Source: Octopus bimaculoides
Taxonomy: Eukaryota
Direction of reading: 5' to 3'
Assembly: GCF_001194135.2 (NCBI RefSeq)
Contig: NC_068987.1
Span: forward strand, 50,270,102-50,334,101
DNA: 64,000 nucleotides
A program made the translations under genes and the position numbers. The stretch's first letter is position 1, and the number at the start of each line of letters is the position of its first letter. The notes beneath the pieces are model-generated. The model ran no database searches, was not told the DNA's origin, and was given only the letters and a program-made list of their open reading frames with translations. Below are positions 1-64,000 of this stretch, one piece after another.

Positions 1-508
1 ACTAGTGAGGATGTCATTCTACTTGCAAGACTAAGATTCCCCTTCACTGGGTGAAGCTACAATAGAGAGAGAGAGGTAACTTTATGCTTTGGGATGAGGG
101 GTTAACATGAGAGAGGACCCAAAAACAGAACAGGTATCTTGCTGTGGAGGAGCTACTCACAGAAGTAACTACTTCCAAAAGACAGGGTGGGAGTGGCTAT
201 GGCGGAGGGGAAAGAGATAATGTATACTATTTCTATATTTAATCTGTCCTATTACACTATGAAGCTGATAAGATTAGCACAGTTAAGAACAAAAAACAAC
301 AATAAAAAGAATTAAACTCCCAAATTGACGGAGCTGTTGTACCAGATTCTCTGTGATTAATTAGCAAACAATAGATACATGATTTAAGTTGTATTGTAAG
401 GTTTGTCTCTTGTTTTCTGTCTCATTTTCTTACTTGTAGTTGTTTGCTAGTACTTTATACTGAAAACCTTAGAGTTGATTGAACCAGCATTATAACGTTT
501 ATTTTCAG

Positions 509-677
509 AATCTCAGTCCTGTGCTTACGAAAATCATCAAAGAAGTGGATGCCCGTGAGAAGGAACTGACACACCAAGTTCATCGTGATATGTTAATCCG
601 TTCATTGGATCAGGTGAAGAATCTCACTCCTGTTCTCATCAGTGGAGTGAAGATATTCATTACTGCCAAAGAGACAG
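509..677 (+). CDS. VCL: Vinculin exon, head D1 (NLSPVLTKIIKEVDAREKELTHQVHRDMLIRSLDQVKNLTPVLISGVKIFITAKET)
   Basis: attttcag|AAT acceptor, ACAG|gtatgt donor; 169 nt, phase 0 to 1; resembles vinculin D1 ELTHQ..R.ML..S...VK.L.PVLIS. Confidence 0.95.
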
Positions 678-1399
678 GTATGTTTTTAATAATTATCTAG
701 GATTATTTTTGTTTTAGTTGTTAATTTCAGGAATAGCATCTTTTATTATGAAAAGTAAGATAATCTAGATGGAACAGCTTTGATCTTAAAATCTCTGTAA
801 TCTGAGCTGGTGAGTGTCTAAACAACATCAGCTGACTATATGCTTTTGAAAAGACTATTTATAATGCAACATGTATGAGAATTAATTAGTTATAAGGCAT
901 CTCATCTCCACTATTTTTATCTCTTCTCAGCTCCACCCTGATTACTTCCATTCATTCTAAAATGTGAGTAGCCATGTAACCCCTCTGACCCATTCCCTCC
1001 TACTTTAATCACTCATCTCCTAGCATAAAGCCCCTTCTCACTGGATTTGTAGTCTTGCAAACTGCATGGCAATTTCAACAAGTACTGGTGGTGTGAAAAA
1101 AGCACTCAGCACATGCAGTAAAGAGGTTAGTGTTAGGAAGAACATCCAACCATAGAAACCACATCAAAGTGGATATTGGAGTAAAATATAGTCCTTGGAC
1201 TTATCAGATCTTGTCAAACCATCCAATCCATGCCAGTATGGAACATGGATATTAAATGATGATGATACTGGTGATGATGAATGCAACATGTATGACAATT
1301 ATTTAATTATAATCTAACACATAATAGTCTCCAGAAAGGGAACCTCTATCTACCTGTTCAATGTCATAAAAAAAACAAACAAAAAAAAAACATTATTTA

Positions 1400-2214
1400 C
1401 ATTTGACAGATATTTGTCCTCATCTTGTTTGCTGTTAACACAACGTTTCGGCTGATATACCATCCAGCCTTCATCAGGTGTCTTGTGGAAATTTCGAACC
1501 TGGGTTCTCATTCCTAAGGTATTTTTTGATGTTGTTGTTGTTCAGGACACTGTCTGGAATCAGACGGAATCTTGGGGTTAGTAGCCTACGCTCTTGACCA
1601 CTATGCCATATGCCCATGGGCAATCATGGAATGAATTTTAGGGCTTATAAATCTAATATTTTCCTATCCTTCTTTAATACCACTTCCCATATGCTATTCA
1701 TATCTGCACTCAGTCTGCATAGGAGGTTGTTGTGTCCTAGCATATGTGCTGCTTCTTTTAGTTTTCATATTTTCCAGTGGTGTTCTCATTCTATTATTTT
1801 AACTTCATCCCACTGGAGGAGGTGGTCTCCATTTTTCCATACTTGATCAGCTATACCCGATTTATCAACATCTCCTCGTGTCACAGCTTTGCGATGTTCC
1901 TCTACCCTTATTTTGAGGGGGCGACATGTTTCACCTTTATATAACCTACCACAGCTGCATGGGATGGAGTACATGCAGTTTTTGGTCATATTCTCTTCTA
2001 TTGGTTGTTTTATCTGAAAGAGATATTTGCGAAGTGTTGTATTACTCTTGAATACTGTCCTGATGTCATATGGGCCGCATATCTTTTGTATCTTTTCGGA
2101 GAGGCCTTTCACATAGGGTAGACAAACTGTAGACAGTTTATTGGTTTCATCCTCTCTTTTCTTCTTTATATAGAACTGTATCAAAAATAAAATATTTCGG
2201 AGCAAATTATATCA
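1400..2214 (-). mobile_element. Decayed Penelope-like retroelement 3' part (GIY-YIG endonuclease domain plus terminal region)
   Basis: Minus ORF 1786-2205 reads LPYVKGLSEKI...CMYSIPCSCGRLYKGETCRPLKIRVEEH, the PLE linker and GIY-YIG signature. The same frame continues past in-frame TGA stops (EHHWKI*KLKEAAHM). Cut by the N-gap at 2215. Confidence 0.85.
1437..1482 (-). ncRNA. Minimal type I hammerhead ribozyme motif associated with the Penelope-like element
   Basis: Minus strand reads GACAC-CTGATGA-AGGCTG..CAGCC-GAAA-CGTT-GTGTT: core CUGAUGA/GAAA, stem I GACAC/GTGTT, stem II GGCTG/CAGCC, palindromic minimal stem III AACGTT. Confidence 0.65.
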
Positions 2215-2776
2215 NNNNNNNNNNNNNNNNNNNNNNNNNNNNNNNNNNNNNNNNNNNNNNNNNNNNNNNNNNNNNNNNNNNNNNNNNNNNNNNNNNNNNN
2301 NNNNNNNNNNNNNNNNNNNNNNNNNNNNNNNNNNNNNNNNNNNNNNNNNNNNNNNNNNNNNNNNNNNNNNNNNNNNNNNNNNNNNNNNNNNNNNNNNNNN
2401 NNNNNNNNNNNNNNNNNNNNNNNNNNNNNNNNNNNNNNNNNNNNNNNNNNNNNNNNNNNNNNNNNNNNNNNNNNNNNNNNNNNNNNNNNNNNNNNNNNNN
2501 NNNNNNNNNNNNNNNNNNNNNNNNNNNNNNNNNNNNNNNNNNNNNNNNNNNNNNNNNNNNNNNNNNNNNNNNNNNNNNNNNNNNNNNNNNNNNNNNNNNN
2601 NNNNNNNNNNNNNNNNNNNNNNNNNNNNNNNNNNNNNNNNNNNNNNNNNNNNNNNNNNNNNNNNNNNNNNNNNNNNNNNNNNNNNNNNNNNNNNNNNNNN
2701 NNNNNNNNNNNNNNNNNNNNNNNNNNNNNNNNNNNNNNNNNNNNNNNNNNNNNNNNNNNNAGACACACAAATATAT

Positions 2777-2829
<53 letters not shown>

Positions 2830-2831
2830 TA

Positions 2832-2994
2832 CGACAGGCTTCTTTCGGTTTCCGTCTACCAAATCCACTCACAAGGCTTTGGTCGGCCCGAGGCTATAGT
2901 AGAAGACACTTGCCCAAGATGTCACGCAGTGGGACTGAACCCAGAACCATGTGGTTGGTAAGCAAGCTACTTACCACACAGCCACTCCTGTGCC
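2832..2994 (-). mobile_element. Same SINE family as 58098-58260, minus strand
   Basis: Reverse complement aligns almost base for base with 58098-58260. Confidence 0.82.
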
Positions 2995-4295
2995 TATGAT
3001 TGATTAAAAGCTAATTGATTAAAAGCTAATTTCTCTAACATAGAGAAGTTGTACTTCTCTTGAGTTACTAAGTTTTGATTTTGACTTGAAATTTAAAGTC
3101 ATTTAGATAAACTCATCTGTCTCTGGTTCTTTGACAGAATTCCACTTGTTTTAAAGCATTTATGTTTAAATGACAATCATATTTAAATTTGTTAAATCGT
3201 AATTTTATGTAAAGTCTTGTTAACTTTTTTGATACCAACATACCTAAGGCCCCAGTTCTAGGATATAAACTGTTTTAAATTATCTAAATTAAGACCTTTC
3301 CTCAAAATTTCATATTTTGTTCCAAACAACAGTTTAATGAGTTATTTGACTAAATTCATCATTATTTTCAATTTTAATTGAAATAAGGGCAGTGTATTTC
3401 AACAGAAATCGATTAACAAACGGGTTAGTCTTCAACTAGTTTTCATTGGTCCACCAGCCAGATGTTGATTGTAATGTAAATAGCTTGGAAAGATTCTATG
3501 TAGGAAATGTGAATCAGACTTGTACAATACATATTTAGGCTATTCTAATGGAAGCTACTATGGTGTGGGTATAATGCCACTAGATTATCACAATGCAAAC
3601 ACTCATTCATCTGTGGCATTAGGAATATAGATCAAATTTAGTACAATAGTTTTATGCTGTTATGCTGTCAGCTACCTTTATGTAATGGCTGTGACCACAT
3701 GATACTTTTAGTCACATGGCAAGTATTGATAAAAGATACTGCATTTTGTGTACAGAAATACATTTTGGAGTCAGGTGATTCTTTACCTGATTACCAGATT
3801 TTAATAAAATATCATTAAATCAAGATAATAGGAAACTGACAAATGATTTTAAAAAAATTGTATTTGTATATTTTCTTTTATATCTTTCCTATTCATCAAA
3901 TATAGTTTTGTTTACTTTTTATGATGGGCCTTGATCAGCTATAAACAACAATCGAGTCCCTCTTAAATAATACTCTATTGTTTTAATAAATAAAAACTAT
4001 ATTTGATAATGTAGTTCTGAATATGGTGCGTTAGGGTGGAAGAGGAATGGAAACGAATAGAATATGGTTGGAATGCTTATGTTCATAGGTCCTTTAGATC
4101 AAGAATAACATGGATGTAAACAATAACAGCAATTTTTATTTGATTATTATGTTTGAAACTCCACCTGAATTGCTCCAATAGACCAGCACTCTAGTAAATC
4201 ACTCAGCTGTAAACTTTTTTGCACAAAGGTGTATATTGTGCAGTTGTTTTTGCATCTATATATTGTATGTGATGATGTGCATAATATATACACTA

Positions 4296-4345
<50 letters not shown>

Positions 4346-4931
4346 GGTGTACCTGTGTGGTAAAAAGCTTGCATCCCAACTACATGGTTCCAGGTTCAGT
4401 CCTTGGGCAAGTATTTTCTGCTATAGCCTCAGGTCAACCAAAGCCTTGTGAGTACATTTGATAGACAAAAACTGAAAGAAACCTGTTGTGTATATACATA
4501 TGTGTGTGTGTGTCTGTCTTTGTCTCCCACCACCACTTGACAACCACTATTGGTGTGTTTATGTCCCCATAACTTAGTGGTTTGGCAAAAGAGGCTGACA
4601 GAATAAGTACTAGGCTTAAAAAAAGGCCTGGGGGTTGATTTTTTATTAAAACCCTTCAAGGTGGTGCCCCAGCATAGCTGCAGTCATATGACTGAAATAA
4701 GTAAGAGTATATATATATATATATATCTGATTTTGCATTTAGCATAACAAAAATGGCCGATCTGCCATTTATTCAATTATTTAAACCGTGCTTGAATAAT
4801 TGTGAATTGTTACCCATGAAACCATTGGTATGGTATTAACAAAACTCAACAATTAAAAGAATATGTGTATAATATTATATACTATTTATATATATATATA
4901 TATGTATATGTATATACACACTATTTATGTG

Positions 4932-4972
<41 letters not shown>

Positions 4973-6589
4973 AATGTAAGACTACACATCCTTGGAGACA
5001 AAACAAAAATATTTATGAAACAAATATTTCCACACATTCAAGACTCCTCGCAAATGCCATCACCAAAACATACAAAAAAAAAACCCCCCTTAATTCCAGC
5101 ATGTTGTTGTGTATTGAACTTCTAAATCAATATATAACAAATACTGTAAATTTGTTTAAATAATTGAAAACTGCCAATCACAGGGCATGCATGAGTTTTT
5201 ATGTGAACTTGTCGTTTTTTTAACTATATATTGCAATCAAAATAAACGGGAACACACAATTGATTCCATCACTACAGGATCACGGTTGATGTTGTTACTC
5301 CTTCTCATGTTCTGCTGTTGGTTGTGCTTCTACTACAGCGAGATAGAAATTCACAGTTTACAGCTATTTGATCTTTGTTCCTATACCTGTGCTTACAAAA
5401 TAAGCAAATTACAAAACTTGACACATAATTTAGAAACCGACTGAAAAAAATTACTCTGCGAGGCCATCCGCATGGAAAACAATAGTCTAGTTGGTGCTTT
5501 CATAGTTTATCCAGTGATTTGTTATAGATTTTGTGAAAGTTTTCTCTCACACAGTCGGATTCCATTTTTCTTATAAAAGTTCAGTATTGCTTGATTTTTC
5601 TGCTTTTTTTTCTCAACTTCTCTTAGATTAACATTTGAAATCAGAGGAAACTAGTTACAGTCTGCATTGGCAACAACTATTTCATAGAATCCATAGAAGA
5701 GTTTACTCTTCGTTGAGACGAGGAATAACAGTTTTAATATTTCAGCCCAAAATATCGGATTCAATTTTCATAATTTCACTCATCACAGCAAACAAACTTT
5801 ATATAATGCTCACATGAATTCTCCTGTAAGATTCCCTCGTCCTTTCTTGGTATAATTTTTGTTTAGTCTAGATTGTGGATTAAAACATTGATTGTTCAAT
5901 CCAATACTTATAATCTTTTTTTCTTTTCCCACCTTCTTCTTTTATCTCTTTTCTGAAGATATAGAAGGTAGTATTAGATCAAATTTTGGGTGTTTTCCTT
6001 TTAAAACATCCTAAGGTTATTTCTCTTTCTTTCTATTCTTCTTTTTAAATATATGATTTGCTTTCATATTTATGTTATCAGCTCTTCACTGAAGTTTTTA
6101 AAATTCTTTCAATCTTTTTTTCTATGTTTATTCCTTTTGAAAGAAATTTTTTTTTATTCTTTTTTAAAGAAAAAAAATTCCTCTTAGGTGAGTTTGTGTG
6201 TGTGTGTTAATTTGAATAAGATCTCATATAGATTATTTCAGTCTGGAAGGGTGTTGTCTGATCTTTCAGTTTGNNNNNNNNNNNNNNNNNNNNNNNNNNN
6301 NNNNNNNNNNNNNNNNNNNNNNNNNNNNNNNNNNNNNNNNNNNNNNNNNNNNNNNNNNNNNNNNNNNNNNNNNNNNNNNNNNNNNNNNNNNNNNNNNNNN
6401 NNNNNNNNNNNNNNNNNNNNNNNNNNNNNNNNNNNNNNNNNNNNNNNNNNNNNNNNNNNNNNNNNNNNNNNNNNNNNNNNNNNNNNNNNNNNNNNNNNNN
6501 NNNNNNNNNNNNNNNNNNNNNNNNNNNNNNNNNNNNNNNNNNNNNNNNNNNNNNNNNNNNNNNNNNNNNNNNNNNNNNNNNNNNNNNNN

Positions 6590-6637
<48 letters not shown>

Positions 6638-7116
6638 GTCTCATAAATGATAGGACACATTTTACTTATTATATATTATACACTTTTATCATCATTATTG
6701 GACACCGTGTGTGTACCCTTGTCAAGACATCACTTGGTGTTTGTAAATGTGCATCATCATCATACAAACAAAGTTGCTTGTTTCCAGTCTTTCATGAAAA
6801 ATATGTCTAGCTATGAGAAAATATTACCTTGCTTCAAATCAGGTGAAAGTTGGTGACAGGAAGGGCATAGAAAATCTGCCTCAACAAATTCCATCTATGG
6901 AAAAATGAATGCTAAATGATGAGAGCGACATGTGTGTGTGTTACTCTTCCGTTATTCTCCCCTGCTTTCTTTCTTCTTTGTAAGTGTTCTGTTATATGAC
7001 CTTTTATATCCTCTCTAAAGATTAATTTGTATGTTTGTTTTTTTCTTTCACATCTGAATTGTTAATCCTTCCCATGCTCTTTTTATTCTATCGGTCAATC
7101 TTAAAATTTCATTTAA

Positions 7117-7331
7117 CCCTTTAGAATTCAAACTAACTATATCTGGCCTAAATATTCTACCAGTTTTATGTTAAAACTGGCCAGATCTGGCCTCTCAGAC
7201 CTATCCTACATTGTCATTCTAAAATTAAGCAGTCACAGCATGAAAATCTTTCGGCTATAATTCATGATTAATTCAAAATAATGTGAATAAATAAGCATTA
7301 CATTTGAGAGAGTAATCTGAATGCTAAAGGG
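7117..7331. mobile_element. piggyBac-type MITE, 215 bp
   Basis: TTAA on both sides (7113-7116, 7332-7335), terminal CCCTTTAG(C/A)ATTC...GAATGCTAAAGGG inverted repeats. Related copies at about 20508-20718 and 28255-28404. Confidence 0.75.
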
Positions 7332-7519
7332 TTAAACTTGAAGTAAATATCACCCCTACCACAACAGAAAACCCCATATCCTCCCAGAACAAAAAAGATG
7401 AAAAAATATCTTCCACTAAACAATATTTGTGTCTTATTCAATAGAAGCTATTTTCAAGGTCCAATACACTCTCAATCAAATAATTACATTTTCTCATTTC
7501 TTTCATATCTGTTTTTCAG

Positions 7520-7592
7520 TCAGCAATTGAAGGAAAACTGAAGCAAGCTAGTGATTGGCTACAAGATCCAGCAGCTTTGGTTGGCAGTGCAG
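7520..7592 (+). CDS. VCL: Vinculin exon, start of first head repeat (SAIEGKLKQASDWLQDPAALVGSA)
   Basis: gtttttcag|TCA acceptor (second AG at 7522-7523), GCAG|gtaaaa donor; 73 nt. Not in the ORF track; found by eye. Confidence 0.88.
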
Positions 7593-8245
7593 GTAAAATT
7601 CTTTAAAATTACTATTGTTGTTGATTCATTTCTTTCTACTACTGTTGTTGTTATTTGGGATCTTTTTCCAGCATGTGTTTTTCAAGGGAGCTGCTGGCTA
7701 CATGTTTACTCAGCCTGCCTGAAATCGAAAGTATAACTCCCTCAAATCATACAATACTATCTTAAGTAAAGGAAGGAAGGGATATATTGAGTAATGTTGT
7801 TTACTGCCTGCAAAAAAAAAAAAAAAAAAAAAAATTGTGGGGTGGTTTATGGTTGGATTGCTTTTGACCATATTCTTGCTTGATAAAGGCTGACTTAGTG
7901 CCAAATAATAGCAGCAACTTGTATCAGGTTTTAAGCCTCTTACTGCAAATCAGTGAAACACTTGTGTATTAAACAGTGTTCCTACTGATTATTTTATGCT
8001 ATATGTCAATTTGGGAACTATAGTATCATTAGTTACTGATTCACTGTGTTTCTGACTGCAAGAGTGACAAGGAAGCATTTATAGTTCTGTACGTCAGTGA
8101 ATTTAAACTGAAGAGCATTTTTCATCTGCTTTTTCTATGCTGACATGGGTTGGAAAAGACTTTTTTAGGCAATATTATATGGTTGAATACCCCAGATCCT
8201 GACACCTAACATTATCTTGTTCCAAGTCAAATAAAATACTCTCTA

Positions 8246-8286
<41 letters not shown>

Positions 8287-8705
8287 CACACACATGTATA
8301 TGTACATGTACATATACATGTACATACACACACTTGTATATACAATGGGGTCCCACACAGTTTCTGGTCTTTCAAAATATTAGTGAGCTCAAGACTATGA
8401 TAGAGACACTTGCTCAAAGTGTTATACTGTTGGATCAAAGCCAAAACTACATGGTGTACAGCCATATGATTCTGGGTTTGGACTTCTTAACCATACAACC
8501 ATGCCTATGTACAGTGATAGTAATAGATGGAAGTGTTAGTATTACAAATGTTTTGAGCTTCTTTCTACCGTTGCTACTAGGAGCTGGCACTACAAGAAGG
8601 AAGAACTAAAGAGCTAAACTATCACTATTGTTGGTATTGTTTGTAATACTTTATTTTTGTTTCATATGTATTTAATTAATTTATTTCTTTTATTATTTAC
8701 TTCAG

Positions 8706-8854
8706 GTGACAAAGCCCTCCATCAAATTTTAGAAGATGCTCGGAAAATTGCTGATAGGTGTGCTAATCCTGCTGAGAGAGATGCCATCATACGTAATGTG
8801 GGAGATATTGAATCCATGGCAAATAGTTTGGCTGAACTTAGGCAGCAAGGAAAA
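8706..8854 (+). CDS. VCL: Vinculin exon (GDKALHQILEDARKIADRCANPAERDAIIRNVGDIESMANSLAELRQQGK)
   Basis: ttcag|GT acceptor, AAA|gtaagg donor; 149 nt, phase 1 to 0. Confidence 0.95.
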
Positions 8855-9560
8855 GTAAGGGAGTCAAATTTAAATTCTGAGTTTATATTTTGATTTTGTT
8901 TTTGTTGATAGTGGTGATGGATGGCTGATGTTGTAGAGTGTCAGGGAAAAGAATTTACAGTATTTTGGCATGTCCCTTTACATTCTCTGCTTAAATCTTT
9001 CTTGGATCAAATTTATCTTTCATTCTTCTCCCACCCCCAGGGTTGATAAAGCAAGTACCACTAAAATACAGGTGATGACTAAGTCAACTATATTACACAT
9101 TCAAAACATCTGGCCTCACTGCAATATAATAGTTGTATGCCAGACTGATGGTGGTCTACTAGATTGAATAGAAGTTTAATGAATTGAATGGTGGTGTGCT
9201 GCACTAAATGAATTTTACATTTTGTTTTAAGTTTTTCCTGGGATTGACTTCCTGCATCATAACTTTAGTAAATTAAGTATCATTACAATTCTATATTGCT
9301 GAGATGAGGAATTTATATTATGTATATTGTTTATATTAGTTGGACAATCAAGATGAGGTGAGCAGTCTAACTAATATAAACAGGATACATAAGTAACATT
9401 AATATGGCACTGAGTTCTGAGTTGACTCTGTTGCAAATATTCTGGCTAGGAGTAGTCTGAAGATAACTTCCTATCTTCCTTCCATCAGTCTCTGAGGTTT
9501 TGAAAAAGGGTCATGCATGCTGCCTGCCAGCATGGAAAATGGATGTTAAAGGATGATATA

Positions 9561-10580
9561 TGTATGTAGAGAATGACCATGCGAACCAAAGAAGAATGGC
9601 GACGAATGGAAACAGGCTCCTTTTAACGTGTCGCACGGTTGACACAAAACATATAATATAACATAAGAGTACTTACATGTGAGTTGCGATGAAATGCCAG
9701 CAAGGAAAGAGAGAGACATAATTGTTAAAGATATATATATATATAAAGAGTAATTTTATTAGCGTAGTAAACTGTGTGTCTGTGTGTGCATGCATGCGGC
9801 AATATAAATAACACAAAATGTATGACAGGCCGTCGTGTAAACTAGAGTAGGTATACATAAATATGAGTGTGTGAGTGAATGAGAAATACAGAGCATGGAT
9901 TAAGAGTCCGTAACATAGACGATAAGCATCCTGAACACAAAGATAGGGAAATAGCAGTTCATAGTAGAGAGAATGTCTGTACATAAGATGTTGTGGCCGA
10001 ATAGCAGAGCTGAAGTGTCACATGTCGTGAGTAAAGTTGAGCTTCGATGCTGCAACTAGTTACTTGGTACAGAAGATTCTTGCAGGTTGTTCTGGCTGTT
10101 CTTTCGTGGTGGAAACAATCCACACAAACAGTGTTGAGAAGATTCTTGCAGGTTGCTGTTGGTAGTGTGTACGCTGGTGGGGTCGTGTTGGCGCTGGCGA
10201 TGAGACTGTAGTAGACAGTAGAACGGTGGTGTTGACGTTGTAGCTGGAAACTGCCTTGAGCTGTGTTCTGTGTGATGGCCAATGACCAGACCTGTGAGCG
10301 GTCTGAAATCGAAGACAAACTGGCGTGGATAAAGCAGGGCTGTTTATGGAGAAAAATGGGCTCCAGAAACAGCAGAAAAACACTCTCTCACGTGACCTTA
10401 GCAGAAGGCCACATTTGGTCGTATGCACCCTGGCGCGAAACAGAACTGGAGACAAATGCTGTGCAAATAAGAGCCAATCAGGGTAATGGACACAGCAGGG
10501 TCCAAGGCGGGCCGAAAGCTAGATGTTACCTGCTATGTTCGCATTCGTAAATAAATACCCGAGAGAGAGGTTTCACTACA
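9561..10580. mobile_element. Probable solo LTR, about 1 kb
   Basis: TGTA...TACA termini (TGTAGAGAA at 9565 versus TTTCACTACA at the end), TATA on both flanks (possible 4-bp TSD), CpG-richer than the flanks, no coding ORF. Confidence 0.55.
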
Positions 10581-10590
10581 TATATATATT

Positions 10591-10654
<64 letters not shown>

Positions 10655-10655
<1 letters not shown>

Positions 10656-11068
10656 GTGCTGTGCGTGAGAAGACCCGGCAAGCCAAGTGAGATTGTTGCC
10701 AGTGCCCCTGGACTGGCTCTTGTGCGGGTGGCACATAAGATGCACCATTTTGAGTGTGGCCGTTGCCAGTACCGCCTGACTGGCCATCGTAGNNNNNNNN
10801 NNTGGCTCTTGTGCGGGTGGCACATAAGATGCACCATTTTGAGTGTGGCCGTTGCCAGTACCGCCTGACTGGCCTTCGTGCGGGTGACACGTAAAAGCAC
10901 CCACTACACTCTCAGAGTGGTGGGCGTTAGGAAGGGCATCCAGCTGTAGAAACTCTGCCAAATTAGATTGGAGCCTGGTGTTGCCATCCGGTTTCACCAG
11001 TCCTCAGTCAAATCGTCCAACCCATGCTAGCATGGAAAGCGGACGTTAAACGATGATGATGATGATGA
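10655..11068 (+). mobile_element. (GAT)n-tailed retroposon 3' repeat (family unassigned; possibly RTE-related)
   Basis: Motif GTTAGGAAGGGCATCCAGCTGTAGAAAC...CATGGAAAGCGGACGTTAAACGATGATGATG recurs more than 10 times in the window. Confidence 0.75.
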
Positions 11069-11590
11069 ACGATATATATATATATGTGGCTATGTGGTTG
11101 AGTAGTTTGTTTTTCAGCCATGTAGTTTTGGTTGCAGTCCCATTGTTTGACATCTTGGACAAGCATCTTCTATAGACCCAGAATGACCAAAGCCCTGTGA
11201 GTGGAATTGTTAGGTGGAAACTGAAAGAAATCCATCCTAAATATTTATATGTATTTGCGTGTGTGTGTGTTCTATCGTCCACTTTTTTAAACACCTACCA
11301 TTCAGTCTATCTATCTTTCTGTCTATATATCTCTTGCATCTTTAAATAGACTGTAGTAACTGTTGTTAGTGCAGTCACATCTGCGAATTACCTTAATGCT
11401 AAGCAGTTCTATATGCCTTTGCCAACAAATGTACCACCATATACATTTAAATAATATTAATGTGCTAATTGTATATAGTGCTCAGGTGCACTACATCTCA
11501 TTAGAAAAGGTAAGAAGATGGAGCAAAAAGCAGCCATAAGCCCAATAAAAACAGCAATGCAAGCTAGAAGTTCATGCACAGTACACAGGA

Positions 11591-11627
<37 letters not shown>

Positions 11628-12591
11628 ATTAAAAGAGCCACAAAGAAGAAAAGTTGCACAGGCATATCAAGAATTGTGTTGGCAAATTTTGGAAAGCGTG
11701 GAATTTTTGAAGGATGCAATGCCCTGACAGCTAATGACTGACAGTTTAATTCATGCTTCAAGAATTCTGAACTTGAAAAAAATGCTTCCAACAATCATGG
11801 GTGCTACACTGTTTTTTGATTCTATAAGCATGATCTATGAGTGATAAAAGTACTGAATTTTAAAAGGCTGCTGAAGTTGGGAAGATGGTGAATAATCTTG
11901 TGAGCTCCTACCAAATCAGCTACTAGATGTCAAAACTCTAGTGTGTTGATTCCTAGAGAAGCATGACTTTCAATCTTGAAAATCATGCTTCTCTAGGAGG
12001 GGAGGTATTTGTCTCGTGTGTCTCTGGACAGTTTCCAGCAGACCAATATTCTGAATAAAATGCGTTTTCCAGACTGTTTTCATCACATGTATGATGTAGG
12101 CAAAAACCACATTCAGGTCAGGTCAGAGTTGTTTCCCTTACTTACCAGTGCAAATATTATTAGTGAAAATAATATTAGTCAATAATAATAATATTTACTG
12201 TCTATTTTTCTGTATCACATTTTGCTAAAAATTTTAATGCTCCCTGTTTTGAGTATATTAATACTACCTTACCTGTTATTTTACTTATTGGTCTATCTAT
12301 TTCTCATTGCATCCATTCATTTGTCTCTTTTTCTTTTACCTTCATTCTTTCTTTTGTGTGTGTTACACACACACATACACATACATATGTGTCTGTTTAT
12401 TATCTGTGCATTTACATGTCAGTCTATTGCTCTGTGTAGCTATTGCTCTGTGTAGCTATTGCTCTGTCTGTTCACCTTTCTGTCTTGTCCCACTATCTGT
12501 TTATCTCATTGTTTCCCATTTTTTTGTCTCTCTGTCCACCTTACTGTTCCTCAGACAATCATCCTCAGTTCAAAATATCATTATTAATTAT

Positions 12592-12780
12592 TGCAAGCTG
12601 GCAGAATGTTAGCACACCGGGCAAAATGCTTAGTGGTATTTCATCTGTCCTTATGTTCTGAGTTTGAATTCTGTTGAGGTCAACTTTGCCTTTCATCCTT
12701 TCGGGGTTGATGAAATAAGTACCAGTTGAATACTGGGGTCGATGTTATTGACTTACCACCTCCCCCAAAATTCAGAAAGG

Positions 12781-12821
<41 letters not shown>

Positions 12822-13270
12822 GAAGGCAGTGAGCTGGCAGAATCGTTAGCACGCTAGGTGAAATACTTAGCGGTGTTTTGTCTGTCACTATGTTCTGAGT
12901 TCAAATTTCACCAAGGTCGACTTTGCCTTTCATCCTTTTGGGGTCAATTAAATAAGTACCTGTTATACACTGGAGTCGATGTAACTGACTTACTCCTCCT
13001 CCCAAATTTCAGGCTTTGAGCTTATTGTAGAAAGGATTATTATTATTATTGCAGGCTGGCAGAATCCTTAGCATATGGACAAAATGCTTAGTAACTTTTT
13101 ATCTGTCATTATGTTCCGAGTTCAAATGTTCCTGAGGTTGACTTTGCCTTTCATCATCTTGGGGTTGATAAAATAAGTATCAGTCAAGTGCTAGGGTTGA
13201 TATAATTGATTAGCCCCCTCCCTCTAAATTTCAGGCCTTGTCACTATAGTAGAAAGGACTATTGTTACTA
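12592..13270 (+). mobile_element. Three head-to-tail copies of an (ATT)n-tailed tRNA-derived SINE (~230 bp each)
   Basis: Repeated CTGGCAGAAT A-box, GAGTTCAAAT B-box and GACTTTGCCTTTCATC core at about 12592, 12823 and 13051, joined by (ATT)n tails. Confidence 0.85.
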
Positions 13271-13513
13271 TTGACTGAATCAGAAGGGTATCTAGTCCTG
13301 TCCATTTACATTGTGAATTCAAACCTAACCAATGTTCATTTTACCAGGAGTGGGGAAGTGTTAGTAAAATAGGTACCAGTTGAGTAATAGAGTTAACCTC
13401 CCCCAAAGTTTATGACCTTGTGTTTATATATATATATATATATATATATAAAATCAATTTTATAATCATTATTAAAATTTTAATTTACATATTGTTTGTT
13501 ATAAATTTTTCAG

Positions 13514-13706
13514 GGTAGCAGTCCACAGGCCATGGCTCTAGCCAGAGAAATCCAGAATAAACTTGGCAGTTTGCAGCAGTTAACCCAGCTGGGAATTGCT
13601 AACACAGAACGTAGTGGGATCCGTAAGCCTGCTCCTACAGTATCTGGCAAGGTAGAACAAGCCCAGAGATGGTTAGCTAATCCAGGACTTGATGATAAAG
13701 GACTTG
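13514..13706 (+). CDS. VCL: Vinculin exon (GSSPQAMALAREIQNKLGSLQQ...VEQAQRWLANPGLDDKGL)
   Basis: tttttcag|GGT acceptor, CTTG|gtaagg donor; 193 nt, phase 0 to 1. Confidence 0.96.
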
Positions 13707-14817
13707 GTAAGGACATGTTTTTACTTATTTTATTTTATTTGATTTACACCACTAACATTAGCCTAATATATTTATTGTAAGGGTTGCTATTTTGTTAAAT
13801 TGGACATACTTAATATTGTTGGCTTTGGTAACTTGGAAACTCTCATTGAATCAGGTAGCTTAGCTCCAGCTTATCTTAAGTTCTATTTTTTTCATCAGCC
13901 TTATAGGAATGTTTGTCACTATTAGTATTATTAATGTTGAGAGTAAAGCAACAAAATTTGCTAGAACATCAGAAAAAACGTTCTGTGGTATGTGTCTTGG
14001 CTCTTTATGTTGTAAGTTCAAGTCCCTCTGAGATCAACCTTGCCTTTCATCCTTCAAGAGTCAAAATAAATTTCCTCTCAAGCACTGTGGTCAGTGGTAT
14101 TGGCTTATTCCCTCCCTGCTTCTCTCAAAATCGTTGGCTTTGTGCCTAAATCAGAAACACTTATTAATGCAGAAAGAAAGATGGTGGAGTTTCGAAATGT
14201 TGGACTCAATAGCTAAATATATTTCATTCTGTCCCCATAAGTTCAACTATCATTGGGATCTATTTGAGCTTTCATCTTTCTCAGTTACCCTAGGTCAGTA
14301 AATAATCATCAATCATACTAGTTATAAACTGGTGTTGATTTAATTGTCTGTATATCTCATTTACAAATGTATGGCTTTGGTATCATTATTGATGCTAACC
14401 ACATTTTCATTGAAATACACTGCTTCTGTTTTCAATTAATATTAAAAATAACAAGGAATTTAATAAACTAACTTTGTCATTATTAACCTGAAGTTTGGAA
14501 CATAAGTTAACATGAAATTTTGATAGATTTTAAAATTAGATCACTTTAATACAGGAAGTTTTTATCATAGATCTAAGGATAGCCTTAAGTTTTTGGTATC
14601 AAGAAGATTAACCATTTTGGTACAAGACTTCAAAATTTATTGTTTTATCTTCAGTTTATTTAATTTTTTTTTTTTTAGCAATTTTTTAATACTGCTTTAA
14701 GTCTGAAGCTCTTTAATTTTCTTTCCCTTTCTGTAAGGCCTGAGTAACATTGTATTATTCCTGAGTAACAATTTGCCTATGGTTTTATGTTATTTATCTT
14801 CACTTTGTGTTATCCAG

Positions 14818-14963
14818 GTGAACAAGCTACACGCATGGTTGTTGCTGATGGGCGCAAAGTGGCCGAATCCTTGACTGGACCACAAAGAGCAGAGCTCCTT
14901 CGTCTTTGTGATGAGACTGAAATATTAACCAATCAGTTGGCAGATATGATCCGAAGGGGACAG
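14818..14963 (+). CDS. VCL: Vinculin exon (GEQATRMVVADGRKVAESLTGPQRAELLRLCDETEILTNQLADMIRRGQ)
   Basis: tatccag|GT acceptor, CAG|gtaatg donor; 146 nt, phase 1 to 0. Confidence 0.95.
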
Positions 14964-15702
14964 GTAATGATACTATCTGGAAATCTTGCCTTTAATATTT
15001 TTATAGTATTCTATGTGTTCTTCGTTTTTTTATTTTTTTTATCTCTATGACAATCATTTAACTAATCTACCACCCTAAGTCTACTTTGGGTAGTTGAAAT
15101 AATCTGTAGCTTGCGTGCCTTTTATGGAGTCCATTCTGTTGCAATCATTCGGGGCAGAGATCTCTGGTTGGAGATAACTTGATTGTGACTCTATATCTAT
15201 GTTAGAAATTATTATTAGCTTTGTCAAGGTAGTGGATTAGCTGAATCATTAGAATATTGCAAAAAATGCCTTGTGGTATTTCTTTTGGTTCCTTGTGTAT
15301 TGATTCAAATCATGCTGAGGTCACCTTTGCCTTTCCTCTTTTTGCAGTTGATAAAATGAAATACCTTCCAAGTACTGGGGTCAGTGTTATTAATTAACAC
15401 CCTCTTCTTTAAAGAATTGCTATCCTTGTACCTAAATTAGAAACCATTATGCCATTATTAACAAATTGATAAAAAAAAAAAATGGGTTCTTTTGGGTTTC
15501 ACATTTCATAAAAATTATGTTAAATTCTTTCTGGCCTTAGGCTACTTTTCTGAAAGATAAAAAAGCAATGTCAAACAGATAAAAATGCTAGTTGTAATCA
15601 GATTTAAATTCAATTTTCATATACTTTTGTATGTTTTTTGTTTTCAACTTCAAAAAAAAAAAAATTGATATTACTAATATTTATATTTTTTAAATCAATC
15701 AG

Positions 15703-15795
15703 GGTAATACTCCTCAAGCTCAAGCATGTGCACGCCACTTATCTGAGAAGTTACATGCTCTGAAGAACAAAATCGGTGAAGGCCTTGTTAATCAG
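15703..15795 (+). CDS. VCL: Vinculin exon (GNTPQAQACARHLSEKLHALKNKIGEGLVNQ)
   Basis: aatcag|GGT acceptor, CAG|gtattg donor; 93 nt, phase 0 to 0. Confidence 0.93.
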
Positions 15796-16342
15796 GTATT
15801 GTCAGTTATTCACAAAACTAAATGTTAATTTAAACTTTTTCTACCATTCTCATCTCCAACACAATCCTCAGAATTTATTCCTAAAACCAAATGGAATATT
15901 TCAAAACACAGATATCAAAATAAATGTCATATATTTGAAAGTAATAATGTTAAGTACAATAATATATCTGAATGTAATAGCATCAAGTTGCTGAAGCTTG
16001 GAACAAACTACCTGCATCAGTTGTTAGTTACCGAGACATTGTCTCCTTTAAAACCTCCATGCTTCCTGAAATTCACCAAAACTACACCTGATATCTCCCT
16101 CCATATGCATGCACACATATATACCATGCCTCATACACTGTTCACTTACCTAACTTTTGTACATAATTCTATGTACTGTACATGCACCTTTGATGAGTTG
16201 TAGTGCACCTGAGCACTATACACAATTAGTTCATTATTATATATANNNNNNNNNNNNNNNNNNNNNNNNNNNNNNNNNNNNNNNNNNNNNNNATGTATGT
16301 ATAAAGGTAACAACATTGCATGATAATCTACCCCTTCTATAA

Positions 16343-16498
16343 CAGTGGTGGACCCAAGGAGGGGCCTGAGGGGCACGTTCCCCCTTCAAAAAAAGAAGTG
16401 CAACCTTCTAAATAATGTTATTATGCCCTTTTCTCCTGGAATTGTATTCCCTTCTGACCTTGTACCCTCCGTTTGAAAAATTCCTGGGACCACGCCTG
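16343..16498. mobile_element. Small GC-rich inverted-repeat element, possible non-autonomous DNA transposon
   Basis: CAGTGGTGGACCCAAGGA versus TCCTGGGACCACGCCTG imperfect TIRs; no clear TSD. Confidence 0.4.
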
Positions 16499-16580
16499 CA
16501 TACCATTGTCTTCAGACATTTTACCAATGAATTGGTTAATAGTAATAATTTAATATTTTCTTTTTGTTTTATTACAACAG

Positions 16581-16650
16581 GTGGCAGAGGACTTCATTGA
16601 TATGACCACCCCTCTGAAGCAGTTGAGTGATGCTGCAGTTGTTCCTCTTG
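16581..16650 (+). CDS. VCL: Vinculin exon (VAEDFIDMTTPLKQLSDAAVVPL)
   Basis: acaacag|GTG acceptor, CTTG|gtaagt donor; 70 nt, phase 0 to 1; matches vinculin DVFSDTTTPIKLL-type motif. Confidence 0.94.
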
Positions 16651-17423
16651 GTAAGTTCTAATAACAGCTGTTGAATCTTTCTGAGTGTGTGTGTGTGTGT
16701 GTGTGGTTTTGAGCTGGTCAGTGAATGCTTGGTATAATGGCTTGCATTTTGATAAGAACTGCTACAGTTGTCTCAGGAGGGGTACAAATCGGAACTGCAT
16801 CTCATCTATGCTAATTTTCATCCTAATTAATTGTTATATAATCCTTTGCAGTCATGACTGTGTGGCTAGGAATTTGCTCTCCAATCATGTGGCTTTGGAT
16901 TCTTCTCCACTGTATAACACCTTGAGCAAGTGTCTTCTATGGCTCCTGGCTGACCTTGCGAAAGAATTTGGTTGGTGGGATATATATCTATCACACACAC
17001 ATATATACATATGTGTGTGACATATATATTTCATCACTCCTTGCATGCATGTATATGGGTGTGAGTTTGTTTGTGTCTCCTTGCCTTTATATAGCATGAT
17101 GTTTGTAAATGAGCATCACTGTCATACAAGCAGTGTGGTTGTTTCCCAATCTTCAATCAAAACATGTTTGACTATAGGAAATATTACCATGCTTAGAAAT
17201 TGGTGATGGTAGGTCACATGAAGGGCATCAAGCTATTGAGGATCTCTCAAAAAATTCTATCTGATTCATGTAAAGATGGAAAAGTGGGTGTTAAAACAAT
17301 GATGATGATATTAGTATGCTGTCATGTTGCCTAACTGAAACTTTAATTTACCTAATATTCTGGATTATATATTAATATGATAATATCAATTTTTAACTTG
17401 GATTCTCATCATTATATTTCTAG

Positions 17424-17575
17424 GAGTGCCTGGCCGAGAACAAAAATTTGAGGAAAAAGCACGTAACTTTTTAAGTCAGTCAGCAAAACTTGCTGAAACT
17501 GCCAACATGGTGGCAACTGCTGGTGGCTGTGCAAACAAGAAAACTGTTGAGGCTATTTTTAGTACTTCTGCTCAG
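17424..17575 (+). CDS. VCL: Vinculin exon (GVPGREQKFEEKARNFLSQSAKLAETANMVATAGGCANKKTVEAIFSTSAQ)
   Basis: tttctag|GA acceptor, CAG|gtaaga donor; 152 nt, phase 1 to 0. Confidence 0.95.
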
Positions 17576-17595
17576 GTAAGACTTCTTTTTTATTC

Positions 17596-17775
17596 ATGCA
17601 AAAAGGACCCCTGCTAGTGCCACATAAAAAGCACCCCTGCTGGTGCCATATACAAAGCACCTGTGCTGGCACCATGTAAAAAGCACCCATGCTAGTGCCA
17701 AATAAAAAGCACTGGTGCTGGTTCCACATAAAAAGCACTCATGCTGGTGTTATATAAAAAAAGCACCCAGTACAT
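17596..17775 (+). repeat. About 6 x 25-26 bp tandem repeat (AAAAAGCACCCATGCTGGTGCCACAT) at the head of a (GAT)n-tailed element
   Basis: Visible tandem units beginning about 20 nt after the exon donor at 17576. Confidence 0.85.
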
Positions 17776-18498
17776 TCATAATGTGGTTGGCATTAGGAAG
17801 GGCATCCGGTTGTGGAAACCATGCCAAAACAGGCATTTGGAGCCTGGTGCAGCTCTCCAGCTTGTCAGCTTCTGTCAAACGGTCCAACCTATGCCAGCAT
17901 GGAAAAATGGATGTTAGATGATGATGATGATGATTCTCATTATGCCAAAGTATTTTGGAACAATTTAGGGTAAATTAAAAATTCCTTATTTGCTTTGTGT
18001 ACAGTGGAATCTGGATGGATTATTTGAATATATTTTTAATATATTTAGGCAGGTTCAGACTCAAAATATGCTGGTGGCTGTAGGGTACTTCATAGGAGAA
18101 TAACATGTCTCTTTAATGACAATAGCGTGTTTAATGCACTTGGCTCATTGGCACATGGGGTTCTGAGGCACCAGTGCTTCAACATGTTATGGACTTTCAA
18201 ATATCTGGAGACAGTTATACTTGAAACAGTGTGTTTTAAAAATCATTTGTTACATTTGAAGTTTTAACGAAACTTTAGAAATTGTTTTCAAAGATTTTTT
18301 TACACTACATTTTCCATTTCCATTGTTTTAGCCACTGACTGTCTTCAGATGTCCTATTCATACCTGTGTACTTTATTTCTAATGTAGGTTAACATCAATA
18401 TTTTAATGAATACACCACCATTGCATAGCATCTATTTTAGCGCAGATCTTATCCACGAAATATATGTTCAGTATGTGACTCTATAATATTTATTACAG

Positions 18499-18676
18499 GC
18501 CAATGACTTGTCTCCTCAAGTTGTAAATGCTGCCAAAATAGTTCTGATCAATCCTACTAACCAAGCTGCTGTTGACCACTTTGATCTTCTGAAGAAACAG
18601 TGGACTGAGAACATGGAGCGTCTACGGACATTGGTCGATGAGGCCACTGATACAGAAGCTTTTATTCTTGCCACAG
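18499..18676 (+). CDS. VCL: Vinculin exon (ANDLSPQVVNAAKIVLINPTNQAAVDHFDLLKKQWTENMERLRTLVDEATDTEAFILAT)
   Basis: ttacag|GCC acceptor, ACAG|gtaagt donor; 178 nt, phase 0 to 1. Confidence 0.96.
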
Positions 18677-18929
18677 GTAAGTTAGAAACTGATCTAATGT
18701 GTTGATATTACATGCTGTTTCTGTGTTCAAGTGAAGATTTATTTATTTATTTTTTTGTATTGAAAATACACATATTCATTTCATCTTCACCATTACTTTA
18801 AAGTTTGGTTTTTATGCAGATATGAACTGGATATGTTTGCAGTATTGCTGTTTTACCTCAATGTTTCAACTTGTTAATGTTTACAGACACTCTCTTTCTC
18901 TCTCTCTCTCTATACATACACACACACAC

Positions 18930-18967
<38 letters not shown>

Positions 18968-20198
18968 GAATGACAACACTTGTATGAAGGTGACACACAT
19001 ACATAAGTGTGTGTTGCATTTGATATTGTTTCTGGTTACATTTTGTTTTTTATGAGGTGGTGGCTGAAATTATTGTGATTAGATATACTCACTACAATGA
19101 AGTTAGTGACTCAAATGCCAAATATCATCTTACAAAGCTTTGAGCACTCACTTATCTTACTTTGGCTTAATCCTTTACACTTGATTGAAACATTATCCCT
19201 GTTCCTTTTTAATATGTTATTTCTAAAATTAGTCACATGACATGTTTGGGACATGGCCAAGTTTAATATGACATAAAATATGCGTATGCACGTGTGTGTG
19301 TGTGCTCACAACTTGTGAAGCTAGTTGTGCTAAGTTATTGAGCCCATAGTCCATACTTCAGCTTTGCTGATACTCTATGAAGCTCATGTGCTATTCACAT
19401 CACCTCTATAGGATGGTTCTACTGCTACATAAAACCATTCTAGGTTACATCTAAAAGAAAGCCTTTCAACTAATTAATAAATATACACTCATCAACATAC
19501 TTCAACCATAAGCTTACAGAAATGTTATTTCCTATCTCTATATCTTCAACTTCTACCCTAACAGCCTGTGCTTCTCTGAGCTAGCTAATTGAATACTCAG
19601 GTTCACTGTCTTTCACTGTCCTATCACCACTATTATCTCATCCCCTTCTCCCATCTACTGTCTCTCATCTCCCTTCCTAATTCTTCCTCTCCAGAATTAT
19701 AACCCTTCAGAATCTCCTATGTCCCTCCTTTGCATTTTTCATGCAGACATTGACTTCCAGATATTCAAGCTAGATACTGGTTGCATCATTACCACGAAAT
19801 CTGAGAGAAACCTGCAAAGGTCATGAGCTCTTCTTTTGCTTGCTTTAGCTAAATTATTAAAGGGAAAAGTTTTCAAGCATTGTTGGTTAAGTATGGCTAC
19901 TGTTTTTTTTTTAAATGGTAAGCTCATCCATTTGATAAATAGAGATCAATAAAAAGAGCATCTGACTACACACTGGGGTCGATANNNNNNNNNNNNNNNN
20001 NNNNNNNNNNNNNNNNNNNNNNNNNNNNNNNNNNNNNNNNNNNNNNNNNNNNNNNNNNNNNNNNNNNNNNNNNNNNNNNNNNNNNNNNNNNNNNNNNNNN
20101 NNNNNNNNNNNNNNNNNNNNNNNNNNNNNNNNNNNNNNNNNNNNNNNNNNNNNNNNNNNNNNNNNNNNNNNNNNNNNNNNNNNNNNNNNNNNNNNNNN

Positions 20199-20261
<63 letters not shown>

Positions 20262-20300
20262 CTACATGCTGTTATTTAAATATTTTCTCTTCTTTTCCAG

Positions 20301-20498
20301 AACAAGGAATTCAGAAAGACAAAGAAAAGGTTGAAGAAGGAATTCGAACCATCAATCCTCCAATTATAGTTACTAACGCTTCCAATATTGCTCGGCGTGC
20401 AAACCGTGTACTGCAAGTTGCTCAACAAGAAGCAGAGAACAGTGAAGATCCACAGTTTGTGGAAAAAGTTAATTCTGCTTCTGATGTCCTGAAATCTA
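20301..20498 (+). CDS. VCL: Vinculin exon, D3/D4 (EQGIQKDKEKVEEG...SNIARRANRVLQVAQQEAENSEDPQFVEKVNSASDVLKS)
   Basis: ttttccag|AA acceptor, TCTA|gtaggt donor; 198 nt, phase 1 to 1; conserved IARRANRVL.VA..E.ENSEDP motif. Confidence 0.95.
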
Positions 20499-21319
20499 GT
20501 AGGTTCAAATTAGCATTTAGATTACTCTTTCAAATGTAATACTTATTTAGTCACATTATTTTGAATTAATCATGCATTATCTTGTAGCTTTGAGATTTCA
20601 ATGATGTGATTGTTTATTTTTAGAATGATATTGTAGGGTATGTGTAAGATGTCAGATCTGACCATATTGAACATAAAACAGGTAGAATATTTTGGCTGGA
20701 TATGGCTGGTTTAAAGGTTAAAGGGATGTCCTTTATTTTTCATTTTCTTTCTCAATACCAATATTGTTTGTTTCTTAAACTTATATAATCACGAGAAATT
20801 GAAGAGAATAGCTGTGATCTATACTGGCATTTTAGATATTTCTTCTCTCCATGATGCACCAAATAACTGAAATTTACTTAGCTTTTATATAACAAATTTT
20901 TTCATGCCTGTAAAATTTAAATTCTTTGTACATAACATTTAATAATAACACTATCACATTACCAAAGATTTGATCGTTGTATTCACTTGTACTGTGTGCC
21001 ACACTAGAATATTTATCCTCACCATGTACACACATACCACTTTTAATTGCTGTCAGGCTTTATTAGGTAAAACAAAAACCCAACGTTTTTTTAATGAAGA
21101 AACTGCAATTTTCAGTTTTATACAGGGCCTCAGTTTTCTTTTTAGAACAACTCAACAAAAATTTTCTCACTCATACCAATTTATTGTTTATTGTTATTGT
21201 AGGTTAATTCTGCTTGAGCAGAACTTATAGTTGACTGAAGTAAGCTTTCAGTTTTTACATATAGCTATAGTCACTCAATATATATATATATATATATACA
21301 TAGATAGATACATAGATAG

Positions 21320-21364
<45 letters not shown>

Positions 21365-23018
21365 NNNNNNNNNNNNNNNNNNNNNNNNNNNNNNNNNNNN
21401 NNNNNNNNNNNNNNNNNNNNNNNNNNNNNNNNNNNNNNNNNNNNNNNNNNNNNNNNNNNNNNNNNNNNNNNNNNNNNNNNNNNNNNNNNNNNNNNNNNNN
21501 NNNNNNNNNNNNNNNNNNNNNNNNNNNNNNNNNNNNNNNNNNNNNNNNNNNNNNNNNNNNNNNNNNNNNNNNNNNNNNNNNNNNNNNNNNNNNNNNNNNN
21601 NNNNNNNNNNNNNNNNNNNNNNNNNNNNNNNNNNNNNNNNNNNNNNNNNNNNNNNNNNNNNNNNNNNNNNNNNNNNNNNNNNNNNNNNNNNNNNNNNNNN
21701 NNNNNNNNNNNNNNNNNNNNNNNNNNNNNNNNNNNNNNNNNNNNNNNNNNNNNNNNNNNNNNNNNNNNNNNNNNNNNNNNNNNNNNNNNNNNNNNNNNNN
21801 NNNNNNNNNNNNNNNNNNNNNNNNNNNNNNNNNNNNNNNNNNNNNNNNNNNNNNNNNNNNNNNNNNNNNNNNNNNNNNNNNNNNNNNNNNNNNNNNNNNN
21901 NNNNNNNNNNNNNNNNNNNNNNNNNNNNNNNNNNNNNNNNNNNNNNNNNNNNNNNNNNNNNNNNNNNNNNNNNNNNNNNNNNNNNNNNNNNNNNNNNNNN
22001 NNNNNNNNNNNNNNNNNNNNNNNNNNNNNNNNNNNNNNNNNNNNNNNNNNNNNNNNNNNNNNNNNNNNNNNNNNNNNNNNNNNNNNNNNNNNNNNNNNNN
22101 NNNNNNNNNNNNNNNNNNNNNNNNNNNNNNNNNNNNNNNNNNNNNNNNNNNNNNNNNNNNNNNNNNNNNNNNNNNNNNNNNNNNNNNNNNNNNNNNNNNN
22201 NNNNNNNNNNNNNNNNNNNNNNNNNNNNNNNNNNNNGAAATTACTACATCGGTTTATAATCAACAATAATTTAATCCTTAAATATTCATAGCTACAATTG
22301 TTGCTGATTGCATCTGAAATTTGATAATAATAATATTTTGGTGTATCAGCACAGACCCTGTATATGTACCAGTGTTTAAAACCAATATTTAAGAATCTTC
22401 AAATAAAAGTGTTGACCTGAATGATAAAATGAATGCTTCAAAATCAATCCTCGATCAAGGTCAGGAATATTATTTGATACCATATTATATATGATGACAT
22501 CATAGTGAACCAAGTCTGTGACCTAAAGTTGATTCCTAATTGTGACTATTTTATGTATTCTGCTAATGTCTTTTGATAAGGCATAGATATTACAATTCCT
22601 ATTTCCCCAACTCTTGGGCCTGATCACTTTGAGATATCTATGATAGTGTGCTTGGAATGTATAAATATTTAAATCCTTATTTTATGAGTTGTATGTGAGT
22701 ATATGATGAAATTTTAGTTCAAGTTCTCTTGGTTACTTTCCGTGCATTTTTTTTTTTTTGGTTGAAATTGAGATGTTTTCATGAATTGAAATTAATGAGA
22801 TTGCTTATTATTATGAAGTAAGTCTAAATTAGAAATTAGAATTTAAGTCCATTATAAAAGGTAAATGTTTGCAAAAGAATTATTTTTGTTGTTTTTGGTT
22901 TAGATTATTCAGTTCTGATTGTGATTTTTGAAAATATCTCAAATTGAGAATTTATGAATTTGAAGTTAACACTGTTATGTTTGTATAATTTGTGTTCCTT
23001 GATTGCATATTTTAATAG

Positions 23019-23110
23019 CAATTACCCCAATGGTGAAGGAAGCGAAGTCGGTCTCTATCGACCCCAAAGATCAGGTTGCTGCAAACAATTGGCGCAAAAC
23101 AAACAATTCA
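23019..23110 (+). CDS. VCL: Vinculin exon, D4 (TITPMVKEAKSVSIDPKDQVAANNWRKTNNS)
   Basis: tttaatag|CA acceptor, TCA|gtatgt donor; 92 nt, phase 1 to 0. Confidence 0.93.
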
Positions 23111-24309
23111 GTATGTATCTCTCTTTCTCTCTTATTCTTTCCTTCCCCCTCTCTCTCATGTTGTTGGAGAGGAGATCCAATTTTTTAAGGGCTCAGAATT
23201 TTAGAATGAAGAATGAAGATTTTTGTTTGCCCCTTCCTACTTGTCTCCTCTTACAGTCTATCTCCTCTCACATATATGTACTGTAGAATTGTAAAGTTAA
23301 GGAAGGACAGGTGTGAGAACCCTCTCTGTCTCAACAGAATTACTTTTCATTGTCTCTCACAACTGATAATGGTAGATCATAACTGATAAACCTGAAAATA
23401 AGGAAGCTGTCACTAAAAACTGCTTTACAATAATGATTAAATCTGTATTCCTTGTTCTATACTTTGAATAAGGCTAACTTTGAAAGTTCACTCAAATGGC
23501 ATCAATGTTGTTATTGTTGCTGACCTCTGTTTAGTTCAAGCCTAAAAACACCGATTTATGATCAAGAGCATTCTAGCTTTGAGCATTTGTCTTTTTAGGG
23601 TATCAAGATCTATATTACCCTATGTGCCCTTGTTTTTAAGATGATATAGATCTTAGGGAAATTTGTAGCTGGTTGAGTAACTAGATAGACGACACCTTGT
23701 TGGCTCTATTGGCATCAATGAGGAAGAAGTGAAAAGTTTTGTCATTTACATTGACTCCCTATGCAATCTACCCTATCACTTTTGCATTCTCTACCTCCCT
23801 TTTCCCTCATTTCCCCCTGCCTCTAATCCCTTCCTTTCCCCATGTTCCCTGCCCACTCTCCCAGAAGTTTTAGTAGCTACTCTACTATTATTTTACTTTC
23901 TCCACTATCACCCTATAATACCTATAAATCTGTTCCTGTCATTTTGCTTTATCCTTCCTCATCTCTTTGCCTATAATTATTGCTCATCCTGTATTCTCCT
24001 TCAGTTATAGGGATTGCTTTAGGCCCTTAGCCTTGCAAGGTACAAGGTAATTAACAGTATTGGTAGTACCATGAGAAAAGCCTCCAGTATTCCCTGTAAG
24101 GTGGCTGATATTAGGAAAGGCATCTTTCCATAGAAACCATGCCAAAGTAGACATGGAACATGATGCAGTCCTACATATCATCCGATCCTGTTGAGCCATC
24201 CAATCCATGCCAGCATGGAACATGGATGTTAAATGATGATAATGATTTATCCATTGAATCTAATTTGTATGAATTTATCTCCTTTTTGTTTCTCTTTTGT
24301 TTATTACAG

Positions 24310-24424
24310 TTAATATCTGCTGTTGGCCAGGTGAGAAAATCTGTTATGGTAACACCAAAAGAGGAGAACAGATACACTCAAGCCTTCCCACCCCCACCAG
24401 ATATGTCTCAACTGAGTATCTCAG
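24310..24424 (+). CDS. VCL: Vinculin exon, end of D4 and start of hinge with FPPPP (LISAVGQVRKSVMVTPKEENRYTQAFPPPPDMSQLSIS)
   Basis: ttacag|TTA acceptor, TCAG|gtaaaa donor; 115 nt, phase 0 to 1; FPPPP is the class I EVH1 (Ena/VASP) ligand also found in vertebrate vinculin. Confidence 0.94.
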
Positions 24425-24983
24425 GTAAAAATATCTCAGAATATCAGATATGGGCAATATTCATCTTCTGAAGTTGTAAACAGTTTCTTTATTTGTATTA
24501 CTGCTGATTATAACTTCTTTGTACCTCTGATGCATATATTATTATTCCACACACATAGTTGATGATAAACTCTGTTTTCTGTTGCTGTAATTTTTTTTTT
24601 TACATTTAAGCTCTTTTTATTTTGTTTTCTTTGTACACTTGATACCACTTTTTTGGTGTGCATTTTAATAGTTTACTCTGTAGAAGAATCTTTTCTACAA
24701 CCTCACATTTATATTTGTGCATGTAATATATCTTCTGTACCCCTATGGTCTGTATATATATTTATATATAAACATATGCATGTGTTTGTATGTATATATA
24801 GATACTATGTATATATTTATGTATAAACATATTATGTGTATTTATGTGTATATAAATACTATATATATGTATGTTAAATGCTCGTATCTGTGTTTGTATA
24901 TGTACATAAGTGTGTGTGTTTGTAAGTGTATATATGTGTTTAAGTATGTTATGTATGTGTGTGTATATCTATATATCTATCTT

Positions 24984-25020
<37 letters not shown>

Positions 25021-25879
25021 CTGTATATTATAATTGTATTCTGGTAGTCACTTTGACCATTTAAAACTAACATCTGTTGCTATATTTATTTATATTGGTA
25101 TTTTGTAACATAATTTTACATAATCACATCATTTCTAGTTTTATAAATTCATTATTGCTGTCTATATTGTATGTTTGAACCTCAAGCATCATAATGTATT
25201 ACCTGGATTTTCTATCTTTTATAGGCATTACTTCTTTTTTTTTATTTGTGTGTTCACTTAAAAAATTTTTTTATTATTTTTCTCCACAGCATTGCATAAA
25301 TTGTTTTATCACATATCTATTATATAATTCCCTAATTAAACAAATGGAAACAGAATAGTACTCACATATTAACATGTATGCGTACATGTGTGCATGCAGT
25401 TTTATATATCTGTTGGTAATACAATCATATTTTAGTAGTCACATAAACCAATTAAAACAACTATATGCTGCAATATTTAATTCTTATTATATTAGCATTT
25501 TGCAGCAAATATATCAGCATTTCACATCCAGCTTCCATGCTGGCATAGGTTGATGGTTAAAAGCCTATATTAGATTGGGTTCATCCAGGTTCCTAATCTA
25601 ATGCAAGTTTTTAACCACGTAACCCATGCCAGCTGGAAAGCAGTTGTTATAAGATGACAGTGATGATATATTTGCAACCAAATGCTGTTCAAAGTTGATG
25701 ATTACTCCATCATTACTCAGTTTCTCACCATAAAACATCTTTCAGGCAGCAAAAATATATTCATAGTAACAGACTGAATTATAACTTCCGAAGCATTGGT
25801 AGAAATTCTGTAATCAATTGTGTCACTCGTAGGAATGGGGGTATTGCTACTATTAGTTTAGTTATAGAAGGTTCTAAGT

Positions 25880-26460
25880 TTGAGTCATGATCACATCACA
25901 CTCCTCTGGAACTTCACCAGAAAGATAGATGCAAATAGGCCAGACATCATACTGAAAGGCTTCAGACAAAAATCATGCCTCCTCATTGATATGACTGTCC
26001 CAATCGATATAAACGTATCTGTCAAGACCTACCAAAAACTGAGCAAATATAAAGATCTTGAAATAGAAATTAGCAAAATGTGGAATCTGAAGACGAAAAC
26101 AATACCTATTGTCATAGGTGCCTTGGGAATGACAGCAAAACGGACTGATTACTACCTAGCTCAGATACCAGGAAACCCCAAAATGGCCGAAGTTCAAAAG
26201 ATAGTACTCATGGGAACTGCCCATATCCTACGTAAAATACTGTCTATGTGATCTCAAATTTTAAAACAAACACATAATTTTCTTATGGTTTCTTAAACAT
26301 TCACTAGAACAAAACTGTACAAATCCAAATATATGGTACCCTAGGCATAACACCTACATGAACTTCTAACTTGTTGTCTCTTGAGGTCTCTGGGTGAGAC
26401 TTGGATCCAACTTGTACAAATGCAAAGCAAAAGTCAAGCATAAAATAATAATAATATTTA
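25880..26460 (+). mobile_element. 5'-truncated non-LTR retrotransposon, restriction-like endonuclease (RLE) C-terminus plus 3' UTR; R4/Dong-like
   Basis: ORF 25880-26251 has ANRPDI...LIDMTVP.D.N...K..KYKDL..EI..MW......PIVIGALG, a PD-(D/E)xK RLE pattern; ends in a (TAA)n run. Confidence 0.82.
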
Positions 26461-26464
26461 TAAT

Positions 26465-26915
26465 AACTAGAGTATAACAAACCAGACCTAGTGGTTATGG
26501 GCAAGGTGTACCACATGGTATATAATTGATATTGTGTGCCCCTTTGACCCACGATTAATCAAGAAGGAAGGTGGAAGAATAGACATATACAATCCTCTTA
26601 AGTACAAAATAGCCCAGTTATGGAAAATGAAGAATGTGAAGATAGTGCAATTATTGTTGGATCCTTGGAGACAGTATCAGAAGGCATCGAGGAATATAAA
26701 GGAAATCTGAATAGAGTGCCCAGTAGAACTGTTACAAAAGGCTTACCTCCTTGGCACCAGAATAATAAAGGAAGTATTAGCTTGTTGAAAAGAACAGATA
26801 ACATGGTACTGTAAGTTGCAGGTAGCAAGCCTAGTACACATGCAAGACTCCAGGATTTCCAACAAAACCTGAGTTAAAAAGAATAATAATGATAATAATA
26901 ACAATAATAGTAATA
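26465..26915 (+). mobile_element. Second, frameshifted RLE-type LINE 3' fragment of a different family
   Basis: Across frameshifts: YNKPDLVVMGK / IIDIVCPFDPRLIKKE..IDIYNPLKYKIAQLWKMKNV / IIVGSLETVSEGIEEY / VELLQKAYLLGTRIIKEVL*; followed by a (TAA)n-like run. Confidence 0.75.
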
Positions 26916-28148
26916 TATTTGATAATGGCCAGTGATAACCCAGTTGAAATGTAGTATAGATATAAATATTAAAATCTGTGTCTTTTTATTTTTAAAAATT
27001 TTTTTTATTAAAGATGAAGTTAATGAGCTTACACGTCTGAAACCGCCACTTACCTACAAATTATTTGACCAGTTGTTTTTCTTTCTTTTTCCATTTCGTT
27101 TTTTCATTTTTTTTTTCTAATTCATTTCTGATTTTTAGGAAACAACATCATCAGCAGTAACAACAAATGCAACAATAATGTTATGAAATTTATTTTCTAA
27201 TTGATTTTTTAAATTTTTGTTTCAGATGCTACTTGTGTGTGTACATATATATATGTATGTGTTGTTTGCTTGTCTTTGTTGTAATTAATAATTTATGCTC
27301 ATTGGCAGAATTGGTAGTGTCGAGCAAAATATTTGGTGGTATTTTGTAGTAACTCTTAAGTCCTGAGTTCAAATCTCACCAGGGTTGAATTTTACCTCTC
27401 ATCCTTCCATGGTTAATAACATAAATACCTGTCTAGTAAGTACTGGGGTCAATGTAATTGACTATAGCCAACTCCTGAATTTAAGTCTTGTGTGCCTATG
27501 TTTCAAATTAATAATTATGTTATGCTGGTGTCACTTTAGTTTGTTGTCTGTTTGTGTTTTAAATGTGAATGTGAATTAAATGTGAATGTAATTAACATGC
27601 AATATTTGGTTGTAAATGACAATGTATTGTTGTTTGTGATTATCTTCTATTTACATGTTAGCTTGATAAAAAGGAGTGGAGGAACACAGCTCCTCATCTC
27701 CTTCTCCGACTAATTCAACTTTTTTAGTACTTAACTAGAATGTGAGTTAAACATATGGATAAGAAATGTGATTGAAACAACTTCATTCAAGAGCTATTCT
27801 CTGCTATTCCATTTTTGTGTGAGAGCAGGATTCAGCCCTTAAACTCCAAACTATTGACTTGTTCATTAGTTATTTCTCTGTTTTCACTGACCAGCTAGAC
27901 TGATTGACAGATAAGCAATTGGTTGAGAGAAGTCCAACTTATCTAAAGCACACCCTGACCCAATCTTATTGGAAGTAACAAGATGTCTATTGTAATTCTT
28001 GTCAGTGATACAAATACAAACGTCTGTGATAGCTATCTATTTTGAAGAACAGTTGAGAGAATGGCTAAAATATTGAACTATTGCTCTTTAATCCCTACAG
28101 CCAACACTGTTTTTGTCTCCTTGGAGAAAACAAACAAACTCACCTTAC

Positions 28149-28167
28149 TTTAGCATACACCAGCTGA

Positions 28168-28237
<70 letters not shown>
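28149..28237. repeat. (AT)n microsatellite, representative of many (AT)n/(AC)n/(ATT)n/(ACT)n tracts, most N-gaps being flanked by them
   Basis: Directly visible. Confidence 0.95.
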
Positions 28238-28240
<3 letters not shown>

Positions 28241-29305
28241 TGTGTGTTAGCTGGTGGCTTTAAGATTTTGACAGCATGATTGTTTATTTTTAGAATAACA
28301 TTCTAGGGTAAATGTGTGTGATAGGCCAGATCTGGCCATTTTTGAAGATGAAATGAGTAGAATATTTGAGCTGGATATGGCCAGTTTAAATGCTAAAGGG
28401 TTAATGTCAGCAGATTATTTAACTAATGCTAGTTTCTAGTAATATTTTCAAACATAAGCATACTGAGCAGTTATCCTGGAGCCCCATAAGTCTAGAGGGC
28501 CCAGTGTTAATCTATGTTTATTGGTGGTTGTGTAAGGACCTTCAGTGTATTATTTTGCATGGAGGATATATAATGTTAAGACAGCCCTGCTGGTTTCCAT
28601 GATCATTATAAAAGCATATATTTGCAACACCCTGTCTTATCCATAATTACATAGAAAAATTTCGTAAAAAGAGACAACAATAAATGCCATCATAAAATTA
28701 TGTCTGCCTTGTCTCCTGCTCATTGGCTCATAAATTATCAACTGCACTTTTTATCAAACCTTGAGAGATTAAAAGTTTAAGTTGAGACTGCATGATTTGA
28801 CCTCCAGGATAGTATTGGATATATTCATTCCTTAAAAGGATTTTCAATTTTTCCATTATGTATGTTCCAGTTCCATATTAACATGTTATATTTTACATGA
28901 AGTGAGCTGACAACTTTAGTCCACATGAAGAGAGCTGTATTTACCATCATAAACTTTATAAAGGTTCACCATCAGTTTGATGATGTAGAAATTTAATCAG
29001 TTTAAGCTTTGATAAGATACTGAAACATTTTTACACTTCCAAAGAGTTGATCCTTGAAATGCTACTGTATGAGGGAGAGAGAGAAAAAAAAGAAGAAACT
29101 GAACTAGCAGGGTTGAACAAATTAAATTGAATGTCTGTCATTGTAAATAACAAAGAACTTTCCTGTCTGTCTTGTTGTCTGTTTTAGTTGGTTGCTGTCT
29201 CTTTTAGTTCTCCTTTCATTTTGATCCTCCCACATTTTTTTCTTCCACCTTGCTTATTGTTATTGGTACTGCTCTAATACAACCTAACGTTTCTGTTCCC
29301 TTCAG

Positions 29306-29506
29306 CTAAGGGTGGCAGCCCTAAAGCTCCCCTGTCTCCACGCAGGGTTAGAGTGCCTGTTCAGATGGCACCTCCAACAACAACGCTCACCTTTCACAAT
29401 AGTGCTTATGACCCACTTACACCACTTATCAACCAGCTGTCGAGTTGTGTCCCCACACCTCCAAGTGGTCGTTCCAGAGATGACTGTACATACATATATA
29501 ATAGAG
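29306..29506 (+). CDS. VCL: Candidate alternative hinge exon, 201 nt (AKGGSPKAPLSPRRVRVPVQMAPPTTTLTFHNSAYDPLTPLINQLSSCVPTPPSGRSRDDCTYIYNR)
   Basis: cctaac branch-like motif, tttctgttcccttcag acceptor, open phase-1 frame, GAG|gtagta donor; an alternative in-phase donor follows 29485 (180 nt). GC-richer island in an AT-rich intron. No transcript evidence. Confidence 0.7.
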
Positions 29507-29653
29507 GTAGTAAACTAGTCAAGTGTTGTTTGCATGAAGTTTCAGCTCAGTCACCAAATGTCTTTTTCTCTCCCTTCTTTCAGTTGCACTCACTCCTCAA
29601 GTTCACTTGTCCACTAGGTTAATTCAAATTAGCAATTGTATTATCATTTTTAT

Positions 29654-29701
<48 letters not shown>

Positions 29702-31542
29702 ACATTAGGTATATTCTTAATTACTTTTTATGTACATTATATCATATTATCATAGTTGTATCACAGAGGAAATTTTTCCATGCCTAAATGCAAATGTTTT
29801 TTTTATACCTTGTTTAACAACAACATTTCAGATGAAAGAATCCCTAATCTTCATCACATATTAAGTAGTAAGACATGCTGAGGATATCAGGGCAAGAGAA
29901 TTTGGAAATAGCTTGAAAATTTATCTACTTTCGAGTATGATGAGTCTCACAACTTATTGGATCGTGGTCACCTTTGACCAGTTTGTCTTCATACAGCATA
30001 TCTTAGGAAGCCCATAAATTATAGCTAATATAACTCACTAATACAAGCTACTAAATCACAGAATGATCTGGTTGAGTAAGCTTTGGGATACCATGAAAAG
30101 ACCAGCGAGAGCCATTTTCAAACAAAAGCCAAAGAGAATGGGGTGTAGGAAGTGAAACAAATCTTTCAAGATTGAGTTGAGGACTGGTGAAGGAGTTGGG
30201 AAATATGAGCATGATTGGGCCTGGGAGCAAACTCATAACAGGACTTGCAGCAGTGCTGGGTGGAGATCTTGTCATCCAGTCCAGTACTACATGGAGAGCA
30301 GGAGGGATTAAAAATAGAAAAAGCTACTAATTTTAGAGTCTTCAAGCTATAAACTATACTTATTTTTAGTAGATTGCTGGACTTGATGAAACTTGAATGT
30401 GTGATATTGTATCCAAGGAAGAAATCATTGCATATATTTATTTATTTTATGTGACTATGGACAAGTGAGCCAATAGTTTCCTAACTTCAGCTAAGTTTTG
30501 TTTCCCCATGATGAATTTAAAAAAAAAATTTTGTACTTAAAATTTTTTTTGAATGCATGTCGCATGGTGTTGAAAATGAGAAATTCCATAATTTTTCCTT
30601 TTATCATATTATTTCAGAAGTATGTTTAATTAATAACTCATTCTGTTTATGTAAAACGTTTATCTCTCATGATATTTCAATTGAGCAAGCCTTTTACAAT
30701 AATTATTAATGCTTAATACATGATAAAATAATAATAGTAGAATATAAACATATATACAAATTCATGTACATGGACCTTATAGGGAAAGGTGCAAAGGCTA
30801 AATGTACTGAAGTGTACTTTCAGTATTTCTGGCAATATTTGTTCATTTTCAAGTATGATGAATCTCACAATCTATTGGGTTGTAGAGTCACCTCCGATTT
30901 TAATCTCCATGCAGCATATCTTATGATACACATAAATTACAGCCAATGTCAACACAAGCTTCCATATCATGGAATGAGCCAGTTGAGTAACCTACAGGAT
31001 ACCATCACTGTGGAATGGCAGAAGATGCTCATCCATGTGGTACACATGTCCATGAACAGATCAGTGGTAGGCTGTTTCAAATGGAAGCAAGGCAGGGAGT
31101 GCAGGAGGTGAAACAGATCTCCCAAGATAAGGTTGAGGACTGTGGAAGAAGACCTTATTAATATGGGTGGTACCTAGCCTGGGAGCAGGTTCATAACAAG
31201 TAGAGTTTGCAACCATGCTGATAACTCTTCTCATCCAGCTCGTAATGATTAGTAGATTGTTAATCAATTTCTCTGTTTCTTTTCATGCCAATAAATAATT
31301 ACCTGTAGTCCTTTATGTGGCTGAAGACAATCATGTACAGAGGACTTATAATAATTTGTAAATGAAACCAAAATCTTTTTGGGTACTCAAGCAATATTTT
31401 CAAAACCTAATTATGGGTAACAGTAAAAGAAAAGAAAAAAAAAATTTAATGTCCTTGTTGCATTTATATATTCTTAATTATGACACAAGAATTTCAAGGG
31501 TAGCAGGTTGCCTGTAAACTATAAGTTAGGTCTCTTGTCTCA

Positions 31543-31583
<41 letters not shown>

Positions 31584-34500
31584 NNNNNNNNNNNNNNNNN
31601 NNNNNNNNNNNNNNNNNNNNNNNNNNNNNNNNNNNNNNNNNNNNNNNNNNNNNNNNNNNNNNNNNNNNNNNNNNNNNNNNNNNNNNNNNNNNNNNNNNNN
31701 NNNNNNNNNNNNNNNNNNNNNNNNNNNNNNNNNNNNNNNNNNNNNNNNNNNNNNNNNNNNNNNNNNNNNNNNNNNNNNNNNNNNNNNNNNNNNNNNNNNN
31801 NNNNNNNNNNNNNNNNNNNNNNNNNNNNNNNNNNNNNNNNNNNNNNNNNNNNNNNNNNNNNNNNATATATATATATATATATATATACATACATATGCAC
31901 ACATATACAAACATGCACACAGATATGTATATTATAAATATTATACATTATATCTATATGCATGTGTGTGCATGTGTGTTGCTTCACATTTATCTAATGC
32001 ATATGTTTAAAGTACATATACACAACGACTAGAAGGCTATGATAATTTATTTAAGAAATAACATTTAATGATTTAAATAACTCCTGGCTATCCCATCAAA
32101 AATTTATAAGGAGACAATGATATTTTATGCATATAAATGTATACAAAAGAAAAAAAGAGAATGAAAAGGAAGATATTCCTTCTTTCTCGCTGTACAGAAT
32201 TAAAAATATTACTATTTTATGTTAATTTATTGTAATTTAAAACAAACTGGTCCAGCAGTATTTTAAGTTAGAGCAATTTCATTCTTTTTCCTTTCTTATA
32301 TCCTGAACTATGCATTAGATAAAATTGAAAATATGCTGTTCTTGCAAATGGTATTAACATTTAAGCATATTTCAAAGTATTTTTAATACCATTTGCATCA
32401 ATAATATAATGATTACTGCAGAATGGTTTGCATTCTTCATGTATTCATGTTTTCAATGTTTAAAATAACTTTCCTTGTGTGACTGGGTTTCAAACCCTCC
32501 CTACCTTTTTCATTGAAAATTCATTTAATATTGATATTTCTCTTGTTTATTTCAAACAGTGTTTCTTCCTATCTATCTATCTATCTATCAATAGATAGAT
32601 ACACACACACAACATAAATAAATGATAAATCCATACCCATATGTTTATAGATACATACACACACACATATATCATCATCACTTAATCTATGTTCTATGTT
32701 GGCATGGGTCAGGTGTTTTGACAGGATCTGACAAGGAGCCAGACTACATCGAGCTGCAGTATTAGCTTTGGCATGGTTTCTATTGCTGGATGCTCTTCCT
32801 AATGCCAAGCCCTTTACAGTGTGTAGTGGGTGTTTTTTGTGACACTGACGCTAGTGGAGTTGCTAAGTAACTTGCAAGACAAACAGAAAACACTTTCCTG
32901 CAATTGAGTAGGAATCAACACCTGGCTTTGTGCCAGGTGTTGACAGGCTGAAGTATGATGCAGACACACATACACAAAACCATTAAAGGAGTGTCATCAG
33001 ATCTTTACAACAGTTGTGAGTCCAAGAAGCAATATATGGTATATTTATTCAGTGTGGAAATATACTATTTGAATCTGTTAGGCCTAAGGATGGAGAATTT
33101 GATTAAAATATTTTCTCAAGATATCTTCTTCTGTGAGAGGGTTCATAAATACATGCACACAGGCCCACACATATAATCATGTATAATTATTTACAATTAT
33201 TTCTCATCTGATAATCATTTGAAACACTTCCTCTTCATTAAGGCATTTTATCATAAACATCTTGGGAAACAGAGTGGGAGGTGGCATCAGGAAGGGCATC
33301 TAGCCATAGAAAACTGTAATTAATCTTGTCGGATTTCTGCAAGCATGGAAAGGTAAACATCAAAGTGATGATGATGATGGTAATGATGATGCATTATGGA
33401 AGAGAGCGCAAAGGTCTTGAAGGGTCATTGTAAAATGTTCACTCACAAACTTTATTTTGGTTGTACCTTGTAGAAAGCACTGGTGCTGATGCCATGTAAA
33501 AATCACCCAGTACACTCTGTGGAGTGTTTGGTGTTAGGAAGAGCATCCAGTCATAGAAACCAAGTCAAAGCAAACTATGGAACTTGGTGTGGCCCCAGCC
33601 CTTGACAATTCCTGTCAAGCAGCCCAACCCATGCCAGCGTGGGAAATGGATGTTAAATGTTGATGATGATGATGGTATATATAGAAACCATGAACTAGGC
33701 ATGTGCTAGTGAGAGATTTTTATAAATGCAGTTATTTTAATAACTGCATCATACAATAATAATCAACCTGACAATAATCATATAGTACAACTAAGATTTT
33801 AAGCAAATAATTAATAATTATTTTACTATCATACATGGTTGATAATTTATGATATTGCTTCAAAGGTTAAAATTTTATATAAATTCTGTGATTTCTGTGG
33901 TTAAGATGCTAACCACCTCACAATACATTTTGACTGAAACTAATTTCCTCATGGCTGGAGGGAATTCATATGGATTATTCCGAATGGTTCCCTCTACAGC
34001 ATAAATCTGCTGAAGCAAGCTGATCAGATCTGCTTAACAAGAACAAACAACTGCAACTGCAAAAGAATAAATGCCCTCTCACTGTATTTGAACTGTTACT
34101 CTGTACATCCTAAACCTTCTCGTGTAGTACTCATAAATTATTAAATAACATACCAATCATGATATAGAAGATCTTCATTTGCGGTTTTTTAAAGTATTTT
34201 TTCAACTATTATTAACTTCTATTTCGGTATGTGAATATTTTGTATGTTTTCAGGAACACTGGTACTTTTATTCTGCACTTGCTTCATACTCACAAATGAG
34301 TTCTTTCTTTCTTTCTTTTTTGATCCTGTTTCCTTCCCTCTTATTTTGTATTCAATTCATTACTTTCAACTTACTAATTGTACTTAATTATTATTTATTT
34401 CATAATCATTTATGTTTTTTTGTAACTATTTTCCAAATTATTTTTATAACTTAATAATGATAATATTAAAAGTAAAGAACAAACTGCACGATATGAATTA

Positions 34501-35010
34501 ATTACTAAGATTCTAATGTGAATCATAGGTATAATTAGTACAAAAGTAGAAAATTTAGACAGAAATGGGCAACAGACCTACTGACAAGGTATCTGTTACA
34601 CATCTATTCCTTGTGTGCTGCTCTTTCTGTCCCAAATTTGTGTTTATAATGTCTAATGGTCAGCTGTGAAGTATATTAAAAATTTGATCTTTCTTTTTTC
34701 CAGTATTAAGAAATACTTTTCTTGTTTTAAAATTCTAGAAGATAAATAAAAATTATAGTAGCTAAAATTCTGTATGAAATGCTAAATATGAGCACAAATT
34801 TATAAATAACTGAAAGGCCAACTTGCTACAAGCTACTGATCACTTTTGTAGGACAAGAGAGAAAATAACAAGAGGGAGAGAAGGGGAGGAAAACGAAAGG
34901 GTAATAGAATAATAGAATAGAATAGAATTGCATGAGAATTATTAAGATAAAACTAACTTGGAAAAGGATGCATGGCATTCAATCATATAATAATATATAT
35001 ATATATATAT

Positions 35011-35835
35011 ATATGCATATATACATACGTATATGTACATACTTACATCTACACATATATACACATGCATTTGTGGGCACAGGATGTTATGGAACGTAAA
35101 CAGCATAAAAAAACGAAGACATGAGATATGAAATACGAATACATGGAATATGAAGGTTTTTTTTTGCAACAACGAAATAAACAAATGGAAACAAGTAACA
35201 TAATGAATGACCTTTCATCTGTTGGTTTTTTTTCCTCTCCCTTTCACCATTCTCTGTCTGTCACTCTCCCTCACTCTTCCTCCTTTGCTCTCTCTCGTGG
35301 CTCCCACGTGACCATCGGTCATCTTTCTTTTCCTAACTTGTGTTTCTTTCTTTCTTTCTTTCTGATTCAGCTGGACGAATCAGATGCATTCCTGTCTCTG
35401 TCTCTTGTCCAAGCTTGCTTCTTTGCATTTGCCACCTCACCTTGTTTAGGCTTTTCAGCCTTTCCTGTTTGTTTTCACTGTCCTGTTTTTGTTACCACTT
35501 TTGACCCTCCACAAAATCCCAAATTTTATTTAATTTGCTTTGCGGGAGCAACTGTTTTATCGAAGGCATATCTTGTCAGTGAATTAATTGAAATACGGAT
35601 TAGAAAAACAGCTGACAACTAATGATGGGTTGTTCATTGTTACTTATCTTGTTTTCCATTTGTTTCTTTTGTTGTTGCAAAAAACGTTGTTATTCTATAT
35701 ATTCGTATTTCATTTCTCATGTTTTCAGTTTTTTATGTTGTTTACATTCTGTGACATCCTGTGCCCACTTTATGCATATGTATATACGTATAGATGTAAG
35801 TATGTACATATACGTATGTATATATGCGCATATAT
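35011..35835. repeat. Long imperfect inverted repeat (arms about 35011-35207 and 35633-35835)
   Basis: CATACGTATATGTACATACTTACATCTA...GTGGGCACAGGATGT...TTGCAACAAC in the left arm is reverse-complemented in the right arm; roughly 80% identity by eye. Confidence 0.85.
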
Positions 35836-35860
35836 ATTATTTACATTATACGTACATACA

Positions 35861-35891
<31 letters not shown>

Positions 35892-37561
35892 GGGTGCAGG
35901 CATGGCTGTATAATTCAGAAGTTCACTTTCTAACTGTATTGTCTCAGGTTCAGTCCCACTGTGTGGTACCTTGGGCAAGTGTATTCTATTATAGCCCTGA
36001 GCTGACTAAAACTTTCTGGACAGATTTTGGTTGAAAGAAACTGAAAGAAGACTATCATTCATCATCATCATCATCATCATCATATATATATATATATATA
36101 TATGTATATGTATACACACACACACACACACATGCATACATACATACATACATGTTCATATTTTACACATGCAAACACTTGTTTGAAAGTGTGGCAGTAA
36201 GTGGTGTTGACCATTTACCCTGTCAATAATTTGTCTGGGCACTTTGCAACTTTCAAACCATGTGGAATAAGTGATCCTTTACTTGAAAAACAGGTAAGGA
36301 TTAGTGTCAGGTAGAGCATCTGGCTGCAGTATAATGCTTCAGATAACAAGCATGGAAAAATGAATGTAAAACAAACTTGTTGAGGCTACAATACAAGTGT
36401 CTAGGACTGGTTGCTATTGGAAACTTTTGTATTTTAATGACTTCGCTCTTGTAGTAGAATCTGTCACAGAGTTTTAGAAATGTCTCCAACTCTGGAAGCA
36501 TGGCTTACTGTCCAAAAACATTAAAAAAAAGTCAATATGACAAATATTTAAGTGCTCTTGAGTGAGAAGGTCCTGTACACAAAGTTGTTTTACTCAGTCC
36601 ATATGAAGAAAAGTTGCAATGAAATGTTTGGCCAGTTGACTGTAACATAATTTCATATATGATAGACATACAAGGAGTTGTTAGCAGTAAATACAGATAT
36701 GAGACGAAGTCCATGATCAAACTCAGCTGACATGCTAGATGTGGTTGAGAGTTTCTGTTGCACATGTGATATAATTTTTGCTACATGTAAGTATTGCAAA
36801 TGATTATTAGAGTAAGGAAAGAAGGTAGGATTGTTGTTGAGAGAGATATTACTTGTAGCATTCAAAGATTAGAAAGGATAGGTAACAAATGACAGAGACA
36901 TATTGGTAATATGCTCTGCAGCAGAAGTGTTCAAACTATGCCAACATTAAAAACAGAAGATAAGTAAAATAACAATCAGGAGTAACTTGATGAAATGTTA
37001 ATATTAATGTAATTCTAAACTTTGGATGCTTCTGTATTTCATTACTGTTACACTCGAGTTCATATAAATGTATATATCCAGGCATATGTATAGAGATACA
37101 CATAGCTAAGCAAACTAACATATATTTAGATACACACACAAGCATACATACATATACATTGTTGAGCTCTTTCCCCTTTCCTATTCCCTTTGTATGTGTG
37201 TGTATGTATTTTTGTGNNNNNNNNNNNNNNNNNNNNNNNNNNNNNNNNNNNNNNNNNNNNNNNNNNNNNNNNNNNNNNNNNNNNNNNNNNNNNNNNNNNN
37301 NNNNNNNNNNNNNNNNNNNNNNNNNNNNNNNNNNNNNNNNNNNNNNNNNNNNNNNNNNNNNNNNNNNNNNNNNNNNNNNNNNNNNNNNNNNNNNNNNNNN
37401 NNNNNNNNNNNNNNNNNNNNNNNNNNNNNNNNNNNNNNNNNNNNNNNNNNNNNNNNNNNNNNNNNNNNNNNNNNNNNNNNNNNNNNNNNNNNNNNNNNNN
37501 NNNNNNNNNNNNNNNNNNNNNNNNNNNNNNNNNNNNNNNNNNNNNNNNNNNNNNNNNNNNN

Positions 37562-37641
<80 letters not shown>

Positions 37642-38139
37642 TAGATAGATGTGGCTATATCAATAAATAGGTGCATATGTATATATACACAATATCTTAT
37701 CCATAACTACAAGTTGAACAAAATACAAGTTTTGTTGGATTTGTTGTTGGGGGATAAAACTTTATATATGCATGTGTGTATACTTACACACATGCATTTA
37801 ATACTTTCGTTGGTAGTAATTTCAAAGTTCGGCCTTGGATATTTGTTTGTTTGCATCCATACATTTTAAATGTTTTAATAATAATATTTTAATAAATTAT
37901 ATACTACACAGCATTATAAAACAACAGCAATTATTATTATTATTATTATTGCAACAATAATCTAAAACTTACTTTTCCAGTATATCTTGTGAAATAAAGT
38001 AGTAAATGTAAAACAAAATTTTAAAAATACATACAAATAAAATAACAAAATGTTCTTCCAATGAATTTAATAAATTGCTTTTATTAATTTTAATATTTTT
38101 CTTTTCATTTCATAAATTTGATTTGGTTACTTTTTACAG

Positions 38140-38184
38140 TCCCTGATCAACATGCTATGGATGGAAGAAGTGAGGTCCTAGAAG
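38140..38184 (+). CDS. VCL: Candidate alternative hinge exon, 45 nt (VPDQHAMDGRSEVLE)
   Basis: tactttttacag acceptor, GAAG|gtattt donor, symmetric phase 1, no stop codon. Confidence 0.68.
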
Positions 38185-38268
38185 GTATTTTAGTAAAAAA
38201 ACTAATCTATGTTTTACTTGCACTAATCTATGTACATGATGAGGTACACACACACACACACACACACG

Positions 38269-38321
<53 letters not shown>

Positions 38322-38706
38322 AAGTATTTGTATTCCAACATACTTATATAGTTATCTACATAAATGCATGTGTAGAAACTCCATCAAACTGATACTCACA
38401 TGCAAAATGAACCATATGGAATGAAAGATGAACCATATGGAATGAAACATCTGTATGTCATTGGATTAAACTGGCTTATGTTTGTACAACATGTATCCCA
38501 CTCTCTAAACATCAGTAACTGAAATCTAGTGACAAGCATTGCCAGATGACTGGCAGCTACACCAACTGCATGTTTGATTTCAGAGTACCTTCTCTTGGAC
38601 TTTTCCCATCAGAGATTTGAACAAAGTATATTTGCACACAAATGGATAACTGTTGACTCTCAGGAGTTCATTCTCATTTTAACAAGCCTTGTTTTTTATC
38701 CTGCAA

Positions 38707-39050
38707 CATCATCATCATCATATGTCCACTTTCCATGCTGGTATAGGTTGGACAGTTTGACTGAGGACTGGTGAGCCAGAGGCTGCACCAGGCTCAATCT
38801 GATCTGGCAAAGTTTCTACAGCTGGACGCCCTTCCTAATGCCAACCACTCCGAGAGTGTAGTGGGTGCTTTTTACATGCCACCGGGACGAGGGCCAGTCA
38901 GGCGGTTCTGGCAACAACTATGCTCAAAAGGTGTTTTTACGTGCTACTTGCACTGGAGCCAGTCTGGTGGCACTGGCAACGACCACACTCGAATGTTGTT
39001 TTTCACGTACCACTGGCACATGTACCGGTAAGGCGAAGCTGGCAATGATC
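38707..39050 (-). mobile_element. (GAT)n-tailed retroposon copy, minus strand
   Basis: Reverse complement of the 10655/42785 family. Confidence 0.75.
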
Positions 39051-39710
39051 ACGTTCCTCATCAAGCAGGCTGATGGGGTTGTCACTGACAACCCAGTCAT
39101 ACAAGTGGTCCTAGATTACACGCGTACACACACAAAAGTGCATGAATAAATACATTTCTTAGATATCAGTTGTATTATTGTTATGCATACAGTCTTAGAA
39201 TTAATTTTTGAACTGATAACCAAACTTTAACAAGATTACTTACTGGGACATTCTTTTTCAGTTATGTTGAGAGAGAAAATTCAAACTCTCTTTATTATGT
39301 TTTTGTTCTTTAAAATAATTTAATGAGGATTTCTCTAAATTCATTTTTTTTCTTGTTAAAACTTTTTCAGTAAATTTCAATGTTTATCAATTAATTGTTA
39401 TTAATAATGATCATTATAATTCTTATTGTTACCTACATTTGATTGCTTTTACAATTACACGGAGTTACTAATTATCTGCTTCATTTAATTTTGTTTTTTC
39501 TTCTTCCTTTTCCTATAGTTTAATTTGTTAATTGGATAAAATAATTTAAAACAAATTTATCACGAAATATTTTTCACTGAATGAATTCATTAATCAGTAT
39601 GTTTATTGTGTGTGTATATACGTTACATGTTATTTGTGTTGATGTTTGATATTGTGCTTCTTTTTACTATTAATATTGCACTTCAATTTGCTGACTCCAT
39701 TCATTTGCAG

Positions 39711-39833
39711 CTACCGTACAGAGGGAACAACATTACGCTCCAGAGCAGAAGAGTCCCATGTTTGTTCCTCCTCCCCCAGTGCCGCCACCACCACCACCAC
39801 AGGATAGCTACAATTATGGATATGATTACAGAG
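39711..39833 (+). CDS. VCL: Candidate alternative hinge exon, 123 nt, polyproline (ATVQREQHYAPEQKSPMFVPPPPVPPPPPPQDSYNYGYDYR)
   Basis: ctgac branch-like motif, cattcatttgcag acceptor, AGAG|gttctt donor (weak), symmetric phase 1; proline-rich composition fits the hinge. Confidence 0.72.
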
Positions 39834-40263
39834 GTTCTTTAGCACTTAGTGTTCCTTAGAATGGCCTGAGTGTGATGTTTGCATGTTAGCTCTTTCAAAA
39901 TTCTTTCTTACTAAAACTGGCATACTCATTTCGAAAAAAAAAATTGTTTTGAAATTCTTACCTTTCGAGCAAAAAATGAATTAACTACCCCCCAGATTCC
40001 TTTTTATCACTTCTTACTACTATTACTGCTGTTGCTACCTTAACCTTGCTCCTTTTTCATCAAAATTTGTGCTCAAGTAATTCTTTGGAATTCCTTTACA
40101 TCTTTGAAATTATTTCCATTTTTCTTATTACTTTTTGTCTTTAAACAATCTTTTTATTTATTTATTTTTTTCTAATTTTTAGTTTAATTCATAGAATGAC
40201 AGAAGTAAATTTCATTGACAGGGCAAAATTATGAATCATAATATATTCCATTTACCAGCTGAA

Positions 40264-40550
40264 GCTTATATACATGTTTTGTGACTGAGTGCATAAGATA
40301 TGAATTTACATACTTGCTAGATCTATAGTTTGCTATCAGTGCTGCACTCATCTTTTAGAACAAGCACTGCTCATTTACATGTTTAGTAGTCCTTAAGATA
40401 CGAATCTACCTACTTCAGTCTCTCAAAACTTAGGCCTATAGTTTGCTATCAGAGCTGCACTCATTTTTTACAGCGAGCATCACTCATATACATGTCTGGT
40501 GGTTGAGTGCTTATGATATGAATCTTCCTACTGCAGTCTCAAAACATAGG
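40264..40550 (+). repeat. About 113-bp tandem repeat, about 2.5 copies
   Basis: CTATAGTTTGCTATCAG(T/A)GCTGCACTCAT starts at 40323 and again at 40436. Confidence 0.85.
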
Positions 40551-41316
40551 GAAAATAAAAAGAGTTTATATTTATTCATAAATATCTTTTAGAACATCTG
40601 CATATTCTAAATCCCAGTTTCTTTGTGTAAATGCAATTGCCTAACTTAGTTGTGTGGTATGGTTGCCAAAATACTTTCCAAGTGAAATGATGGAACCTTC
40701 CTTCTTCTAGGTTTTATTTTACATAGCCAAACTATATGGATAGGTAACTAATACTAGTTCCATTTAATAGTTGAGTATTTAAAATACATGCATAAAAAAT
40801 TTGTCATCATCATCGTATCCCCCTTACCATGCTTGCAATAGAAGACACTTGTCCAAGGTACAATGCAGTGGAACTAAACCTGAAACCATGTGGTTGACAA
40901 ACAAACTTCTTAACTAGATAGCCATGCTTGGAAATAATTTGCTTCATTTTCCAGTTTTTTGTATTTACTATTTGCTCTCATAAACCATTAACAGATTTCT
41001 TGGTTTCCCCTATTTCATCTTCTGTCAAAATTAATAGTAGCTTTAATTAGGTTTGAAATTGAAATAATGGGGATAATATTTAAGTAGTCTTTCTTACTAA
41101 CCAGATGATGTTATCCCTGAAGGGGGTGTAGTTTTTACAAGATAGTGTAGAAATCACTACTTCTACCATCACTCTATCTCAAGAAAAGAAGACTAAAGAT
41201 GTGAAGCTATAGGTGACTTGTAAACATTTCAAAGATGTTGATAAATCTAATTAATCAATCTGTTAAATATTTTTCTGTTCTTAAGAGGGCGTGTCCCATA
41301 ACACTGAGAATGAATA

Positions 41317-41382
<66 letters not shown>

Positions 41383-42064
41383 NNNNNNNNNNNNNNNNNN
41401 NNNNNNNNNNNNNNNNNNNNNNNNNNNNNNNNNNNNNNNNNNNNNNNNNNNNNNNNNNNNNNNNNNNNNNNNNNNNNNNNNNNNNNNNNNNNNNNNNNNN
41501 NNNNNNNNNNNNNNNNNNNNNNNNNNNNNNNNNNNNNNNNNNNNNNNNNNNNNNNNNNNNNNNNNNNNNNNNNNNNNNNNNNNNNNNNNNNNNNNNNNNN
41601 NNNNNNNNNNNNNNNNNNNNNNNNNNNNNNNNNNNNNNNNNNNNNNNNNNNNNNNNNNNNNNNNNNNNNNNNNNNNNNNNNNNNNNNNNNNNNNNNNNNN
41701 NNNNNNNNNNNNNNNNNNNNNNNNNNNNNNNNNNNNNNNNNNNNNNNNNNNNNNNNNNNNNNNNNNNNNNNNNNNNNNNNNNNNNNNNNNNNNNNNNNNN
41801 NNNNNNNNNNNNNNNNNNNNNNNNNNNNNNNNNNNNNNNNNNNNNNNNNNNNNNNNNNNNNNNNNNNNNNNNNNNNNNNNNNNNNNNNNNNNNNNNNNNN
41901 NNNNNNNNNNNNNNNNNNNNNNNNNNNNNNNNNNNNNNNNNNNNNNNNNTATGATGTAACTCTTTACCCTCATACATATTGAGATGTGTATTGAAAAGTT
42001 ATATCAATAACAATATTCTTAATTATAAATAGTAGTTGAATTTGGTATGTCTCACATATTACAC

Positions 42065-42107
<43 letters not shown>

Positions 42108-42784
42108 ACATAGAATATAGATGCATTTTGTTTTTCATAGGTTTTTCTTTTTTTACTTTTTGCATACTTAGCTATTGTATGAGTGTATTAGTTATATTTT
42201 GTACATTTTAGTTCTGAAAATTCATAGTAGAAAGTATATGTATTGATGTACTTACGTATTAAATGTTGTATTTATTACTAGTACCCTTCTTGTAAATAGT
42301 ATATTTTATTTATTATAAGTTTATGTAGATTTATTAGCATTTATAAAGATTTATTATTTGTATTTTAACATTGATTGTAGAAGTTAAATGGTGTTATGTA
42401 ACTATTATTAGTTCAACCCCTTTCTCATATGCAACTGTCCTTGAATCAGTAAATCAGGTCCATTGTTAATGAATGCATTTAAAAGAGAGTGTTCATAGAT
42501 TCTTCACAAATTGCAAATATTTGAGTTGAACGAATGTTTTTGATTAATAGATCATAGGTGTGTATCTTGTCTTTGGCACAATTCTGTATCCTTAGCAAAG
42601 AAATTTAGCTCCATCAATGCCTCCATCCACCTGGCTACAGCTATTTATGCAGCTTGCAGTAGTGAGCTTACATTCCCTTCCACTTTGGCAAAATCTATAA
42701 TAAACTGATAATCGGGATGGCACCTGTGCCCAGCGTCGCCTTTCTGACACTTGTGCCCGCAGCATGTGTAAGAACTTTCGAGCG

Positions 42785-43073
42785 AGATCATTGCCAGTGC
42801 CCCTGGACTGGCTCTTGTGCGGGTGGCACATAAAATACACTATTTTGAGCGTGGCCGTTGCCAGTATCGCCTGACTGGCCTTTGTGTAGGGGACACGTAA
42901 AAGCACCTACTACACTCTCAGAGTGGTTGGTGTTAGGAAGGGCATCCAGCTGTAGAGACTCTGCCAAATCATGTTGGAGCCTGGTGTAGCCATCTGGTTT
43001 CACCAGTCCTCAGTCAAATCGTCCAACCCATACTAGCATGGAAAGCGGACATTAAACGATGATGATGATGATG
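42785..43073 (+). mobile_element. (GAT)n-tailed retroposon copy
   Basis: Closely similar to 10690-11068. Confidence 0.78.
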
Positions 43074-43549
43074 AATGTTCCACCTCTAGGAGAGAGTGTT
43101 ACATCCCACTGATGCCTAATAACACTGAAACTAATATAATCTCTCTCATCCTTATACATTTTTGTAATATATTTGATTCAAGTATACAGACAAATATCAC
43201 TAAATCTGACTATTGCTGATTGCATAACCAAGCCCTAGTATTGTTCTCAGCAAGATCTATTTGAGGGAGTTACAAGAAGTGATCTATGGTCTAAGGTTCA
43301 ATCCCTTACTCCAACATTGTCAGGTTAAACATGTAGCATCATTTATTTAACATTTAATTCCTAAAACAGTCTTCTCTTGTGGAAAGCTTCTTTAGGCATT
43401 TCTGCTTTGTTTTTAGCTTCAACTGGAAAAATCTTTATTTCTGCTGGAAGATACTGGAGATTTGAAATTAGGTAGAGCTGGTGGGAAAGATGGTCATGAC
43501 TTCATACAGTGATAATAGTACCTTAGTTTTTATGAATAATTTAAGAATA

Positions 43550-44160
43550 TCTCTCTCTCTCTCTCTCTCTCTCTCCTTCTCTCTCTCCTTCTCTCTCCAC
43601 TTCCTTTCTATTCTGTTCACATTTTTTGTTCTTTTTTTTCTCCCCCTCTCTCTATATATGTTCCAATATTTCTTTCTCTCTCCTTACACACATTACTTTC
43701 TGGTCTCCTCTTTCTATCTCCTGCTTTGTTTTTTTTTGTTTTTACATCTTTCTTTCTATCCTCTTTCATTCCTGTCTCTCACATTTTTCATTTCTCTGTC
43801 CATTTTTGCCTTTGTCATCTATTTCTCCTCCCCATCGTCCTATCCTCCTCCTCCTCCTCCTGTATCATCCCCCTCTTCCTCACATTCTCCTCTTCCTCAC
43901 ATTCTCCTCTTCCTCCCATTCTCCTCATCTTCCTCCCATTATCCTCTTCCTCCCATTCTCCTCTTCCTCTCATCCTCCTCTTCTCCTCTTCCTCTCATCC
44001 TCCCCTTCTCCTCTTCCTCCTATCCTCCTCTTCCTCCCACCACTTCCCCTTCTCCTCTTCCTCCTATCCTCCTCCTCCTCACTTTCATACACCAACCTCT
44101 TCAATTATATTACCAAGTTATTCATATTTTGACCTCCTCTCCCTTTCTCTTTCCCTTACT
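43550..44160. repeat. Polypyrimidine low-complexity tract ((CT)n and degenerate CCT/TCC repeats)
   Basis: Almost pure C/T on the + strand; similar tracts at about 57450-57960 and 62210-62320. Confidence 0.9.
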
Positions 44161-45509
44161 ACTGGAAACTTCTCATAATTTTCTACAACTGCAATGAACT
44201 GCATGGAGACTAGTTCTTTGTAACTGGAAAGAAACAGATGCTAAAATTCTGGAAGCTCTTCCTTCAAAATCTCATTATCAGAGGTTATCATGCTCACACA
44301 CAGTGCTTCTAATGGATTATTCTTTTGATTCAGTCTTTTTCTTACCATGTTTATTTTGTGCATTGTGCCATCATCCTCTTTCTCAACAACCATTGTTTTT
44401 TTGATTAACCCTGTTACTGTGAAAAGCAGATTTGTCCACTCAAAATTTCATTACTCTTATATATACCAATCTATCTTTATGTGAGGAATGTCATATTTGA
44501 AGCTATTTTTTTATTGAGGGCAACCTGGCTTGCAGAAGATACCGATTATACTTTTTAGTACATATTTAACATTGTTACTGGAAATACCATGAAATTTAAT
44601 TTTGCAATTAATATAGTTGTTATTAGCCAAGAAATGAAGTGTACAATATAATATCATCAAAGCATTAAAGCTGTTGTTTCATGTCTACTTTTGAAAGAAA
44701 GCTGTTGTGATTCATTTAGTGTGGGTTTTGCTGTGACTGATATTACCACAGTTATGACCACTGTACTACTTATCTCCACATTAATGTATAGTCTGTATTG
44801 AAAATTTTGATTTTAAGACCCCTTCTTCATCTCCAAATCAACATTCAGTTATAGAAATATTTAGATATTTACTTTATTTGAAAATTTTCATTGGTATACA
44901 ATATTCTCCTTTAAGCATTATAATCCTGGTTATTTTCAGAGTTGTTCTGATCTCAAATCGACTTTTTATTCTGCTTATTACATTAGATTCTCTACAAAAT
45001 AATTAATTGGTCTTTTAGATCATATAAAGATGATTTCACATTAATTAAACTTATGATAAAATGTTGTACTTGTGGATCTAATGTAATGATCAATAAACTC
45101 AAACTTAAAGTTCAAACATGATTATTGATGAATAGACTAAAATAATTGAGATATTCTTGTGTTTTGGAAACATAGCAGATAAGTGTCCCTTTCATTTATA
45201 ACAATGATCTAGGATTCAACCTTGACTTAAAAAATTATGTATATGGAAAACAGAGTACCTGACACCACAGATAGTAACTCCATTAGAAATGTTCTAAATA
45301 GCCCATTGTGATAATTGTAGTAGCAGGTTACTATAATTATTTCAATGATAAAAAATATAGTGACTGGTTATGAGCAGTGACTTAGTGGTTTAATTTAAGG
45401 TGAAATAATGTTACTTCTGATTGGTGATTTCTTTCCAAAAAACAAAACAAATTCACATTGTTCAAAGAGTAAAATAAACACAATTCCAGAAAAATTTAAT
45501 ATTAATTAG

Positions 45510-45905
45510 TTGGGCCCATAATTAGAGAGGCCATAATTAGACTAAAATTAGATTATAATGTGATGGGCGGAAATTAGATAGGCTATAATAAAAGGGAGCG
45601 TAATTGGATGGACTTATAATTATATGGGCTTTGATTAGATGGACTGTAAGTAAGGTGAACCATAGTTATACAAGCCATAATTAAATGGGCTAAAATTAGG
45701 CTATAATTGGATGGATTACAACAAGACAGGCCATAATTATATGGGCTATAATTAGACATGCTATAGACATGCTATAATAAGATAGGCCATAATTAGGTTA
45801 TAATTAGGCAGGCCATAATTAGACAGGCTTAAATTAAATGGTCCATAGTTGTGCCAAAAGTTGGGCCATAATCAGTTGAACTGTAGTTAGATGTGCTAAA
45901 ATTAG
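45510..45905. repeat. Degenerate 14-15 bp minisatellite, consensus about GGCCATAATTAGAT
   Basis: Roughly 25 diverged units by eye, many retaining CATAATTAG. Confidence 0.8.
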
Positions 45906-47447
45906 TATGAATATTATAAAGTTCTGGATAAGCTTCCAATGTTTGTTAAATCTGTAACATACCTTAGATTCTCATTTGAGTCATTTTCACTTAACTCTTT
46001 GTGTGATTATTTCTGGTCATTGGTCAACAATATCCTAAAAAGAAATAATGCCCTTGACGCATTTTTTTTCACTTTTTTTGTATCATATTGTACATCTAAT
46101 TGTATTTTCTTTAATACTTTGAGGTGGGATAGATGGTGGGAATAAGAGATCTGAAACCAAGATATCTCATGTATCCATTCTCATCATTCTTACTGAAAGA
46201 GTTGTTTTCTACTGAAAAAAGAGTGGTTTTTATTGATTGTATTCTTTCTTTTAACAGATAATATGAAAGTTATTAAGACTTTTTTTTACTTTTTTGAGTG
46301 TGTGTAATGCTGAAAACTGGGTTTCTGCATGAAGATTAACAAATCTAATTATTATTATCCCAATACTTGTTTCTCATTTCGTCCATTCTTCCAATTTTAT
46401 AAACTTTTCAATTAATTTCCTTGCTAAATATACTGTTTGTTTTCAATGCTTTTTTTTTATTACGAAATGTTTCATTCCAATGGCTTATTTGATTTTGAAT
46501 AATTTTCTTGTTAAATGCAGTGTTTGATTTTAAATGTCTTTTATTAAAATTAATTTGAATTTTTTATTTTAAAAGTTTTCATTAAAAATTGATTGCTGTT
46601 TTTAATTACATCTCTCAATTTTGTTTCTTTCACTGAATGAAAGGAAACAAGTTGTTAAATTGTCTTGCTTTATCAATTTATTCACAGTACTTCACTTACA
46701 TATACAATTATTGTGTTATGATTTAGCTATTTTACACTTTAGAAGTTACATACTTTCATTCTCTCCATTTATTGTGATCTCTACCCACCCACATTCCAAG
46801 TTCTTCTGTCTCCATTCGCGTATATTCTCCACGTATGTTGAGAGCCCACACAGACATCTTAACACTATTTTTATATCATTGTAGTTCCATCCTGATTGCT
46901 CACTCTCCCCTCTTCTAAAAAGTGAGTTGACATATAGCTCCTCTACTGCAAGAAACTTGCTCTGCTCTGGTTCCTTCTCTCCTACTTAAATCCTTCTCCC
47001 CCCTTTGCATGAATCTACCTCCCTTGAGGTTCATAGTCTTGCAAGCTATGTGGTGACCTCACTAGTACTGGTGCAATGAAAATAGCACCTGGTACATGCT
47101 GTAAAGTGGATGATGTTGGGAAGGGTATCCAGATATAGAAACCTGAGCAAAGCAGGCATTGGAGTATGATGCAGTCCTTAGACCTGTCAGATCCTGTCAA
47201 ATCATCCAACCCACACCAGCATGGAACATGGACATTAAATGATGACGATATTTACCAGATGTTAATGTTGTAGTGGAACCTATTTTTAAGTTTTCCATCT
47301 GAAGATACAAAACTGCCACAAGTCTTTTGTAGGAAACAAAATGCCAATTATTGATATCGTATTGAACTAACCACTCATCAACCATGAAATCTGCCAAAGG
47401 TGTTTTGTAATGTGCTTAGACTGTATGTCTACTTTTACACACCTTAA

Positions 47448-47669
47448 CCTTTTTGTTAACATATTTCTGTCGAAATACACTGCTTTTGTTTAAATTAATT
47501 ATGAAAATATTGAAGAATATAGTTAAGCAACTTTGTCATTACTAAGCTGGTGTTTGGAACATGAACTGACATAAAATTTTGATGGGCAGTATTAACTTAG
47601 ATCACTTTAAAACTGGAAATTTGTACCATAGAACCAGAGGCAGTCTCAAGCAGGTTAGTATCAAAAGAG
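47448..47669. mobile_element. TTAA-flanked MITE, second family
   Basis: TTAA at 47444-47447 and 47670-47673, imperfect CCTTTTTG...CAAAAGAG termini. Related copies at about 3221-3428 (reverse) and 14385-14611. Confidence 0.65.
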
Positions 47670-50092
47670 TTAATTCATCAAAGTTGTAAGATTGCGTAGG
47701 GCTGTTATTTGCAATTGACTTGTCTCCTACCTAAGGTGGAGTGGTGGGATCCACCCTGTCATAATTGACACCATGAAACAAGAATTAAGTAAAAGTCCCT
47801 TCTGGCTACTGGAAGTATAAAGTTACATAGATTGCATATCATGGATTTTGCTTACAGCAGGATTATAACTTAACACCTCAAGCTGATAAATCTCTTCTAC
47901 ATAATATTTATTTACTTTGGTGCACTGAACCATTGGAAATTTTTGTGTGTGTGGGCAGAGAGCATAGATAGAGAGTAACTCTCTCCTCCATATCATTGAG
48001 TTTAGTGCAACTTGCCTCTAGCACATGTAAATCTAAACATCCTGTTTTAGGGATACAAGATCAATCATAATATTTTTTACTTTACAAAACCAACTCCTCC
48101 TCATTCTCCTCTTAGCTTAACATCTAGGCAGTGTAGGTAAAACTATAATTGTTGACAAAAACTGCTTCTTTACAAGGAAGGTTATTTTTGTGTTTGTTTA
48201 TTAATTCATTCATGTTATTTATTAATGTTTTATTCTTGTTGTGTTTGTTTTTTCTTTTAATTTTTAATTCATCTAAACTTTTTCTGGTTTCATTTGAAGC
48301 ATGATGGTGCGCTTTTGTTCATGGTTTCCATCTTTTTGGAACAACTGCCATTTCATTTATATGATTTTTTTCTTTTTTTTAATATATATGTATATATGTG
48401 TGTGTGTGAAGTATTATTACTGTTAAAAACAGTAATAATGAGGTGGTTAGAAAAACTTCTACCTAAACAGGTATAAAATATTTAAAGAAAAGAAGGGTAA
48501 GGATATCTTTAATTTTTTAGCAAGCGGTATCTTTACCCTTCTTTTCTTTATATATATATATATATATATTTCATGTTACTCATCACTGCTTTGGTTTTCT
48601 TATTTGTTCTTGTTTTACTAAATTGTTCTTTGATTTTTGCAATGGCAGTTACATGGTAATAATAATAAGGTTAAAAGAAATGAAGGATCTGTTCTTTAGT
48701 TTTTTTTATTTATATATACAAGTACAGAAAGCCTTTTAATGTCTATGTTATTACATTTTTAAAACTTTTCATTTAGCGCTTGTGAATGTTTGTGCTTCTA
48801 CCGTAGAGGTACAAGCATTCTCAAGAGCTAGATGAAAAATTCTTAAAATATAATAACAAATATTTGAATACTTTCTGCATCTGTATATAAATAAACCAAA
48901 GAACAGTTCCTTCATTTTTGATGAGCCTTATCATTATGACCAATATGTTATTCTGTACACTATCAAAAGTGTTTATATGCACACACACACATACATAAGC
49001 ACAAACGCATAAATACAATTTTTTGTTTCTATTTTAGCAATATTTAGCTTCATCTTGCCTCTTGTTCATGTTCTTGCTTCTTGTTCATTTAATTTTATTA
49101 TTTTTTCCTTCTGCTTCCCTCTTTGTCTTACCTTGAAGAACTTAGATCTGAAATCTCTAAAGTACTTAACTTAGTAAGTCTGTACTTTTGTATTTTACTA
49201 TGAGACTGCATTTCTGTCAATGCCTGGCAGAAATATAAGTTTTTAGGGCTTTACTCAAACCAGAGATATATTAAGTAGTTGAAAGAAGCTGGCAGTTTTT
49301 CTCTTTATCGTTGACAGGTTTGCATCACATTGTAATGAAAGAGTTTATCTTAGTTCTGTGAATTACTGCTTAGTTCCAGCACGGTGTGTGTATCAAACAT
49401 TTATACAATCATTGACCATTTAATATTGGATTACTACCATACTCTCTACATTCCCAATCCTCACTGTCCTAACTGTAAATCATGCTGTATTGCTTTTTGT
49501 TTTTCATCTCTACAAGGGTAGTAAAATATATCTCTAATGTACTGGGGTCAATTCAGCTAATAATTTCTTTCAAATTAAGCAAGTGGCCCAAGAAAGAAAC
49601 CAATTTTGAACTAATGTAAAGTGTAATCTAGGGGAAAGGAAGTAATGGAAAAAAACAAAACAAAACAATAAGAGAAATAATTAGGAATTTCTCTTAAGAT
49701 GCACAAATCAACAGGGATGTTTGCATATAACTCCAGACTTAGTTATCAATTGTATCCATTTAGGTTCTATCAGGTTTCCAATAGGTTCCATATATTTCCA
49801 AAATGAGATTTTCTTATTGGTTCAGGTTTATGAACTCTACCATTCTATAGCAATAAACCTTCTATTGTGACCCTTCTCTGCACTTTACATCTTTACCATC
49901 ATTTATTGCTTTGATTTGAAGTTTCCCTATTAAATTTTCTAAACTGCTGTTCCATCTATGCCAGCTGTGCATGTCTACTGCAGCTTTCTGCATACAATAT
50001 TTCTCTTGTTATTGCTTAAATGATGTTAGTGCATATGCAAAGAATTACATAATAGCCTAGAAAGTACAACAGTGCCAAAATATTGCTTTCAG

Positions 50093-50211
50093 ATGCTCCT
50101 CCACGGCCACCACTGCCAAGTGATGCCTGTCCTCCAAGACCTCCACCTCCAGAGACTGATGACGAGGATGAATCTGCTTTCCCAGTGCCACAAGTCAATC
50201 AACCAATTATG
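50093..50211 (+). CDS. VCL: Vinculin hinge/strap exon (DAPPRPPLPSDACPPRPPPPETDDEDESAFPVPQVNQPIM)
   Basis: gctttcag|AT acceptor, ATG|gtaagt donor; 119 nt, phase 1 to 0. Not called on + in the ORF track. Confidence 0.95.
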
Positions 50212-50478
50212 GTAAGTAGATCAATGATATGTAAGTTGTGAGTAATTGAACATTGCAGTATCATTAATCAATTGACTGATAAAGTCTGTTGGTAGATTTC
50301 ACACAAGGTGACTGCATGTCATTTGTTGGGCGTCACAGAAGTTGATGTTTGTTTCATTGGCAACCACAGTAGAAATGTATGTTAGCCATTATAGAAATGT
50401 GATGTGTTAGACATCATGCTGGATATGATATGGTTGTTAGATTCTGCTTTGTGAACATGATGTGTATGCTGTACAGCT

Positions 50479-50663
50479 CACGGCTGACATCATTTGTGAA
50501 TTTAAACCACAGAGCTGACATCATTTGTAAGAGTCAACCACAGAGCTGATATTATTTGTAAGAGTCAACCACAGAGCTGATATTATGTGTGAGAGTCAAC
50601 TACAGAGCTGACATCATATGTGAGTGTCAACCTCATAACTGACATAATGTCTGAGTGTCCAAC
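50479..50663 (+). repeat. 31-bp minisatellite, about 6 copies (CACAGAGCTGACATCATTTGTAAGAGTCAAC)
   Basis: Units start at 50508, 50539, 50570, 50601 and 50632, with a partial unit at 50479. Confidence 0.9.
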
Positions 50664-51609
50664 ATGCAACTGAGTCTACATGTGAATATCCATAGTTGAC
50701 ATTATACGTTAGAAGACAGACACTACTCAGTTGAGATGAAGTGACATGCACACCATACAGCTGATACAGTTTGTTAGTTGCCACTATTGTAATAGGGAAT
50801 AGCATAAAGGTAACAGTTTTAGTCAAAGACCACTTAACTTAGTATGTTAGTGGGTACCACACAGTTGAGATTGATTGAAACAGTACAATTCATTATAGGT
50901 ATTTTATTTAATTCACTACTTGGATAACATAGTATTTATTAGTGAATACTACACAGTGGTAGGTGTCTGTTGGCACCACACATATGACACTTATTTCATT
51001 GGGACACATGTCTATATGAAACAGTGGAATACTTTGTGTTAGCAGACATTCCATGAATGAGAGAATATGCTGGCTGGAATAGAGTAATGTTAATCAGTGC
51101 CAGACAAATATCATAATAGTCTGTTTAGTTCAGTCACCATTTACTCTTTCATATCAATCTTCCATTTCATAAAGAGAGGCAGTAGGAAAGGTAGTCAACT
51201 ATGTAAGTAATGTTATGCATTGAAGACTGGCCGATCTGTTTATGTCATTAGTTTCTATCATTAAATCTAATATTACATTCAATCTGATCATGCATGTCTT
51301 TTGCAAATTCCTCCAACATGATCAAGTTTTGGAGCTTAACTTATTTTTCTCATATGATTCTAAAGAGTAGCCAGTCATATATTTGGTCTTAGATTGTTCA
51401 AAGAATACCCAATCAAAATTTATATTCTGCTAGTATTTTTGTTCTTGTTTCCACTATCCATAATAAAGTCTGAGCTTGTAACCTTCAGTATGAAAATCCA
51501 ACACCGAAACCACTTTTGTTTTAGTCACTCTACTGCTTTAGGATATAAGAGGATTATGTTATAAAATTAATATTCATTTGAACCAAATGACTGGAGTAGG
51601 AACATGATG

Positions 51610-51845
51610 AATAATGATAATAATAATAATAATCCCTTCTACTATAGGCACAAGGCCTGAAATTGGGGGGAAGGGGGATAGTCAATTACATCGACCCAAG
51701 TATTCAACTGGTACTTAATTAATTGACCCTGAAAGGATGAAAGGCAACTTTAACCTCAGCGGAATTTGAACTCAGAACGTAGCGGCAGATGAAATACTGC
51801 TAAGCACTTCACCCAGCATGCTAACGATTCTGCCAGCTTGCTGCC

Positions 51846-51882
<37 letters not shown>

Positions 51883-52115
51883 GAGCAGTGGAATGGCAAA
51901 ATTGTTAGAGCATTGGAAAAAAACTGCCTTGCAGCATTTGTTCTTGTTGGTTACATTCTGTGTTCAAACCTTGCTGAGGTCAACTTTGCCTTTCATTCTT
52001 TTGGTGTCAATAAAATAAAGTACCAGTCGAGTATTGGAGTCAATATTATCAACTAGTACTCTTTCTTCAAAATTGTTGGCCTTGTGCCTATAACCGAAAG
52101 AATTATCATCATTGT
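51610..52115. mobile_element. Two (ATT)n-SINE copies in inverted, head-to-head orientation
   Basis: Minus copy about 51631-51847, (AAT)n spacer, plus copy about 51882-52110. Confidence 0.82.
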
Positions 52116-52149
52116 TATTAACAGAGTTGTTTCTCTTATCCCTTACCAG

Positions 52150-52265
52150 ATGGCAGCCCATGATCTACATATGGAAACCAAGCAATGGTCTAGTAAAGAC
52201 AATGAAATCATTGTAGCTGCAAAGAAAATGGCTCTTCTACTTGCGAAACTTTCCCATCTTGTTAG
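52150..52265 (+). CDS. VCL: Vinculin tail exon (MAAHDLHMETKQWSSKDNEIIVAAKKMALLLAKLSHLVR)
   Basis: ttaccag|ATG acceptor, TTAG|gtgaga donor; 116 nt, phase 0 to 2. Confidence 0.96.
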
Positions 52266-53814
52266 GTGAGAGATTTATTTGATCAACATTACTTTCAATA
52301 CTTCATTACTAATGTGATTGTTTTCAGCCGCATATTTTTAGACTTTGCAGGGCTTCCAGGGACCAGTTGTCATGAGTTGTATGTTTTATAACAACATACA
52401 ATAAAGATAAAATTGTTTCAGTTTAGACTAAATAATTCATTCAATCAGCTACTTCCATATCATGGATCTATTCAGCCAGAGTTGACCACAGCAACAAGAA
52501 GAAGAAACATCATGAACCAACAGGGGAGCCTTTATATGGTCACTTAACCTGCTAGAAAAAGCTGCCTAACTTTCCCCAAATTGTACTCTGTCTTCAAAAA
52601 TGGACACATTGGATGCATCCAAGGTTGACTATGTGTTGTACCTTTGAGCAAAGCACTTGAAATGATTTTATGTTACATCAATTCATTCAGATGAAAATGA
52701 ATTCCAATAACAGCTGGAAGTAGGTTAACTAGTGCTCATTCAGAGAATTCTCTTGTACTCTCATCTACTGAAATGCCATGGAATCTGGGATAAACTCTGG
52801 CTTAATGTGCCTGTAGACCCAGCACATACTTTTAGTTATTTTAACTTAACAATTACACAGTGCCCTGTAGCATCACATTTTATACTAGTAAATCTGCATA
52901 AAAATCTTCAACCAGTATACTGTTAAAACTACTTTATTGCAAATCAGGAAATTTGGTCAATTTCCTAATTTCTTTATATTTCAAAAAACTTTTTTCTCAT
53001 ATTGTTTATTTTTCTGCTTTAAATTGCTAATGTTTTTTGTAACATCTGATATATATTATGATTTTACTATTTTATAAAAATATCACTAATGATAAATTCA
53101 ATTAATTAGGTCTAACTATTAGTAAAAAAAAACCTCTAAATTTAAAAGACAGATCTAGAATTTCTCTTATTGTTCAATACATACCAAGCTGGTACCTATA
53201 GTGTCGACCATGTTACTACCATGTTACATAATTGAATTTGTCTTTTATATTCTCTGATGAAATTAATAGTGTCTTTTTTGAAATATCTGTCTGATATCTT
53301 TGTATTTCTGTGCTGTGTTGGATAATGATACTGTGAAAGCTGTTAGAATGTACCAAAGCTGTGTGTTATAGTGTGAAAATTGTGTGTGACACTGTGGCTA
53401 GTTTCTATTAGTGAGTTTTTTCATGTTTTCTTTTCCTTTCCTGTCCTTTAAGTTGAGTAGTCTGTCTCTGTAACATCAAAGAATTGTCACTTCAACAACA
53501 TAGAGAAGAAAATAGCTGAAGGCAATGTGAAACACATGAAACAAGCAAGCAGAACTACAAACACACACATACACTCCGTATCTATCTCTCTCTCTCTCTT
53601 TCTCTGTCTGTTTATTTCCATTGCAATCTTCAGAAAATCTTTCCTGTTCTTGAGGGACTATACTAATAGGCATTATGAGAAGACATACAGCTGTAAGCTG
53701 TTGGAGATATGAATTACTCTGATGATGATGATGATGATGATGATGGTGATAATGTTTTGTTAAACTTTATGTCCGTATTTCAACTTTTCCTATGATAATA
53801 TATTGTTATTAAAA

Positions 53815-54230
53815 GGTGGCAGAATTAGCATGCCAAGGAATATGCTAGCAGGATTTCTTCCAGCTCTTTATGTTCTGAGTTCAAATCCTACCATGGTCAA
53901 CATTGCCTTTCATCCTTTTGGTATCAGTAAAATAAGTATCAGTTGAGTACTGGGGGTCAATATAATTGACTTTCCCTCCTCTCAGAATTTCTGGCCTTGT
54001 GCCAATATTAGAAATTATTATTATTATTATTATTATTATTAAAGGATGGGAAGCTAGCAGAATCATTAGCGCATCTGACAAAATGCTTTCTTATAGCTCT
54101 TTACATACTGAACTCAGAACCTGTTGAATTCAGTTTTGTATTTCATCCCTTCAAGGTTGGTGAAACAAAGTACCAGTCAAGTGCAGGAATTGGTGTAATA
54201 ACATTGTGTCCTTGAGCAAGACACTTTATT
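53815..54230 (+). mobile_element. Tandem (ATT)n-SINE copies
   Basis: GGCAGAATTAGC...GAGTTCAAATCC...TTGCCTTTCATCC...(ATT)n, followed by a second copy. Confidence 0.75.
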
Positions 54231-56802
54231 TCACGTTGCTCCAGTCCACTCAGCTGGCAAAAATGAGTTGTACCAGTGATTCAAAGGGCCAACCATGTCA
54301 CATTTTGTGTCATGCTGTATCTTTCTGAAAACCACATTAAGGGTATCCATGTCTGTGGAATGCTCAGCCACTTGCATGTTAATTTCAGTGGTAGGCTGTT
54401 CTGTTGACTGGATCAACTGGATCCCTTGTCAAAACCAACAGAGTGCCAAAAGATCTCACCATCACACATTGTGTATTCTACATACATGTATGTGCATTTA
54501 TGTTTGGATCTATGTTGATTTGTGTATAAACAGACAGAAATCAAAATATATTAATGTGCACATGTCTGTGAAAAAAAAGGAGTGACCTAATTATTGTTTT
54601 GTTTCCTTAGCTTATTGATTAAAATCCATGATACTGGCTCACTCTGGCCTGGTTGGTCATGGCTGTGCCATATGCAATATGGATAAACAAAAGTAAATCC
54701 CTTAATTATATAGCAAATAGCAAAGTTTCTCTAGTCTAGAGTTGTGTGTTTTGTGTTTGTGTGTATGCTTTGTTTTCTTATTTTATTTATTTGTTCTTTT
54801 ATTATTTATATATTTCATTTATAAATCTAAAGCTTAAATAACTTGATTACCTTAAGAAATTTATCAGTCTATTATCTGGCCAACATTAAGAGAGAGAGAG
54901 GAAAAGATATAAAAAAAAAAAAAAAACGAACAAACAAAAAAGGTATATTTCTACTTGAAGCACTAATACCACGACTTGCTACTTGCAGTTGTCAGGAAAA
55001 TTGCAAATGGATATGGTGTACTGTTCACAAGACGTAAGCTCTTTATGTATGGAAGGTAGTTTGCTTTTGGTGTTGACAATACCAGGAAACTTTCATTTCC
55101 TGGGAGAAAAAAAAATTAAATTATGAAAGAAGAAAAAAAAAAAAATACCTACTCGCTCCTGTATTTGGACAAAATTCAATCAACCCCTTTCTTTTGTTAA
55201 CCCTTATTTAAAAAAATCTTGTTGATTTTTTTTTGCTTTTTTTGCTATATAATGAATGGTTTTCACCCTTTCAACCTTCCCTCATGTTTTTGTTGGATGT
55301 GAGGTTTAGAATTATATTTAATTTGGTGTCTTAACATTCTGAATAAAATTCCCTCTGAGTTTGGCTTTATTTTTTGTATATCTAGAGACCATTGGGGGAA
55401 AAAAAAAGAACAAGAAAATAATGTTTGTTGCTTAAACAATAATGCTTGTTGTTTAAATCAACTACAGAATTGGGTGGAATTCAATTTCAGTGTCAGATTT
55501 ATTCTAACAACAACTCAAGTATTCCATCATCTAGCTTCAGGGGAAGTAGAACCTTAGTTTTGCTATTGTTGTTTTTGTTTATTGTTTATTTAGCTCCCAG
55601 GTCAACTTTGAGCAAATGCATTCCATGACCCTCCTGTATCTAGGACTACATTATCCTATGTATTTTTCCTGGACATTAGTTTGGACATGATAAGTGTCTT
55701 TGGTTCTTTGAAACTTCTTAAAGGAATCCAAAAACCCATTACAGCAACTGTTTGAAAACATCATGATACATTTTCTCATTAGTTTCTCCTTCTTTTACTC
55801 TGCCTTTTAGAAATTCTAATTAATGTCTATTGTTACAGAGGGTGTTGAAACTATATTGAATATATTAATATTACCCCCACCACATCCTATTACTCTGATT
55901 CTTAAAAGTTGTTTGTTATTTCATTATATTTATTTACTTTTTTTTTATGAAGGCTTCATCACTACCAAAAGCAAACAGTCTTTTCATCTTAAGGCCGCAG
56001 GCATGACTGAGCCATTTTCTTCTGTTGAGAACGAAATTTCTTGTTCGAATTCCTTCTCAAATTGCACACATATTTACACATGCATGCACATGCTCTCATG
56101 CACCCACACACATGCATACATGAGCACACACACACATGCACAAAAGCACACAGGTGGAGGCTTGCACAAACATGCAAGAGTATACACATACAGGCTCACA
56201 CTCATACACAAGTACAAAACACAAGACACACACATGCCTAAGCATACCAGTCATCAAAGGTGCTTCTAAGTGTTTCCAGCACTATAGTTCTAGGAGCTTC
56301 CCAACCTGCTAGAAACAACTATCAAATCTTCCTCAGATCATTTCTACCATCTTAAAAAAAAAAGGAAGGACACATTGAACAGTGCATATGTTAGATATTT
56401 TGATAGATAGAATAGTCATGGCTGGAATATTTTTGGTCACTTGGCTGCTCAGTCAGTAATGACCTGGAGTTAAACACTGTTCATATGTAATCATATGCTT
56501 AAGTTTACAGATACTTCTAGATGTACATATGCATATGAACGTTTACACACACTTTTTAAAAAACATGCATGCATATATATATATATATATATATATATCG
56601 ATTTAAATGAGAGCTCAAAACTGATCCATTGAAAATACTTTATTATAAAATACTTCATTATTATAACAAAGTATTTTCAATGGATAAGTTTTGAGCTCTC
56701 ATTTAAATCGATATAAATACAAAAACTCACTTGTGAGTATTTTTCTACGTTTGTTAACAGATACAATATTTTTGCCTAATTTTGGTATAAAAATATATAT
56801 AA

Positions 56803-56843
<41 letters not shown>

Positions 56844-57129
56844 NNNNNNNNNNNNNNNNNNNNNNNNNNNNNNNNNNNNNNNNNNNNNNNNNNNNNNNNN
56901 NNNNNNNNNNNNNNNNNNNNNNNNNNNNNNNNNNNNNNNNNNNNNNNNNNNNNNNNNNNNNNNNNNNNNNNNNNNNNNNNNNNNNNNNNNNNNNNNNNNN
57001 NNNNNNNNNNNNNNNNNNNNNNNNNNNNNNNNNNNNNNNNNNNNNNNNNNNNNNNNNNNNNNNNNNNNNNNNNNNNNNNNNNNNNNNNNNNNNNNNNNNN
57101 NNNNNNNNNNNNNNNNNNNNNNNNNNNNN

Positions 57130-57184
<55 letters not shown>

Positions 57185-58097
57185 TATGTATTTGAAATAC
57201 TCACACATGCAAAAATTAGTACTGTTAAGTGCATACATACTCGAAGATAGGCATATATATTCATCAGCATGTACTGATGATTCCCCTTGTCTTGTATAAA
57301 CACCCATGTATCATATATACCATCACACACGTCAACATCTTCCATTAACAGCAGAATCCTATATGTAGTAATAATCACACTTAAGGCATATGTATTCAAA
57401 CAATTTCAATAGTCTTTAGACACAGTTTAAATTAAACTCAATTCTTAATTCCTAATCCCTTTCCTCTCACTTTCTTAACTCCCTCTCATATCTTTCTTTT
57501 TTACTTTTACTATCCATCATCATCATCAGCAGCAGCAGCAACTTTCTTCTATGTTTATATTTTCTGCCTCTCCTCCCCCTTCCTTCTCTCATTTTTTATC
57601 ATATTTTTCCCTATTTCATTTCAATACTCTCTAATCCTCCCCCTCTTTCAGTATCAAAATTTCATTTTCTTTTCTTCCAGGTTCCTATTTTCTTCCTCTC
57701 CCTCTATTTATCTCACTTTCTTCATTCTCTTACTCTATCCCCCACTCCAGTTCCATTTCATTACTCTCTCTCTCTCTCTCTCATATAACTTTCTTTCATA
57801 TTTACGTTTCTCTTTCCTATTCTGCCCTCTTCATCTTTTTTCTTCTTTACCTTCCTCTCTCCCACTTGTTTTCTTTGGTTTTTCTCCTGTCTTTCACCAA
57901 TTATTACTCCACATGAGCTATTCTTCAATTTTACACCAAACTACATCATCTTACTAGTTCTTTGTACACTACATCTAGCTATGTCATTACTAACCTACTC
58001 TCTACTACACACAGGCATTCTTTACATCCTTTCTTTTAACCTTTATCCTTCTCAACAACATCACAAATACAGTTCTTGTACTTAAAATATTTATATA

Positions 58098-58260
58098 GGC
58101 GCAGGAGTGGCTGTGTGGTAAGTAGCTTGCTTACCAACCACATGGTTCCGGGTTCAGTCCCACTGCGTGGCACCTTGGGCAAGTGTCTTCTACTATAGCC
58201 TCAGGCCGACCAAAGCCTTGTGAGTGGATTTGGTAGACGGAAACTGAAAGAAGCCCGCCG
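58098..58260 (+). mobile_element. tRNA-derived SINE with CORE-like CCTTGGGCAAGT segment, ending in (TA)n
   Basis: A-box TGGCTGTGTGG, B-box GGTTCAGTCCC. Near-identical reverse copy at 2832-2994; older copies near 4343, 11085, 35895 and 40830. Confidence 0.82.
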
Positions 58261-61060
58261 TATATATGTATATATATATATATATATGTATGTGTGTTTG
58301 TGNNNNNNNNNNNNNNNNNNNNNNNNNNNNNNNNNNNNNNNNNNNNNNNNNNNNNNNNNNNNNNNNNNNNNNNNNNNNNNNNNNNNNNNNNNNNNNNNNN
58401 NNNNNNNNNNNNNNNNNNNNNNNNNNNNNNNNNNNNNNNNNNNNNNNNNNNNNNNNNNNNNNNNNNNNNNNNNNNNNNNNNNNNNNNNNNNNNNNNNNNN
58501 NNNNNNNNNNNNNNNNNNNNNNNNNNNNNNNNNNNNNNNNNNNNNNNNNNNNNNNNNNNNNNNNNNNNNNNNNNNNNNNNNNNNNNNNNNNNNNNNNNNN
58601 NNNNNNNNNNNNNNNNNNNNNNNNNNNNNNNNNNNNNNNNNNNNNNNNNNNNNNNNNNNNNNNNNNNNNNNNNNNNNNNNNNNNNNNNNNNNNNNNNNNN
58701 NNNNNNNNNNNNNNNNNNNNNNNNNNNNNNNNNNNNNNNNNNNNNNNNNNNNNNNNNNNNNNNNNNNNNNNNNNNNNNNNNNNNNNNNNNNNNNNNNNNN
58801 NNNNNNNNNNNNNNNNNNNNNNNNNNNNNNNNNNNNNNNNNNNNNNNNNNNNNNNNNNNNNNNNNNNNNNNNNNNNNNNNNNNNNNNNNNNNNNNNNNNN
58901 NNNNNNNNNNNNNNNNNNNNNNNNNNNNNNNNNNNNNNNNNNNNNNNNNNNNNNNNNNNNNNNNNNNNNNNNNNNNNNNNNNNNNNTTTGAGTATCAGGC
59001 ATGAAAATACTTTCAATGATTTAGGTTACATACAACTCTTTGGTCATCATTACGTTTGACTCTTATCACTCTCAGATTCTTACTGAAAGTATTTTGTCAA
59101 GCATTCCCCTATTTTACTAATTTCTGGGTCTGATTCTAGTGCTCTGCTTCTATTTTAACTCAGAAAACATAGAGATGTCCTTTAATATATGAATTTATGA
59201 AGATAAATGTATTGTGGCTTTGTTTGTTGGAAAGCTGCTTAATAGCTTTTATACTCCTTAACAGTGGTGCTCCAGCATGATTGCAGTCACGTGACTGAAA
59301 CACATCATAAAAGAGATAAAAGATATATTATCAAATAGGTGTTCATACACATGTTATAACACAACATATTAGCCAACTTACACATCATGTGCACAGCCAA
59401 GTCCTCATGTGTATACGCAGAGACACATATTAATACCACATTGCACACTTGTGAGCCAGTTTCTATGAAGTTGCTCATTATGCTCAGAGTAGCAGCCAGA
59501 TCTACTTCAAAAATCTTCTTAGTCCTTTAGAAATAAAGACCATATTTTTTAAGATATGAAAATCTTAAGACATTAGAATCCAGATTTAAGGTGGGAGGAC
59601 CTGGAGTAGAAACATGTTATAAAATATATTTTTGGTCAGTTATTTCTGTGCCATAAATCTAGTATAAAGCTGATTGGTTGGTGTTACCCAACAGCAGTAC
59701 ATACTTGCTATGCATTCATACCATCCAGGCACTATATCGTCCATTTTATAAGCACATTCTTAAAGCAGAACTGACATGGGGCTAAACTACATACAAAGAT
59801 GCAAAGACATTTCTATATGGTAAAATACAAAGACAAATGTATACATAATATCTACTGTTTCACAAAAAAAAAAAAAAAATGCAGAGATTAATGCACAAAC
59901 TTATTCTTCATAATCTCTAACCTACCTGATGTCACTAAACTGTCTAATCCTCTTATTTTTCTTTTAAATGTTTATGGCCATTTGGCTCTGCGTCCTCTCT
60001 AGTCCTTCAGTTTATTTCGTTTGTTTTGAGAAATGTTTATTATATCACACCAAATTCTTTTCACTGTACGAAAACTGTTTAAAATTTAAAGTTATACTAT
60101 TGAAGATGATAATGGCATGGCTGCATTTTATTTATTGTATTAATTATTATTTTTTCCCCCTTTACTACAGAAAATCACTTGCACGACAAAAAACATAAAT
60201 ATTAGCCTCTAAAATTAAAAGAAAAATTAAAAAAATTAAAAAATTATAATGCTTTTTAATTCATAACTTATCATTTTTTGTCTTAGCAAAAAAAAAAAAA
60301 ACAGTTTGNNNNNNNNNNNNNNNNNNNNNNNNNNNNNNNNNNNNNNNNNNNNNNNNNNNNNNNNNNNNNNNCAAGTTCTGTTCAATTTGCTTAAGTTATA
60401 TTGTTTCTTTAAAAAAATTAATCCTATTTTTATTTAATATTTTCAGTTTATATATATATATATATATATATACATAAATTAAAAAAAGAAAGAAAAATTT
60501 TATAAAGAAATTAAAGTGAATGTTTGTGAAATAATTGGTAAATAATTAAAGATGCAGTGAATAATTTCTTCAACTCCAAAATATTTTCCCTAATTTCATA
60601 AATCTGTTAAGTCACTAATTCTCATGACTTTCCAGAACAAATTATTTTTATTAATTTATTGGAGATGCCTCTTTTATAGAATACTAATACTGTGCAATAA
60701 ATTGATGGAACTGTACCGGTTCTTTGCATTCTGAGTTCAAATCCTGCTATGGCCTACTTAGGTGTAAGAATTAATTCTCTACTTGTTTTAACATCACTAC
60801 TTGGCACTTTGAGCACCTTTAGCTGACCCCATTCTGTTGTGAGCATTTGGGCCAGGTTTTCAGTTTGAGAATAAATTTCTCCCTTCCTTTCACCAGTCAT
60901 GAAACTCCCTATAAAGGGTCATGGGTGGTATTTTAAATTGAGTTGCTTTTTTAAGAGATTATCAAAGATATATTTTTATGTTAATGAAATAAAGATGTTT
61001 TTAAGATATACCAATTAGAACATTGTATAACAGGGCAAAAGATGAAGTTAATAGTAGAAG

Positions 61061-61410
61061 ATCATCATCATCATTATCATACGTCTGCTTTCCATGCTAG
61101 CATGGGTTGGATGATTTGACTGGGGACTGGCAAACCAGATGGCTACACCAGACTCCAATCTGATCTGGCAGAGTTTCTACAGCTGGATGCACTTCCTAAT
61201 GCCAACCACTCCGAGAGCGTAGTGGGTGCTTTTTACATGCCACTGGCACAAGGGCCAGTCCGGCAGTACTGGCAATGGCCACGCTCAAATGGTGTTTTTT
61301 ACGTGCCACCTGCACAGGAGTCAGTCCAATGTTTTGTTCACATGCCACTGGCACAAGTGCCAGTAAGGCGAAGCTGGAAACGATCACGCTCAAATGGTCC
61401 TTTTTACGTG
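61061..61410 (-). mobile_element. (GAT)n-tailed retroposon copy, minus strand
   Basis: Reverse complement of the same family. Confidence 0.75.
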
Positions 61411-61960
61411 ATGTTTACTAATTCAGTAATAACTACTCCCAGAAATATTAAGATGTTATTGAATAACGAACAATTTTAAATGACTGAGATGGTTCAGTTT
61501 CATAGTGTGTGTGTGTGTGTTTCCAGTCTAAAAACCAGTGTAGTTTGTTAGCATTCCTTCATGCCTCATAACCTAGCAGTTCAACAGATGGGTACCAATA
61601 AAAGAAGTACCTGACTAAGATTAATACTGGGGTCAGTATGACTGGTTAAACCCTTGAAAGTGGTGCTCCAGCTTAGTCACAGCTTATTGAAAAACCATTA
61701 TGAAAATTAAATTAATTAATTACTAACAACTATAATGATATTGGAGATGATGATAATAAATTTGTACAAATAACTGAATTTGGGTAACTATTCAGTAAGT
61801 TTTTATATATATTAAATATTAGCTATTTTATTTTATAGATTCTACATTTTTTAACAATTAGGCTTTTAAAATTTTTTTGTAACTTTTGACTTAAATTTTT
61901 GACTGAAAAATTAATGGTCTTTGTGTTGTTACATGATATCTTTATTTTGTTCATCACCAG

Positions 61961-62084
61961 AGGTGAAGGTGGAAGCAAGAAAGATTTGATTGCAACTGCT
62001 AAAGCTATAGCTGAGGCCTCAGAAGAAGTGACCCGGCTAGCTAAGATCCTTGCACTTGAATGTACTGACAAGAGAATGAGAACT
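61961..62084 (+). CDS. VCL: Vinculin tail exon ([41 protein letters not shown])
   Basis: atcaccag|A acceptor, ACT|gtaagc donor; 124 nt, phase 2 to 0. Confidence 0.96.
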
Positions 62085-62719
62085 GTAAGCTTCAATAATT
62101 TCTCTCTCTCTCTCTCTCTGCTATTTGCATTGTTTTTGTTATGTGTATTTTATTTTGTATACAGTCAACATTTTGCATTTTATGGTCAACAGTTAAGCTG
62201 GTTAATTCAGTTGTTGTTCTCCTCCCTTTTTTTCTTCTCCTTCTTCCTCTTTTTTCTTCTCCTTCCTCTGTTTCTTCTCCTTCTTCCCCTCTTCCTCCTC
62301 CTCCTTCTCTTCTCCCTCCAGACTTCTTGGAAAGAAAATGCACAGCTGTTTCCTCTTACCTTCAAATGGCCCACAAGAGAACTTGAACTCAGCACTGCAA
62401 GCTAACAAAACATTCATCAATTATAGTGCTCCCTCTCCTTACACTTGTGAGTTAAACTCAGTTCATGAGAGTTAAGATGGCTGAATTAAGGAAGTACTGG
62501 GCCAGCAGTTCATAGCATTTTGTTATGTTTTAAGGCAACACAATGTCAATTTGCCTTACTAACAGACTTGGCTACCAATTTATTTGGGGTTGGTATTCTA
62601 TCGAGAAGATTTTATCTTTCATTCACTTCATGCTATGAAACCTAAATGAAGTACTATACCAGCCCTTAAGAAACTCTCATATAAGTTTTCTTTTTTATCA
62701 GATATCTACTTATGGCACA

Positions 62720-63102
62720 GTGGAGGCGCAATGGCCCAGTGGTTAGGGCTGCGGAGTCGCAGTCATAGGATTGCGGTTTCAATTCCCAGACTGGGCGTTG
62801 TGAGTGTTTATTGAGCGAAAACACCTAAAGCTCCACGAGGCTCCGGCAGGGGATGGTGCTGAACCCTGCTGTACTCTTTCACCGCATCTTTCTCTCTCTT
62901 ACTTCCTGTTTCTGTTGTGCCTGTAATTCAAAGAGTCAGCCTTGTCACACTGTGTCACGCTGAATATCCCTGAGAACTACATTAAGGGTACACGTGTCTG
63001 TGGAGTACTCAGCCACTTGCACGTTAATTTCATGAGCAGGCTGTTCCGTTGATTGGATCAACTGGAACCCTCGATGTTGTAAGCGACGGAGTGCCAACAA
63101 CA
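62720..63102 (+). mobile_element. Full-length tRNA-derived SINE with (AAC)n tail and 12-bp TSD
   Basis: A-box TGGCCCAGTGG, B-box GGTTTCAATTCC, CAACAACAAC tail; ACTTATGGCACA duplicated at 62708-62719 and 63103-63114. A related 3' half lies near 54280-54430. Confidence 0.88.
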
Positions 63103-63489
63103 ACTTATGGCACATATTTGCAACGAGTTGTTTAGAGGAGTTGTTGTTTAACCCTAGGTCAGTCCTGATTGAACAAACTTATGATCAGAACCTTTTTCAG
63201 CCATAAACAGATCATCTCTTCTTTTTATGTATATCAGAAACTACACTATTTACATTGTCCAATGTATCCTTCCTTTTGTAAAACAACAGGAGGTGATTTG
63301 AATAAGATCTAGTAGCTATTTCTAGCAGATTGAATAACCATGTGATGATGCTTTTATTGGCTCCTGACTTTTACATGGCACATTACAGTGTTATTGACAT
63401 GATACAAACCAGACAGTTTCGGCTCATGGACCACTACCCTCTAAAGCTAGATGTCATTTTATATTAAAAAATTGTATTTTTAACATTAG

Positions 63490-63708
<219 letters not shown>

Positions 63709-63947
63709 TGATTGAGCAAGTGTATCATCAAAAGTGATTAAAACCTGACCAGATTATCTTGCTTTCTTCAAGTTTAGTGGACCTTGCACAACGTTATTCG
63801 ATGCATTCTTTTTTAATACAGCAGGGTATGGTTTTCAGGAGATTTGGCTGCTATTTCTAGCCAGTTAAGCAACTGATCAGTATTTTTGATATGATGAGCA
63901 AATACTTTAAACTGGTGTGTGTGTGTGTGTGTGTATGTATATATATA

Positions 63948-64000
<53 letters not shown>

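What the first reader, a model, noticed from the sequence alone, without database searches (positions are those of the whole stretch)
24425..50092. Combinatorial cassette-exon array in the vinculin proline-rich hinge
Seen: the ~25.7 kb intron between ...PDMSQLSIS G| and |AT GCT CCT (DAPPRPP) is phase 1 and is by far the longest in the window. It contains three stop-free phase-1/phase-1 exon candidates (201, 45 and 123 nt), each ending in G, so any subset splices in frame: up to 8 hinge isoforms and up to 123 added residues. Known: vertebrate vinculin has one major cassette, the 68-aa metavinculin insert, placed inside the tail around WSSK. Here WSSK-DNEII is uninterrupted within exon 52150-52265, so that mechanism is not available. 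Inference: this lineage may tune vinculin by remodelling the hinge (ligand sites and head-tail spacing) rather than the tail.
Basis: partly seen in the sequence, partly recalled or inferred. Interest (0 to 1): 0.8.

Follow-up and report, generated by a model that had tools for sequence, protein, structure and literature searches.

The report
Octopus vinculin hinge cassette exons
The long intron in the Octopus bimaculoides vinculin gene holds three real, alternatively spliced exons that lengthen the protein's flexible hinge, but they are already in public RefSeq isoform models and the same arrangement is found across molluscs.

Summary
The phase-1 intron 24425-50092 contains three AG/GT-bounded, phase-1/phase-1, stop-free exons. 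They are C1 (29306-29506, 201 nt), C2 (38140-38184, 45 nt) and C3 (39711-39833, 123 nt), and each ends in G. None touches an assembly gap.

Open frames and splice consensus alone do not rise above chance. Homology does. The window is O. bimaculoides VCL (CM046607.1). RefSeq isoforms X1-X3 carry C1+C2+C3, X4 carries C2+C3 and X5 carries none. O. sinensis adds C1+C2 and C2 alone. De novo transcripts show the direct 24424-to-50093 junction in another Octopus, and C2+C3 in decapodiforms.

C2 and C3 are conserved across gastropods, bivalves and a chiton. There, RefSeq models include them in many different subsets. C1 differs at 1 of 67 residues between Octopus species. AlphaFold2 predicts the whole hinge, cassettes included, to be disordered.

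Two parts of the interpretation fail. The tail is also alternatively spliced: a 45-nt cassette lies at 54989-55033 and another lies downstream of the window. The array is also not lineage-specific; Priapulus and arthropods have cassettes at the same position.

Verdict: real, already annotated, functionally unstudied, and moderately interesting as comparative biology.

The parts
24310..24424 (+). Constitutive vinculin exon encoding ...AFPPPPDMSQLSIS, ending in phase 1 (G|). It carries the FPPPP motif.
   Evidence: It matches all Octopus vinculin isoforms and the L004 cDNA. Donor CAG|gtaaaa scores 6.8.
24425..50092 (+). Phase-1 hinge intron, 25,668 nt as assembled. It holds the cassette array.
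   Evidence: The direct 24424-to-50093 junction is present in the de novo transcript L004 (SRR3401912).
29306..29506 (+). Cassette C1, 201 nt, 67 aa: AKGGSPKAPLSPRRVRVPVQMAPPTTTLTFHNSAYDPLTPLINQLSSCVPTPPSGRSRDDCTYIYNR.
   Evidence: Present in O. bimaculoides RefSeq X1-X3, O. sinensis X1-X7 and O. vulgaris X3. It differs at 1 of 67 residues between species. Acceptor score 11.2, donor score 3.7, GC 0.50.
31584..31864 (.). Assembly gap, intronic, between C1 and C2.
   Evidence: The same gap is in GCA_001194135.2.
37217..37561 (.). Assembly gap, intronic, 579 nt upstream of C2.
38140..38184 (+). Cassette C2, 45 nt, 15 aa: VPDQHAMDGRSEVLE. It is present in every inclusion isoform seen in Octopus.
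   Evidence: Homologues beginning VPDQ/VPDS/VPE occur in decapodiforms, bivalves, gastropods and a chiton. Against the decapodiform cDNA, 11 of 15 residues are identical, 4 of them through synonymous codons.
39711..39833 (+). Cassette C3, 123 nt, 41 aa: ATVQREQHYAPEQKSPMFVPPPPVPPPPPPQDSYNYGYDYR. It has two polyproline tracts and a tyrosine-rich end.
   Evidence: tblastn hits from decapodiform (E 4e-17), gastropod (5e-10) and bivalve hinge inserts. Against the decapodiform cDNA, 30 of 41 residues are identical, 7 of them through synonymous codons. The donor GAG|gttctt is weak, score 0.3.
41383..41949 (.). Assembly gap, intronic, between C3 and exon 50093.
50093..50211 (+). Constitutive exon encoding (D)APPRPPLPSDACPPRPPPPETDDEDESAFPVPQVNQPIM, the conserved core of the proline-rich hinge.
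52150..52265 (+). Constitutive tail exon encoding [38 protein letters not shown]. It has no intron at the metavinculin insertion point.
54989..55033 (+). Tail cassette t1, 45 nt, phase 2/2. It turns LSHLV-R-GEGG into LSHLV-SCQENCKWIWCTVHKT-GEGG. It lies outside the finding's span but contradicts 'hinge rather than tail'.
   Evidence: Bounded by ttgcag|T...GAC|gtaagc. Present in O. bimaculoides X1, X4 and X5. The decapodiform transcript P0143 has SCESTCKWIWCTAHKI at the same place.

Best explanation
The window is part of the Octopus bimaculoides vinculin gene. Its long phase-1 hinge intron carries an ordered array of three alternatively spliced cassette exons, C1, C2 and C3. Because all three are phase 1/1 and end in G, any inclusion pattern stays in frame. 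The junction residue depends only on the downstream exon: A for C1, V for C2, A for C3 and D for the constitutive exon.

Shown: the exons exist, are used in different subsets, and are conserved. Inferred: they are modules of an intrinsically disordered linker. Inclusion lengthens the head-to-tail tether from about 50 to about 170 disordered residues. It also adds short binding or regulatory motifs.
- C3 adds two polyproline tracts and a tyrosine-rich end.
- C1 adds four Ser/Thr-Pro sites, including SPRR, and a PxxPxR motif.
- C2 is acidic.

This would change which partners dock on the hinge. It could also change how readily the tail re-binds the head. Weak 5' splice sites on the cassettes make inclusion depend on regulators.
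For: - **Identity.** The window exons are 100% identical to O. bimaculoides vinculin models. The window equals CM046607.1 from about position 50,270,102.
- **Alternative use.** O. bimaculoides X1-X3 carry all three cassettes, X4 carries C2+C3 and X5 carries none. The 2015 UniProt models A0A0L8FYB6 and A0A0L8FX90 carry C2+C3 and none. O. sinensis X7 carries C1+C2, X9 carries C2 only, and X10 and X11 carry none.
- **Transcript evidence.** Logan contig L004 (3.2 kb, 959 aa) joins 24424 directly to 50093. P0141 has C2+C3. P0143 has a different first cassette plus C2+C3 and was assembled from two separate runs. One Acanthosepion (Sepia) pharaonis model has C2 only.
- **Conservation.** C2-like and C3-like cassettes are included in many subsets in Haliotis, Pomacea, Babylonia, Mercenaria, Ostrea, Argopecten, Magallana, Liolophura and others. 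C1 shows 1 change in 67 residues between Octopus species. A transcript of another Octopus species shows synonymous-only changes in 88 of 652 constitutive codons and amino-acid changes in 10.
- **Splicing signals.** Cassette donor scores are 3.7, 3.7 and 0.3. Thirteen constitutive donors average 7.5. Cassette acceptors are as good as constitutive ones.
- **Disorder.** In the AlphaFold2 model of the all-inclusion O. sinensis isoform, built with 50 aligned sequences, pLDDT is below 50 and no secondary structure is assigned from residue 731 to 901. Head and tail are confidently helical.
- **No domain.** The cassettes match no Pfam domain and no PDB sequence.
- **Motifs.** Listed.
Against: - No RNA-seq reads from O. 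bimaculoides were examined here. The RefSeq isoforms are computational models, so which cassettes occur together on single molecules, and in which tissues, is not established.
- C2 occurs in every Octopus inclusion model, so use may be hierarchical rather than freely combinatorial.
- The motif assignments are regular-expression matches in a proline-rich sequence. None has been tested.
- C1 has no clear homologue outside Octopus. Its alignment to the first cassette of other molluscs is weak.
- Low pLDDT is a prediction of disorder, not a measurement.
Confidence: 0.85

Rival explanations
1. The cassettes are effectively constitutive exons, or always come as a block. The shorter forms would be annotation or assembly artefacts, so there is no real alternative splicing.
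For: Most O. sinensis models (X1-X6) and three of five O. bimaculoides models include all three cassettes. Gnomon multiplies isoforms by combining variation at other sites.
Against: De novo assembled transcripts carry the direct skip junction in Octopus (L004) and in decapodiforms (P0144-P0148). The 2015 annotation, made by a separate pipeline, also gave both a C2+C3 model and a skip model. The same variation recurs in many mollusc species.
Confidence: 0.04
2. The inclusion events are splicing noise or recently exonised intronic sequence with no protein function. The open frames would be chance products of GC-rich, low-complexity DNA.
For: Open frames and usable AG/GT pairs are common in this intron. 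C1 and C3 are each open in two frames. C1 has no significant match outside Octopus.
Against: C2 and C3 are conserved in sequence, order and position across mollusc classes, with synonymous substitutions at conserved residues. C1 shows about 1.5% amino-acid divergence between Octopus species. That equals the constitutive exons, while synonymous change in those exons is roughly ten-fold higher.
Confidence: 0.04
3. Contig 37562-41382, which carries C2 and C3 and is flanked by gaps, is misplaced by scaffolding and belongs elsewhere, for example to a paralogue.
For: The contig is bounded by unresolved gaps on both sides. The chromosome-level assembly re-uses the same contigs and gaps.
Against: Proteins from a separate assembly (O. 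sinensis) and de novo transcripts place C2-C3 exactly between the ...QLSIS exon and the DAPPRPP exon, in this order and orientation. No second vinculin locus appeared among the cephalopod hits.
Confidence: 0.02
4. Use of the array is hierarchical rather than combinatorial. C2 would be an obligatory first step, and C1 and C3 would be added only to C2-containing mRNAs. That gives at most five forms, not eight.
For: All Octopus inclusion isoforms contain C2. C1 alone, C3 alone and C1+C3 are absent from 24 Octopus sequences. One Acanthosepion (Sepia) pharaonis model has C2 only.
Against: In other molluscs the C3 homologue is joined directly to the upstream exon without C2 (Haliotis P0166, Argopecten P0207, Mercenaria P0161, Babylonia P0160). 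First-cassette-only forms also exist (Ostrea P0195, Mercenaria P0172). The listing of Octopus models is also incomplete; for example O. sinensis X8 was not retrieved.
Confidence: 0.4

Closest known systems
RefSeq and UniProt isoform models of cephalopod vinculin: O. bimaculoides XP_052825595.1-XP_052825599.1, A0A0L8FYB6, A0A0L8FX90; O. sinensis X1-X11; O. vulgaris CAI97261xx
   Same: These are the same exons at the same locus. C1, C2 and C3 appear there verbatim, in five inclusion patterns.
   Different: Nothing differs at the sequence level. The database records carry no description of the array, its phase logic, its conservation or its function.
Metavinculin, the vertebrate VCL isoform with a 68-residue insert
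   Same: It is an alternatively spliced in-frame cassette in vinculin that changes the protein's behaviour without touching the head.
   Different: The metavinculin insert lies in the tail between helices H1 and H2 (residues 915/916) and supplies a replacement helix H1' (PMC2873289). The octopus gene has no intron at that point (exon 52150-52265). Its hinge cassettes lie about 80 residues upstream. They are predicted to be disordered and match no PDB sequence.
Hinge cassette arrays in other molluscan vinculins, from RefSeq models of Haliotis, Pomacea, Babylonia, Mercenaria, Ostrea, Argopecten, Magallana and Liolophura
   Same: The intron position is the same. The order is the same: a long variable first cassette, then a VPDQ-type cassette (C2), then an A[ST]L...PPPPVPPPPQD...Y cassette (C3). 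Many subsets are used.
   Different: The octopus C1 is barely alignable to the first cassette of gastropods and bivalves. Some bivalves have extra micro-cassettes (DRCYPHQ, EDKPPQDEDEVAPPA) that have no counterpart in the readable octopus intron.
Hinge cassettes in Priapulus caudatus (isoforms X8-X12) and arthropod vinculins (Penaeus, Chionoecetes, Ladona, Mischocyttarus, Strigamia)
   Same: In-frame optional segments are inserted at the same point, between ...L.[IL][SN] and (D/E)xAPPRPP. In Priapulus they occur in at least five combinations.
   Different: The cassette sequences are mostly unrelated to C1-C3. Homology of the cassettes, as opposed to homology of the intron position, is not established.

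Membership tests
Vinculin (Pfam PF01044) | A full-length match to the vinculin family profile: helical head domains, a proline-rich hinge with FPPPP and PPRPP motifs, and a five-helix tail. | tested here: met
   The window exons are identical to O. bimaculoides vinculin models. The orthologous all-inclusion isoform P0138 hits PF01044 at 958.7 bits over residues 3-1095. The AlphaFold2 model shows a helical head and tail.
Alternatively spliced cassette exon | Canonical AG acceptor and GT donor at both ends. | tested here: met
   All three have ...cag|exon|gt.
Alternatively spliced cassette exon | Length divisible by 3 and the same intron phase on both sides, so that inclusion or skipping keeps the frame. 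| tested here: met
   The lengths are 201, 45 and 123 nt, and all are phase 1/1. The junction residues in the proteins are as predicted: SIS-A, SIS-V, SIS-D, NR-V, LE-A, LE-D and YR-D.
Alternatively spliced cassette exon | mRNAs both with and without the exon exist in the same species. | tested here: met
   O. bimaculoides RefSeq X1-X3, X4 and X5 differ in cassette content, as do the two 2015 models. The skip junction is also in a de novo Octopus transcript. Caveat: these are models and assemblies. Read-level counts were not available.
Alternatively spliced cassette exon | Regulated use, for example tissue- or stage-specific inclusion. | not testable with these tools
   No RNA-seq read data or tissue labels could be reached. 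Weak cassette donors are only consistent with regulation.
Freely combinatorial cassette array (all 2^3 subsets) | Each cassette is included or skipped independently of the others. | tested here: inconclusive
   Five of eight subsets appear among Octopus models, and C2 is in every inclusion form. The missing subset types do occur in other molluscs.
Metavinculin-type tail insert | A cassette inserted between tail helices H1 and H2 (human residues 915/916, after KWSSK). | tested here: not met
   WSSKDNEII is continuous within exon 52150-52265. The insert position is given in PMC2873289.
Metavinculin-type tail insert | The insert supplies a helix (H1') that replaces H1 in the tail bundle. | tested here: not met
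   The hinge cassettes are predicted to lack secondary structure, with pLDDT below 50. They match no PDB chain at E up to 10.
Intrinsically disordered linker module | No folded domain, low-complexity Pro/Ser/Tyr-rich composition and low structural confidence. | tested here: met
   AlphaFold2 gives pLDDT below 50 over residues 731-901. There is no Pfam hit. Proline content is 16% in C1 and 29% in C3. This rests on prediction only.

The most novel reading that the evidence does not exclude
The hinge cassette array would be an old, protostome-wide splicing module of vinculin, at least as old as Mollusca. It would do for invertebrates what metavinculin does for vertebrates: give tissue-specific, for example muscle-specific, tuning of autoinhibition and partner recruitment. 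The tuning would come from changing linker length and motif content. In Octopus, C2 would act as the entry exon. No paper in the searchable library describes this.
Probability: 0.35. Interest if true: 0.55.

Novelty: already known. Interest (0 to 1): 0.3.

Why it matters
Work on vinculin isoforms is almost entirely about metavinculin, a vertebrate tail insert. These data show that molluscs, and probably other protostomes, instead vary the disordered proline-rich hinge through an ordered set of in-frame cassettes. They also vary two tail loops. The hinge binds SH3-domain proteins of the CAP/vinexin family (PMC12577685) and, from established knowledge of vertebrate vinculin, Ena/VASP and Arp2/3. 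It also carries the load between head and tail. Natural isoforms that differ about three-fold in hinge length, and differ in polyproline and phosphosite content, would therefore make a ready-made test set for linker function.

Tried and rejected
- **First protein search.** A hinge-only query returned no cephalopod protein, although identical ones are in the database. Hits appeared only when the query overlapped the N-terminal few hundred residues of the target. Absence is therefore not evidence of absence.
- **Closing the gaps.** The chromosome-level O. bimaculoides assembly is the same sequence with the same gaps. The O. sinensis gene spans 209 kb and its DNA was not returned. No cross-species intron alignment or nucleotide-level test of C1 was possible.
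- **Search for a fourth cassette.** I used tblastn against the intron with three kinds of query: the decapodiform first cassette (DTPIAAPEPKAAVIEDVLLEMEPLAPLLALHEGLTEKLPEEIVAKR), the 'QEFSEIF'-type first cassettes of bivalves, Priapulus and Penaeus, and the bivalve micro-cassettes. None gave a credible hit.
- **Other in-phase candidates with good splice scores.** These were 40711-40743, 46258-46299, 39996-40076, 35450-35578 and 30915-30986. They translate to AT-rich or hydrophobic peptides, have no homologue in any isoform, and were rejected as decoys. Candidate 42763-42822 has GC 0.55, also has no homologue, and was rejected on that ground alone.
- **Homology of C1 to the first cassette of other molluscs.** The alignment shares only a loose pattern: a proline run, F/Y..S..Y/F, and GRS...R at the end. 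I left this as tentative.
- **SH3 class I motif at the C3 junction.** The motif RDAPPRP is created there. It is not conserved in other molluscs, so I did not use it.
- **Literature.** Six searches found no paper on invertebrate vinculin hinge isoforms. The library lacks most subscription journals.

Full report
**What is in the sequence.** The exon at 24310-24424 ends ...CTCAG|gtaaaa and encodes ...AFPPPPDMSQLSIS plus the first base of a codon. The exon at 50093 begins ttcag|ATGCTCCT and encodes (D)APPRPPLPSDACPPRPPPPETDDEDE.... The intron between them is phase 1 and 25,668 nt long as assembled.

I enumerated every AG...GT segment that is stop-free in phase 1/1.
- C1, 29306-29506, 201 nt
- C2, 38140-38184, 45 nt
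- C3, 39711-39833, 123 nt

Each ends in G. Every junction codon is therefore G plus the first two bases of whichever exon follows. That codon reads A before C1, V before C2, A before C3 and D before the constitutive exon.

**Gaps first.** The gaps at 31584-31864, 37217-37561 and 41383-41949 all lie between exons.
- C1 shares a contig with exon 24310-24424.
- C2 and C3 share the 3.8-kb contig 37562-41382, which is bounded by gaps on both sides.
- No reading frame crosses a gap, so 'in frame across the gap' does not arise.

What the gaps leave open is the true intron length, the placement of the C2/C3 contig, and whether further exons are hidden. The chromosome-level assembly (GCA_001194135.2, CM046607.1:50276917-50351516, locus L003) is 100% identical to window 6816-64000. 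It has the same gaps and gives no help. Placement and order are instead confirmed by mRNA-level data from other sources. O. sinensis models, from a separate assembly, read C1-C2-C3-DAPPRPP. De novo decapodiform transcripts read C2-C3-DAPPRPP. No Octopus isoform contains a hinge segment that is missing from the window, so no known exon is hidden in the gaps.

**Is it more than chance?** Not from the sequence alone.
- The intron has 738 in-phase stop-free AG...GT segments of 30 nt or more.
- With moderate splice-site scores there are 22 in the right phase and strand, against 14-33 in control phases and strands.
- There are 31 open stretches of 201 nt or more on the + strand and 23 on the - strand.
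- The three cassettes do stand out by GC content: 0.47-0.51 against 0.327 for the intron.

The decisive evidence is homology.

**Identity and annotation.** A second protein search, with more flanking exons in the query, found 'vinculin isoform X4 [Octopus bimaculoides]' (XP_052825598.1). It is identical to the window exons and contains C2 and C3. A third search and two cluster look-ups retrieved the rest. The hinge content of each model is:

| Species | Model | Hinge content |
|---|---|---|
| O. bimaculoides | X1, X2, X3 | C1+C2+C3 |
| O. bimaculoides | X4 | C2+C3 |
| O. bimaculoides | X5 | none |
| O. bimaculoides (2015, UniProt) | A0A0L8FYB6 | C2+C3 |
| O. bimaculoides (2015, UniProt) | A0A0L8FX90 | none |
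| O. sinensis | X1-X6 | C1+C2+C3 |
| O. sinensis | X7 | C1+C2 |
| O. sinensis | X9 | C2 only |
| O. sinensis | X10, X11 | none |
| O. vulgaris | X3 | C1+C2+C3 |
| O. vulgaris | X8 | C2+C3 |
| O. vulgaris | X11 | none |

The cassettes are therefore already annotated for this locus. Five of the eight possible subsets are on record in the genus. C2 is in every inclusion form.

**Transcript-level support.**
- Logan contig L004 (SRR3401912, 3,208 nt, 959-aa ORF) is a de novo transcript of another Octopus species. It aligns exon by exon to the window and joins 24424 directly to 50093.
- Decapodiform de novo transcripts show none of the cassettes (P0144-P0148) or C2+C3 homologues (P0141).
- P0143 shows a different 46-residue first cassette followed by C2+C3, and was assembled from two separate runs.
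- One Acanthosepion (Sepia) pharaonis gene model has C2 alone.

**Conservation.** Between Octopus and the decapodiform cDNA, C2 keeps 11 of 15 residues, 4 of them through synonymous codons. C3 keeps 30 of 41, 7 of them through synonymous codons.

Hinge inserts from gastropods and bivalves hit C3 in the intron by tblastn: Babylonia at 5e-10, Pomacea at 4e-8, and oysters, scallops and clams at 1e-6 to 5e-5. Their isoforms, laid side by side, show one ordered array across Mollusca. It consists of a long variable first cassette, then a VPDQ/VPDS/VPE cassette (C2), then an A[ST]L...PPPPVPPPPQD...Y-rich cassette (C3). All kinds of subsets are used, including C3 alone, the first cassette alone, and first cassette plus C3.

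C1 differs at 1 of 67 residues between O. bimaculoides and O. sinensis or O. vulgaris. As a yardstick, I compared 652 constitutive codons between the window and L004. These show 88 synonymous-only differences and 10 amino-acid changes. C1 is thus as constrained as the constitutive exons. This is an indirect test, because no second Octopus genomic sequence could be obtained. Outside Octopus, C1 aligns only loosely to other first cassettes.

**Beyond molluscs.** Priapulus caudatus isoforms X8-X12 carry three different cassettes in five combinations at exactly this position. Arthropod vinculins (Penaeus, Chionoecetes, Ladona, Mischocyttarus, Strigamia, and the pair P0014/P0009) have optional segments there too. 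The position is shared. Homology of the cassettes themselves is not shown.

**How it probably works.** The following points bear on mechanism.
- The cassettes have acceptors as good as constitutive exons (5.6-11.2, against a mean of 6.4).
- Their donors are weaker: 3.7, 3.7 and 0.3, against a mean of 7.5 for 13 constitutive donors. This is the usual signature of regulated exons.
- In an AlphaFold2 model of the all-inclusion O. sinensis isoform, built with 50 aligned mollusc sequences, head and tail are confident helical bundles.
- In the same model, residues 731-901 have pLDDT below 50 and no secondary structure. That stretch is the whole hinge with all three cassettes.
- The cassettes hit no Pfam family and no PDB chain.
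- Motif scans give, for C3, two polyproline tracts (PPPP, PPPPPP) and five tyrosines.
- For C1 they give four Ser/Thr-Pro sites, including SPRR, and one PxxPxR. C2 is acidic.

The constitutive FPPPP and PPRPP motifs stay in the flanking exons.

My reading is that these are linker modules. They lengthen the disordered tether about three-fold and add docking or phosphorylation sites. This is inferred, not shown. The vinculin linker is known to bind multiple SH3 domains of CAP, and tension is predicted to modulate that binding (PMC12577685).

The statement about metavinculin is accurate. The insert lies between residues 915 and 916, after KWSSK (PMC2873289; residue count). The octopus exon 52150-52265 has no intron there. 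But the tail is not left alone.
- A 45-nt phase-2 cassette lies at 54989-55033 (ttgcag|T...GAC|gtaagc). It replaces R with SCQENCKWIWCTVHKT after LSHLV.
- By alignment to the human tail and the helix limits given in PMC2873289, this is the loop between helices H2 and H3.
- It is present in O. bimaculoides X1, X4 and X5, and is conserved in a decapodiform transcript (SCESTCKWIWCTAHKI).
- A further cassette, EPIPAPDGSEIAC, lies about 7.5 kb beyond the window end (L003 64731-64769), with an optional ESS. It sits in the loop after ...KATMLGAQ. It is conserved across molluscs and resembles a Priapulus segment.

So the lineage remodels both hinge and tail, and the hinge array is not peculiar to cephalopods.

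**Novelty.** The exons and their alternative use are in RefSeq and UniProt, so the finding is already known as annotation. Six literature searches found no paper that describes or studies invertebrate vinculin hinge isoforms. The library is incomplete, so this is weak negative evidence. The comparative picture of an ordered, phase-matched cassette array conserved across Mollusca, with parallels in other protostomes, is the part that may be worth a specialist's attention.

Noticed in passing
window 54989-55033: There is a 45-nt phase-2/2 cassette exon in the vinculin tail. It turns LSHLV-R-GEGG into LSHLV-SCQENCKWIWCTVHKT-GEGG, a Cys/Trp-rich 16-residue segment. The position corresponds to the loop between tail helices H2 and H3. 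It is used in O. bimaculoides X1, X4 and X5 and conserved in a decapodiform transcript.
   Followed up: partly
window 680-7515 (gaps 2215-2760 and 6274-6589): 146 nt of vinculin cDNA (L004 positions 778-923) have no match between exon 507-679 and exon 7516-7592. A constitutive exon is probably hidden in one of these gaps. Because 146 is not divisible by 3, this would explain two things. The RefSeq O. bimaculoides models start only at MANSLAEL (about 8816). The 2015 model jumps from ...IRSLDQ to SAIEGKL.
   Followed up: partly
window 63658-63720: The 2015 UniProt model A0A0L8FYB6 reads through the donor after ...ATMLGAQ into the intron. It ends [18 protein letters not shown], so its C-terminus is an annotation artefact.
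   Followed up: partly
L003 64731-64769 (about 7.5 kb beyond the window end): There is another optional tail exon, EPIPAPDGSEIAC, in the loop after ...KATMLGAQ. It is present or absent among isoforms of many molluscs and resembles EMMPLSPDGSEITGD in Priapulus. An optional ESS micro-insert sits next to it.
   Followed up: partly
window 38169/38170 (inside C2): An internal GT, GAA|gtgaggtc, scores higher (8.4) as a donor than the annotated C2 donor (3.7). Using it would give an in-frame 30-nt version of C2 (VPDQHAMDGR). No retrieved isoform uses it.
   Followed up: no
proteins P0143 (L005, L006) versus window 24425-38139: Decapodiform transcripts have a first hinge cassette, DTPIAAPEPKAAVIEDVLLEMEPLAPLLALHEGLTEKLPEEIVAKR. 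It is unrelated to octopus C1 and has no match in the readable octopus intron. This could be exon turnover between octopods and decapodiforms, or an exon hidden in a gap.
   Followed up: partly
proteins P0099, P0101, P0103, P0107, P0108, P0110, P0112, P0114, P0115, P0130 (metatranscriptome and MERC sources): In an unidentified taxon, a non-vinculin N-terminal region (...FESELDSLVDMYK...STIRETAELLCQELSDDEGTYQ...) is joined directly to the PPRPP hinge core and vinculin tail. This suggests an alternative promoter or first exons inside the hinge intron, which would produce head-less tail proteins.
   Followed up: no
first hinge cassettes of Priapulus (P0037, P0038), Penaeus (P0024), P0129, scallop (P0240), Mercenaria (P0172) and Pomacea (P0171): A shared acidic-aromatic motif of the type (Q/E)(E/D)F..IF or LDSLLNVDFNAMF, reminiscent of LD motifs, recurs in the first hinge cassette of distant protostomes. 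It is absent from octopus C1.
   Followed up: no
window 43472-44194, 29633-29701, and about 33540-33590 and 42940-42990: Several features of the intron generate decoy open frames. A 0.7-kb Ser/Pro/Leu-coding simple-sequence region is open in all three + frames. A (TAT)n run lies just downstream of C1. Two copies of a short interspersed repeat translate to ...GHPAVETLPNHVGAW and EHPVIETKSKQ.
   Followed up: no
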